Source of the DNA: a virus
Taxonomy: Duplodnaviria; Caudoviricetes
Reading direction: 5' to 3' (one strand)
IMG/VR virus record: IMGVR_UViG_3300044723_008170
Span: 1-50,564 of that record
Length of the DNA stretch: 50,564 nucleotides
In this document: one piece after another, positions 1 through 50,564 of the stretch
Position numbering within the stretch: the first letter of the stretch is position 1
Layout: the number at the start of each line of letters is the position of its first letter
Notes under the pieces: generated by a model
What the model saw: only the letters and a program-made list of their open reading frames with translations
What the model was told of the DNA's origin: nothing
The model's database searches: none
Made by a program: the position numbers and the translations under genes

Positions 1-20
1 AGTTCCGAAAATTTATCCAT
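1..20 (-). CDS. Probable start of the next gene (MDKFSE...), running off the window edge
   Basis: ATG at 20-18 overlaps the TAA of the upstream gene (TAATG coupling, as seen elsewhere in this operon). Only 6 codons are visible. Confidence 0.45.
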
Positions 21-1288
21 TATCTGAACCTATTCGGTCCATGTACCCAGACAACAATTACCCAACGCTCACCCTTTGTAACAGGTGATACACGGTGAAC
101 GAGATAACTCGGGAAGAATGAAATAGAACCTTGCTCATCAACTGCTTGAACAATATTACCATTGTTATTGATCTCAAGTTTACCACCTTCGTAAGCACTA
201 CGATCTGTCAAAGGAATTGACAAAGATAATTTTCTTGTAGCAGACTTGCCATCACCACAATCGATATGCCAATCATAGTGGCCATTCTCTTCACTCTTAT
301 AATGAAGAAGTTGAAGTGCATGAGTAATACCAAGAAGATCAAACTTATAATATTCTGCATTTGCATTACCAACTGCTGCAGCAATCTTATCAAAGATCCA
401 TTTTGTATCTTCGCGATATTCAATATTATAGGTATCGACTGCACGAATCTTTGGATCATATGTTCCTTCTGATTCACCCGACCCGACAGTCGACTTGACA
501 GGATAAAGTTTGTTATTCAAATCAAGAATACGCTGACACTCTTCTGGTGAGAAAGTGTGTTCAGGTTTGAATCCACTATGATATGTCGCAGCACCCGGGA
601 ATACATCATCACATGTGCGAATCATCACTCCATCAGTAATTACCTGAGAATTCAGTTCAGTCACAGGTGCTGATGCGGGTTGTTGTACTGGTTTTTCTAC
701 GAGTCGTGCAGCTGATTTATCTACACCAAGTTCTGGTCTCTTATCATATGCCCATTCAGCATGCTGACCATTCTTATCAACATAATGTAAGAAAACCTGA
801 ACCTGCCACTTACCTTTATATTCAGGACGCCAGTGATATAGTTCATTACCATGATACATGACAAGATCACCGACATTAATCTCAAGTTGTGAACCTACTA
901 CATCATCATCTGATTTACCCATATAGATTGGCCAGATACCTGATCCTGGATCGAATCCAAGAGTCATCGTACCCGAAATCTCACATGATGGACGATCTTT
1001 ATGTTTGACTAGAATCTCACCAGGACGATAGATTCTTGCATATGTGTATGCAGGTGCCAGTTCAATACCAAGTTGTGCTGATAGTGGTTCACAAAGTTTT
1101 TCAAGTAATCCATCAAGAATCGGATCACCGTATACACTATCAGAAACAGGACATTGCTCGTCCTTGACAAGTTTCCCCTGTTCATGTAGACTAAACATAT
1201 AGTCTGTTAATTGGCCACAGTCTTCACGACTGACTACGTTCGACAAGTAAATGTACTTGTTCTTCTTAAAATATTCTGCTGTGTTCAT
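20..1288 (-). CDS. Tandem two-domain 2OG-Fe(II) oxygenase (prolyl-hydroxylase/PKHD-like)
   Basis: Two complete HxD...H sets: RIY..G..L.KHKDRPSCEIS...LYHWR...QVFLHY, and YDWHID...RKLS...YEGG...FPSYLVHRVSPVTKGERW. Confidence 0.88.
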   Translation of the reverse strand: MNTAEYFKKNKYIYLSNVVSREDCGQLTDYMFSLHEQGKLVKDEQCPVSDSVYGDPILDGLLEKLCEPLSAQLGIELAPAYTYARIYRPGEILVKHKDRPSCEISGTMTLGFDPGSGIWPIYMGKSDDDVVGSQLEINVGDLVMYHGNELYHWRPEYKGKWQVQVFLHYVDKNGQHAEWAYDKRPELGVDKSAARLVEKPVQQPASAPVTELNSQVITDGVMIRTCDDVFPGAATYHSGFKPEHTFSPEECQRILDLNNKLYPVKSTVGSGESEGTYDPKIRAVDTYNIEYREDTKWIFDKIAAAVGNANAEYYKFDLLGITHALQLLHYKSEENGHYDWHIDCGDGKSATRKLSLSIPLTDRSAYEGGKLEINNNGNIVQAVDEQGSISFFPSYLVHRVSPVTKGERWVIVVWVHGPNRFR

Positions 1289-2109
1289 TATAATACCTCT
1301 GGATAAAATGCTCTATAAAACCACATATGATTATCTATAACTCCCTTGTGAAAGCTATCTGAGAGTACTCGTTTAGGTTCAGACCACGAAATCATCTGTG
1401 GTTGTACAACATGGTCTGTCTTTTCTCGAAAGTAAGCATTATCATGCTCAAACATTGTTGACTGTTCAATATTATTCAAGTCATGATTATAGTAGTCAAC
1501 ATCGAGAAACTCATAAATTCTTTTTAACATATAAATTGGATCTTTGAGAAAGTCTTCATACCTAACAAACTTAATCTTCTTTGGGTCAAACATCTTAATA
1601 TACTTTTGAATATCATGTTTCAATGCAATAGAAAAAGCATTTGGTTCATTGAAATGATAATGATATTTCTCTTCTTCAGACATCGATCCATACATTGTAT
1701 TATCATCTGAATATGTATGAAGTGCTTTAATTTTTTGATTGACTCGATCAAACGATTCTACAATATCTCGAAGGTCTCTGACAAGGACAAGATGTTTTGA
1801 GTTGGGAAAGAGATGATGAAGTCCGGACCAAGATCGAGACTTTGAGATTACGATTGGTTTATCTGAAAGACCTTCATACCAACCTTTTGTTCCACCCTGT
1901 ACAAGTCCGTACATAGCATCATCTGCCTGTTTGCAAGACATCGCTTGAAACTTTTCTTTATATCGAGACTTGACAAGAATCTGCTCTGCTAGAATCTCAG
2001 GATAGACATCTGATGCAGTTGTAAAGATTTCTGGATTTTGTTGTAGTATATTCATCAGAACAGTAGAACCTGTTCTCGGAAGACCACCACAAAAATGCAA
2101 TTGTTTCAT
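1288..2109 (-). CDS. Sulfotransferase family protein
   Basis: 5'-PSB loop GLPRTGST, 3'-PB motif VLVRDLRDIVES and VRYEDF. ATG at 2109 is preferred over TTG at 2121. Confidence 0.88.
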   Translation of the reverse strand: MKQLHFCGGLPRTGSTVLMNILQQNPEIFTTASDVYPEILAEQILVKSRYKEKFQAMSCKQADDAMYGLVQGGTKGWYEGLSDKPIVISKSRSWSGLHHLFPNSKHLVLVRDLRDIVESFDRVNQKIKALHTYSDDNTMYGSMSEEEKYHYHFNEPNAFSIALKHDIQKYIKMFDPKKIKFVRYEDFLKDPIYMLKRIYEFLDVDYYNHDLNNIEQSTMFEHDNAYFREKTDHVVQPQMISWSEPKRVLSDSFHKGVIDNHMWFYRAFYPEVL

Positions 2110-2146
2110 AATTAAACTCAAAGATTAAATTGTATAGTATTATATA

Positions 2147-3301
2147 TTAATATTGTGAACCCGATCCAAGTTCAACTACGGCTGTTAGATCTCCGACATC
2201 TGTGCCATTTGTGTCCGATGCAAATGGAAACTTATCGATATTGTTTGCAATTGCGGGTCTTCTGCCTCCAGCAGTATATCCGTTAGTCGTAGATGATGAT
2301 CCCGAACCCCTTCTCATAGCAACCGCTAGATCTGCTACATCTGTTGAGTTTCCATCGGCTGAAAACGGAAATTTTTGAATATCATTTCTTTCTCCTGGAG
2401 GTGTTCCTCCTGACACATATCCATGAGTAGTTGAACTTTGACCAACATGTTGGTATACTATAAATAACAGATCTCCAACATCTGTAGCATTACCATCAAC
2501 ACTAAATGAAAATTTGTCAATAGTGTTTACTATAGGAGTTCCACCTGCTGATCTGTATCCATGAGTACTTGATGATTGACCAGTAGTATTATTTTTACTC
2601 TCAGTTAGATCACCAACATCAGTTGCATTGCCATCAACACTAAACGAAAACTTGTCTATAACATTGGTATAACCCGGATTAACAGTACCTCCAGCAGTAT
2701 ATCCATTTTCAGAAGAAGATGCTCCAGCTGGGGTTTGTATTCTATTAGCTGTTGTTAAGTCACCAACATCACTTCCATTCCCATCAGTCGCAAAAGCATA
2801 TTTTTCAATTGTGTTAAGATATGTAGATCCCGGAAATGAAGTTCCTCCAGAACTATATCCATGAGTTAAACTCTTTTGACCAGTTGCTGCTGATGCAACA
2901 TTAACTAAATCCCCAACATCCGTAGCATTGCCATCAGATGTAAACGAATATTTTTCAATAGTATCTACAGTAGTTGGTGAGCTTGATGGGGATATACCTC
3001 CAGCATTATATCCACTCACAGAACCTTGAAATGAATAGGTTTCAATAGTCTCAGCACTATCAACTGCATTCCATGCTGTTCCATTATAAAAATAAATTGT
3101 ACCAGCAGAAGTGGCAGCAAGTGTTCCAATAAATACAGAATCAGTTGGCATTACGCCAGCACTGTCATACAATATAGTACCATCACTTACTTGTTCAGAT
3201 GCTCGTGTAAGTCTTAGAATATCTGAAATAGAACTCGATGAATCAGTGGCATTTGATTTTGCTTCGAGTGCTGCAATAATTTCTGTTAAACTAATTGTCA
3301 T
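2147..3301 (-). CDS. Six-repeat Kelch-like beta-propeller protein, paralog 8 of the array (putative virion receptor-binding/appendage protein)
   Basis: Six copies of GY..GG...I[DEQ]K[FY].F..D.N.TDVGDL after a ~90 aa N-terminal module. Confidence 0.75.
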   Translation of the reverse strand: MTISLTEIIAALEAKSNATDSSSSISDILRLTRASEQVSDGTILYDSAGVMPTDSVFIGTLAATSAGTIYFYNGTAWNAVDSAETIETYSFQGSVSGYNAGGISPSSSPTTVDTIEKYSFTSDGNATDVGDLVNVASAATGQKSLTHGYSSGGTSFPGSTYLNTIEKYAFATDGNGSDVGDLTTANRIQTPAGASSSENGYTAGGTVNPGYTNVIDKFSFSVDGNATDVGDLTESKNNTTGQSSSTHGYRSAGGTPIVNTIDKFSFSVDGNATDVGDLLFIVYQHVGQSSTTHGYVSGGTPPGERNDIQKFPFSADGNSTDVADLAVAMRRGSGSSSTTNGYTAGGRRPAIANNIDKFPFASDTNGTDVGDLTAVVELGSGSQY

Positions 3302-4477
3302 TTAACTTTCCTGTCCAGCTGGAGCCCATCGAGCGCTTGTTAGATCCCCAACATCTGTAGCGTTTTCATCAGTGCTGAAAGGAAATTTGTCAACTGTATT
3401 AGAACGATTTGGTGATCCGATCGCTGGATTATATCCAGCAGATGTATATCCATGTGTTGTTGAAGATGTGCCAGCGCCTTGAGCACGCGCCAAAGTAATA
3501 TCGGCTATGTCTGTACCATTAGCATCAGTTGCAAATGGATATTTATCAATACTATTTAATTGTGCTCCTCCAGGATGAGCTCTGCCTCCAGCTGAATATC
3601 CATCAGTCTCTGAATTAGAACCTGAGTTTCCATATCTTGCACTTGACAAATCTGCAACATCAGTTGCGTTACCATCTGTACTAAATGGAAACTTTTCAAT
3701 CATTGAATGCTGAGCATCTGGCCCGGGAAATGCATTACCTCCTGCAACATATCCGTGAGTAGTTGATCCGTTACCACCAAGTTCAGATCTATCATCTGTT
3801 AAATCTCCAACATCTGTAGCATTAGCATCAGCAACTAAAGAAAATTTCTGAATAACATTAATACGGCTAGGAGTCTCTCCTCCAGAAACGTATCCGTGTG
3901 TCGTTGATTCAGCAGCTGCTGAAGTATAACTTGTTACTGTTAAATCTCCTACATCAGTAGAATTCTCATCAACCGAAAACGAAAACTTTTGAATAACATT
4001 AGAATATGATGGGGTAGCTCCTCCAGCAACATATCCATGAGTAGTTGAGCGAATTCCTGTTGCTGCGTAAACTCCCGATAACAGATCCCCAACATCAGTC
4101 GCGTTACCATCAGTAGAAAATGGTATTTTGTCAATAATATTTGATCCCGGAGGTACACTTCCTCCCGAAGTATATGAAGCTACAGATCCTTGAGCAACAA
4201 GGCCTGCAGCTGCTGCTCCGTCCAATGATCCAGTCAATGTATCCCATGTACCATTATTAAATTTAATGATACCGGCAGACTTTACATATGCTAATTTAAT
4301 ATTTGTTGTTGTGGCATCAGGTAATGCACCATCACTATCATAAGAGATAATAGTGTTGCCATCAGCAAGTTTAATTGCTTTCAGAGTATCAAGAATCTCA
4401 GCAGTACTCGTAGACGAATCAATATTATTCGCCTTGTACTGTAGAGTTTCAAATAATCCTTTTACATTAATTGGCAT
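3302..4477 (-). CDS. Six-repeat Kelch-like beta-propeller protein, paralog 7
   Basis: Same repeat, with N-terminal YDS.G.LP...FNNGTW module. Confidence 0.75.
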   Translation of the reverse strand: MPINVKGLFETLQYKANNIDSSTSTAEILDTLKAIKLADGNTIISYDSDGALPDATTTNIKLAYVKSAGIIKFNNGTWDTLTGSLDGAAAAGLVAQGSVASYTSGGSVPPGSNIIDKIPFSTDGNATDVGDLLSGVYAATGIRSTTHGYVAGGATPSYSNVIQKFSFSVDENSTDVGDLTVTSYTSAAAESTTHGYVSGGETPSRINVIQKFSLVADANATDVGDLTDDRSELGGNGSTTHGYVAGGNAFPGPDAQHSMIEKFPFSTDGNATDVADLSSARYGNSGSNSETDGYSAGGRAHPGGAQLNSIDKYPFATDANGTDIADITLARAQGAGTSSTTHGYTSAGYNPAIGSPNRSNTVDKFPFSTDENATDVGDLTSARWAPAGQES

Positions 4478-4479
4478 GA

Positions 4480-5661
4480 TTACACCTGCATAGCGCCTTC
4501 TGTTTTGTGAGCAATGAGTAGATCTCCTACATCAGTAGCATTTGCATCGGTGCTGAAAGGAAATTTATCGATAACGTTAGTGACTGCCGGACCTAGATCT
4601 CCTCCAGCGCCATATCCACTGGCTGTAGATGAAGTTCCATTTTTTTCGAATGCAGACACTGTTGTATCACCAACATCTGTTGCATTGCCATCAGATGCAA
4701 AAGAAAATTTATCGATGGTATTATGAATAGTTGCGGATGGCCAAGGAGTTCCTCCAGACGCGTATCCATGTGAACTCGAATTTTGACCTTGCCCTGCTGC
4801 TCCTCCAAATCTTCGAGCAACAGTTAAGTCCCCAACATCAGTCATTGTGCCTTCTGTGGCAAAAGGAAACTTTTCGATAGCATTTATCGTTGTGATCGCT
4901 GCATTAGCTCCACCATATGCATACAGAACCGTGCCAGAGTTGCATGCATAAGAATTGAGTGAAATTGTAGCTGTATCTCCTACATTTGTATTTGACGTAT
5001 CAGCTGCAAATTCATATTTAGAAATTCTAGTAGTAAATCCTGCAGGCCAAGGATTGACACCAGCAACTTGATATGCTGCATATTCACTAGAACTATAACT
5101 GCTAGAACTATGTGCAACATGATTGTTAGTAGTCGCAGCATTACCATCACTTGCAAATGAAAACTTATCGACAGTCACGACCTGTCCCGGATTTCCACCA
5201 GATAGCTGATATCCATCTGTTGAAGAAGATCCTCCAGTACCTGGATTTAAAATATTTCTAGTCAAATCTCCAACATCTGTTGAATTACCATCAGATACAA
5301 ATGAAAATTTTTCAATAACATTAGTAGTAGTAGGACTGTTGCCACCAGTGACATAGCCACTTGTAGATCCTTGGAATGTCCAAGGAGGGACAGGCGCAGT
5401 ATAACTACTACTATCTAATGTATCCCATCCTCCAGATTCACCACTATAAACTCGAATCGTACCATCAGCAGTCATTGCGATAGTACCTATGTATTCATTT
5501 CCAGTCGGAAGAACACCAGCACTATCATATACATTCTTACCGCCAGTCAAACGCTCGGCAGCAGTTACCATCTGAAGAAGATTCAAGACAGGTGTATTCG
5601 AATCAGCTGCCGCAATTTTATTTTCAAGATCAGCAATGATGAGTGAGAGATCTACTGACAT
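4480..5661 (-). CDS. Six-repeat Kelch-like beta-propeller protein, paralog 6
   Basis: Same architecture. Repeats 2-3 are more divergent. Confidence 0.75.
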   Translation of the reverse strand: MSVDLSLIIADLENKIAAADSNTPVLNLLQMVTAAERLTGGKNVYDSAGVLPTGNEYIGTIAMTADGTIRVYSGESGGWDTLDSSSYTAPVPPWTFQGSTSGYVTGGNSPTTTNVIEKFSFVSDGNSTDVGDLTRNILNPGTGGSSSTDGYQLSGGNPGQVVTVDKFSFASDGNAATTNNHVAHSSSSYSSSEYAAYQVAGVNPWPAGFTTRISKYEFAADTSNTNVGDTATISLNSYACNSGTVLYAYGGANAAITTINAIEKFPFATEGTMTDVGDLTVARRFGGAAGQGQNSSSHGYASGGTPWPSATIHNTIDKFSFASDGNATDVGDTTVSAFEKNGTSSTASGYGAGGDLGPAVTNVIDKFPFSTDANATDVGDLLIAHKTEGAMQV

Positions 5662-5664
5662 TGT

Positions 5665-6840
5665 TTACACCTGTTGTCCTGATCCGCCATATCTTCCAAC
5701 TGTCAAATCGCCTACATCAGACGAATTTCCATCAACGGAAAACGAAAATTTTTCAATAGCAGTAGAATAAGATGGACTAACTGCCGGATCATAATATGTA
5801 GTAGCATAGCCACTTGCTGTTGAACTTTGTCCTGTTAACCTGAACGTTGATACTAACAAATCACCAACATCAGTAGCATTAGCATCAGTTGCGAATGGAA
5901 ACTTATCAATTATGTTAGAGAATGCGGCTCCAGGATAAATTCTACCACCAGATGCATATCCACTCACAGATGATGATTGTCCGGCTAATTGTCCTCTAGA
6001 TTGTGTTAAATCACCGACATCAGTTGCATTAGCATCAGTAGAAAATGGAAATTTATCAATTGTGTTGTATGTTGTTGAAGGAGAACCAAAACCACCACTG
6101 TGATACCCATCTGTTGATGATGACTGACCAGAACCATCTCTTCCAACAGTCAAATCTCCGACATCTGTGGCATTAGCATCAGTACTAAATGGGAACTTAT
6201 CGATAACGGTGTTGCCAGACTGACCAGAATTATAACCACTAACTTCTGACGATTGTCCTCCACTGAAGTTTCTACCTACAGTTAGATCACCTACATCAGT
6301 AGCATTAGCATCAACACTAAATGGAAACTTTGAAATAACATTAGAAGCAGGTGCTGGAATGCTTGGAGAAGCTCCTCCGGATGAATAACCACTTACTTTT
6401 GATGACTGTCCAGTATTATATGTAGTACCTACAGTTAGATCACCTACATCAGTAGCATTAGCATCAGCTGTAAATGGAAACTTGTCAATAGTATTACTAT
6501 AAACAACAGGCGGTGTACCCGGCCAAAAGAATCCGCCAGATGCATATCCGCTTGTTGATCCCGGAAATACATAAGGTTCTACACTTGCGCTATCAGCAAT
6601 TCCAGCCCACCCATAATCCCCACGAACTTTCAATGTGGCAGAGTCAGCAACATATGCAATCATTCCTTCATATGCATCATCTGTAGGCAATACACCAGAA
6701 CTATCATAAATGATCTGACCACCACCAAGTCTCTCAGCATCAGTCACATATTGCAGAACAGTAGCAATCGGAGTATTTGAATCCGCTGCAGCGATCTTCG
6801 CATTGAGATCTGCAATCATTTGTGAGAGACTGATTGTCAT
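5665..6840 (-). CDS. Six-repeat Kelch-like beta-propeller protein, paralog 5
   Basis: Six repeats of the [DSE]KF[PS]F..D[AG]N..DVGDL type. Confidence 0.75.
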   Translation of the reverse strand: MTISLSQMIADLNAKIAAADSNTPIATVLQYVTDAERLGGGQIIYDSSGVLPTDDAYEGMIAYVADSATLKVRGDYGWAGIADSASVEPYVFPGSTSGYASGGFFWPGTPPVVYSNTIDKFPFTADANATDVGDLTVGTTYNTGQSSKVSGYSSGGASPSIPAPASNVISKFPFSVDANATDVGDLTVGRNFSGGQSSEVSGYNSGQSGNTVIDKFPFSTDANATDVGDLTVGRDGSGQSSSTDGYHSGGFGSPSTTYNTIDKFPFSTDANATDVGDLTQSRGQLAGQSSSVSGYASGGRIYPGAAFSNIIDKFPFATDANATDVGDLLVSTFRLTGQSSTASGYATTYYDPAVSPSYSTAIEKFSFSVDGNSSDVGDLTVGRYGGSGQQV

Positions 6841-6843
6841 TGA

Positions 6844-7998
6844 TTATACCTGTGCAGATGCTACTGAATATTTACCAGCAGTTAAGTCACCGACGTCTGT
6901 GGCATTAGCATCTGTAGCAAATGGAAATTTTTCAATTTCGTTATTCGTAGTAGGATAACCACCGGCTTTATATCCACTCACAGTTGAAGAAGAACCACCC
7001 ATTAGATAAGAATTATTTGTTCCAGTTAAGTCACCGACGTCTGTTGCATTTCCATCAGAACTGAATGGATATTTGTCAATAACATTAGTAACACCTCCAC
7101 CTTCTGTCCGACCTCCTGAGTTATATCCATAAGTGTCGCTATTTTGCCCAGATGCATATAACCTTGTTAACGTCATATCTCCAACATCGGTAGCATTAGC
7201 ATCGGTAGAAAATGGAAATTTATCAATAGTATTGAGAACTGCTGGTGAAGGGTTTATACCACCAGAAGTATATCCATTATCTGGAGACGACTGCCCTGCT
7301 GACGAATAACGACTAACTGTTAAATTACCAACATCTGTTGAAGTTTCTTCACCAGCAAAAGAAAACTTTTCTATTTCATCTTTTGCTACACTTCCTGTAG
7401 TTAAACCAGCAGATGAATAACCATGTGTAGAATAACTTTGTGATGCCAAATAGGAATTAGCTGTTGCTAAATCACCAGCATCAGTTGCATTTGTATCAGT
7501 GGCAAATGGGAATTTTTCACGAGTTGTTGCAGCCGCTGGCCAACCACCTAATCTATATCCAAAAGTGCTAGAAGATACCCCGGCAAGATATCTACCGGTA
7601 GTAACTAGATCGCCAACATCTGTAGCGTTACCATCTGATGAAAATGAATATTTTTCTATTACATTTTGCGCTAGCGTTGGACCACCACCCATAACATATC
7701 CACTTACAGATCCTTGATAAGTGTAAGAGCTAGCGGCTGCAGCAGCACCCAACAACGGATTATCCCATGTTCCATTATTAAATCTCAGTGTTCGTGAATT
7801 ACTCAGGTATGCAATTCGTTCAGTTGTAGTCGCAGCATCTGGAAGATCACCAGCACTGTCATAGTTACGAATCAACGATCCTTCTGCTTTTTGAGCTGCT
7901 TTCATGATGTCAATCATGTCTTGCACACTCGTGGAAGAAGTCACAGCATGTTCTTTTTTCTGAATAATTTGTACAAGGTTTTTAATATCTATTGCCAT
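6844..7998 (-). CDS. Six-repeat Kelch-like beta-propeller protein, paralog 4
   Basis: Same architecture, with its own late promoter 5 nt upstream of the ATG. Confidence 0.75.
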   Translation of the reverse strand: MAIDIKNLVQIIQKKEHAVTSSTSVQDMIDIMKAAQKAEGSLIRNYDSAGDLPDAATTTERIAYLSNSRTLRFNNGTWDNPLLGAAAAASSYTYQGSVSGYVMGGGPTLAQNVIEKYSFSSDGNATDVGDLVTTGRYLAGVSSSTFGYRLGGWPAAATTREKFPFATDTNATDAGDLATANSYLASQSYSTHGYSSAGLTTGSVAKDEIEKFSFAGEETSTDVGNLTVSRYSSAGQSSPDNGYTSGGINPSPAVLNTIDKFPFSTDANATDVGDMTLTRLYASGQNSDTYGYNSGGRTEGGGVTNVIDKYPFSSDGNATDVGDLTGTNNSYLMGGSSSTVSGYKAGGYPTTNNEIEKFPFATDANATDVGDLTAGKYSVASAQV

Positions 7999-8003
7999 GA
8001 TTC

Positions 8004-8011
8004 TATTTATA
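8004..8011 (-). promoter_or_regulatory. T4-type late promoter TATAAATA
   Basis: Exact gp55-type consensus in the only sizeable intergenic gap inside the array. Confidence 0.8.
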
Positions 8012-8018
8012 CCTTACA

Positions 8019-9230
8019 TTAATCCTGTTGTCCCGAGCCCCATGATCGACCCACTGTTAAATCGCCTACATCAGTGGAGTTTGCATCGGTGCTAAAAGGA
8101 AATTTTTGAATAATATTTAAATATAAAGGCGCATCAGCTCCACCACTAACATAACCATTATCAGTAGATGATTGCCCAACAGTTCTGTATATATTCGATA
8201 ATAAATCCCCCACATCAGTAGCATTTGCATTGCTACTAAATGAAAACTTATCAATAACATCACAACGCGTTGTCGGCGTATCACTGCCTCCTGCATTGTA
8301 CCCATACTCTGCAGATGATTGTCCAGCATGATATCCTCTTGCTATAGTTAAATAACCAACTGTTACTGCATTAGCATCAGATGCAAAAGGAAATTTGTGG
8401 ACAATATCAGTACTCGGATAACTTCCTGAATTATATCCATGTTCAGTAGAGGATTGACCCGCAGAAGCATATAAAGACGCTATCAAATCACCAACATCAG
8501 TTGCATTAGCGTCTACACTAAAAGGAAACTTTTGTATAATATCTTTAGCTGGATTAAGTCCTCCAGAAGTGTATCCATGTGTTTCACTAGATTGTCCTCC
8601 TCCAAACGCAAAAGTAAACAATAGATCTCCAACATCAGTTGAATTAGCATCAACTGCAAATGGAAACTTTTGAATTACATTACTGTAAGGAGCTCCACCG
8701 GATACATAACCATTTGTTTCTGATGATTGCCCTGCCCCTCCGCGAGAATTACTTAATAAATCTCCAACATCTGTGGCATTTACATCAGTGCTAAATGGAA
8801 ACTTATCAATTGTGTTAGTTTCTGGTGGTGTAAAACCTCCTGAAGTATAACCACTGACAGTCCCTGGGAAACTATGAGGTGGTAGTGTAATATCAGCAAA
8901 GTTATCACTATCATTTGCATTTAATACAATTTTTTGCCAACCTGCAGAATTAGTTATATCATAATTACCATCGTCATTTAATAATGCTTTTGAGAAAAAG
9001 AATGTACCAAATGAATCGTCAGTACTTGCCGAAACATAAAATAATTGACCAATGTTATTTGAATCAATGGCAGGAAGATCACCATAATGCTTAACTTCTT
9101 GAACACCTTTAATGTTATTCAAACTCTGATATGCCTGAACACGGCGAAGTAAGTCAGTAGTTGTTGCACTACTGTCAGCTGACATTTTGGTGTTTAACTG
9201 AGTCAAGATATTTGAAATATTAATTGCCAT
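8019..9230 (-). CDS. Six-repeat Kelch-like beta-propeller protein, paralog 3
   Basis: Same repeats, with a longer (~120 aa) N-terminal module beginning MAINI. Confidence 0.75.
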   Translation of the reverse strand: MAINISNILTQLNTKMSADSSATTTDLLRRVQAYQSLNNIKGVQEVKHYGDLPAIDSNNIGQLFYVSASTDDSFGTFFFSKALLNDDGNYDITNSAGWQKIVLNANDSDNFADITLPPHSFPGTVSGYTSGGFTPPETNTIDKFPFSTDVNATDVGDLLSNSRGGAGQSSETNGYVSGGAPYSNVIQKFPFAVDANSTDVGDLLFTFAFGGGQSSETHGYTSGGLNPAKDIIQKFPFSVDANATDVGDLIASLYASAGQSSTEHGYNSGSYPSTDIVHKFPFASDANAVTVGYLTIARGYHAGQSSAEYGYNAGGSDTPTTRCDVIDKFSFSSNANATDVGDLLSNIYRTVGQSSTDNGYVSGGADAPLYLNIIQKFPFSTDANSTDVGDLTVGRSWGSGQQD

Positions 9231-9232
9231 GA

Positions 9233-10444
9233 TTACACCTGTTGTCCAGCCTGATAACCTTTTGCAAGAAGTAAATCACCCACGTCGGTAGCATTAGCAT
9301 CTGTAGCAAATGGAAATTTTTGAATTACATTCGTATACGGTGGTGCATTGCCACCAGAATTATAACCATTATCAGTAGATGAATTTCCCGCTGGACCTCG
9401 CGCACTTACTGTCATATCTCCTACATCAGTAGCATTAGCATCTGTAGCAAAAGGAAATTTGTCAATAATATTAGTGTATGCTGGGGAAAGACCTCCGGAT
9501 GTATATCCATTATCACTAGAATTTGTACCTGCAGGGCCATATCTACTCACTGTTAAATCGCCTACATCAGTGGAGTTTGCATCGGCGCTAAAAGGAAATT
9601 TTTGAATAACATTACTAATTGATGGGGTAAGACCTCCAGAAACATAACCATTATCAGTAGATGATTGGCCGGCGATCTGTCCTACTACAGTTAATAAGTT
9701 TCCAACATCTGTTGAATTAGCATCAACAGCAAAAGGAAATTTATCAATAATATTAACATAGGGTGGTCCCCCACCAGAAGTATAACCACTTGCTTCTGAG
9801 GATTGGCCGGCAACCAGACGCCGAGCACTTGTTATATCTCCAACATCTGTTGCATTAGCATCAGTGCTAAAAGGAAATTTATCAATAATATTTGTATTAC
9901 CTGGAAGAAATCCACCAGAATTATAACCACTAACATCTGAAGAGCTTCCTGCCTGTTGAATTCTATACGTTGTAGTTAAATCACCGACATCGGTTGAATT
10001 AGCATCAACAGTAAATGGAAACTTTTGAATAGTATTGTCATAAGGTAAACCACCAGAAACATAACCACTTATAGATCCTTGAGCATTAGGAACAGGAGCT
10101 GCAGCTGGCGCGGCATTCTCAGCATCACTATCAGCCCCGGTTCTAATTCTATCCCAACCACTATCAGCTGAACCTATTCTTACTGCATAATAGAATCCAG
10201 CATATGAATCACCATATACGCTGTCTAAATCAGCTCGAGCAGCAATATATGCGAAGTTACCAAGAATCGATGAATCAACAGTAGGCAACTCAGACTTTGC
10301 TCTATACTCAATGACACCCGTTGCATTATTCATAGCGAGTGTTGCTTTTGATAATGTCAACAGATAATCAGCGGTGTCAGTGCTATCAGCAGCTGCCGCT
10401 TTTGTAGTAATTTGATCAATAATGTTTTGAATATTAATTGCCAT
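9233..10444 (-). CDS. Six-repeat Kelch-like beta-propeller protein, paralog 2
   Basis: Same repeats, long MAINI-type N-terminal module. Confidence 0.75.
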   Translation of the reverse strand: MAINIQNIIDQITTKAAAADSTDTADYLLTLSKATLAMNNATGVIEYRAKSELPTVDSSILGNFAYIAARADLDSVYGDSYAGFYYAVRIGSADSGWDRIRTGADSDAENAAPAAAPVPNAQGSISGYVSGGLPYDNTIQKFPFTVDANSTDVGDLTTTYRIQQAGSSSDVSGYNSGGFLPGNTNIIDKFPFSTDANATDVGDITSARRLVAGQSSEASGYTSGGGPPYVNIIDKFPFAVDANSTDVGNLLTVVGQIAGQSSTDNGYVSGGLTPSISNVIQKFPFSADANSTDVGDLTVSRYGPAGTNSSDNGYTSGGLSPAYTNIIDKFPFATDANATDVGDMTVSARGPAGNSSTDNGYNSGGNAPPYTNVIQKFPFATDANATDVGDLLLAKGYQAGQQV

Positions 10445-10446
10445 TG

Positions 10447-11670
10447 TTATACCTGATGCCCCGACATATTTGTTAGCGAATTTGTTAAATCTGCTATATC
10501 TGTAGAATTAGCATCTGAGCTAAACGGAAACTTTTGAATCTGATTAGTAAATGATGATGGTGTAGATGCACCACCAGCGACATATCCGGATGTAGTAGAA
10601 GAAGAACCCGTACCTTGTCTAACTGTTAACAAATCTCCAACATCAGTTGCATTGGCAGTACTACTAAACGAAAACTTATCAATAACATCTGAATATGTGG
10701 TTGGAGCGGTTCTTCCTCCGGAGCTGTATCCATTTTCTTCTGACGATTGACCAGTAGGACCTGCTCTAGATACAGTGAGATCCATTAGTGTATCACTAGA
10801 ACCTGTATCTGTACTGAATGAAAATTTTTGAATTAAATTAGTTTCGTTACTAATAGGTGGGCCCGCAAATCCTCCGGAAATATATCCATTAGTTGGTGAA
10901 GATTGACTAGCTTGATCATAAACATCTGCATATAAATCACCCACATCTGTAGCATTTTCATCTGCACTAAAAGAAAATTTATCGATGACATCTTGATATC
11001 CTGGATTATATCCTCCAGACGTATATCCATGAGTTTTTGAAGTATTTCCAACCGTTCCACATCGCGCGCGCACTATTGTAGTGTCTCCAACATCAGTGGC
11101 ATTAGCATCAACTGCAAAGGGAAACTTTTGAATTACATTAGATGCTGGACCATTACCTACAGTATATCCATGAGTTTTTGATGAATTGCCGGTAGCAAGA
11201 TATGTTACAGAAATAAGATCTCCTACATCAGTGGCGTTAGCATCGGCTGTAAATGAATACTTTTGAATTACATTTGATACAGCTGGCGCTTGGCCTCCAC
11301 TGGTATATCCAGCAATCGTTCCGGGATATATGGGAGCTACATAAGGATTTGAAAAATTACTGTCTGCAGTAAGTGGAGATGCACTCCAGCTATCACCGTT
11401 ATAATAATAAAATGACCCTGTTAGATTATATGTTACACTATTACTATCTACATAGCTATAAGGAGAAGCAATAAAAGCAATCTGACCAATAAGAGCTGAA
11501 TCACCCGAAGGTAAATCACTTGCACTATTAAATGTGATAACACCATTTTCTGAATTAATAGTATTGACTGCACGATTAATTTGACTTAATTCAAAATTTG
11601 AATAAGTGCTATCTGCATTATTGTTCTTTGCAGTAATTGCATTAAGTATATTTGTAATGTTTATTGCCAT
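10447..11670 (-). CDS. Six-repeat Kelch-like beta-propeller protein, paralog 1
   Basis: Same repeats, long MAINI-type N-terminal module. Confidence 0.75.
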   Translation of the reverse strand: MAINITNILNAITAKNNNADSTYSNFELSQINRAVNTINSENGVITFNSASDLPSGDSALIGQIAFIASPYSYVDSNSVTYNLTGSFYYYNGDSWSASPLTADSNFSNPYVAPIYPGTIAGYTSGGQAPAVSNVIQKYSFTADANATDVGDLISVTYLATGNSSKTHGYTVGNGPASNVIQKFPFAVDANATDVGDTTIVRARCGTVGNTSKTHGYTSGGYNPGYQDVIDKFSFSADENATDVGDLYADVYDQASQSSPTNGYISGGFAGPPISNETNLIQKFSFSTDTGSSDTLMDLTVSRAGPTGQSSEENGYSSGGRTAPTTYSDVIDKFSFSSTANATDVGDLLTVRQGTGSSSTTSGYVAGGASTPSSFTNQIQKFPFSSDANSTDIADLTNSLTNMSGHQV

Positions 11671-11676
11671 CTTCTA

Positions 11677-14600
11677 TCACCATGAAGAATCTGTCCAAGC
11701 AATTCTTCTCCAAGTATTTGTTGCAATACACATATAAAGATGAGCACTGTCAAATGTTAATTCACCCTTTGCGCCAGAGGCAGTGTTTGATGAAGGTTTA
11801 TGTTCTGAAAGCTTAAAGTCAGTCCAAGCCGTTTCACCATTACCAAGACTCTTTAGTAATTGACCAGCGTTACCATCTGCTCCAACAAAGTCCGTGACAT
11901 CAGCAACTTGAAGTTTAGCATCAATGAGAGTATTTATTGTTGCAGAGTCTGCACTACCGCCACCGCCACCAGATGCAGATTGTCTTAGTTGGACATATGC
12001 AGAGTCAATTAGCTGAGTAATCAGAGCAGAGTCTAACCCACCAGACTGTGCAGCAAATGACAGCGTACCGGAACCATTTGTTACAAGAACTTGACTAGCA
12101 GATCCGTCCGAAGTCGGAAGTGTGAACGTATCTACAAAATCTTGTAAGTTTGAATCATATGCAAGTACATCTTTACTTACTACTGGTGTTGCATATGATA
12201 CGTTTCCGGTAAGAGTGATTTCATAAACTCTACCGTTACCAACAGTGTGTAAATATGCACCATCTGGAGTAAACGCTAAACCTTTACCAGTTCCAGATCC
12301 ACTAGATCCTGTGTGAGATGTAACATAAGAAGCTGATGATACATTGAATGGTAGTGTAAGTTTATACTGATATACAATAACACCATTAGAACTATCAGAA
12401 ATAAACATCTGAGTACCTTGATGGTTAAATCTAATACCAGATGCTCCTCCTGTTTGTGAAGAAATATCGAGAGTTCTTGTTTCAGTTGCAGTTGATACAT
12501 CATAAGCCGTTGATAAGGTATATTCATGTACCTTATCAGTTGAGTTCGACGCAATAAACATCTTTCTTCCATCAGGAGAAAGATGAATACCCGCTACACC
12601 GCCACCACCAGTGCTGTTAACATTGATAGTTTTGCTATCGTATGTTGCAGTTGTAAGATCCCATGGAGATGTAAGAGTGTAGCTGTGTACCGCATGATCA
12701 GTTGAACTATAACTACCAAGAATAACTAGTCTTAAACCATCAGGACTAAACCAAAGATCTTCGGTATAATTATTTTCTGATGAAGTATCTATTTGGTTAG
12801 AAGTATCATACGGAGTTGTTACACTAGAAATATCATATGGTGTCGGTACTGTAATTCTTCTAATAAGGTCAGTATCACCATCACATTCAAATAGATAACT
12901 TCCGTCTGTTGACCAGAAAATACCATTGAATGTGCCGGCACCACCAAATCCAAAAATATACGTTCCAGTATTCGTGGCACTGGAAAGATCTGCATACCAG
13001 CCATAGTTTGCTCTATTCGATGCTTCTAAATCGAATGTAGAACTGCTTCCGGAGCTTGATTGTCTTAGTTGGACATATGCTGAGTCTACAATTGATTGAA
13101 CCTGCGCCGAATCTACAAAGTCATTGCCAAGAGTCGGAATACTAATAGCCGCAATCTGACTTGTGACAAAGGCACTATCCGCAAAATCACTTGTATTGTA
13201 AGTTGTCTGATTTGATTGGATATAAGAGGCATTAACGATATTAGTTACTTGACCAGAATCTACAAAGTCATTACCAAGTGTTGGAATACTAATTGCTGCA
13301 ATTTGGCTCGTTACGAATGCTGAATCAGCAAAGTCTGAAGTATTATACGTAGTCTGGTTTGACTGAATATAAGAAGCATTGATAAGAGCTAAAGCAGCCG
13401 CAGAATCAAAGGATGATGACGCTGATTGTCTTGCTTGAATGTAGGCTGAATCAATAAGATTCGTAACACCCGTAGAGTCAAGGGTACCTACCTGCTGAGT
13501 AATATAAGAAATAACCGACAGAGTATCTGCAGAATCAGCAGCTGTATTCAATACAATACTCGATCCGTTTGTAGCAGTATAGTCATTACTATCGATAAGT
13601 AAGATACCATTAAGATACACATTCAACTTGCCGGCAGTATATGTAAGACTAGCTCCATCAATGTCAGCACCGCTAAAGGTTGTTTGACCAGAATCAGCTT
13701 CATAATTAAATGTGGTAATAGTAGTCGCAGCAGCTACAGGAAGAGTTTCGTAACCGACTATAGATAATACGTTTCCACTATCTGCACCGGAAGTAAGACT
13801 TACACTAGTGCCATTTGTCGCTGTATAGTCATCGCTATCTTTCAGAAGAATACCATTAAGGAATACTTGAATTTTACCCGACGTATAATTAAGACCTGTG
13901 AATGTGGTTTGACCAGAATCAGCAGTAAATTCAGAAAGCCGAACTTTATCTGTGAATAAAGATGAACTGTCATTAACACCATCTCTCAATTGAACATAAG
14001 CACTGTCGACAGTAGATTGGATTAATGAAATGACAGTAGCTGAATCTGTACCACCAGCAGCAGCTGCAGCTTGTCTCAGTTGAACATAAGCTGAATCAAC
14101 AATAGCTGTTACTTGAGCTGAATCAACAAAGTCATTCCCTAACGTAGGAATACTAATAGCCGCAATCTGCGAAGTAACAAAGGCTGAATCAGCAAAGTCT
14201 GAAGTGTTATAAGTTGTTTGATTTGATTGAATGTATGATGCATTAATAACACCTTGAACTGTAGTGCTGTCAAGGTAATTTGTATCATTTGTGAAAGTGC
14301 TAACTGGTAAAGCTGTTACGTAAGATTGAGTTGCTAATCCAGCTGCAGTTACATCAGAATCAAATCCAAGATATTCACCGGTCAGCGTTGATGCTGCAAA
14401 TGGTGCTAATGCAAAAGAAGCATGCCCAGTGTTAATTTCTGCAGCTGCATCTGGTTCTGGTGTATAATTACCAAATACCTTAAATGTATCATCAGTAGCA
14501 TCACGGAACATACCAACATGAGTATAAGATCCATTATCATTTACATTTGCTGCCCAACCAACATCAATTGAAGCTGTCGGAGAACCAGCAGATTCACCAG

Positions 14601-16650
14601 CATTCATATAGATCATATGATCAGTAACATTTAAATCTTCTGAATTAACTGTCGTTGTCGTACCCGTGACTTGTAAATTGCCACCGACAATCACATTGCC
14701 AGTTGTTTGCAGTGAAGCAAAGACAGCACTATCAGTTGTGCCGACTGCTTGTCCAATACTAATTTCACCAGTTGAACTATTATATGTTACGCCAGTTCCA
14801 CCAGATAGAAGGCCACGAGCAGCAGATGAATCTACAAAATCATTTCCAAGTGTTGGAATAGTATAAGTGATCTGTCTTGCTTGAACATATGCAGAATCTA
14901 CGTCCGCAGCTACAATAGCACTGACTGTAGCAGAATCAGTTGCACTTACTCTAGCGTTAATATAGGCGGCATCAATTAAGTTTGTTACACCAGTAGAATC
15001 AAGAGTTCCTACAGCCTGTGTGATATAAGAAATAACTGTGACAGTATCTGCTGAATCGGCAGCAGTGTTGAGAACAACGCTTGTTCCATTAGTTGCTGTA
15101 TAATCATTGCTATCGATAAGTAAGATACCATTTAAATAAACATTAAGTTTACCAGAAGTATAACTTAATGTAGAACCATCAATGTCAGTGCCGCTGAATG
15201 TAGTCTGCCCTGAATCAGCTTCGTAATTAAACGTAGTGATAGTAGTCGCACCACCAGATACTGTAGATTGTCTTAATTGTACATATGCTGAGTCTACAAT
15301 CAACTGAACTTGTGCAGAATCCACAAAGTCATTGCCAAGCGTTGGAATGGAGATGGCGGCGATTTGACTAGTAACAAAAGCACTATCAGCAAAGTCTGAA
15401 GTGTTATAGGTCGTTTGATTTGATTGAATATACGATGCATCAACGATATTTGTAACTTGACCAGAATCTACAAAGTCATTACCAAGAGTTGGAATAGTGT
15501 ATGTGATTTGTCTTGCTTGGACATAAGCAGAATCTACATCTTCAGCTATGATAGCGCTAACTGTAGCAGAATCAGTAGCACTTACTCTAGCATTGATATA
15601 GGCAGCATCGATAAGATTAGTAACACCAGTAGAATCAAGAGTTCCTACAGCCTGTGTGATATATGATATAACAGTAAGAGTATCTGCAGAATCGGCAGCG
15701 GTATTCAATACAACGCTAGTTCCATTCGTTGCAGTATAATCATTGCTATCAACAAGAAGAATACCATTCAAGTAAACATTAAGTTTACCTGATGTGTATG
15801 TCAAGCTTGATCCATCAATATCTGCCCCACTAAATGTAGTCTGGCCAGAATCAGCTTCATAATTAAATGTGGTGATAGTTGTGGCACCTGAAGAAACAGT
15901 CGACTGTCTTGCTTGAATATAGGCGCTGTCAACATCAGCAGCAATAATAGAACTGACCGTAGCTGAATCTGTCCCACCAGCAATTTGCCTTAGTTGTACA
16001 TACGCCGAATCTACAATCGATTGAACTTGCGCTGAATCGACAAAGTCGTTTCCTAATGTAGGAATAGAGATAGCGTTGATTTGTGAAGTAACAAATGCTG
16101 AATCTGCAAAGTCACTTGTATTATAAGTGATTTGATTCGATTGAATATAAGAAGCATTAATAAGATTCAATGCATCAGCAGAATCTAAATCTGATTTTGC
16201 ATTGATTAGATTTACAAGAGTAGTATAGGCCGAATCATCATCATTAAGAGCTGCTGCAATTTCATTCAGAGTATCTAATGTGCCGGGGGCACCATCGATT
16301 AAGTTGTTAATCTGTGCAGTGACAAAGGCACTATCAGCAAAATCTGAAGTGTTATATGTAATTTGATTTGCTTGAATATAAGCAGCATTAATAAGATTAA
16401 GAGTTGAGGCTGAGTCTAAATTAGCATCTGTACGAGCATTAATATATGCAGAATCAACTGTAGCAGTGATAATAGAACTCACAGTAGCAGAATCAGTACC
16501 ACCTGTTCCACCAGTTGCTAAAATACCACCAGCCGTTGATCCGTCACCAACATAAAGTTTTTCAGTATCAGTCGTCCAAATAGGTTCACCGGCTGAAGGA
16601 GTGATAGTGAGTCTATCGGAGTCAGTACCTCTTCTAAATTGTAATGTCAT
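11677..16650 (-). CDS. Long repetitive tail fibre-like protein (1657 aa) with DS-rich repeats and an internal beta-propeller-like domain
   Basis: N-terminal LQFRRGT...GEP...TDT.KLYVGDG (Mtd-N-like). Six YNTSDFADSAFVT repeats, four ADSGQTTF...LNGILL.DS.DYTATNG domains and five [FW]S.DG-type blades (~12210-13010). C-terminal G.KGE..FD..LYMCIATNTWRR. RBS AGAGGA. Confidence 0.8.
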   Translation of the reverse strand: MTLQFRRGTDSDRLTITPSAGEPIWTTDTEKLYVGDGSTAGGILATGGTGGTDSATVSSIITATVDSAYINARTDANLDSASTLNLINAAYIQANQITYNTSDFADSAFVTAQINNLIDGAPGTLDTLNEIAAALNDDDSAYTTLVNLINAKSDLDSADALNLINASYIQSNQITYNTSDFADSAFVTSQINAISIPTLGNDFVDSAQVQSIVDSAYVQLRQIAGGTDSATVSSIIAADVDSAYIQARQSTVSSGATTITTFNYEADSGQTTFSGADIDGSSLTYTSGKLNVYLNGILLVDSNDYTATNGTSVVLNTAADSADTLTVISYITQAVGTLDSTGVTNLIDAAYINARVSATDSATVSAIIAEDVDSAYVQARQITYTIPTLGNDFVDSGQVTNIVDASYIQSNQTTYNTSDFADSAFVTSQIAAISIPTLGNDFVDSAQVQLIVDSAYVQLRQSTVSGGATTITTFNYEADSGQTTFSGTDIDGSTLSYTSGKLNVYLNGILLIDSNDYTATNGTSVVLNTAADSADTVTVISYITQAVGTLDSTGVTNLIDAAYINARVSATDSATVSAIVAADVDSAYVQARQITYTIPTLGNDFVDSSAARGLLSGGTGVTYNSSTGEISIGQAVGTTDSAVFASLQTTGNVIVGGNLQVTGTTTTVNSEDLNVTDHMIYMNAGESAGSPTASIDVGWAANVNDNGSYTHVGMFRDATDDTFKVFGNYTPEPDAAAEINTGHASFALAPFAASTLTGEYLGFDSDVTAAGLATQSYVTALPVSTFTNDTNYLDSTTVQGVINASYIQSNQTTYNTSDFADSAFVTSQIAAISIPTLGNDFVDSAQVTAIVDSAYVQLRQAAAAAGGTDSATVISLIQSTVDSAYVQLRDGVNDSSSLFTDKVRLSEFTADSGQTTFTGLNYTSGKIQVFLNGILLKDSDDYTATNGTSVSLTSGADSGNVLSIVGYETLPVAAATTITTFNYEADSGQTTFSGADIDGASLTYTAGKLNVYLNGILLIDSNDYTATNGSSIVLNTAADSADTLSVISYITQQVGTLDSTGVTNLIDSAYIQARQSASSSFDSAAALALINASYIQSNQTTYNTSDFADSAFVTSQIAAISIPTLGNDFVDSGQVTNIVNASYIQSNQTTYNTSDFADSAFVTSQIAAISIPTLGNDFVDSAQVQSIVDSAYVQLRQSSSGSSSTFDLEASNRANYGWYADLSSATNTGTYIFGFGGAGTFNGIFWSTDGSYLFECDGDTDLIRRITVPTPYDISSVTTPYDTSNQIDTSSENNYTEDLWFSPDGLRLVILGSYSSTDHAVHSYTLTSPWDLTTATYDSKTINVNSTGGGGVAGIHLSPDGRKMFIASNSTDKVHEYTLSTAYDVSTATETRTLDISSQTGGASGIRFNHQGTQMFISDSSNGVIVYQYKLTLPFNVSSASYVTSHTGSSGSGTGKGLAFTPDGAYLHTVGNGRVYEITLTGNVSYATPVVSKDVLAYDSNLQDFVDTFTLPTSDGSASQVLVTNGSGTLSFAAQSGGLDSALITQLIDSAYVQLRQSASGGGGGSADSATINTLIDAKLQVADVTDFVGADGNAGQLLKSLGNGETAWTDFKLSEHKPSSNTASGAKGELTFDSAHLYMCIATNTWRRIAWTDSSW

Positions 16651-16671
16651 ATTATCCTCTAACCTTTAACC

Positions 16672-16679
16672 TATTTATA
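16672..16679 (-). promoter_or_regulatory. T4-type late promoter TATAAATA
   Basis: Exact consensus overlapping the upstream stop codon, ~20 nt before the fibre ATG. Confidence 0.8.
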
Positions 16680-17364
16680 TCGCACCCATGTCAAGGGTGA
16701 ATTGAACTGGAGCTGCAATTGTTCCGAAATCATATACTGTACTTGGCGTTGCAGAAATAGTAATTCTCTTTTGAGATACATTTGTAGAAATATCAACACC
16801 AGTTCCGCCTTCAAACGTAACCGTATCTCCACCGGTAGTAGCATCAATTGATAAATCACCTACAACTGCGACTGTACCAAAGTTCTCAGCAAAATCTCCG
16901 ACTCGCAGTGCTACATATGCAGAATCGACAAGAGTTGCAATATAATCTTCTTTAATAAGACTTTCTACAAATGCGCTATCTACAATAGAAGCAACAGAAG
17001 CTGAGTCAGTAGGACTCGTGGTTTGTGAAGCAATGCTAGCAACAAATGCAGAGTCTCTAAAATCAGCTGCAGTTGGAGTGTTTGTGAAATTATTATAATT
17101 TAAGAAATACGTGCCGTCCTGGCCATCTAATGTGCCAGCATTAACGTCTAAGGAATTGATATAAGCTTGATCAATGATGTTGAATACTGCATTCGAATCA
17201 ACACCAATAGCATTACTGCTAATTTTTTGAATTGCGTTACTCGAATTCTTATAATACAAAACGCCATCAGCATAGTTGATGGCTAATTCTCCGTATTCGA
17301 GATCGCTTAATGAGGGTATTCGTCCAGCTATACTGGACTTTTTGAGTTTAATACTCGTTGCCAT
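16675..17364 (-). CDS. Short fibre/adaptor virion protein
   Basis: N-terminal IKLKKSS..G.IP...L.YGELAINYADG.LYYK, typical of phage fibre N-termini. DS repeats. Ends with DFGTI...DMGAI. Confidence 0.7.
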   Translation of the reverse strand: MATSIKLKKSSIAGRIPSLSDLEYGELAINYADGVLYYKNSSNAIQKISSNAIGVDSNAVFNIIDQAYINSLDVNAGTLDGQDGTYFLNYNNFTNTPTAADFRDSAFVASIASQTTSPTDSASVASIVDSAFVESLIKEDYIATLVDSAYVALRVGDFAENFGTVAVVGDLSIDATTGGDTVTFEGGTGVDISTNVSQKRITISATPSTVYDFGTIAAPVQFTLDMGAI

Positions 17365-17393
17365 GTCAATTCCTTAAAAAAGGTTTTATTTTG

Positions 17394-17421
17394 AGTCGGA
17401 GGATTAGAAAACCCTCCGACT
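17394..17421 (-). other. Intergenic RNA hairpin (12-bp stem including one G:U, UUCU loop)
   Basis: Minus-strand AGTCGGAGGGTT-TTCT-AATCCTCCGACT. No U-tract follows it. It lies just downstream of an AATAAATA (17428-17435). Confidence 0.7.
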
Positions 17422-17433
17422 ATAATTTATTTA

Positions 17434-20400
17434 TTAATATGTTCCACCGTCAACTGTTGTCAAAGCAACATCGCCCGAAGTAATTGTGAACTGTCTAATT
17501 GATAATGGATCACTTGCAGAATCTGCAAATGCTCCGAATGATGCAACACCTTTCGATGTTGTTGTAGCATTTCTACCAGTTACAATCAAGTTTCCACTGG
17601 CAATATTTGTTTGAATACCCTGGCTAAAGTCACCGAAGATATTAAATGATTCGCCGACAGTAGCAGCAATGCCTGTGCTTTGTCCGTTCAGATCATCACC
17701 ACTAAAGAGAGTAATATCACTAGCAGAAATTACACCTGAGGCTGCCGAGAAGTGAGTAGCATCAAATGCAGCGACACCCTTTGTGCTTCCATCCGCAGCA
17801 GCATTAGCAGCTGTGATTGTGACTGTTGAACCGGCACCAGAAGTTGTAATTCCTTGTGCAGATGTACCAGCAATTGTAAACGCATGACCGGAAGGTGTAG
17901 CAGCCGATCCATCAGTAGAAACTGACTTAGTAACTGTGTCTTTCAGTTCAACCGCGCCACTCGTTACGTTAAAGTCTGCGGTAGCAAACGATGCGACACC
18001 TTTGTTTGTCGTAGTAGCATCTTCAGCAGCGACAGTGATAATTCCTGCACCAGGCGTAATATCAATACCTTCACCAGCTGTGAGAATATCGCCCATATCC
18101 GAATCTACACGAGCAGTCGTGTAATAAAGATTGGTTGAACCTTCGGTCAGATCATCTGTAGTTTTAGTTGCAAAGTCTGAGTCAAATCCTTGGCTATTAC
18201 CGATAATCTTATCAGCATACAGAGTACGTACTTGAACATCTCTAAGACCAAACGTTGCATGATCAACATCAATATCAAGATCAGAATCAGGTTCCGGGCC
18301 ATAACCACCATAGAACTTAAATCTTCCATCAGTGGCATCACGGAATAGACCACCGTGAGCATATCCACCCGAAGAATCATTGTAGTTAAATGCAAATCCA
18401 AGATCAACTGCAATAACTGGTGATCCATCAGACTCAAGCTGATTCAGATAGATCATATTATCTTCAACAGCTAATGTCTGAGTATTAATGGTTGTTTGTG
18501 TACCATTAACCTGTAAGTTACCATCGATGATAGTATTTCCAGTAACTTTCAATCCAGAGAAGGTTACTGAATCGGAAGTGCCGACTGGTTGGCCAATTGC
18601 AATTACACCGGTTCCAGAAGTGTATGTTACACCAGTACCACCCGAGAAATGCGCTCTTGTTTCAGCAGCAGATGGGCCGGTATAAGTAAAGACACCTGTT
18701 CCAGCATCATAGCTAAAGGAACCATCACCACCTGCATCGGTAGCAGATACGGCATTCTTTGCATCGCTATCTGCTCTAGCATCTGTGTAATAAAGATTTG
18801 TAGTGCCTTCACTGATGTCATCGGTATCAATTGTGCCAGATCCACCAAGTGAAATAGCAGTACCGTTAATCGTAATACTCGAATTGGCAAGTTCAGAGTT
18901 ACTAATTTCACCAGTAGCAAGAGTGACTGACTTACCAGAAAGATCAAGAGTGCCAGCAAGTTCGTCAGCGTTTACTCCACCATTCTTGATAGTTACTTCA
19001 CCGGAAGATACTGCAAAGTTATCTGAGCTAAATTGTGCGACACCTTTCGAAGAAGTTGTAGCATCAACACCAGAAATTGTAGCAGAATCATTTCCATTAA
19101 CTACAAAGTCAATTCCATCAGCAGTTGAAATTTTAAGAGTTGCACCAAGAGAAATATCATCAGTTATAGTGCCATCACTTACTGTGATTGTACTGTTAAC
19201 TAGTTTCGCGTTTGTAATTGAACCGGCCAGTTGAGTGTTCGAAACACCACCAGTTGCAATTGAAACAGCGCCGGAAGAAACACTAAAGTCTGCAGAAGCA
19301 AATGATGCAACACCCTTTGCAGTAGTCGTAGCATTTGCTGCAGTGACTGTTATAGTCGTGCCAGTTGCACTAGTGCTAATTCCTTGAGCCGAAGTACCCG
19401 CAATAGTAAAGCTTTCACCAAGAGTTGCAGCTGCAGATCCAGCATCACCACTTAGTGTAATATCTTCTGATGAAATTACTCCAGAAGAAGCGCTAAAGTT
19501 TGTTGAATTAAAGGCAGCAATACCTTTTGTTGATCCATCAGCCGCAGCATTTGTTCCAGCAATTGTGACAACGTTATCTGTTACAGTGGTTGCAATACCA
19601 GTACCACCGGTAAAGGTGATATCAGAATCAAGAAGATTGACTGTATCAGTGCCGGTATCTGCAGCGATTGACAGGTCAGTAGAAATATTTGTTTGACTGG
19701 CAGCAGTTAAACGACCTTGTGCATCAACAGTGAATGTTGGAACAGAAGATGCAGATCCGTACGTACCCGGAGTTACTGCTGTATTGTCAAGAGTAAATGT
19801 TACCTCATTATTGGAAACTGCTGATGTAAGTCCAGTGCCACCAGAAAATGTAAGAGTCTCACCAAGTGCAACAGCGTCTGTTGATGCGCCATCGCCAGTA
19901 ATAGTGATACTAGAATTAGTAAGACTGCTATTTGGAATTCCGGATCCAGCAACACCGATAGTTACTTGGTTGTCTGTGATGGTTGTTGCAAGACCATCTG
20001 CACCGTCGAAGGTTAGAGAAGAGTCAGCAATATTAACTGTATCACTACCGGTGTCACCGGTGATAGTGATAATACTTGCGCCAGAGACTTCATCGACATA
20101 TTCTTTAGTAGCAAGTGAGTTTGTACCAAATCCTGCACGATCTTTGTAACCAGATGGAGCGTTAATGGCACCCGTTCCATTTGGTGAAAGAATAAGATTT
20201 CCATTTGTGTCAGTGGTGGAGACTGTATTACCATCGATAGTAACATTATCAACATTCAAGACATCAATCTTGCTGGAGGCATCGACAATGATTGCGCTTG
20301 AAGCTGTAAGTGTACCTGGAGTGTGGTCTAATTTATCGGTAAAATATACACCACCGATAACTTCGATTTCGTTAGCATTGCCGGAGCCATCCACTCCGCC

Positions 20401-20532
20401 AGTACCCATATATAATCGATCACCGCCATTTCCTTCTGTACCCGCAAGATACGAGTACGCCATTTCCCCCAGTTTTAGGGTACTGGGAGCGCCCGCGGTA
20501 CCGGATCGTTTAATCTTAATAATTGATGCCAT
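17434..20532 (-). CDS. Tail fibre-like structural protein (1032 aa)
   Basis: N-terminal IKIKRSG...L.LGE.AY. Repeated AT...KGVA.F...F..SSG.V and G.T.T..GGTG..T units. G/T/S/A-rich. Ends DGGTY. Confidence 0.8.
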   Translation of the reverse strand: MASIIKIKRSGTAGAPSTLKLGEMAYSYLAGTEGNGGDRLYMGTGGVDGSGNANEIEVIGGVYFTDKLDHTPGTLTASSAIIVDASSKIDVLNVDNVTIDGNTVSTTDTNGNLILSPNGTGAINAPSGYKDRAGFGTNSLATKEYVDEVSGASIITITGDTGSDTVNIADSSLTFDGADGLATTITDNQVTIGVAGSGIPNSSLTNSSITITGDGASTDAVALGETLTFSGGTGLTSAVSNNEVTFTLDNTAVTPGTYGSASSVPTFTVDAQGRLTAASQTNISTDLSIAADTGTDTVNLLDSDITFTGGTGIATTVTDNVVTIAGTNAAADGSTKGIAAFNSTNFSASSGVISSEDITLSGDAGSAAATLGESFTIAGTSAQGISTSATGTTITVTAANATTTAKGVASFASADFSVSSGAVSIATGGVSNTQLAGSITNAKLVNSTITVSDGTITDDISLGATLKISTADGIDFVVNGNDSATISGVDATTSSKGVAQFSSDNFAVSSGEVTIKNGGVNADELAGTLDLSGKSVTLATGEISNSELANSSITINGTAISLGGSGTIDTDDISEGTTNLYYTDARADSDAKNAVSATDAGGDGSFSYDAGTGVFTYTGPSAAETRAHFSGGTGVTYTSGTGVIAIGQPVGTSDSVTFSGLKVTGNTIIDGNLQVNGTQTTINTQTLAVEDNMIYLNQLESDGSPVIAVDLGFAFNYNDSSGGYAHGGLFRDATDGRFKFYGGYGPEPDSDLDIDVDHATFGLRDVQVRTLYADKIIGNSQGFDSDFATKTTDDLTEGSTNLYYTTARVDSDMGDILTAGEGIDITPGAGIITVAAEDATTTNKGVASFATADFNVTSGAVELKDTVTKSVSTDGSAATPSGHAFTIAGTSAQGITTSGAGSTVTITAANAAADGSTKGVAAFDATHFSAASGVISASDITLFSGDDLNGQSTGIAATVGESFNIFGDFSQGIQTNIASGNLIVTGRNATTTSKGVASFGAFADSASDPLSIRQFTITSGDVALTTVDGGTY

Positions 20533-20843
20533 TAGTAAAAGCCTCCGTCTGAGTTAATATCTGCTCCGACAATCTCATTTCTTGCGACCCACTCATCGCT
20601 TGCCGAGTCGTATATTAATAGTCCCTGTTCTTGTAGGGTATCTAGGTTAACATCATTTAGATCACGAATTCTTAGCGTTCCAAACGCCAAGGTACCACTT
20701 CCATTTGTTTTAATTACTTCGTTTGCGTTTCCATCTGCTGTAGGATACTGAATACCCGATGCTTTAAAGACTCCACCAACTGTGGCTGAATCTGCAACTT
20801 CAAGTCCCGTCTTTACTACAAAATTCTGTTTAACGGCCATCAT
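20532..20843 (-). CDS. Small fibre adaptor/virion protein
   Basis: NFVVKTGL N-terminus, YPTADG..NEV.KTNGSG.L.F and L.DVN motifs, ends DGGFY. Confidence 0.65.
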   Translation of the reverse strand: MMAVKQNFVVKTGLEVADSATVGGVFKASGIQYPTADGNANEVIKTNGSGTLAFGTLRIRDLNDVNLDTLQEQGLLIYDSASDEWVARNEIVGADINSDGGFY

Positions 20844-20870
20844 AAATCCTACTTAAAAATTTCTTTACTC

Positions 20871-20878
20871 TATTTATA
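20871..20878 (-). promoter_or_regulatory. T4-type late promoter TATAAATA
   Basis: Exact consensus in the intergenic gap. Confidence 0.8.
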
Positions 20879-20881
20879 ACA

Positions 20882-21811
20882 TTACGCATTTACGTCAATT
20901 CTCTTTGATTTGAAACTTGTGTTTGTATATGATGGAGTAAGTGTAAGAGTAACATTTCCACCAGATATAGAAGCATCAAATTCTCCAAGAGATGAATCAG
21001 TAGTCACCATAGCATATTCGGTAATATAAACTTGTGATCCATTATGCGTTAATAGCAATTCCGAAGAATGATATTTGCTATCAGAATCATGTTCAATTTG
21101 TACAAGATACTTTGCTGTTCTCAAAGCAGAAGCTGAGAAGGTATCAATTGTTTGTTGTGTAATTGTAGTAAAATCTTGAGAGACCTCTTCTAGAAGTCTA
21201 CCATCATATACAGAAGAATCTAGGCGATCATCGATGATACGATTGACTTGATCAGAATCAATTGCTGATGTTAGTACAGCGTTCTCTGATCCTGGAATAA
21301 TGTTTCCACTTGAGTCAGTAGCACCGATTGTAAGAGATCCACCAGAATCAGATAAAGATAATCCACCAATATATACCGTTCTACCCGCAATATAAAGAGC
21401 TCTAAATTTATTTGTCGGTGAACCAAGATCATACTGCTGATTTGCATCGGGTATTACATGATCTGTAATCTTAACAGGGCCAATGAGTTTAATGCCACTG
21501 CCACTATCTTCTATATTTTGTAAGCCAATCTGATCAATATAAGCAGAATCAATTAATGCTAATACTTCAGAAGAATCAAGAGTAAATCTCTTGACCATAT
21601 CAGAATCTAAGATTGTAGGAGTATTCGTAAAGTTATTGTAGTCAAGATAATAGGAAGCAGAATCGCCATTTAAAGTCGACGCATCAAATTTAGCAGCGGT
21701 AATACGTTTAACTGGAGGACCTAGAACAATCTTTTTAACGATTGTTTGATCTTCTGACAGTTTTACCTGAGCGTTTTGGGAGACCTTTACAAGGATCTTA
21801 TCTGTCGACAT
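20882..21811 (-). CDS. Virion structural/fibre-associated protein
   Basis: IPDAN..YDLGSP..KFR.LY fibre motif and C-terminal IDTF...AKYLVQI...E.LL.HNG...TEYA domain. About 12 DS dipeptides. Confidence 0.65.
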   Translation of the reverse strand: MSTDKILVKVSQNAQVKLSEDQTIVKKIVLGPPVKRITAAKFDASTLNGDSASYYLDYNNFTNTPTILDSDMVKRFTLDSSEVLALIDSAYIDQIGLQNIEDSGSGIKLIGPVKITDHVIPDANQQYDLGSPTNKFRALYIAGRTVYIGGLSLSDSGGSLTIGATDSSGNIIPGSENAVLTSAIDSDQVNRIIDDRLDSSVYDGRLLEEVSQDFTTITQQTIDTFSASALRTAKYLVQIEHDSDSKYHSSELLLTHNGSQVYITEYAMVTTDSSLGEFDASISGGNVTLTLTPSYTNTSFKSKRIDVNA

Positions 21812-21820
21812 TTAAAATAC

Positions 21821-22174
21821 TCATTTCGTCACCGATGGTGTTACTTGAATGCGGCCTTCAAGTATCCTTTCAATCACGGAATTTGAATCGCTATCAAGAT
21901 ATGAAAGTTCTACGTCATATACGTATCTTCCAGACTTGAGAACGTCAGTTTGAGTATTTGTGAGCGACAATGTGACAATGCCATCTGTTGCTGGAGAAGC
22001 GACTATTGTAGTAAAGTCGTGAGTATCGGCGCTATCGCTATTATAATTTTTCTTCATTTTAGCATTTACAGTATAGCCATTCAGATTCTTGGCTGCACCT
22101 GCAGTATCTGTTAAATGAAGTTCAAAAGCGATGTCTGCTCCTTGATCGATGGTAAATTCTTCATACTGGGCCAT
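21821..22174 (-). CDS. Conserved small phage structural protein (Ig/BppU-like adaptor)
   Basis: IDQGA.....L...NL.GYT...KMKK...G.V.LSLT..QT..L..GRYVYDVE...RILEG...VTP.VT pattern, common in T4-like aquatic phages. Confidence 0.65.
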   Translation of the reverse strand: MAQYEEFTIDQGADIAFELHLTDTAGAAKNLNGYTVNAKMKKNYNSDSADTHDFTTIVASPATDGIVTLSLTNTQTDVLKSGRYVYDVELSYLDSDSNSVIERILEGRIQVTPSVTK

Positions 22175-22228
22175 GAAATACCTTCCGTGATTTCTTTGTC
22201 GGACGCGAACGCCCCTGCCTACAGAGTA

Positions 22229-22242
22229 TATTTATATAAATA
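22229..22242. promoter_or_regulatory. Palindromic bidirectional late promoter TATTTATATAAATA
   Basis: TATAAATA on the minus strand (22229-22236) and on the plus strand (22235-22242), between divergent genes. Confidence 0.85.
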
Positions 22243-22247
22243 ATTTT

Positions 22248-22793
22248 ATGTACATGATGAAACAATGGAATGAAACTCTAGATTTGTCAAGTTTTTATGA
22301 TGAGGCTCGAAAACGTGGCTATCATAATAATGACTCATACGACAGTATGATTAAGCCGTTTGAAGATCTAGATGATACTCAAATTCTTATTCTGTATTAC
22401 AATGATAAAGCTGTAGGAAGTTCTATATCACATCCATTTTTAGATGGTTATCGAATATTTGCAAGGCTATGCGTATTTACAGATCTAACACCATTCAAGC
22501 GTTGTGGAACGGTTAGAGCATTTAAAGAACACCAACATATAACAGCAAGGTTCTTTTTACCAGAACACGCAAAACTCAATGGCCCTTTATATTTTACTAC
22601 ACATCCTGAGCCAACAGCTAAAATGAAAGGTGTTCATAATAACGCAGCTAAGTGGTTCGAACAAGCCGGAGTGTCTGCGTGGTTAGGTGACATGAAATAT
22701 AGAGGATGTGTACAGTCTATTTGGAAAGTTAATACACAAAAGTGGCTTGATGATATGGACAAATATCCCATATACTATGGAAATTTAAAATAA
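22248..22793 (+). CDS. Hypothetical protein, possibly GNAT-like fold
   Basis: Clean ORF directly after the late promoter. The ILYYNDKAVG...YRIFARLCV pattern is only weakly reminiscent of acyltransferases. Confidence 0.5.
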   Translation: MYMMKQWNETLDLSSFYDEARKRGYHNNDSYDSMIKPFEDLDDTQILILYYNDKAVGSSISHPFLDGYRIFARLCVFTDLTPFKRCGTVRAFKEHQHITARFFLPEHAKLNGPLYFTTHPEPTAKMKGVHNNAAKWFEQAGVSAWLGDMKYRGCVQSIWKVNTQKWLDDMDKYPIYYGNLK

Positions 22794-23287
22794 TGCATTA
22801 CTATCCTACAAATATAGAACTGGATATTCCACATGAATATATTCTAGAATTCATTTCTAAAAATAATTGGACAAGACACAAAAGCACTGTGTCAAATAGA
22901 ATGACATCTTTGTGGTATACACCAATATGGCAAAACAATAATCTAATTAATGAAAATTGGAATCCAAAAATAAAAACAAAGATTCCAAGATTAAAGCATT
23001 CCGTAATATTGCTTAAGATACCGGCGCACGCTCATGAGCCTCCTCATGTAGATGGTGACAAAAATCCACGTAAGACTGCTTGGATTTTTCCTCTTAGTGA
23101 ATCATACGCTCCAACTAGATTTTATGAAGGAGATAATCTTATTGATGAATACGCAGGACAAATGTTATTAAACACTGCAAAAATTCATGAAGTTTGCAAT
23201 GGTGAGAAAGACAGATATAATTTACAAATTTGTTTTGAAGAAAATATAGAAACAGTTTTAGAAGAACATTTAGATATTATTTTCTAA
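22793..23287 (+). CDS. 2OG-Fe(II) oxygenase/cupin-like protein
   Basis: PPHVD...LLNTAKIHEV.N...RYNLQI (HxD...H...R). Confidence 0.7.
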   Translation: MHYYPTNIELDIPHEYILEFISKNNWTRHKSTVSNRMTSLWYTPIWQNNNLINENWNPKIKTKIPRLKHSVILLKIPAHAHEPPHVDGDKNPRKTAWIFPLSESYAPTRFYEGDNLIDEYAGQMLLNTAKIHEVCNGEKDRYNLQICFEENIETVLEEHLDIIF

Positions 23288-23917
23288 GTAACTTCTTTCT
23301 GCGCATCCAAAACATGTTCCACATTCTGATCCATTATACTTATCACATGATAAAGTAAGATCAAATAAATCTTGTATATCATAAGTTTTGTACATTTCAT
23401 ATATTTGAGCTTTAGTAAATTCGCTCAAAACGTAGTGAATAGGCCAATCACCAAGATTAGGACTTCTTAAAGTTTCTGCGTTGTCAATCATGTATCTTAT
23501 TTTATCAAAAGTAGTTCCATGATATTTTTCTATTTTTTCAAGATAATCTAACTCTAGGATTTTTGTCGTACCAGTTAATACAATTGCGTTAATAGAATTT
23601 TCTTTCTGGTATTCAAGCGCTTCTTCTTTTAGTGCTTTTCTTGGTACTAGAGGATCATCAAATACTTTACGAATATACCTTGAATTGTCGACATCAACAC
23701 TTGGAAATTTATTTTTAACGTACTGAATAATCTTATCAGTTTTTTCAATCACGTAATACTCATTATCAACTGTCACTTCAGATACAGGATGAATAGTAAT
23801 ATCAATAGAGTTTTCACTTACATATTTACATAATAAATAAAACAAAATGGCGCCCTTTGTTCCAGGCGACATAGCTAGCACAATATCAGTTTTATCTGAA
23901 GGAATATTGAAATTCAT
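23270..23917 (-). CDS. QueC-like PP-loop/zinc-finger protein with degenerate ATP loop
   Basis: C-terminal TLSC......ECGTCFGCAER and K..I....L...T.SC pattern. The N-terminus has AMSPGTKG where SGGxDS is expected. Confidence 0.65.
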   Translation of the reverse strand: MNFNIPSDKTDIVLAMSPGTKGAILFYLLCKYVSENSIDITIHPVSEVTVDNEYYVIEKTDKIIQYVKNKFPSVDVDNSRYIRKVFDDPLVPRKALKEEALEYQKENSINAIVLTGTTKILELDYLEKIEKYHGTTFDKIRYMIDNAETLRSPNLGDWPIHYVLSEFTKAQIYEMYKTYDIQDLFDLTLSCDKYNGSECGTCFGCAERSYLENNI

Positions 23918-24437
23918 GATTATCTCCGAGTCTACAATGCCAATTACTTTATTACCAGAAAAATTTGATGTTTCCGAATTACTATCTATTTATAACTCTA
24001 TAGACATCACATCTCAACAGATCTATATTACCTCTCTTAATGGAAAAACATATTCATATGATTCAATGGAAATGAAGAAATATATGGCTGAAGGAAAAGC
24101 GTATCTTCTTAATGATATGATAATTATAAATGAATTGTTTAAAGATTCATATCTTGAAGATGTTTATAATGAAGTAAAAAAGAAATACGACGTATGCCGT
24201 GCTAGATTTTTAAAGCTAGATCCTAGAATAAGAGCATATTCTTATCACAAAGATCAATCAGAAAGATATCACATACCTTTAACAACAGACAATGACTCCA
24301 TGCTTTTAATTGAAGATAACGTATATAGACTTTCAGAAATTGGAGCACTATATAAAGTTGACACACTACAGAAACACACTGCTATGAATTTAGGTTGGAA
24401 TGATAGAATACATATAGTATTTGATAAAAGGATATAA
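23916..24437 (+). CDS. Aspartyl/asparaginyl beta-hydroxylase-like 2OG-Fe(II) oxygenase
   Basis: RARFLKL.P...YSYHKD...RYHIPL.T...DT...HTAMN.G..DRIHIV. Start is probably 23916 or 23937 rather than 23847. Confidence 0.75.
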   Translation: MIISESTMPITLLPEKFDVSELLSIYNSIDITSQQIYITSLNGKTYSYDSMEMKKYMAEGKAYLLNDMIIINELFKDSYLEDVYNEVKKKYDVCRARFLKLDPRIRAYSYHKDQSERYHIPLTTDNDSMLLIEDNVYRLSEIGALYKVDTLQKHTAMNLGWNDRIHIVFDKRI

Positions 24438-24438
24438 T

Positions 24439-25734
24439 ATGAACGAAAAAGATTATGGGTGGTTCTGCACGACTCTCTTTACTCACATTCACACCAATGT
24501 TGACAATGAATGGAGCCCATGCTGTAGATCTACAAGAGATGAAAACTTTCCTGTTAAAACTGTAGAGAATACTACACCTCTGGAATACTTTAATTCTGAA
24601 GAAATGAATCTTTATAGAGATTTGACTCTTGCAGGAAAAACTCCTTCTGTTTGTAAGAGATGCAGATACGAAGAAGACATCGGTGTTCAATCCTATAGAC
24701 AACTATCAAACAAGTATGGTGATATTGAAAAAGCATATAAGATTGCAGATCACTATAAGAAAACAGGTGAAATAAATTTTGAAGATAGAGTCTTAGACAT
24801 TAAAGTTAAAATCTTTGGTAACTACTGTAACCTTAAATGCTTTATGTGTCATCCTCATAACTCATCATCTCGTCAAGTAGAACTAAAGAGAATGGGAAAA
24901 CATTATGACTTTGATTTTCTCTCTTTAGCCCAACCAGAAAAAGATAGAACATTGTCATTTGAAAAGACTGTACACTTTGATGATGTAATTGAAGAGCTTG
25001 TAAAGTTAGCTCCATACACTACAAGGCTTAAGATTCTTGGTGGTGAACCATTTATTATGGACAGCCATTATGATCTTCTTGATAGATATGTTGAAATAGG
25101 AGAAGCAAAAAATATTTCTCTATACTATGTTTCTAACTTGACAAAGTTCAAAAGAAAGAACAAAGACTTTTTAAAGTACATTGATTTATTCAAAGAAGTT
25201 TTAATTACAGCTTCAATGGATGGGATATATGAACAAGCAGAATGGGTAAGATATGGATTGAATTGGAATGAGTTTGTAGAAAACCTTGAAACAATTCAAA
25301 ATTATGACAACGTGCATCTCAATATTAATTTTACAGCGTCAGTATTGTCAGTTTTTCAAGCCACAGATTTTTACGACTACTTTGTTCTAGAGCATGGAAT
25401 AATTCCACACGTTGATGATAATGTAGTTTTTACTCCTAATATATTAAACATGAGACACTTGCCAGACGATATAAAAGAAAAGCTGATCACCAACATTGAA
25501 AATCATTCTCGCTCTGAAGCTTTCAAAGGAATTGTTTCGGTGTTAAAAGAAGAACGAGATGAAGAAGCTTTTCAGTTAGGTATGACTTATATTAAATTAC
25601 TCAATGATTTTAGAATGACAAATGTAGAAAAGCTTTTTCCAGAATTAGAATTCTATATCAACAACGCTAACATGGACTTACACAATGAAGTTGAACATAT
25701 TGTGCGCAAAGTGGGGAAAGCAGTATACGGATGA
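24439..25734 (+). CDS. Radical SAM protein with N-terminal SPASM/twitch-like Cys cluster
   Basis: CNLKCFMC (CxxxCxxC), GGEP, S.DG...E.VRYG..W, and N-terminal C...PCC...CKRC. RBS AAGGA before ATG 24439. Confidence 0.9.
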   Translation: MNEKDYGWFCTTLFTHIHTNVDNEWSPCCRSTRDENFPVKTVENTTPLEYFNSEEMNLYRDLTLAGKTPSVCKRCRYEEDIGVQSYRQLSNKYGDIEKAYKIADHYKKTGEINFEDRVLDIKVKIFGNYCNLKCFMCHPHNSSSRQVELKRMGKHYDFDFLSLAQPEKDRTLSFEKTVHFDDVIEELVKLAPYTTRLKILGGEPFIMDSHYDLLDRYVEIGEAKNISLYYVSNLTKFKRKNKDFLKYIDLFKEVLITASMDGIYEQAEWVRYGLNWNEFVENLETIQNYDNVHLNINFTASVLSVFQATDFYDYFVLEHGIIPHVDDNVVFTPNILNMRHLPDDIKEKLITNIENHSRSEAFKGIVSVLKEERDEEAFQLGMTYIKLLNDFRMTNVEKLFPELEFYINNANMDLHNEVEHIVRKVGKAVYG

Positions 25735-26371
25735 GTATGTAGAAAAACTCTATAGAGGTTGCAAAGATAAGCTACTCTATGATTTTGAATTTTACTGCTT
25801 GACAGATAATACCGATCCTATTAAAGGTGTGCACTTACGAGAACCTGATGGAATTAAGTATTGGAACTCATCTGTAAAGATGATGGACCCTCCTAAGATG
25901 CATTACTTTAGAGAGAATTTCTTAAATTTAGAGGGATATATTTTAGCTCTTGATCTAGACATGATTATTCTAGATCACTTTGATTTAAACTACAATAAGC
26001 CAACCACTATTTGGAAATATTGGAGATCTCAATCTTGGTTTGATTCTCGTCAACACGAAGAGCGTACACAGACGAATGGATCAATGTATTTCTATAAACA
26101 AAATAGTATGGTTGACTATTTCAATGAGTATATAAAAAGAGAAGATGAATATGTTCAAGCATATGCTGGAACTGATAATTATCATCAATATTGCGGCAAA
26201 TATGGCTGGCAGTATTTTGATAAATTGACATGCTATTCGTACTCACAAGGCGCTCATGAGAATGACACAAAAAAAGAAAAGTATAGACCAGCTTATTCTA
26301 CATGCATTTTTAATGGGGATTCACCAATGATTCATACCTGCAATAATTGGGTAAAAGATTATTGGAGTTAA
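25685..26371 (+). CDS. Glycosyltransferase-like protein (GT-A, DxD)
   Basis: ILCAKWG..Y..EYV.KL...F.CLTD...K...F...LDLD...NGS family pattern. Confidence 0.75.
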   Translation: MKLNILCAKWGKQYTDEYVEKLYRGCKDKLLYDFEFYCLTDNTDPIKGVHLREPDGIKYWNSSVKMMDPPKMHYFRENFLNLEGYILALDLDMIILDHFDLNYNKPTTIWKYWRSQSWFDSRQHEERTQTNGSMYFYKQNSMVDYFNEYIKREDEYVQAYAGTDNYHQYCGKYGWQYFDKLTCYSYSQGAHENDTKKEKYRPAYSTCIFNGDSPMIHTCNNWVKDYWS

Positions 26372-26442
26372 TCTTCATAGATGAACACCGGTTCATCCTT
26401 TTTCTTTTTTAATAATCTCTTTTTAAGCATAAATTTTTTCAT
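26368..26442 (-). CDS. Unannotated 24-aa basic micro-protein MKKFMLKKRLLKKKKDEPVFIYED
   Basis: Translated by hand. It overlaps the end of the SGNH gene, and its stop shares TTAA with the converging GT stop. Confidence 0.55.
   Translation of the reverse strand: MKKFMLKKRLLKKKKDEPVFIYED
26380..26410 (+). terminator. Putative intrinsic terminator
   Basis: GATGAAC-ACCG-GTTCATC followed by CTTTTTCTTTTTT, 8 nt after the GT stop. Confidence 0.55.
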
Positions 26443-27217
26443 AAGTTTTCGAAAATATCTTAGCAATTTCTTCTTGCCCTTTACCGTTTGGGTGTCCATC
26501 AATCTTTGAAATCCTAAATTCTTCAATGTTTTCATTAATAATAGTGTCTAGATGATGACCTCCAATCACGTCAAAGAGTGGCCATCCATAAAAATTTTCT
26601 ACATCTAAATCATCATAATACATATGATTAAGAAAATTTTCTAGTTTTGGATATATTGTGTTTTTGATATAAGTAAAATCAAAGAAAGAAAATTGTATTG
26701 GTTTTACTCCTTGTGCAAAAATATATTTGATATTTCTTTTCTCGAGAAAATCTTTTAATATCCACATATGAAATAACGTGTCATCTAAGATTTCTCCAAA
26801 ATCTAAATAATTTTCCATAATAATTTCTGATAACTCGTGTTGCAATTTATATTTTGGATTACGAGCTAATAATTTATCTTCTTGCTCTTGTGTTATCTTA
26901 TTCTTTTTATCGCACATTGCAATAGGACAAAACTTACGTCCATAAAGATTAAATCTATCCCAACCAGACCATAACACTAAAACTAATTTTACATTTGGAT
27001 TTTCATTGACAGCATTAATGACTGATTGACATATGCGCTGATTTCCACTTCCACTAGTACCTAAATTTAAAACTTTATAATTATATTGCTTACCAAAAAT
27101 AGCAGGCCATTTATCCCAAGAAGTATCAAGATCCAGATGAAATATAGAAGTAAAATTAGGATCTGTAAAACTACATCCACCAGCAATCATCAAAGGTTTC
27201 TTAGAAAACTTTAACAT
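26423..27217 (-). CDS. SGNH/GDSL-like hydrolase or acyltransferase
   Basis: GCSFT (block I), NLG.SGSGN (block II), WSG..R and DGHPN (block V). ATG at 27217 is preferred. Confidence 0.75.
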   Translation of the reverse strand: MLKFSKKPLMIAGGCSFTDPNFTSIFHLDLDTSWDKWPAIFGKQYNYKVLNLGTSGSGNQRICQSVINAVNENPNVKLVLVLWSGWDRFNLYGRKFCPIAMCDKKNKITQEQEDKLLARNPKYKLQHELSEIIMENYLDFGEILDDTLFHMWILKDFLEKRNIKYIFAQGVKPIQFSFFDFTYIKNTIYPKLENFLNHMYYDDLDVENFYGWPLFDVIGGHHLDTIINENIEEFRISKIDGHPNGKGQEEIAKIFSKTYEKIYA

Positions 27218-28508
27218 TATACATCCTTTCAAATTTAACAGCGTCTGTTAAATTATCAACCATTGGCTCACCTTTTATATTTAAACTAGTGTTAAGTAAC
27301 ATAGGACATTTTGTTAAATCATACCATTCTTCTAAAATTTGCCGAAGAATCGATTTGCAGTCTTTTTTTACAATCTGAACTCTGGCCGTGCCATCAACGT
27401 GCGTAACAGAATCATAATCATGTCTTGCCTTTGCCACATATTGCATATACTCATTCATAGGACCAGAAAAATATGCATATGCGTGTTCCTCTAAAATTGC
27501 GGGGGCAAACGGTCTGAACTTTTGTCTTTTTTTAATTTCATTAACAGTGTCTTTAATAGCTCTACGAGGATCACCGATAAGACTACGATTACCAAGGGCC
27601 CGAGGACCAAACTCAGCACGACCATGAGCCACACCACACACACCACGCTGAGAAATATATCGAGCAATTTCACGAGGATTGATGTCATTTTTTATTTCAG
27701 TTCCTAAGTATGGGTCGATCCACTTTACTTTCTTATCTATATAGGCTGCAGCAGCACCAAGACTCGATCCCGCATCTCCCGGATTAGGCATGATCCATAT
27801 CTTTTCAAAAAGAGGATAAATCTTTGAATTGGCTACACAGTTAAGAGCTACACCACCGCCGTAACAAAGATACGATGAGTATGATCGAGCTCTTTTCATA
27901 ATCTTATAGATTTCATCTTCAATTATTTTTTGTGCACTCGCAGCTAGATCTTCGGGCTTTCCATCTAGTTCTATACCTCTATGATAATATTCATATGGAT
28001 CCAAATCATATAGAGGTTCACCAAACGCGGCCATGCCCATAGTAATATATTCATCTTCATTTGGCTTTAGACCACACGCCTTTGTAATAGCAGAATAGAA
28101 TAATCCAAGTGACTTCGGATATTTTAATGACCAGACTTTTTTCTTTTCCCACCAAATACTGGCGGTATCCCATTCACCGATTGCATCGATGACTACACAT
28201 ACCGGTTCTTCTGGCCACGGGCGGGTGTAGTACGCGCCCGCAGCATGCGACCAATGATGATGTACGTATGCATCATACTTTGGTCTGGACTTCCAAGACT
28301 GGCCAGCGTATAATCTTCGAGTATTTTTAAGAAATGGCTTTTCATAAAAGACAGTCGTGCCTTTCAGATCAAAGAGAGGAGATAACTCCTTATCATTCTT
28401 TTTTCTGGTAAGACGCTCTGAATGAGATGCATATATAATATTACCATCGCTATCTATTGTAGCGATCGCAGCGTCATGAAAGCCGTGTGAGATACCAGTG
28501 ATTAACAT
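27201..28508 (-). CDS. Carbamoyltransferase (NodU/CmcH/TobZ family)
   Basis: GIS..FHDAA, ER..R.KND, HH.SHAA, DAIGE, GGVALNCVAN, PGDAG, EFGPRALGNRS, FRPFAP, HVDGTARVQ and LLNTSLN..GEP. Confidence 0.95.
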   Translation of the reverse strand: MLITGISHGFHDAAIATIDSDGNIIYASHSERLTRKKNDKELSPLFDLKGTTVFYEKPFLKNTRRLYAGQSWKSRPKYDAYVHHHWSHAAGAYYTRPWPEEPVCVVIDAIGEWDTASIWWEKKKVWSLKYPKSLGLFYSAITKACGLKPNEDEYITMGMAAFGEPLYDLDPYEYYHRGIELDGKPEDLAASAQKIIEDEIYKIMKRARSYSSYLCYGGGVALNCVANSKIYPLFEKIWIMPNPGDAGSSLGAAAAYIDKKVKWIDPYLGTEIKNDINPREIARYISQRGVCGVAHGRAEFGPRALGNRSLIGDPRRAIKDTVNEIKKRQKFRPFAPAILEEHAYAYFSGPMNEYMQYVAKARHDYDSVTHVDGTARVQIVKKDCKSILRQILEEWYDLTKCPMLLNTSLNIKGEPMVDNLTDAVKFERMYNVKVF

Positions 28509-29163
28509 ACTATGCGTCAAATGGGGAACAGCTTATTCATCAGAGTATGTTAATAAGTTACACTCGATGATTAGCCGGCACTTACATATTCCTTTTCAAA
28601 TGTTCTGTCTTACCGATGATCCTCAAGGGATCATTAACGATATTACTTGTTTATCTATAATCGATGATAGATGGGAAAAATGGTGGAATAAAATTTCTCT
28701 TCTCAACGATCCAAGAATTCCAAAAAATACTTGTTTACTTTTTGATCTAGATGTGGTAATATATAATGATATTTCAAACTTAGCCTTAGAAGCAAATGAT
28801 ACTTTGACTATCGCAGAATCCTACTGGGTTGATCCTGTTCGAAACTTTAAGGGTTACAATCGAAATTTATCTTGTGATCTTAACTCTTCAATTATGATCT
28901 GGAGTCATACACCAGAAGTTAAGAAGATCTATGATTTCTTTGATAACAACCAAGAATATTTGGTAAACAACTATAAAGGCATTGACAAAGTTTTTTACTA
29001 TTACGAATTTGAAGAATTTGAAGTTAAGACTATTAGCAATGATTGGCTTCAATCATATCACCATACTGGATTTAACAAAGAAAAAGGATCTGTTCTTATT
29101 TTTAATCAAGGTATTAAACAGCATGAGATAGAAGATAAGTTGGTGCATGAACTATGGCATTAA
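28498..29163 (+). CDS. Glycosyltransferase-like protein (GT-A, DxD)
   Basis: ILCVKWG..YS.EYV.KL...CLTDD...WWNK...FDLDVV...NSSIM. GTG start. Confidence 0.78.
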   Translation: MINILCVKWGTAYSSEYVNKLHSMISRHLHIPFQMFCLTDDPQGIINDITCLSIIDDRWEKWWNKISLLNDPRIPKNTCLLFDLDVVIYNDISNLALEANDTLTIAESYWVDPVRNFKGYNRNLSCDLNSSIMIWSHTPEVKKIYDFFDNNQEYLVNNYKGIDKVFYYYEFEEFEVKTISNDWLQSYHHTGFNKEKGSVLIFNQGIKQHEIEDKLVHELWH

Positions 29164-29774
29164 ATTTCGAAATACCGGTTGAATACTTATATGAAATGCA
29201 AAGAAAACTTGACACCTTCGAAGATGTCAAAAGATATTCTGAAACATATTGCAAAACTCAAGTTGAAAGTAAACAACACTTAATTCGTTGTATGCATGAG
29301 CGTTTATACCTTCATCAAAATTATACGGTGTTTGTAATAGGAGCCTGGTACGGAACATTAATTGTTCCATATTTGCTTAATAACTTCAGAGTTAAGAAGC
29401 TCATTTTAAATGACATCGATACAAGTGTAAGAAGAATTCTTAAAAGCTACACAAAAAAGTTTACAGATAATTTTGAAATAACGCACTATAATATGTTTGA
29501 CACAAATGAATGGCATAGCCAATTAGGTGAAAACAATATTATCATTAATACGAGCTGCGAACACATGACAGATATGCATGAATTTCACGATAACTTTGCA
29601 GATGCCATTTATGCTTTACAATCAAATAATCACTTTGATCATCCTGAACACACGCACTGTGTAGCAGACTTAGAAGAATTTATCTTAAGAAGTGGATTAT
29701 ATTCTCTCTTCTTTGCAAATGAAATACCAATGAAAGAGTATAAGAGATTTACTCTCTTAGGAAAAAGAAGATGA
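29154..29774 (+). CDS. Class I SAM-dependent methyltransferase-like protein
   Basis: VFVIGAWYG (motif I), LNDID (motif II), IINTSCEHM and LQSNN. Confidence 0.65.
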   Translation: MALNFEIPVEYLYEMQRKLDTFEDVKRYSETYCKTQVESKQHLIRCMHERLYLHQNYTVFVIGAWYGTLIVPYLLNNFRVKKLILNDIDTSVRRILKSYTKKFTDNFEITHYNMFDTNEWHSQLGENNIIINTSCEHMTDMHEFHDNFADAIYALQSNNHFDHPEHTHCVADLEEFILRSGLYSLFFANEIPMKEYKRFTLLGKRR

Positions 29775-30634
29775 AAAGAATAATCTATAGCCTTTATATT
29801 GATATACCTTCTGAAAAGCTAGATGATCAGCCAGCTTATCGAGGTGACACGATATCAAAGTCAGAAAGAACAAAGATTGAATTAGCAAAGAATTATGATA
29901 AGCTAATACAGACAAAAAAGAGATATGCTAATCTTGTCGGAGCAGACTTTTTCATGTATGAGTATGATGACTATATTCCATACTATAATGAAATGAAAAA
30001 GAAATATCCTCAAATTACAGACTACAATATCATTAATTTCTATAAAATTAAGTTGCTATATGATCTTCTCGATTATGATGAGATCTTGTATCTAGATTTT
30101 GATGTAGTTCCAATTACTAATGAAAACTTTTTTGAAGCTTGGAATCTAAGTGAAGGAATTGCAATTGCACACAATAATGATCATATTCGTAGAAATAATA
30201 AGAAGAAACTAGATAATAGATCTCCTACAGCAAAACATTATAATTGCTCAGCTATGTTAATGGATAGAGGGCTTCCGCCATCAAATCATGTCTATAATAC
30301 AGGAATCATTGGAGCTAAATCTCGTCATTTAGAACAGCTCGATTATTTTTCTCAATTTCAATCAAATATAGATTTGATGGACTATCTTGTGAATACTCCA
30401 GAAGAAGGAATGTTCCCAGAAAATATTTCAGCTGGCTTCGGATATGATAATGAAACGTTGTGGAGTTATAAGGTAGAAGAGACAAGCACACCTATGCAAT
30501 GGCTTGATGAAAAGTGGCATTATTTCTTTGATAATGACTACATATTCAAAGACACTAAGTTTGTGCATGCTATTAATAAAAAATTTGATCATATATGGAA
30601 ATACTGTGAAGAGAATAATATTCAGTATCTTTAG
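29771..30634 (+). CDS. Glycosyltransferase-like protein (GT-A, second subfamily)
   Basis: YA...GA.F, YKI.L, YDEILYLDFDVVP, YNTGII, DNET and C-terminal HAINK. Confidence 0.72.
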   Translation: MKRIIYSLYIDIPSEKLDDQPAYRGDTISKSERTKIELAKNYDKLIQTKKRYANLVGADFFMYEYDDYIPYYNEMKKKYPQITDYNIINFYKIKLLYDLLDYDEILYLDFDVVPITNENFFEAWNLSEGIAIAHNNDHIRRNNKKKLDNRSPTAKHYNCSAMLMDRGLPPSNHVYNTGIIGAKSRHLEQLDYFSQFQSNIDLMDYLVNTPEEGMFPENISAGFGYDNETLWSYKVEETSTPMQWLDEKWHYFFDNDYIFKDTKFVHAINKKFDHIWKYCEENNIQYL

Positions 30635-31388
30635 TCAGTTACCTACTCATGAAAGAGTGACTAACTATAGTTCAAATCAGTTTAAGAAATACTACGATCG
30701 TCTTTATGAAAGTAAAGATGAATATGCAAAGTTATGCTCAGCTGAATTCATGCTACTTTCTCCAAATGAAATGAGCTATATTGATTTACAACATTATAAA
30801 ATAATCATGATGGAAAAGTTTGCAGAAGAGTATGATGAAGTATTATACTTAGACTTTGACGTTATTCCTATGACAAACCAAAACTTCTTTGATGTTTTTG
30901 ATTTAAATAAAATTTGTATACTAAATCAAAACACAAATCTTATTATCCAAAAAGAAATTGAGAATTATCAATATACCGAATGGCAAGGCGATTTATCTTC
31001 TAGTATTAGCAATTACAAAAAATATGTTATTCAAAAATTTCAAAGGGACGAATATCATCGATGTTCAAAAGCATTTGCAAAAAGAGAAATGCTATTTAAA
31101 GATGATATTATATCATATGATGAACACATTGTAAATACCGGAATTATTGCCGGCAATAAAAAATCTATATCTCTTCTTAAATACGAAGAAAGATTAGATA
31201 GCATGAAGTTGCTATCTAATCTTAATAATAATGAGATATTTTTTTCTTATCTTTTAGAAAGATATAACATTCCATTTACAAATATTGGAGATGATTGGCA
31301 TAGATTATATGATGAGTTGGATACTCATTTAGAAAATAGTTATATGGTTCATGTAATTAATAAACAGTTTGAGGATGTGTATGGTTAA
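30606..31388 (+). CDS. Glycosyltransferase-like protein, paralog of the upstream gene
   Basis: GTG at 30606 gives (M)KRIIFSI, matching MKRIIYSL. YDEVLYLDFDVIP, NTGII, NNE and HVINK. Confidence 0.72.
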   Translation: MKRIIFSIFSQLPTHERVTNYSSNQFKKYYDRLYESKDEYAKLCSAEFMLLSPNEMSYIDLQHYKIIMMEKFAEEYDEVLYLDFDVIPMTNQNFFDVFDLNKICILNQNTNLIIQKEIENYQYTEWQGDLSSSISNYKKYVIQKFQRDEYHRCSKAFAKREMLFKDDIISYDEHIVNTGIIAGNKKSISLLKYEERLDSMKLLSNLNNNEIFFSYLLERYNIPFTNIGDDWHRLYDELDTHLENSYMVHVINKQFEDVYG

Positions 31389-32130
31389 AATCTTCTGTTT
31401 ATATTTTGAAGGAAAATACACGCCTGACTACGTAGAGAAACTTTACAATTCTATAAAAAGAAATTGCAAAGTGCCTGTTCATTTTGTGTGTTACTCCGAT
31501 ACTCCTGTAAAGTGTGACGAGTTAATTTCACTTCCATCGAATACAAGCATTAAACAACATTGGTTTAAGATGCAGTTTTTCGATAAGAAATTTACTGGTG
31601 ACGGTGAAATTATTGTAATGGATATTGATCAGGTGATTATTTCAGATATAACAGAAATGATATCATATCCTGTAAATGATAATGAATTAGTATCTTATTG
31701 CAAGTGGTGGGGCGGTGATGACTTAAAAATTAACGGAGGTTGGTACAAGTTTAATGCTGGAAGTCTTCAAGCTGTATGGGAAAAATTTATCAAAGATCCG
31801 GAAAAATGGCAATTACATTATTTTATTAATGGTACTGTTCACTATCGGTATTTTGGTGAGCAAAATTTTGTATATGACACTTGCGCAGAGAACGGTATTA
31901 GTGTTACAACTATGCCAGGAGAATGGGTAGCAAAATATACAGATGACTTCGATAACAATAATAAATTAAACAGACAGTATATTCAAGCATTTGATGAAAT
32001 GTACATGTATTTAGGAGATGAATTCAATCCTAAAATTAAAATTGTTCACTTTGCAAATCCTAATAATACAATACACAAGCATATAAAAAACGATGACATT
32101 AGAAATAATTTGTGTAAAAACTGGTACTAA
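31381..32130 (+). CDS. Glycosyltransferase-like protein (GT-A, DxD)
   Basis: IFC...GKY.PDYVEKL...CYSD...HW.K..FF...MDID...NGG...GEQ...IVHF. RBS GAGGA. Confidence 0.75.
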   Translation: MVKIFCLYFEGKYTPDYVEKLYNSIKRNCKVPVHFVCYSDTPVKCDELISLPSNTSIKQHWFKMQFFDKKFTGDGEIIVMDIDQVIISDITEMISYPVNDNELVSYCKWWGGDDLKINGGWYKFNAGSLQAVWEKFIKDPEKWQLHYFINGTVHYRYFGEQNFVYDTCAENGISVTTMPGEWVAKYTDDFDNNNKLNRQYIQAFDEMYMYLGDEFNPKIKIVHFANPNNTIHKHIKNDDIRNNLCKNWY

Positions 32131-32668
32131 GTACGATCAATGGTATGTTGATAATCTAAAGCATATGATTGACACATACTCTTGTTTAGAGTATGCTAAA
32201 TTTCATGTAATTACTGAAGATCGTTATGATGATCACAGAGGCGTATTTAATAAATTATTAATGTTTGAAAAATTCACAAAGAATCAATATTTGTATTTTG
32301 ATCTAGATGTAATAATTAAAGGTGACTGTAATCGATTCATATATGACAGTTTACATGTGTGTCATGCTTGGTGGAGAGATGCTTGGCATACACCTTTAAA
32401 CTCATCTATCATTTCATGGAAAGGAGATGTATCTTATATACATGAAAAGTTTGCTGAAGATCCTAATTACAATATGGTAAAATATTGGAGAGGCGTGGAT
32501 AAGTATCTTTACGAAAATTTTCAGCCAAAGCGTTATTACTATGGATTCTGTTCATATCAGACTATAACAGAAGAACGACCGGAATACCCAGTCGTTCTTT
32601 TTAATCAGCGATATAAACATTTGAAAACTACTGGCTGGTGGAATAAATTTCAATTGCCGCACCAATAG
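32093..32668 (+). CDS. Glycosyltransferase-like protein (GT-A, DxD)
   Basis: IICVK.G.KY...YV.NL...NKL..F...YFDLDV.I...NSSI.SW...G.D.YL. Confidence 0.75.
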   Translation: MTLEIICVKTGTKYDQWYVDNLKHMIDTYSCLEYAKFHVITEDRYDDHRGVFNKLLMFEKFTKNQYLYFDLDVIIKGDCNRFIYDSLHVCHAWWRDAWHTPLNSSIISWKGDVSYIHEKFAEDPNYNMVKYWRGVDKYLYENFQPKRYYYGFCSYQTITEERPEYPVVLFNQRYKHLKTTGWWNKFQLPHQ

Positions 32669-33131
32669 CATGAACGAATGATGGAGCTTTTCTTAGTTTA
32701 GCTTTAAGTTCTCTATTATCAGATTTTCTTACTTGATCTAATTCAAATAGTGCTAGCTTTAAATTGAATAAGTCTTCTTTGTCTTTTTCTTCATCGTATT
32801 CTACAAAAACAGATTTGACAAGAGCTTCATATTTGTTTTTGCTTTGCTCTGTTAGAGCTTCTGCAATCAATCCGTCTCGTTTTGCAATTGCATAGACAAC
32901 TTCTTCAAATACCTGTCTTTCTTTTCTAAAATGATTTACTGTATTTTCGTGTATTTCATCTAGAGAAATTAAGTCAAGTAGTTGCATATAGTGTGGATGT
33001 TCTGGATTAAGTTCAATTCCATATGTGTGCAGATCTTGTTTTTTATCTTTCCAAGTCGTTTCAATAAATTTTTTTTCTTGATCTGTAAAACGCGCTGTCA
33101 CAAATTTATAATCATCATTCTCAAAAAACAT
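32628..33131 (-). CDS. Hypothetical protein (possible assembly chaperone)
   Basis: Charged, probably helical ORF with RBS AAGGA at the end of the structural operon. Function is inferred only from position. Confidence 0.55.
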   Translation of the reverse strand: MFFENDDYKFVTARFTDQEKKFIETTWKDKKQDLHTYGIELNPEHPHYMQLLDLISLDEIHENTVNHFRKERQVFEEVVYAIAKRDGLIAEALTEQSKNKYEALVKSVFVEYDEEKDKEDLFNLKLALFELDQVRKSDNRELKAKLRKAPSFVHAIGAAIEIYSTSQ

Positions 33132-33140
33132 AATAATCCT

Positions 33141-34064
33141 TTAAGTCAAATTAATATTAAAAGCAGTATTAACTGTTGTCTCTGTTCCATTCGGAAATTC
33201 TTGTGCACGGTAATCATCTGTGTTTATTCGATTTGTTTGATAATTGCCAGTAACACCAGTTAAAAATGTATTGGTAAAAGTTCCACGAGCACTTCCTGAT
33301 CCACCATAGTTATATGAGATTCTATAACCAGTGTGATTTACAGCAGCCCATCTTACGTAGTTTTGCAATAGTGTGTTAAAGTTTGATGTAGTATAAACTT
33401 GAAGATTATTGTCTGTACGAGCATATACTGGAGTGGTGTATGCAGAATCTGCACCATTGATTCTATGCAAATAATAATTTGCCACTGTGGTAGTTTGCTC
33501 TAAAGTTTCTGGAATTCCACCAGCAGTATACGCACTTACATTTGCTTTTCTATCTCTAAAAACAATATCACCACTTACAGCAGTAGCACCACTAACAGAA
33601 GAACTTGTGCTAACAAAATATGTTCCACCTTGAGCTGTTCCAGTCGAACCAGATGAAAGAGAAGTGATAGCGGGTTCAATAAATGTATCGAGCATATCAG
33701 CAGCAGACATAGCTTGGAGATTGCCACTATTGTTGAATAATGGAAAAGCGACTCCTCCGGTGTCTGATGGTTGACTTACACTCGCAAGACTTTGTGAAAT
33801 ATGTGCATACGTATCTGTTGAAGTTGTAGGCTCTGCTGTTTCAGCTTCGGTAGCAAATCTATCTGCACGAGTAATAGCTGCTCCTGCGATTACGTAAGAA
33901 TCTGTTAGAGATCCTAAGCTACCGCCGGACGAGACCCGTGATAATGTTACCGATGGATTAAGTGAGTAGAGGTAAATTGTTTTTGCTACAATCTGATCGA
34001 TCATAGCAGATGTCATTTCTCTCAGGTTCCCACTTGACTCATATAGAGGAGTCCTGACTGCCAT
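33141..34064 (-). CDS. Virion structural protein
   Basis: S/T/G-rich. Three P[LV][YF]...NL[RQ].[MY] internal motifs and YRAQEFPNG. Cotranscribed with a fibre gene. Confidence 0.6.
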   Translation of the reverse strand: MAVRTPLYESSGNLREMTSAMIDQIVAKTIYLYSLNPSVTLSRVSSGGSLGSLTDSYVIAGAAITRADRFATEAETAEPTTSTDTYAHISQSLASVSQPSDTGGVAFPLFNNSGNLQAMSAADMLDTFIEPAITSLSSGSTGTAQGGTYFVSTSSSVSGATAVSGDIVFRDRKANVSAYTAGGIPETLEQTTTVANYYLHRINGADSAYTTPVYARTDNNLQVYTTSNFNTLLQNYVRWAAVNHTGYRISYNYGGSGSARGTFTNTFLTGVTGNYQTNRINTDDYRAQEFPNGTETTVNTAFNINLT

Positions 34065-34067
34065 AAT

Positions 34068-35657
34068 TTAACTTCCTGCGCCATATAATGTTTTAATTGC
34101 TGAACCACTTGAATTATATATTACTAATTCAACTTCATCTTTCAAGTTAGCTCTTGCAACACCGTCATTTGCAATTGATACTGCACCACTCGAAACACTA
34201 AAGTTTGTTGAGCTAAATGAAGCAATACCTTTATTTGAAGTAGTAGCATTTTCGCCAGAGATTGAACCAGATGATATATCAATACCTTCACCAGCACTAA
34301 AGTGTGCTCTTACTTCAGAAGCTGAAGGACCAGTGTATGTAAGAACACCGGTTGAATTATTGTATGATAAGCTTCCATCACCACCTGCATCTGTAACTGA
34401 GATAGATTGCCTTGCACGTGCTGTGGTATGATAAAGGTTTGAGCCTTCTGGAAGACTAGAGGTTGATGCGTCGCCGAGGTCCGAATCAAAGTTTGCTTTT
34501 GTATAGATTGTTTCTACGTCGATACTAAAGACGCCGGTGCTACTATTATACGATAAGTCACCACTTGCAGACACGGCACTGCGAATATCAGTAGTCTGGT
34601 TTGTATTAGCAGAATCGACTCGACTGACTAATTCATTGATAGCTGCTACAGTGCTTACTTTAGTGCTAGTAGTAAGAGAGCTAACATCACCGACAACATT
34701 CACAAAAGCCAAATCAGAATCAATTTGACCGATTTCAGTTTGTAATTCATTAATTGCTGAAACTAATGAAGATTTATCACTAGTAGTCAATGAACTTAGA
34801 GTTCCAACATCGGAATCAACATTATCGAGTTGAGTATGTAATTCATTGATAGCAGTGACTGCTGTAGAAGCAGAAGTAGCGAGTGCTGTTACATCTCCAA
34901 GTTCTGTTCTCAATTCTCTAGCTGCAGCTGATAAGTCTGAAGCTGACAATCCAGTCAGAGACATATTACCAATGTCAGTCTCATGCTCATTGATTGCTGC
35001 TGTCAAATTAGATGCAGTCGTATTTAATGACATGCTACCGATGTCGGTTTCATGCTCGTTGATAGCACCGACTAAAGTTTGAGCAGTGGTATTTAATCCA
35101 CCAGTTCCAATCGAATCATTGATAGTAGTAATGTCAGCTTCATGCTCGTTGATAGCACCACGAAGTGTAGTAGCACTTGTATTCAGTGAAGCTGCACCAA
35201 TCTCAGTGTCATGCTCGTTAATAGCACCAATCAGAGTTTGGGCTGTAGTATTAAGTCCACCGGTTCCGATTGAATCATTGATTGTCGTAAGATCAGCTTC
35301 ATGCTCATTGATAGCTGTAACTACTGTGGAAGCTGTTGTATTAAGAGCGGTGACATCACCTACTTCAGAAATGGTTTCACGAATTGCACCAGAAATATCA
35401 GTCGCTGACAATCCAGTGAATGTCATATTGCCGATATCAGTTTCATGCTCGTTAATTGCACCTACGATTGTTTGAGCCGTAGTGTTAAGTGAACTCGGAG
35501 TTCCGATATCTGAATCTAGACTATTGATCGCTCCAACTAAGTCAGAGTCAATATTAGTCGTTAGATTAGATAAATCACCAACTTTATCCGATAGTTGGTT
35601 ATTTTTATCGACCCAACCAGTTACGGTGTCGGTGTAATTAACGATAATTTTTGCCAT
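34068..35657 (-). CDS. Fibre/whisker-like protein with ~12 L.T.A..[LV].[GA]AINE repeats
   Basis: Segmented coiled-coil repeats. Its C-terminal fibre modules are shared with the 1032 aa protein. Confidence 0.72.
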   Translation of the reverse strand: MAKIIVNYTDTVTGWVDKNNQLSDKVGDLSNLTTNIDSDLVGAINSLDSDIGTPSSLNTTAQTIVGAINEHETDIGNMTFTGLSATDISGAIRETISEVGDVTALNTTASTVVTAINEHEADLTTINDSIGTGGLNTTAQTLIGAINEHDTEIGAASLNTSATTLRGAINEHEADITTINDSIGTGGLNTTAQTLVGAINEHETDIGSMSLNTTASNLTAAINEHETDIGNMSLTGLSASDLSAAARELRTELGDVTALATSASTAVTAINELHTQLDNVDSDVGTLSSLTTSDKSSLVSAINELQTEIGQIDSDLAFVNVVGDVSSLTTSTKVSTVAAINELVSRVDSANTNQTTDIRSAVSASGDLSYNSSTGVFSIDVETIYTKANFDSDLGDASTSSLPEGSNLYHTTARARQSISVTDAGGDGSLSYNNSTGVLTYTGPSASEVRAHFSAGEGIDISSGSISGENATTSNKGIASFSSTNFSVSSGAVSIANDGVARANLKDEVELVIYNSSGSAIKTLYGAGS

Positions 35658-35860
35658 TACTGTTTCTCTACTAGCTTAAGAAGTAATTCTTTGATTTCAC
35701 TTACCTCATTCTTTAAGTCTTCGAATTCTTGCTCTTTAAGTTTTCTTTGTTTTTTTCTTTCTCGTGCAGCTTGTATCTCACTTTTATTTATATTCAACAC
35801 CGCACCGGTGTCTCTATCTCGAACATAACCAGATTCACCTTCTATTTTAATATGATCCAT
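35657..35860 (-). CDS. Small conserved T4-like phage protein
   Basis: KIEG...YVRD..TGAVLN followed by a coiled coil (LKNEVSEIKELL). This type usually follows the DUF4815 gene. Confidence 0.7.
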   Translation of the reverse strand: MDHIKIEGESGYVRDRDTGAVLNINKSEIQAARERKKQRKLKEQEFEDLKNEVSEIKELLLKLVEKQ

Positions 35861-37420
35861 TTATACACTCAACGCAATAATTCTAAGATCTTTCATTATC
35901 TGAACACTAGCTTGATTACTAGATTTTAACACAAATTTGAATTGCATTTGTTCAAATGGATCTAATGATCCACCGGGTCCGCCAATTAAATACTCATAGT
36001 CTCTAAATGTGAATCCATTGTTATCGGAAGGATTACTAGTTTCTTCAGTTGCGAGAGTATAACTTTTATTAATAAGATCTTCATCTCTTGTTCCGAACCT
36101 ATAGTATACTTGAATAGAAGAACTTGCTGGGCGCTGTGCGGCAAAGATGACTTTAGCTCCCACAGCATCTTCTGCAAGTGTAATTATTTTTGTGATATGC
36201 TTCGAAGCAGATGAACCTTCTCCGGCATCAGTTTCAGCCACATAATTAATTGCATCCGAAGATCCAGACTGATTATCAATGACGTAATTGATAAGAGAAG
36301 CCGACGCTCTTTGTAAATCAATAATTGGTGAAACATTGCTATCTCGAGAACTAATATCTATTTCCATATCAAAGGATTTAACGCCTGCACCTAATTCAGA
36401 TGTTTCACTTGCTAAATTAGCAACTTGATAAAATACAGTTGAGAAATTATTTTCATTTAATATAACAGGTTGATAGGTTGATCCTTTTTGAAAACTAGTT
36501 TCTGTTCCGCCTAATGATCTTGCAGTAGTTCCTTTCACTCCAGCTACAATACTAGTGTTATTTGGTTTTAGATTTTGAATATGCGGATAAATAATCGAGT
36601 ACGGAATATTTTTTGTAGCTTGTATATTAACTCCACCACCGACAATATCTGAATCTGCGCTGGAGTCTGCAAGGAACTGATATCCATTATAATCAACTTT
36701 AGTGATATTTCTATTTCCAATTAAGCTATTATATCTAATTCCTCCAAGGCCAGCAGAATCGATTCCAGTAAGATTTACTTGTTGACCAACCTGCATTCCA
36801 TGATTATAGTGCTCTACAGTAACAGTTGAGCTGCCGGCAGCAAGTGTAATCGGATCTTCATTAAGTAATTGTTTAGGCAAGTCAGCATTGTAAAGATAAA
36901 CTTTACTTGGTGTTTCTCTTCTAAATCTAGCTTGATATAAATTAAATGTCAAATCTTGATTCTGCGCTGCTGTAAAGGTTGCTCCATTTTGTGAATAAAA
37001 CAAGCTTCCTAACACAGGCTGACGTGTGATTCTTTTCTCAGTAGATCCTAATAAAAATTCATTTGTTTGAGCTACATAAATTTTATAATCAGGAGAATCT
37101 GCAGTTACAACAATTGCAAAATCTGTTAAACCTTTTAAAAATACGGGTTCTGGAAATTCAAAGGTTGTGGCTGCAGTGGCATCGCTAGATACATTGATTG
37201 AACTTCCTGGTTTAATTATATGAGTTCCAGGAAGAACTGCATCGGCAGAAGGAAATCCATTTACCATTGGCCGAAGCTGCACTGCTACAGGAAATGAAGT
37301 ATCACGTACTTGGAAAAATAAATCTACTTTCGTGCAATAGATTCCATTAATTTCATCTACATAGAATGACTGAGCAATTGGATGCTTATTTAATCTATAT
37401 CCGGTTGATGTAATTGCCAT
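35861..37420 (-). CDS. DUF4815/VrlC-like virion protein, C-terminal part
   Basis: PIAQSF...G...TKVDLFF...LR.M.NG.P...TTF.F..PVFL...GSLF.SQNG.T...Q..DL.F...DLRIIAL. Confidence 0.75.
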   Translation of the reverse strand: MAITSTGYRLNKHPIAQSFYVDEINGIYCTKVDLFFQVRDTSFPVAVQLRPMVNGFPSADAVLPGTHIIKPGSSINVSSDATAATTFEFPEPVFLKGLTDFAIVVTADSPDYKIYVAQTNEFLLGSTEKRITRQPVLGSLFYSQNGATFTAAQNQDLTFNLYQARFRRETPSKVYLYNADLPKQLLNEDPITLAAGSSTVTVEHYNHGMQVGQQVNLTGIDSAGLGGIRYNSLIGNRNITKVDYNGYQFLADSSADSDIVGGGVNIQATKNIPYSIIYPHIQNLKPNNTSIVAGVKGTTARSLGGTETSFQKGSTYQPVILNENNFSTVFYQVANLASETSELGAGVKSFDMEIDISSRDSNVSPIIDLQRASASLINYVIDNQSGSSDAINYVAETDAGEGSSASKHITKIITLAEDAVGAKVIFAAQRPASSSIQVYYRFGTRDEDLINKSYTLATEETSNPSDNNGFTFRDYEYLIGGPGGSLDPFEQMQFKFVLKSSNQASVQIMKDLRIIALSV

Positions 37421-40400
37421 TTAACCCTCTATTTTTCCACTATTTCTCATTTTAATTTTACCCGCTGCGTATACAATCGGATGAATAATTTTACACCAAA
37501 CATTTCCAACTAAGCTATCTTTAGCTCTTCCTTTTGTAAGAACATGTTTCAAGTGTTTAGTTCTTTCTTGTGCAAGATAAGCACCCAGTTTAGTAAGTGC
37601 ACTACTGTTTTGCATTCCTGCAACGTAAGGCTTGAACAACCAGTGATAACCTACCTCATGTAGAGGCGTCAGATGTCTACGTTGGTAAGTATCCCAGATC
37701 CTCATAGCACGCTTCCAATCTTCAAGCTGTGTTTGTCTATACATTTCAGTACAAACAATCTTCTGTCCTGGATCGCCTGCGGAATTATGCTGCTCAGTTG
37801 CTTTATCAAGGATGTCTTTACCTGTGTAATAATCAGTATCATGATAATTCGCAAAGCCGCCAGCAAATCCTTTCGGATCTCTAGCCCAACCTCCGACAGT
37901 GACTGGATCATTTGACCACGTGCCTGTCTTACCGAGTTGTACGTTAACATATCCATCAACTTTAGTATGACCACCGCCATCATCTCCTTGATAGCTATAA
38001 TGTTTATTGTTAACAGTTTTTTGTCCTTGAACTGTTAATACTCGAGTTGATAGATATTCTTTTTGATATGTGTCGATATATCCAGCAGCAGTGTATGGAG
38101 CACGAGCGACTGCAAGCGCGTCTTGTTCTTTATCTACACTAATATCTAAGATCTTAAATTGGCGTGTACCACATCTAAATCTAATAGTTTCAGTGTTAGG
38201 AAGGAAGAAAGATCCAGTCACTTCACCGTTAGCATCTGTTTCAAGTGTATCACTTCCATCAGGGTGTGAAGTAGCATTTTTATAAAGATTTCCATAATCC
38301 GTAGTATCATTTGAATAATATTGGAAAGATTCCGGTCTTACCCAATCGGCTACAGATACTCCGTCAAAGTAAGCAAAGACTTTAGAGTTTGGTCTTAAGC
38401 CAGTAGCTTTAAAGTAAATTTTACGAGATCTTATGAACGGAATAAGCACAACATCAATTACTCTATTCGCTACTGCCTTTTTAACTACTTCATCAGATAC
38501 AACTCGGTTTGATTCATAAACATATTTTGAAGATGTTGAAGATTTTTTAACATTTGTGGTACTTCCAACTTTTAATTTTTCGATTGGTGTACCGCCCCAG
38601 TTCCATTCCCAGTTATTCCACATGAATGCTTGTTCGGTGTTAAGTTTGACGCCTCCATCAATAGTCTTAGGTGCTGCTGTTACAACATCTCTCCATTCGT
38701 CTGATGCTGGAGAAAGTTGAACAGTTCCTTCATGAACTACAACCGAGAAAGGATTAATTTGAATAGATTGGCTGGCTAGATTTTGATTTACATATAATGC
38801 TTCATCATATGCAATATAAACATTATCACCTTTTTTTATAACATTTATAGAAGATGCAGAATCAAAAAGTAACTTAATATTATCTTCACCGTGTGCGGGT
38901 CTTAAACTCTTTCTTTGTGGATCAATCGAAGCATTATAACCCTGATTAGCAACTGAAGAGAGCATTTGTGTAGAAAAGTTATCTACAAAGAAACCAGATT
39001 TAGTTCTGTTATTTCCAGAAGAATCAAGAACGTCAAAGTTCTTTGTATCCATTTCTAGCATAGATAAAGCTGTAATTTCTTCTAGCTTATCAATGCGCTC
39101 TTCTAAATCACCTATGTCAGCCATAGTGTATCTTTTATAATCGATTCTTTTAATAGCAACATCTTTTGGACTTAGTGTGTTGCCACCTAGTCCAATATTA
39201 TATAATTCTAAAGTCTGAGGAGGCTTAAGAGGAAGCTGTGGAATCAATCCTGGGGTACCTTCTTCAAATACAATGTTGCCTTCAATGTCAAGAAGCAATT
39301 TACCAGCCGTAGGTATGTAATGTACAGCATCAAATTGTATCAGATCATTTGGTTGAGGCAATTCATGTACTCGAGCACCAGTGCCACTGTTTACAAAATC
39401 TCCATCAGAATCTTTAATAGATCTAAAATCTAAAACTTCTCTTAAACGAACTATTCCTCTATTACTTGGTAAGATATAAGATGGAATATCCTTATAATCT
39501 ACTTGACCGGTATAAGAGTTGACCGAGAAGAAATCTCCATTTGTGCCATGCCTAAAGTACTTAAACTTTGCTGTGACATTTCCGGAAGGAGCTGAGTTTC
39601 CAGCTTTAAGAATAAGTCTACCAGTACCATAAAAAGAATTGCGCTGACCATTATCTAAAGTAAATCTATTAAAATAGCTTTGACTGCTATCAGCAGTATT
39701 AACAATTTCTGTCAAAGAATAAATATCAGCTTTTCTCATAGACAGATACTTTAAGCCAGATCCATCTGACTCCATTTGTCCGATGACAGATCCGTCAGTC
39801 AAGATTTTTTGTCTTACACTTGCTGCAGATTTTCTAACATATCCGATTACTTCTAAATTACTCGAGCTAGCAGGACCGCCAGTGAATGTGCCATCAGATG
39901 CAAATACAATTCCAGTATCAATCGAACTATCAGCATTTGCTGCAATCCAATCACCTACATTGACAAATGTTTCTCCAGTGCCAGTTAATGAAGCTACTGA
40001 TCCAGCTCCGCCGGCGTCAGTTGTGACATTTGAAAATTTTCTTTGTACATCTACAGTGATATCACTAATTGCTTTAGGTCTTTGTTCTGGAATTCCAAAA
40101 AGTAAAAGATTATTTCCCGGTTCTTTAATAACGGCTTTACTATTTTCTAGCGTAGGATTAAAATAGTCTGTGGCACTCGTTCCAATACTCTTTACATTCC
40201 GGAATGCTTGTCCAGAATTCATTTGAATATCAATTAAGTGATAGTTATAACTAGATCCTGCTCCTTCATTGATAGCAGAAATTCTACATGTTCCTATAGT
40301 GCTGCCTCCATAGTCAACAGCACTTCTTAAATTTAATTTTTCAAAAGTGTTGATATTAGGGAGGCCACTTGTATTTGAAGGATCTACTACTACATAATTT

Positions 40401-41497
40401 CCATAATTTGCTGAGCTTTGTTGATTTTCTAAAGAAATTGTATTAGTAGCTCTATCAATTCTTAGAACCGAAGGAAAGTGTCTTGCTGCTCTATATCCTT
40501 CAACAACTGCAATACCATCGCTGACTTGAAGTTGAAGCTTTGTAGCATCACTATCTAAATCAAATTTAACAGTAAATGGTTCTACGACATAGTTACCAGA
40601 ATTTTCGAAAATTCTTTGCGCAATTACATCATTAGGAACTTCATAAGCATCTGTAACTTGATTAGTCGCGAATGGTGCACCATTCTTTAGAGTCGCTAAG
40701 TGAATGAAGTTTTCATCAGATGCAATTTCAGTTTTTAATGCAATAGTTAATCTAATTTTTAATCTATCAGCGCCAGGAGATGAAAGATTAGGAGTAGCAC
40801 CTTGGTTATCATATAGTCCATCATCATCAGAAACAGTGACTGTTTCTTCTATGACTTTAAATCCAATATCAGCATCTGGCGCATCTGAGTATTTCGAGAT
40901 TACTTTAGATTGATTATCTGTAAAGACAAAAAATCCTTTAGTGTAGTAAATTCCAGATCCAACAGAAAATCTAGAACCAGTTCCGGTTGCCGGATTAGAA
41001 GTAGTATTAGTTGTCTGTACTGTTAAAGTAACACTTCCATTGTTAAGATCTTCGCCTGGATCAAACCTAATAGGACCCGTAGTTGCGGATGTCGATGAAA
41101 GAGTGTCAGTATATTGTACATAGAGAGTAGCTGGATCACTGCCCTCAGCAGCAATAACTTCAATAACTCTTGCAATAACTCCAGATGTTTGGCCAGTAAA
41201 AGAAGTTCCAACTAAATTACTCGGTGTATTTGGAAGAGCGTTTGTAGAAGTGTTTAATTTTACAAATTCAAAGCTATTATTAAGAGCAATACTTCCTGGC
41301 TTTACTACTGCACCTTCCTTAAAGATGTTATCACCGAATCTTCTAATCTGCTCTTGCAGAATAGTTTGCATTTGCGTAAGTTCACGTGCCTGTAAAGCTT
41401 TACCACTATTAAAAAGAATACGATGATAACCATCGCTATCAGCAAAGTCATCCTTATAAGTATTCGTGAAAGTTGAGCTAGTAATTACAGTTGCCAT
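37421..41497 (-). CDS. DUF4815/VrlC-like large virion protein, N-terminal part, with appended KIVCT domain
   Basis: Y.DDF...YHRILF..G.ALQARELTQ.Q.ILQ.QI, PGADRLKI, RYTM.DIG.LE.RI..LE, KSGFFVDNF, INPF.V, L.P.SD.W and PFIRSR. Confidence 0.82.
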   Translation of the reverse strand: MATVITSSTFTNTYKDDFADSDGYHRILFNSGKALQARELTQMQTILQEQIRRFGDNIFKEGAVVKPGSIALNNSFEFVKLNTSTNALPNTPSNLVGTSFTGQTSGVIARVIEVIAAEGSDPATLYVQYTDTLSSTSATTGPIRFDPGEDLNNGSVTLTVQTTNTTSNPATGTGSRFSVGSGIYYTKGFFVFTDNQSKVISKYSDAPDADIGFKVIEETVTVSDDDGLYDNQGATPNLSSPGADRLKIRLTIALKTEIASDENFIHLATLKNGAPFATNQVTDAYEVPNDVIAQRIFENSGNYVVEPFTVKFDLDSDATKLQLQVSDGIAVVEGYRAARHFPSVLRIDRATNTISLENQQSSANYGNYVVVDPSNTSGLPNINTFEKLNLRSAVDYGGSTIGTCRISAINEGAGSSYNYHLIDIQMNSGQAFRNVKSIGTSATDYFNPTLENSKAVIKEPGNNLLLFGIPEQRPKAISDITVDVQRKFSNVTTDAGGAGSVASLTGTGETFVNVGDWIAANADSSIDTGIVFASDGTFTGGPASSSNLEVIGYVRKSAASVRQKILTDGSVIGQMESDGSGLKYLSMRKADIYSLTEIVNTADSSQSYFNRFTLDNGQRNSFYGTGRLILKAGNSAPSGNVTAKFKYFRHGTNGDFFSVNSYTGQVDYKDIPSYILPSNRGIVRLREVLDFRSIKDSDGDFVNSGTGARVHELPQPNDLIQFDAVHYIPTAGKLLLDIEGNIVFEEGTPGLIPQLPLKPPQTLELYNIGLGGNTLSPKDVAIKRIDYKRYTMADIGDLEERIDKLEEITALSMLEMDTKNFDVLDSSGNNRTKSGFFVDNFSTQMLSSVANQGYNASIDPQRKSLRPAHGEDNIKLLFDSASSINVIKKGDNVYIAYDEALYVNQNLASQSIQINPFSVVVHEGTVQLSPASDEWRDVVTAAPKTIDGGVKLNTEQAFMWNNWEWNWGGTPIEKLKVGSTTNVKKSSTSSKYVYESNRVVSDEVVKKAVANRVIDVVLIPFIRSRKIYFKATGLRPNSKVFAYFDGVSVADWVRPESFQYYSNDTTDYGNLYKNATSHPDGSDTLETDANGEVTGSFFLPNTETIRFRCGTRQFKILDISVDKEQDALAVARAPYTAAGYIDTYQKEYLSTRVLTVQGQKTVNNKHYSYQGDDGGGHTKVDGYVNVQLGKTGTWSNDPVTVGGWARDPKGFAGGFANYHDTDYYTGKDILDKATEQHNSAGDPGQKIVCTEMYRQTQLEDWKRAMRIWDTYQRRHLTPLHEVGYHWLFKPYVAGMQNSSALTKLGAYLAQERTKHLKHVLTKGRAKDSLVGNVWCKIIHPIVYAAGKIKMRNSGKIEG

Positions 41498-41507
41498 TCT
41501 TCATATC

Positions 41508-42881
41508 CTAGAGTGAAATAATAACTTTAATATCTTCTGTTTGATCTGTTGATCTAACTACGGGTGCTCTATTTTCAATATAGAGAATGTCACCCGAGAA
41601 TTTGTTGACATCGTCATTCGTAAATGCATCACTATCCACATCGTACCCTTCGGCGGATAGTGTACCGGTCGCACCAGGTGATGTTACAGCTTCTCCTTCT
41701 TGGAAGCTAACAAATCCAGTAGCTTCTGTCTGGTGAGCATAAATCTTATCACTATCAACTTGATCAATAATTGCTTGCGCAGTTGAAGTGCCTCCAGTGA
41801 TTGTTCTATCAACCACAAAGTTAGAAGCATCACTTACTGATGTAAGTCTAAGATAACGAAGAACTTTACCAGTCGTGTCTGTATAAGCAGAATCATTATA
41901 ATCCGCAGGTGCTCTCATAAGAACAATTTGTCTAAAGTCCTGATCTACAATAAAATCATTGCCATCGGCCCCGGCAGGCTTTGCATTAAACATGATCGAA
42001 GAAGATCTAAGATCATTAATAGGATTAGCACCAATTCCATTCGCTGGACTTAAGATAGCTCTAATTTCTGCACCTGATCCTCCACCGCCAGTTAGAGTTA
42101 CACCAGCATATTGATATGAATGACCCATTGTCATGCCACTATCAACACTCGAATCTAGTTCAATTTTTGTAATAGCACCACCACTTACAGTAGCAGTGGC
42201 AGAGACTCCAGTTCCATCACCATTAATAGTAACAGTAGGTGCTGAAGTATATCCTGTTCCGCCATCAGTAATTCTAAATCCTAAAAGCTGTCCAGAACTT
42301 GCTGCTTCTTGGACAAGGGCTTGCTGTTGCTGAATTGAATTCAGTGCAGCAGAACCCGAAGAATCTTCGATAAGAGCAACCGGCATAAAGTTAGCCGATA
42401 AGAAACGTGCAGATGTTACACCACTCAATGAATAGAGATACTTCCAAACATATCCATCAGAAGTTCTAAGAGGCTTAGTTGACTGTCCAGTAGGTTTCAC
42501 CGTTGAAGCAACTGCTAAACCATTACTATCTCTGCCTTGTTGCAGACAAATGTAAATCTGATTATCTTCGGTCAATACATAATAAGCATTTGTAGGATAT
42601 GAAGAATACGCATCATCATAGCCACTATAGATTGTACCAGAAGACCAGTTATGGCGAGGAATAACGTACGATGCATCGGATGCAAGTTTAATAGACTGCA
42701 AAGATAAACGAGCATTTCTTTGAGATCTCAAAGAATTCGTAGGAGTAGGTACTGTTTCAGCACTATCCCATTGCTCAGATCTTCCGATCCCAATATAGTA
42801 CTTAGTAGCGCCTGCATCAAACTCGTCATAAATCGTATCGAGTAATTGTTTTTTCAGTGCGTCAGTAATAATTGCTGTCAT
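41508..42881 (-). CDS. gp8: Baseplate wedge subunit, T4 gp8-like
   Basis: YYIGIGR...W, IPR.NW.SG..Y, YYV.T....Y.CL, T.DGYVWKYLY, FRQI and SGDILYIENR.P..R..DQ.EDIK. Confidence 0.85.
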   Translation of the reverse strand: MTAIITDALKKQLLDTIYDEFDAGATKYYIGIGRSEQWDSAETVPTPTNSLRSQRNARLSLQSIKLASDASYVIPRHNWSSGTIYSGYDDAYSSYPTNAYYVLTEDNQIYICLQQGRDSNGLAVASTVKPTGQSTKPLRTSDGYVWKYLYSLSGVTSARFLSANFMPVALIEDSSGSAALNSIQQQQALVQEAASSGQLLGFRITDGGTGYTSAPTVTINGDGTGVSATATVSGGAITKIELDSSVDSGMTMGHSYQYAGVTLTGGGGSGAEIRAILSPANGIGANPINDLRSSSIMFNAKPAGADGNDFIVDQDFRQIVLMRAPADYNDSAYTDTTGKVLRYLRLTSVSDASNFVVDRTITGGTSTAQAIIDQVDSDKIYAHQTEATGFVSFQEGEAVTSPGATGTLSAEGYDVDSDAFTNDDVNKFSGDILYIENRAPVVRSTDQTEDIKVIISL

Positions 42882-42891
42882 CGTTTATCTC

Positions 42892-43893
42892 TTAAGTAAT
42901 AGTTATATATGTATCAGACGAATCAGCAGATCCAATCATGAACCAATTGCTGCCGTCCCAAATAACTTGGCATGAGCCATTTTCTGCAATTGAGAAGGAA
43001 GTGCCTTGTGCAAAGCTAGCTGGTGTTACTGTGACTAATCCAGTGTTTGCGTTTACCATTACCTTAAATTCACCAGTGACTGTGCCATTAGCAAGTGTAG
43101 CAGCAAGAGCAGATGCCTTACTGAAAATAATAAATGATCTTTCAGTTGATACAGCACCGTCTGCAGTTTGACTTACATGATTAAAGGCAATCTTATTCGT
43201 CTCAACTGCACCTGAACCTTTAGCACTCACATTTAAGTTTACATTTGTATCAGTGCCCGTGGCAGAAATAGTTGGGCCAGAACCTGTCGCAGCATTTGCA
43301 ATTGTTACTTCATTCGTAGCTGATGAAGTAGCAGTAAGCTTAATAATTTCAGCGCCATTTGCATCATTGATAAGTGTACCGATTGTAGGTGAATTTAGTG
43401 TTGGAGTAGTTAAAGTTTTATTAGTAAGCGTTTGAGTGTGATTAGCAAATACAAATGTATCATTTCCTGTTAAGAGAGGAAGTGTCACCGTTCTATTCGC
43501 AGTTAATTCACTGACCGCAATATTATATGTATGATCTGCCGAAGTATCATTAATCTTTGGAGTCGTTAAAGTAGGCGTTGTCAAAGTTTTGTTTGTAAGG
43601 GTTTGAGTCGCACTATTCAATACGATTGTTCCTGTTGCATCAGGAATAGTCACAGTTCTATCTGTAGTAGGATCAGCAACAATAAGACTTGTTTCCCAAC
43701 TGTCAGCACTAGTACCTTCCCAGATAATAGCAGTATTTGACAGTGTAATTTGCGTTGACAGCGCATCACTGTCTCCACCGAACCGACGATAGATCTCTAC
43801 AAAATTTTCATTAATCTTTTGACCTGCCGCGCGAAGAGTATCGCCGGTGCCATCATTGGCAGAAGATCCGATTGCAATATTTTGTCTTGTCAT
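42892..43893 (-). CDS. Baseplate wedge/tail fibre connector, gp9/gp10-like N-terminus
   Basis: RQNI.IG..ANDGTGDTLR.AG.KIN.NF.EIY, plus QTLTNKTLT repeats. Confidence 0.75.
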   Translation of the reverse strand: MTRQNIAIGSSANDGTGDTLRAAGQKINENFVEIYRRFGGDSDALSTQITLSNTAIIWEGTSADSWETSLIVADPTTDRTVTIPDATGTIVLNSATQTLTNKTLTTPTLTTPKINDTSADHTYNIAVSELTANRTVTLPLLTGNDTFVFANHTQTLTNKTLTTPTLNSPTIGTLINDANGAEIIKLTATSSATNEVTIANAATGSGPTISATGTDTNVNLNVSAKGSGAVETNKIAFNHVSQTADGAVSTERSFIIFSKASALAATLANGTVTGEFKVMVNANTGLVTVTPASFAQGTSFSIAENGSCQVIWDGSNWFMIGSADSSDTYITIT

Positions 43894-43920
43894 TTTAATC
43901 CCTTACAACGTGATTAAAAG

Positions 43921-43928
43921 TATTTATA
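43921..43928 (-). promoter_or_regulatory. T4-type late promoter TATAAATA
   Basis: Exact consensus in the intergenic gap upstream of the gp9-like gene. Confidence 0.8.
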
Positions 43929-43954
43929 TTGAAAATAAGCATTAAGTATCAAAC

Positions 43955-44893
43955 TTATGCATTATTGCTGTCAGTATATCTTGTTCCATCCATTGTGTAC
44001 AGTGTGCCTGCCATGTCTGCTTCAGCACCAGCATTTGCACTGTCGTCGAAAGTAGGAGCGTTTGGTGAAACAAGGTCATTAATATTATAGAAGTTGCGCT
44101 GAAGTTCTTGAGCAGTATATGTCTGATACCTTGAAATGTAGTTCTTATCAATATCCGAATACTGTGTTTCATTTTCAACGAGTGCAACTGCTTGGGTAAA
44201 CGGTGCAGTTACATCGAGTGAAGCTTGAGAAAGAAGAATAGGACCAATGTTTGAATCTGCCAGCGATAAAGGCATAGAATTTAATCCAAGATCAGCTTCA
44301 CCTTCATTGACAACCTGCCCTTGGAAATACCATCCGGCTGGATGAACATATTTTTTATAGAGAGTATTCCAAGTTTGTGTACCAATTCCTGTTTTAATAA
44401 GAATAGAATAAATTTGATATAACTCATAGTTCTGAATAAACTTTAAGGAGTTGAATCCAATTTCAGATTCACCGACAATAAACATTTGTCTTTTAGGATA
44501 TTCAATTTCAACTTCTTGTTGAAAGAATGCTCTAAAGAATTCACGAATAGAATTTTCAGATCCCTTTGATCTAAAGAAGTTTGCAAATCTTCGAGCTGTA
44601 AAACGAGGATCTGTGAAGAGATCGCCGTTTTCTAATCCAGCACTTAGTTCTTTAATAATCCTATTTAAGTTTGCAAGTTCGGTTTCTGGAATATCTCTTA
44701 CTTGATATAACTGCTTTACATCAATATCATAATTATTTGCTGCATCTTCTTGATTAATAAAATCATAATATGCCGTAAGAAAAGTCACAAGGTCAGGATA
44801 CTCTGCTCTGAAATACTCAGGCAAAACATCCTTAATTTTTCTTTCAATTAAATTAACATCTCTGCGACCGTAATCGCTTAGTTTATGCGCCAT
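43955..44893 (-). CDS. Compact baseplate wedge initiator, gp7-like
   Basis: LPEYF...YP..V.FL..YY.F, F.RSKG...S...FFR..F, YQ.YS.LIK and VHPAG. Follows gp6. Confidence 0.7.
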   Translation of the reverse strand: MAHKLSDYGRRDVNLIERKIKDVLPEYFRAEYPDLVTFLTAYYDFINQEDAANNYDIDVKQLYQVRDIPETELANLNRIIKELSAGLENGDLFTDPRFTARRFANFFRSKGSENSIREFFRAFFQQEVEIEYPKRQMFIVGESEIGFNSLKFIQNYELYQIYSILIKTGIGTQTWNTLYKKYVHPAGWYFQGQVVNEGEADLGLNSMPLSLADSNIGPILLSQASLDVTAPFTQAVALVENETQYSDIDKNYISRYQTYTAQELQRNFYNINDLVSPNAPTFDDSANAGAEADMAGTLYTMDGTRYTDSNNA

Positions 44894-46725
44894 TAGAGAG
44901 TCAACCTAGTTTCTTGATAATCAATCTGTGCAGACGTAATAGAATTAGTAGTGTCAATATTTAGAATATAATTTCTTAAAGGCCGAACGGTGCTTTGATT
45001 TGTAGGTACTGCAGAAATTTTTACTTGAGAAGTACCTTCAATGCTCGTTGGATTAAACCCTACAATATTCACTGTTCCAGTTTCAGGTGTATAAGAACCA
45101 ATGTTATCAACTTGGATATTGCCTTCAATATCAACAACTTCTAATTTATTAGACTTTAACTTGTTTCTTATGATGCAAGATAGATTATTAAATACAAATC
45201 TATTACTTGTGATTCTATAAAATTCATCATCAGGATTTGCTAATGCTACCGGGAATTGTAATGTATAAGACAGTGATTGACCGATAGACGGAGTAAATCT
45301 TTGCTGAACTTTTACATCCATTCTCGAGTTTAGAATAGCTTCATCCAATTCATCGATATCTGCTAATAACTGTGATCTTCTAAATACTTTGCCAAAATTC
45401 TTAAGATTATTATTAAAGAATGTCTGAATTAATTCATCAATATCATTTGCTACAGCAAGAGGAGTTGAGTTTGTTAAGTCAGGATCTAAATTAAAGAACG
45501 TAGTTAATTCGAGGAATGTCGTGATAGCATCCGTAAATAACGTGTCAATTGACATAACAGAAATATTTGAAGTCAAATCACCGACAATCTGATCTTTTAC
45601 ATCCTGCTGAATGTCAGCTGATACACCATCTTTAAAATTCAATGAGACATAAACTGCTCCGTACTTAGGCGGATCGTTATCCATACCGCCCCAAGCAATT
45701 ACGTCAGTAAGATAGTTATTATAACGAGCAAGAATCTGTGCCTTATAATCTTCGGCTGTGACTAATCTTTGTTGAGACGCAAAACCAATAGGTGCATTTC
45801 TACGAATTGAATCAATTGATTCCTTATAAGCTCCACCCGAAGATTCAGATGAAACAGTGACTGCTAAAGGATAGTCTACATCATTAATAGTCAAGTCAGC
45901 ATTTGCAGTAAAGCTTGTAGCTCCATTCGCTTCCATTGCTTTTGTCGAAAGATACTCAACTACAATTTTATTTCCCGCCGAAGGCTTCTTACCTGTAGTT
46001 ACACCATCACCAAAAAGTAATTCATAATTACCATTAGGCACTTCTTTAATCTGATAATGTGTAGACGTAGTATCAATCTTTACAGCATCTCTGAGATTAG
46101 TATATGAAGTGTATGAATTGCCCGAAGCTGTATCATATACTTTCACATTTAAGGAAGACGTATCCATAGTAATATCACTTAAAACATAAATCTGTTCTTC
46201 ACTGGTCTCACCAACAAAGAAAGTTTTAGTTTTCATAGTACCTTCATAGATAGGAATATCTTCACTTCCTTGATTAGTCAAAAACTGATAAAAGCCACTA
46301 CCATCATCTACAGCTGTGTATTTTTCAAGAGTCTGGAAAGTATAGCTGACACTATTTACTTCAGTTGAAAATTTAGTATTAGCAGGCAATGTTATGCTTG
46401 TCGGACGATTAGTGAGATTAATGGTCAAAGCAATATTAAGAAGACCTTTTGCTGAAGTGTACGAGCGAGGAACATAACCTAAAGCTTCAGCATGAGATAC
46501 AACCGAACTTCTTAATTGAGCAGTATTCAGAAAAGATTCATTCAAAGCAAAGTTAGCAATTAATCCATTGAAGTGCGTATTATATGCCAACACATCTAAA
46601 ACATTTGAAATGCCGGATGCTTCGAAATTATAATCCGAAAATTCGTCTTGTGATTTTAAGTAGTCTTTTAATCGAGCTTTGATAGTATCAAAGTCTAGAT
46701 CAGTTGACTTAATAGTGGTTGCCAT
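44893..46725 (-). CDS. gp6: Baseplate wedge subunit gp6
   Basis: LDFD.IK..LK.YL, F.DYNFE.SG...LD.LAYNTH, NE.FL..AQLRSSVVSHA..LGY.P.S, FGDG..G and Q.RLVTAEDY. Confidence 0.93.
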   Translation of the reverse strand: MATTIKSTDLDFDTIKARLKDYLKSQDEFSDYNFEASGISNVLDVLAYNTHFNGLIANFALNESFLNTAQLRSSVVSHAEALGYVPRSYTSAKGLLNIALTINLTNRPTSITLPANTKFSTEVNSVSYTFQTLEKYTAVDDGSGFYQFLTNQGSEDIPIYEGTMKTKTFFVGETSEEQIYVLSDITMDTSSLNVKVYDTASGNSYTSYTNLRDAVKIDTTSTHYQIKEVPNGNYELLFGDGVTTGKKPSAGNKIVVEYLSTKAMEANGATSFTANADLTINDVDYPLAVTVSSESSGGAYKESIDSIRRNAPIGFASQQRLVTAEDYKAQILARYNNYLTDVIAWGGMDNDPPKYGAVYVSLNFKDGVSADIQQDVKDQIVGDLTSNISVMSIDTLFTDAITTFLELTTFFNLDPDLTNSTPLAVANDIDELIQTFFNNNLKNFGKVFRRSQLLADIDELDEAILNSRMDVKVQQRFTPSIGQSLSYTLQFPVALANPDDEFYRITSNRFVFNNLSCIIRNKLKSNKLEVVDIEGNIQVDNIGSYTPETGTVNIVGFNPTSIEGTSQVKISAVPTNQSTVRPLRNYILNIDTTNSITSAQIDYQETRLTL

Positions 46726-47169
46726 TTATCTCAACCTCGCTAATGTTAAATCGATTGTAAATTCTTCTGAAGTGCTTAAAATTTGAAATGTCACCGTAAC
46801 TCTCGCAGAATTCTGATCGCCGTTTATTGTAGTTTTAACTGACATAACTCGGGCTCTTGGCTCATACTTATTAATAGAATTAATAATTCTTTCGCGGACA
46901 TCGCCTTCAGCAAAATCAGTATCTAGGCTAAACAACAGAGAAGACAAATCAGAACCAAATTGTGGCGCAAATGGTTTTTCATATAAGTTAGTCAAAAGAA
47001 TATTCTTAACAGCTTGTTTCACTGCAGCGGCATCTGTCTTTTTATAGATGTCACCAGAAGGTTTACGAGCAAATGTGAGATCTATATCTCTATAGACTTT
47101 CTCTTTTGCGACAACTACAGATTTAGTCTGTAGATTGCCATCTTCTGCTGCAAATGCTCTTACTGCCAT
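46726..47169 (-). CDS. gp25: Baseplate wedge subunit gp25
   Basis: Y.DIDL.F...DI....D..AVKQAVKNILLT...EKPF.P.FG...LLF...I..YEPR. Confidence 0.92.
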   Translation of the reverse strand: MAVRAFAAEDGNLQTKSVVVAKEKVYRDIDLTFARKPSGDIYKKTDAAAVKQAVKNILLTNLYEKPFAPQFGSDLSSLLFSLDTDFAEGDVRERIINSINKYEPRARVMSVKTTINGDQNSARVTVTFQILSTSEEFTIDLTLARLR

Positions 47170-47191
47170 ATTAATCTCTATTGTATAAAAC

Positions 47192-47208
47192 TATTTATGC
47201 TATTTATC
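47192..47208 (-). promoter_or_regulatory. Two tandem NATAAATA late-promoter variants
   Basis: GATAAATA (47201-47208) and CATAAATA (47192-47199) upstream of gp25. Confidence 0.55.
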
Positions 47209-47833
47209 CATAAACTTGAGCTGAAGTTTCTTTTTCGGGCATTAAAATTTCTACTAGCTCATTTGTAGATTGAACATAATTATTGAATCTTGTTTCAAGA
47301 GTGTTTTCATAAGTTACACTCCAAGAATCTAGAACCTTTGGCATAATCAAAATAATCTGAGCATTCAGATGTCCATTTGGATCATAAGTATCATAATCAA
47401 GAATCAATTTTTCAAATTGTAATACATCTTTCCAGTAAACTGCTAAATCAAAGGTTTTTGCGGTTGCATTCAAGCCTTTACTATCTAAAAGTTCATATAC
47501 AACAGCGTATCCATTTTTTAAACTATCATTAACACTTCCCGGTAAAAGAGTTTCGTTTGGTCCTGGCCTATATAATCCTTCAGCAACAACTAATCTGAAA
47601 TCTTCAAATTCTGAGTCATTACGAGAAACACTGAGCATTACTTGTCCGTGTAAATAGTATTGCTTAGCAAGTTTAAGTTTTTCGATATCACTTCCAATAT
47701 GATTTAGATTAGAGTTATCGCCATATCCTGCTAAAAATTTAGCCATAGTGATACCAGGAGCTAGCTTAGTCCTTGCAGTAATCTTATCTTGAAACTCAGG
47801 ATTATATAGAGGATCTGGAGTAAATGTAGGCAT
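47204..47833 (-). CDS. Hypothetical baseplate hub-associated protein
   Basis: Coupled by TAATG to the gp5-like gene and located between gp5 and gp25. Confidence 0.55.
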   Translation of the reverse strand: MPTFTPDPLYNPEFQDKITARTKLAPGITMAKFLAGYGDNSNLNHIGSDIEKLKLAKQYYLHGQVMLSVSRNDSEFEDFRLVVAEGLYRPGPNETLLPGSVNDSLKNGYAVVYELLDSKGLNATAKTFDLAVYWKDVLQFEKLILDYDTYDPNGHLNAQIILIMPKVLDSWSVTYENTLETRFNNYVQSTNELVEILMPEKETSAQVYG

Positions 47834-49212
47834 TACGTAAATCTCCGAGTGTCTAGTCTACCCGCGATTGGCTTGCTACTTCTACGCGGTGTGGACTCTG
47901 GCCCAACTTTTCTTCCTGTTTCTGGTGGCAATGCATTAATATAATCAGGAGAAAGTTTTCCTTCAGCAATCATTGAACCAACAAACTGTTTATTTGTTGC
48001 AGTGTTTGGATCTCTCATCTTAGATCTAATTTCTGGTGTTGTTAATTTACGAGTAGAAATGCCACCATATTCTACAGTTTTATCAATCTGATTTTTCATA
48101 ATAGCACCAGGATCAATGTCAACCTGTCTTACACCAAATGAAGATTGATGCAAGTAAGCATCCATCTTTGCATTATTTGTTAATACAGTAGCTTTAGGAT
48201 CTACATCAGTAGCCGTTTCAGTTGTATACACACCTGATCCGCCTCCTGGACCAGGAGCAGCTGAAGTATCAGCATCACCTGCTCTTGCTGCTTTACCAGC
48301 TAAGTCACCGTGGAATGTAGTAGCGTGCATTGATGTAGAGTTGACTCGATCAGAATAGGTAGTGGCAGTGGTGATAGTATCAACAGCTTCAATAGAGTGA
48401 CCGGTGTACATATTATAGTTGTACATAATAATATTCTCGCCACCGACTGTACCGCTATCACCAATAACAGTCAGAGACTTAGCACCAATATTGATATTAG
48501 GTGATGACATTGTAATAATATCTTCAGCTGTTAACACAAGGCTTCCACCACTCAGCTGTTCAATGTTACCCTCTACATAATTTCGAAGAACACCTTTTGT
48601 GATATTATTTCTATCACCAAGAATAGTTTCAGTATTAGTACCGAGCGTATAAGATGATCTATTTTTCTTTACAGTTTGTTCAAAATTCTTTTCAACTAAA
48701 TCTTTTCTTCCACCACGTGTTTCTTCGAACTTATCGCCAGACGTAACTACATTAAAGTTACCACCGACTTTGAGGTCAAAATCACCAGTAACATTAAGTG
48801 TAAGATTACCATTGTAGGAGATTTCACCATCACCTTCTACAATAACCTTCTCGTCTCCGCCAGTGACTCGTACAGTGTTATCAACAGAACTAATGATAAC
48901 AGTTCCATCTGCTCTCATCTCGATACCAGATCCAGTGCGATGGCGATATAACATACGCTCATTACCGGGTGTATCATCAATCTCAACAATATGGCCGGTA
49001 ATGGTTTTCTTTACGTTATTCTTTGGATACTGCGAAGGAAGAAGAGGTCTTAACCCAAGATCAACTGTAATATCTCCGCCGCCGAGATATACTTTATTTG
49101 TCTTGCCACCTCGCACAGCCTTATTTGTCGAAGGTTGATTCGAATATTCGGGGAGAGGATATTGGCGATTAGCATCTTTGAATCCATCTACAACTGTTGG
49201 TCTTCTTGCCAT
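47833..49212 (-). CDS. gp5: Baseplate hub/spike protein, gp5-like (beta-helix part, with no OB fold or lysozyme domain)
   Basis: YP.N.V..T..GH..EIDDTPG.ER....H..G...E followed by V.G[DN] beta-helix repeats. GGAG RBS favours ATG 49212. Confidence 0.8.
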   Translation of the reverse strand: MARRPTVVDGFKDANRQYPLPEYSNQPSTNKAVRGGKTNKVYLGGGDITVDLGLRPLLPSQYPKNNVKKTITGHIVEIDDTPGNERMLYRHRTGSGIEMRADGTVIISSVDNTVRVTGGDEKVIVEGDGEISYNGNLTLNVTGDFDLKVGGNFNVVTSGDKFEETRGGRKDLVEKNFEQTVKKNRSSYTLGTNTETILGDRNNITKGVLRNYVEGNIEQLSGGSLVLTAEDIITMSSPNINIGAKSLTVIGDSGTVGGENIIMYNYNMYTGHSIEAVDTITTATTYSDRVNSTSMHATTFHGDLAGKAARAGDADTSAAPGPGGGSGVYTTETATDVDPKATVLTNNAKMDAYLHQSSFGVRQVDIDPGAIMKNQIDKTVEYGGISTRKLTTPEIRSKMRDPNTATNKQFVGSMIAEGKLSPDYINALPPETGRKVGPESTPRRSSKPIAGRLDTRRFT

Positions 49213-49214
49213 TA

Positions 49215-50564
49215 TTAAATCTCCACCCATGTATTTGATTGTTTATCATATGTAAAGTTATTATTCATAAGATCTTTCTTTAGTGCAAGTAACTGAGAAT
49301 CAACATCTGCTTGTTCATTATATTTTTTATTTAAATCATTTGTCACAAAGTCCGGAAGTTCCTTACCGTATTTTTGCTTTGTTGTTTTTTCAATATTTTT
49401 AATATTTGAGTCTAATCTTTCAGATCTTCTCAACAACTTAGTATATTCTTCTGAAGCTGCTTTTAACTGCTCTTCAGTAGGTTCTGATTTTCCAGCAGGA
49501 GGAGTAGTTTCTACAGGCTGAGGCACCGTCTTTGGTACTAACGGTGGCTCTTCTGGCAAATTAACTCGAGAAGGTTTAACAACTTCCACTGGCTTCTGTG
49601 TATTCACTTCTTCTGGCGCAAGGAGTTTAGTTGTTACTGTATTTGTCTTTTTATATTTGCTGGATATATATGTCTCTACATCAAATCCTGGACCCGTAGG
49701 TAAATCATCATTATAAAAAGTTTGAGCTCCAACAATCGAACCACCCGGAATAGCATTATAGAATGCTGTAATGAATGCATCAAAAGCTTGCCACTGATTA
49801 GGTGTAATAGAGTCTGAAGTAAGTTTAGCTGCAGGATCATCGTTAGGTCCATTAAAACCAGCAATGAATCCTATCTTCAATCCATTTTCTTCTTTTATGT
49901 TTGCAGACTTTGGAACAAAATCATTGAGAGAAAGAGGCCGGCCTCTCTGAATAACACCATCTTTACGAATAACATAGTGCCATTCAATTTTACCAAACGT
50001 AGGATCATTTGCAACTAACCTTGAAAATGCTCGAGCGCCAAGTCCGTTAATTTGTCTATAAGTATGAAACTCATTTAATTGATATGAATCCCAGTCACGA
50101 TTCGAATAAGTCGTAGACCAATATACTATAGATGTTGTCAAAGGTCTTTTGCAATTTCTAATTTCAGATTCAAGTTCTTCAAATCCTCCGACTTCTGTAA
50201 ATTTATAACTGGCTGGAAGAGGGAATGTAAAGTCCGAAGCACCGGCACTTAAATTTAGTGGAGGCTCTGAGACCTGAACACTTGGTGGTAAAGGATTAGT
50301 TTCTCTCAGATTACTTCTAATATTAGTAGATGCATCTGGCAAAATAATACTTGGCGGAGCTACTGCATTATCTGGTAATACAAAATCTTTTGGCAGACTA
50401 GGCATTTCTTGTCCAAAGGATTGCACCTGAGGAATAGATAAACTCTTTCCAAGAACTGCACCTAATAAATTACCAAAGTCTAGGCCGAGTGAACCAAATC
50501 CTATTTTATTTGTTACTGCATCAACAGCTTTAAATGGATTATTCAGAAGATTCATTGTTCTAGT
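49215..50564 (-). CDS. Protein with a degenerate T7-lysozyme/PGRP-type amidase domain, probably 5'-truncated by the window edge
   Basis: IVYWS...WHYVIRKDG.IQRGRP...IGF.AG...T..Q...IVGA...GPGFDV. The frame stays open from 50555 to the end of the window. Confidence 0.7.
   Translation of the reverse strand, partial: TRTMNLLNNPFKAVDAVTNKIGFGSLGLDFGNLLGAVLGKSLSIPQVQSFGQEMPSLPKDFVLPDNAVAPPSIILPDASTNIRSNLRETNPLPPSVQVSEPPLNLSAGASDFTFPLPASYKFTEVGGFEELESEIRNCKRPLTTSIVYWSTTYSNRDWDSYQLNEFHTYRQINGLGARAFSRLVANDPTFGKIEWHYVIRKDGVIQRGRPLSLNDFVPKSANIKEENGLKIGFIAGFNGPNDDPAAKLTSDSITPNQWQAFDAFITAFYNAIPGGSIVGAQTFYNDDLPTGPGFDVETYISSKYKKTNTVTTKLLAPEEVNTQKPVEVVKPSRVNLPEEPPLVPKTVPQPVETTPPAGKSEPTEEQLKAASEEYTKLLRRSERLDSNIKNIEKTTKQKYGKELPDFVTNDLNKKYNEQADVDSQLLALKKDLMNNNFTYDKQSNTWVEI

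Follow-up and report, generated by a model that had tools for sequence, protein, structure and literature searches.

The window, which is the whole stretch of 50,564 nt of phage DNA analysed here, carries a series of tail genes on the minus strand in which the dipeptide Asp-Ser (DS) recurs. Numbers of DS are written as observed/expected, with the expectation for each protein calculated from its amino-acid composition. Eight paralogous propeller-type proteins (positions 2147-11670), seven of them matching phrog_19111, combine DS-rich N-terminal modules of 91-121 aa with propeller domains free of DS. They are followed by a 1657-aa long fibre (11677-16650) with an Mtd_N head, helical repeats, four copies of a small beta domain and one propeller-like region, by a 229-aa fibre-type protein (16675-17364; DS 5/2.3, four of them DSA), and by a 1032-aa fibre-type protein (17434-20532) with DS at chance (10/10.1) and DS[AD] at 7/2.0. 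Next come a 103-aa protein with two DSA (20532-20843), a 309-aa protein with a gp9/10-like C-terminal domain (20882-21811; DS 12/3.7) and a conserved 117-aa fibre-assembly-type protein (phrog_1084; 21821-22174) with DS in two loops, one of which is an insertion relative to Mosig and HTVC008M. Preceded by a T4-type late promoter at 22235, an island of enzyme genes (22248-32668) lies among the fibre genes and comprises six DxD GT-A-like genes (25685, 28498, 29771, 30504, 31369 and 32093) as well as QueC-like (23270), Asp_Arg_Hydrox (23847), radical SAM (24421), carbamoyltransferase (27201) and methyltransferase-like (29154) genes. The remaining tail genes code for a 529-aa whisker-like protein (34068-35657; DS 8/5.5), a VrlC/DUF4815-like protein in two genes (519 and 1358 aa; 35861-41497) with DS near chance (DUF4815, 8/8.1), a gp8-like baseplate wedge protein (41508-42881) with eight DS at residues 39, 118, 173, 243, 247, 330, 376 and 416, and gp9-like and gp7-like proteins (42892-44893) with three DS each. 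DS is under-used (2/7.1) in the gp6, gp25 and gp5-like genes (44893-49230), which enclose a 209-aa gene.

The original prediction, which took DS to be the acceptor site of a phage-encoded virion glycosylation system, had put about 60 DS, mostly DSA, in the long fibre, about 12 in the 309-aa protein, five in the 229-aa protein and about 29 in the propeller N-modules, and all of these numbers were reproduced. The long fibre has DS 60/17.9 (p 4e-15), including 37 DSA and 40 DS[AD], with DT at 11/18.5 and just two DS within residues 1204-1489. Its 59 scored sites fall into 25 distinct contexts. Repeat expansion as the sole cause, already considered insufficient at the outset, was rejected since the excess persists when the fibre repeats are collapsed in four ways (DS 12-24 vs 4.4-9.0 expected, DS[AD] 8-15 vs 0.8-1.6). 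In each copy of the fibre beta domain, three DS lie at turns; outgroup copies show 0-1 DS at these places. For the N-modules of all eight propeller paralogs (825 aa), a split at the domain boundary gave DS 29/6.8. Repeated DS had also been claimed for the gp7-, gp8- and gp9-like, DUF4815 and whisker proteins, and this holds for the group: six outer-baseplate and whisker proteins of this phage pooled show DS 35/23.6 (p 0.017) and DS[AD] 18/3.7 (p 9e-8), but taken protein by protein the excess in gp7, gp8, gp9 and whisker is not significant.

Complementary to this enrichment is a marked avoidance. The propeller domains of all eight paralogs (2331 aa) hold DS 0/24.4, in agreement with the first reading of the sequence, and Ser follows none of their 184 Asp residues, compared with a family background of 4.84% (p 1e-4, the paralogs not being independent). 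Among 150 propeller homologues, the 124 without a DS-rich N-part have a DS ratio of 0.31-0.37 and the 26 with one a ratio of 0.06; about two thirds of the absence is thus a family trait. The inner baseplate is almost free of DS, as had been noticed (gp6 1/4.1, gp25 0/0.8, gp5 1/2.1). The 209-aa gene located there (47204-47833) has DS 4/0.8 in this phage and 0-2 DS in relatives, and its count is taken as chance.

In a tree of gp8, the DS trait marks a single clade of marine T4-like phages, to which this phage belongs, being present in 16/16 genomes and missing in the outgroup phages; the clade members share ancestry and are not independent samples. The proposed comparison with related dipeptides was carried out on 190 non-redundant clade proteins, in which DS (1461/797, 1.83x) ranks second in over-use among 361 dipeptides, whereas SD (816/797, 1.02x), DT (580/861, 0.67x), ES (0.65x), NS (0.87x) and DG are not raised. 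The residue after DS is preferentially Ala (3.5x) or Asp (2.9x) and seldom Ile (0.6x), Val (0.5x), Thr (0.4x) or Leu (0.3x), and the longest tandem run is DSDS. On fibres and outer tail parts, DS[A/D] occurs at about five times its expectation throughout the clade including this phage, and a literature search found no published description of such a motif. The DS[AD] ratio is 2.5-9.7 in 16/16 clade sets and 0.57-1.09 in 6/7 outgroup sets, the seventh, Cr30, having a non-significant 4/1.7; without the composition filter, a DS-rich gene is present in 16/16 clade sets vs 0/7 outgroup sets. In homologous proteins, DS[AD] amounts to 55/8.3 in the clade vs 2/2.2 in the outgroup for gp8, 19/1.6 vs 0/0.8 for gp15 and 28/6.2 vs 2/2.6 for the sheath, and the two VrlC/DUF4815-like genes reach 31/5.0 and 28/7.3 in the clade and 2/1.3 and 1/0.8 outside it. 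Clade-wide, the gp9 N-part has DS 46/13.6 and gp7 has DS[AD] 23/4.4. Conversely, gp6 has DS 21/58.1 in the clade vs 20/18.1 in the outgroup, and DS is avoided in tube proteins too. For non-virion core proteins (133/206 in the clade vs 30/50 in the outgroup), avoidance is no stronger in the clade.

These data support the view that DS[A/D] behaves like a site that is read in trans, because it is clade-specific, has arisen at numerous loop and turn columns unrelated to one another, and is avoided in propellers, gp6, gp25 and gp5. To this extent the acceptor-site proposal stands; glycosylation of the DS serines themselves is inferred. Beyond the window, a distal gene cluster tracks the trait better than the tail-linked island does. 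A contig abutting the extension of this phage likely carries this cluster; among the contigs listed, none was seen to span both L143 and G021. A 202-aa gene of the cluster is present in 10/10 near-complete DS-rich genomes (G001, G002, G016, G017, G031, G043, G045, G046, G047 and C48C1; frameshifted in G045) and in 0/6 DS-free ones (Mosig, HTVC008M, G026, G027, G028 and G033). The ten carriers are 83-100% complete or complete and eight of them were chosen via structural genes; as the trait and the gene both belong to one clade, their match counts as one evolutionary event. Among 50,697 GenBank phage records the gene was found in C48C1 only, and about 700 stretches in IMG/VR match its patterns. 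Its neighbours form a conserved glycosyltransferase core in 63-77 of 80 loci, and the cluster holds GT8-like genes, a pair of GT25 genes and the 79880 and 83325 families.

DS density varies widely among genomes with an intact 202-aa gene. In G040, gp8, gp9 and the whiskers have lost their DS though the gene is intact, and in G035/G040 the avoidance in gp6 is released (6/4.2). This pair was rejected as a clean revertant: the long fibre retains DS[ADE] 11/3.6, and an apparent stop in the 202-aa gene is its terminal codon. Similarly, G048 was dismissed as a DS-free carrier, since DS is retained in one 1836-aa fibre (43/16.3).

The AlphaFold model of the 202-aa protein (pLDDT 91.8) has GT42 sialyltransferases as its best Foldseek matches (E 3e-4 and 8e-4). 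In a VIA comparison confined to folds that Foldseek ranks high, the flagellin transferase Maf (5mu5) came first with Z 10.9 (166 residues at rmsd 3.7), level with CstII (1ro7, Z 10.2); over both, 166-178 residues were aligned at rmsd 3.7-4.3, and the fold is also common to the non-transferases SteA (Z 9.7), HPPK (9.2) and thiamin pyrophosphokinase (8.1). The protein is hence predicted to have the modified GT-A fold of CstII and Maf. It matches no Pfam, PHROG or NCBIfam family, so that membership in PF01973/DUF115, GT29 or GT42 is not indicated, and its profile found neither a sialyltransferase nor another relevant entry among PDB sequences. Distant relatives by fold were matched in BFVD (A0A516MN85 and A0A6J5Q603). 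CstII-type enzymes cap glycans and do not start them. No Pfam GT-B match was obtained for the subset of window and distal-cluster genes scanned; G001 has one weak match to T4 beta-glucosyltransferase, among DNA-metabolism genes.

We give about even odds (roughly 0.5) to the explanation that DS[A/D] is an acceptor tag whose serine receives a sugar from a phage enzyme encoded in the distal cluster and not in the adjacent island. Points against it are the single evolutionary event behind the match of trait and gene, the spread of DS density where the 202-aa gene is intact, its frameshift in the DS-rich G045, the occurrence of its fold in non-transferases, the capping role of CstII-type enzymes, the lack of extra DS avoidance in non-virion core proteins, the cap-like exchange of DSA in the helical fibre repeat, and the published reading of such clusters as host-LPS modifiers. 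A soluble phage transferase would, late in infection, recognise D-S-A/D on folded or folding subunits of fibres, baseplate rim, sheath and neck and attach the first sugar to the serine, a step for which the 202-aa protein, whose fold is predicted to resemble enzymes with CMP-activated ulosonate donors, is the foremost candidate. Chain elongation would fall to the neighbouring GT25 and GT8-like genes, and decoration of the chain to exchangeable methyl-, sulfo- and pyruvyl-transferases. Shafts and rims would thereby acquire a coat that is hydrophilic and probably acidic, while binding faces and inner baseplate would stay uncovered. The fully specified version, in which a stand-alone Maf-fold transferase writes ulosonate on D-S-(A/D), the glycosyltransferase core extends it, a swappable cassette caps it, and selection clears the sequon from receptor-binding propellers and the inner baseplate, is tentative and on balance doubtful.

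Among known systems, soluble Maf enzymes transfer CMP-activated ulosonate straight onto surface Ser/Thr of the flagellin filament (bioRxiv 10.1101/2020.06.03.131540, available portion). Through its central domain Maf is a relative of GT42 CstII, and the phage protein is predicted to share this fold; Maf, however, has about 630 aa with extra domains, whereas the phage protein would be the catalytic-fold domain alone, with about 10% identity and a putative activity. According to the accessible text of PMC12871550, no sequence motif beyond S/T is known for flagellin. The staphylococcal enzymes SdgA and SdgB are alike in using a serine acceptor in an Asp context and in being soluble nucleotide-sugar enzymes, and the minimal substrate of SdgB, DSD (PMC8561734, in part), is the second commonest form here. 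Unlike the phage candidates, which are of GT-A type, they belong to the GT-B enzymes, and their substrates are long tandem SD repeats, while the phage sites are dispersed, mostly DSA, with SD not enriched. Bacteroidota O-glycosylate D-(S/T)-(A/I/L/V/M/T), do not use Glu, accept Thr, have mostly Leu/Ile/Val at +1, and modify non-cytoplasmic proteins by a lipid-linked pathway (available parts of PMC12871550 and PMC8550257). The strict Asp before the acceptor, the disfavoured Glu and the validity of DSA are shared, yet this sequon, cited originally, does not fit the phage motif: DT is depleted, Leu/Ile/Val at +1 stand at 0.3-0.6x, Asp is common there, and the Bacteroidota system is periplasmic. 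Virion proteins assemble in the cytoplasm. In mycobacteriophages, glycosyltransferases encoded by the phage are reported to modify the C-termini of capsid and tail-tube subunits and give a shield (Freeman et al. 2023, as cited in the accessible parts of PMC12619734 and PMC11256854). Phage-encoded glycosyltransferases are likewise found here, in the island (GT-A-like) and the distal cluster, but the many candidate sites are internal ones in fibre and outer-baseplate proteins, and the motif is avoided in the tube. The tail-linked island is a kind of GT8-rich 'LPS' island, a class assigned in pelagimyophages and cyanomyophages to host O-chain or DNA modification; no protein motif is mentioned in the accessible parts of the papers concerned (PMC7029224, PMC12801897), the former of which interprets clusters like the distal one as host-LPS modifiers.

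If the acceptor-tag explanation is true, the clusters of glycosyltransferases in marine T4-like phages, for which modification of host LPS is the usual reading, gain a virion substrate and a three-residue address, and a small testable enzyme is named; glyco-engineering would profit from a soluble transferase of about 200 aa directed by a tripeptide sequon. The presence of such a coat would also bear on how virions of this widespread group of marine phages adsorb and persist. The question is directly testable in C48C1, a complete GenBank phage of the DS-rich clade for which our literature search found no publication. Even with non-sugar chemistry, a virion-wide motif with matched avoidance calls for a reader.

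Such a reader may be something other than a glycosyltransferase encoded in the distal cluster. DS could carry another group (phosphate, sulfate, acyl or phosphoglycerol), be modified by a host enzyme or bind a decoration protein non-covalently, which we consider rather unlikely. Enrichment and avoidance show only that something reads the motif, and a host factor would likewise look restricted to the clade if its members have a host group in common. Eight G001 genes share the distribution of the trait, including a primase and a DUF932 gene; six are not GT-like, 94-aa and 103-aa unknowns among them. On the other hand, the remaining two have a GT fold and sit in the conserved glycosyltransferase cluster, and no kinase or carrier-type transferase was found among the eight.

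A structural or metal-binding role of DS (helix or turn caps, Ca/Mg in seawater), multiplied by repeats and shared ancestry, is unlikely as the whole explanation, although structural roles do explain part of the pattern. It draws on the limited number of fibre contexts and the dependence of clade members, on the family-wide share of the propeller depletion, and on the helical fibre repeat, where DSA (11 times) alternates with NAS, DAA, NAA and DAS (8 times), the pattern expected of a helix cap. DS-rich fibres built from one repeated unit also occur at two island loci outside the usual type of the clade. Against this, homologous folds outside the clade manage without DS, and DT, NS, SD and DG are not raised. 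The suggested check for confinement to helix N-caps gave a negative answer: sites are found not only at helix starts but equally at the tips of hairpins and in long loops, and 0/8 sites of the gp8-like protein lie at a helix start in the structural model. Nor does this explanation predict avoidance in gp6, gp5 and propellers, or its release in gp6 of G035/G040.

The tail-linked island, originally held to modify DS, is very improbable in this role. Its six DxD genes stand amid fibre genes behind a late promoter, and the families of 28498, 29154 and 29771 have members in many DS-rich loci. Homologues of its glycosyltransferases nevertheless occur at 43-47% identity in the DS-free Pelagibacter phage Mosig, at the same genomic place, and in the complete DS-free G026 and G027, while they are absent (best match 29 bits) from the DS-rich G002 (87% complete) and G016 (84% complete). 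The proposed co-occurrence failed as well: 84/86 island loci lack any DS-rich gene, and DS[AD] is not in excess in 44/46 non-redundant ones (7 vs 58.5 expected when pooled). Since it is present in DS-free pelagimyophages and missing in two near-complete DS-rich genomes, the island was rejected as DS writer, and as the sole writer it is largely refuted; in phages that carry it, it might nonetheless lengthen or decorate a glycan. No dipeptide or gapped pair stood out as another sequon in island-carrying Mosig-like phages, and a phrog_1962 profile search of 15 contigs, with 5/15 matched, was too insensitive. A DNA-level motif or chance has a negligible probability: GANTC, the alphaproteobacterial CcrM site, is contained in Asp-Ser encoded as GAY-TCN and in 103/158 structural DS sites, but it is not raised in other reading frames, Glu-Ser is depleted, and a DNA motif is excluded because serine codons after Asp match the background, AGY being used at 55/158 structural DS sites as among other serines (p 0.19).

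The 50.6-kb window is a piece of an uncultured T4-like myovirus and harbors genes for gp5, gp25, gp6, gp7-, gp9- and gp8-like proteins, VrlC/DUF4815, whiskers, fibres and eight propeller-type paralogs, along with an enzyme island (22248-32668). By gp6 and gp8, its closest GenBank phages are C48C1 (43% and 37%), Melnitz, HTVC008M and Mosig, each of which is classified there in Kyanoviridae. All seven sequencing runs with half or more of the adjoining stretch are labelled as estuary metagenome.

The abundance of Asp-Ser (DS) on outer virion proteins, from which the original prediction of a glycosylation sequon started, was confirmed by comparison with composition (observed/expected): 60/17.9 in the 1657-aa fibre, 12/3.7 in the 309-aa and 5/2.3 in the 229-aa protein. 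Repeat expansion alone is indeed insufficient, as the fibre masked under four settings still contains 12-24 DS versus 4.4-9.0 expected. The propeller paralogs carry the motif in their N-modules (29/6.8) and lack it in the propeller domains (0/24.4), and it is under-represented in the inner baseplate (gp6, gp25 and gp5 together, 2/7.1). Among outer baseplate proteins the enrichment is weak for single proteins (DUF4815, 8/8.1) and emerges from six pooled ones (DS 35/23.6; DS followed by Ala or Asp, DS[AD], 18/3.7). The signal is a tripeptide, with DSA 62, DSD 27, DSS 23 and DSN 15 times among 158 structural DS sites; 17 enzyme-type window genes show 14/17.9 DS. Selection acts on the protein level, since serine codons after Asp (TCN 103, AGY 55) match those of other serines (p 0.19) and GANTC, the CcrM site, is not raised in other reading frames.

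Fibre-like proteins (T+S+G+A over 36%) of 14 related IMG/VR records, C48C1 and the window have DS[AD] ratios of 2.5-9.7, compared with 0.57-1.09 in the outgroup (Mosig, HTVC008M, Melnitz, P-SSM4 and the IMG/VR genomes G026 and G027) and a non-significant 4/1.7 in Cr30, where Melnitz, P-SSM4 and Cr30 were scored from partial sequence. With the composition filter removed, a DS-rich gene was detected in 16/16 clade sets versus 0/7 outgroup sets; of 80 loci surrounding the gene for the 117-aa protein, 59 have one. In a gp8 tree (FastTree, n=96, rooted on Cr30) the DS phages fall within one 81-member clade (support 0.98); clade sequences share ancestry, so that p values overstate independence. DS[ADE] occurs in 66/67 clade gp8 proteins outside the C48C1 subgroup, twice or more in 62/67; outgroup gp8 has a single one in 4/15 and two in 0/15. 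The C48C1 subgroup (n=14) has gp8 without DS[ADE], and its fibres, where covered, carry the motif as DSD or DSE. A natural shift in which parts carry the tag is seen in the L446/G035/G040 lineage nested in the clade: compared with its neighbour G004, DS is lost at each of the nine gp8 sites and has reappeared in gp6 and gp5, with DS[AE] kept in the long fibre.

The motif behaves as if it were recognised in trans. In orthologue alignments, clade members exceed the DS[AD] expectation in gp8 (55/8.3), gp7 (23/4.4), the 117-aa protein (21/2.6), gp15 (19/1.6), two VrlC parts (31/5.0 and 28/7.3) and the sheath (28/6.2), and no excess was found in the outgroup rows of these alignments. The gp8 sites turn over, as 25 columns are found in only one or two members versus 15 in three or more. 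The clade uses DS less often than expected in gp6 (21/58.1; outgroup 20/18.1), gp25 (3/10.4), gp5 (4/21.9; aligned without outgroup rows), gp13 and the tube. A small beta domain of the fibre bears three DS at turns in 4/4 window copies, and 0-1 in outgroup matches. Helix-start positions, a check suggested together with the prediction, account for 0/8 gp8 DS sites in an AlphaFold model (pLDDT 79.8), which places seven of the serines in coil or turn and four of the sites within low-confidence blocks. Among 150 propeller homologues, the domain DS ratio is 0.06 in the 26 with a DS-rich N-part (p 3e-5) versus 0.31-0.37 in the other 124, hence the absence of DS reflects partly the fold and partly avoidance. 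Two observations speak against such recognition: DS is under-used to the same degree in the non-virion core proteins of the clade (133/206) and of phages outside it (30/50), and the fibre helical repeat swaps DSA for NAS, DAA, NAA or DAS, which resembles the residue preferences of helix caps. Overall, we assign a probability of roughly 0.75 to the DS motif being genuine, shared across the clade and distributed like a tag that is read.

Two further features were noted. The major capsid protein (16821-18185 in the relative G001) has DS in one variable loop in up to 6/8 clade members versus 0/4 outgroup phages. The propeller blades (window 2147-11670) repeat N-x-T/S (DANATD, DGNATD, DENSTD), a pattern shaped like an N-glycosylation sequon; the repeat seems to be shared by the whole family and may have a structural role.

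G001, a complete relative of 153 kb (82-92% identity in gp8, gp9, 117-aa and 309-aa proteins), has a second glycosyltransferase (GT) cluster, separated from the tail genes by about 21 kb and outside the window region, which is a better candidate for the writer than the adjacent island. Of its 194 ORFs, 8, two of them GT-fold, are present in all four other near-complete DS genomes compared and in 0/5 DS-free ones. A 202-aa gene of this distal cluster occurs in 10/10 complete or near-complete (83% or more) DS-rich records, of which G016 and G017 had been chosen by the gene itself, and in 0/6 DS-free ones (G028 and G033 scored for DS only in 21 kb around the match). The copy of G045 is frameshifted though its genome is DS-rich, and G047 combines the gene with a modest DS excess (16/9.9). 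Trait and gene had a single origin, which makes their joint occurrence weak evidence. In G040 the gene is intact, with Trp where 83/87 family members have Asn, and yet DS is lost from gp8, gp9 and whiskers; in G048 the motif is limited to one fibre.

The 202-aa protein matched no family in Pfam, PHROG or NCBIfam, and tblastn against 50,697 GenBank phage records returned C48C1 as sole match. Its AlphaFold model (pLDDT 91.8) matched GT42 sialyltransferases in Foldseek; a VIA comparison with the 1000 best Foldseek hits ranked Maf (Z 10.9) and CstII (10.2) level, followed by SteA, HPPK, GT29 enzymes and thiamin pyrophosphokinases. Loci picked by this gene (n=80) contain a GT25 family (77), a GT8-like gene (76) and another GT-A family (63), accompanied by nucleotide-sugar enzymes and by methyl-, sulfo- and pyruvyl-transferases that vary between loci; C48C1 lacks the GT8-like neighbour and has only weak GT25 matches. 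This variable part (e.g. L205:5057-6145) also includes a RuBisCO-like protein (18/80), a nucleotidyltransferase (20/80) and a HAD protein (9/80). CstII-type enzymes are glycan cappers, so the 202-aa protein may complete a chain that a different cluster gene starts. That this predicted transferase is the first writer is rather unlikely, and for a predicted modification in which the distal cluster puts sugar on the DS serine we see an even chance. Alternatively, host LPS may be the target of the cluster, a role that has been proposed in pelagimyophages (PMC7029224).

The cluster can probably be linked to the present phage. Record G021 equals the window where compared (13,000 and 380 bases identical) and extends to nucleotide 348 of ssb; contig L143, which carries the 202-aa gene, a GT25 pair, a GT8-like and a sulfotransferase-type gene, stops within ssb as well, at nucleotide 330. 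Four runs with the G021 end also contain L143 at 97% or more (22-30 of 30 bins), and the depths of the two resemble each other (about 30/46/18/7 versus 25/42/17/8). A 225-base contig of run X1 extends 110 bases past the G021 end, and a second overhang, on L143, was seen in X1 only. From the shared ssb end, joint presence, depths and overhangs we infer, across an unspanned join, that G021 likely adjoins L143.

The original prediction had named the adjacent island as writer. This was rejected and is highly improbable, because its homologues occur in DS-free loci and its GTs are missing from DS-rich genomes. Mosig carries homologues (43-47%) of the GT genes at 29771, 31369 and 32093 in the same place with no DS excess. 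A scan led by the Mosig sequence, and thus favouring Mosig-like phages, fetched 86 loci with the 29771 family, 54 of which contained at least 600 aa of fibre-like protein. No DS[AD] excess was found in 44/46 non-redundant loci (pooled 7 versus 58.5 expected), the two exceptions being single repeated units, and 84/86 loci lacked a DS-rich gene of any kind. The DS-rich G002 and G016 (87% and 84% complete) have no island GT above 29 bits. Structural proteins of Mosig-like island phages (L269-L354) under-use DS[AD] (10 versus 32.3 expected, redundancy removed), in contrast to the cultured outgroup set (32 versus 34.9).

Mycobacteriophages are known to glycosylate their virions (Freeman 2023, as cited in PMC12619734, PMC12801897 and PMC11256854). 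Searches of the openly accessible main-text literature on phage virion glycosylation, on C48C1 and on Asp-Ser glycosylation of marine phage tails turned up no account of the motif. The proposed system would resemble Maf, which transfers directly onto Ser/Thr of a structural protein (bioRxiv 10.1101/2020.06.03.131540), and SdgB, whose minimal substrate is DSD (PMC8561734). It does not belong to the Bacteroidota system named in the prediction (PMC12871550; PMC8550257), as Thr is unused here and the +1 residue differs.

Several minor observations concern gene organization. VrlC/DUF4815 (window 35861-41497) is encoded by two genes, of 1358 aa and 519 aa, the former with unrelated-looking last ~100 residues; in G001 and locus L004 an extra gene of 156-162 aa lies at the break, and Mosig and HTVC008M have one unsplit 2000-aa gene. 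Directly after the propeller genes, window 20-2121 encodes a 2OG-Fe(II) oxygenase of two fused domains, and a sulfotransferase for which blastp gave no homologue in 20 further genome sets. A 167-aa gene without family match lies at the island edge (32628-33131); most relatives, whether they carry the island or not, have it in this position, Mosig and C48C1 among them. Exact copies of TATAAATA, which we take to be the T4-type late promoter, lie at 8004, 16672, 20871, 22229, 35785 and 43921 (minus) and 22235 (plus), preceding fibre, propeller and baseplate genes; the copies at 22229 and 22235 stand back to back in the gap that separates the island from the 117-aa gene, which suggests that the island would be late-expressed. 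Finally, G001 34597-40774 (L095, L096), between DNA polymerase and UvsX, holds genes that are unknown or resemble those of nucleotide metabolism, with one weak match to T4 beta-glucosyltransferase (E 0.017), and is a possible DNA modification cassette.
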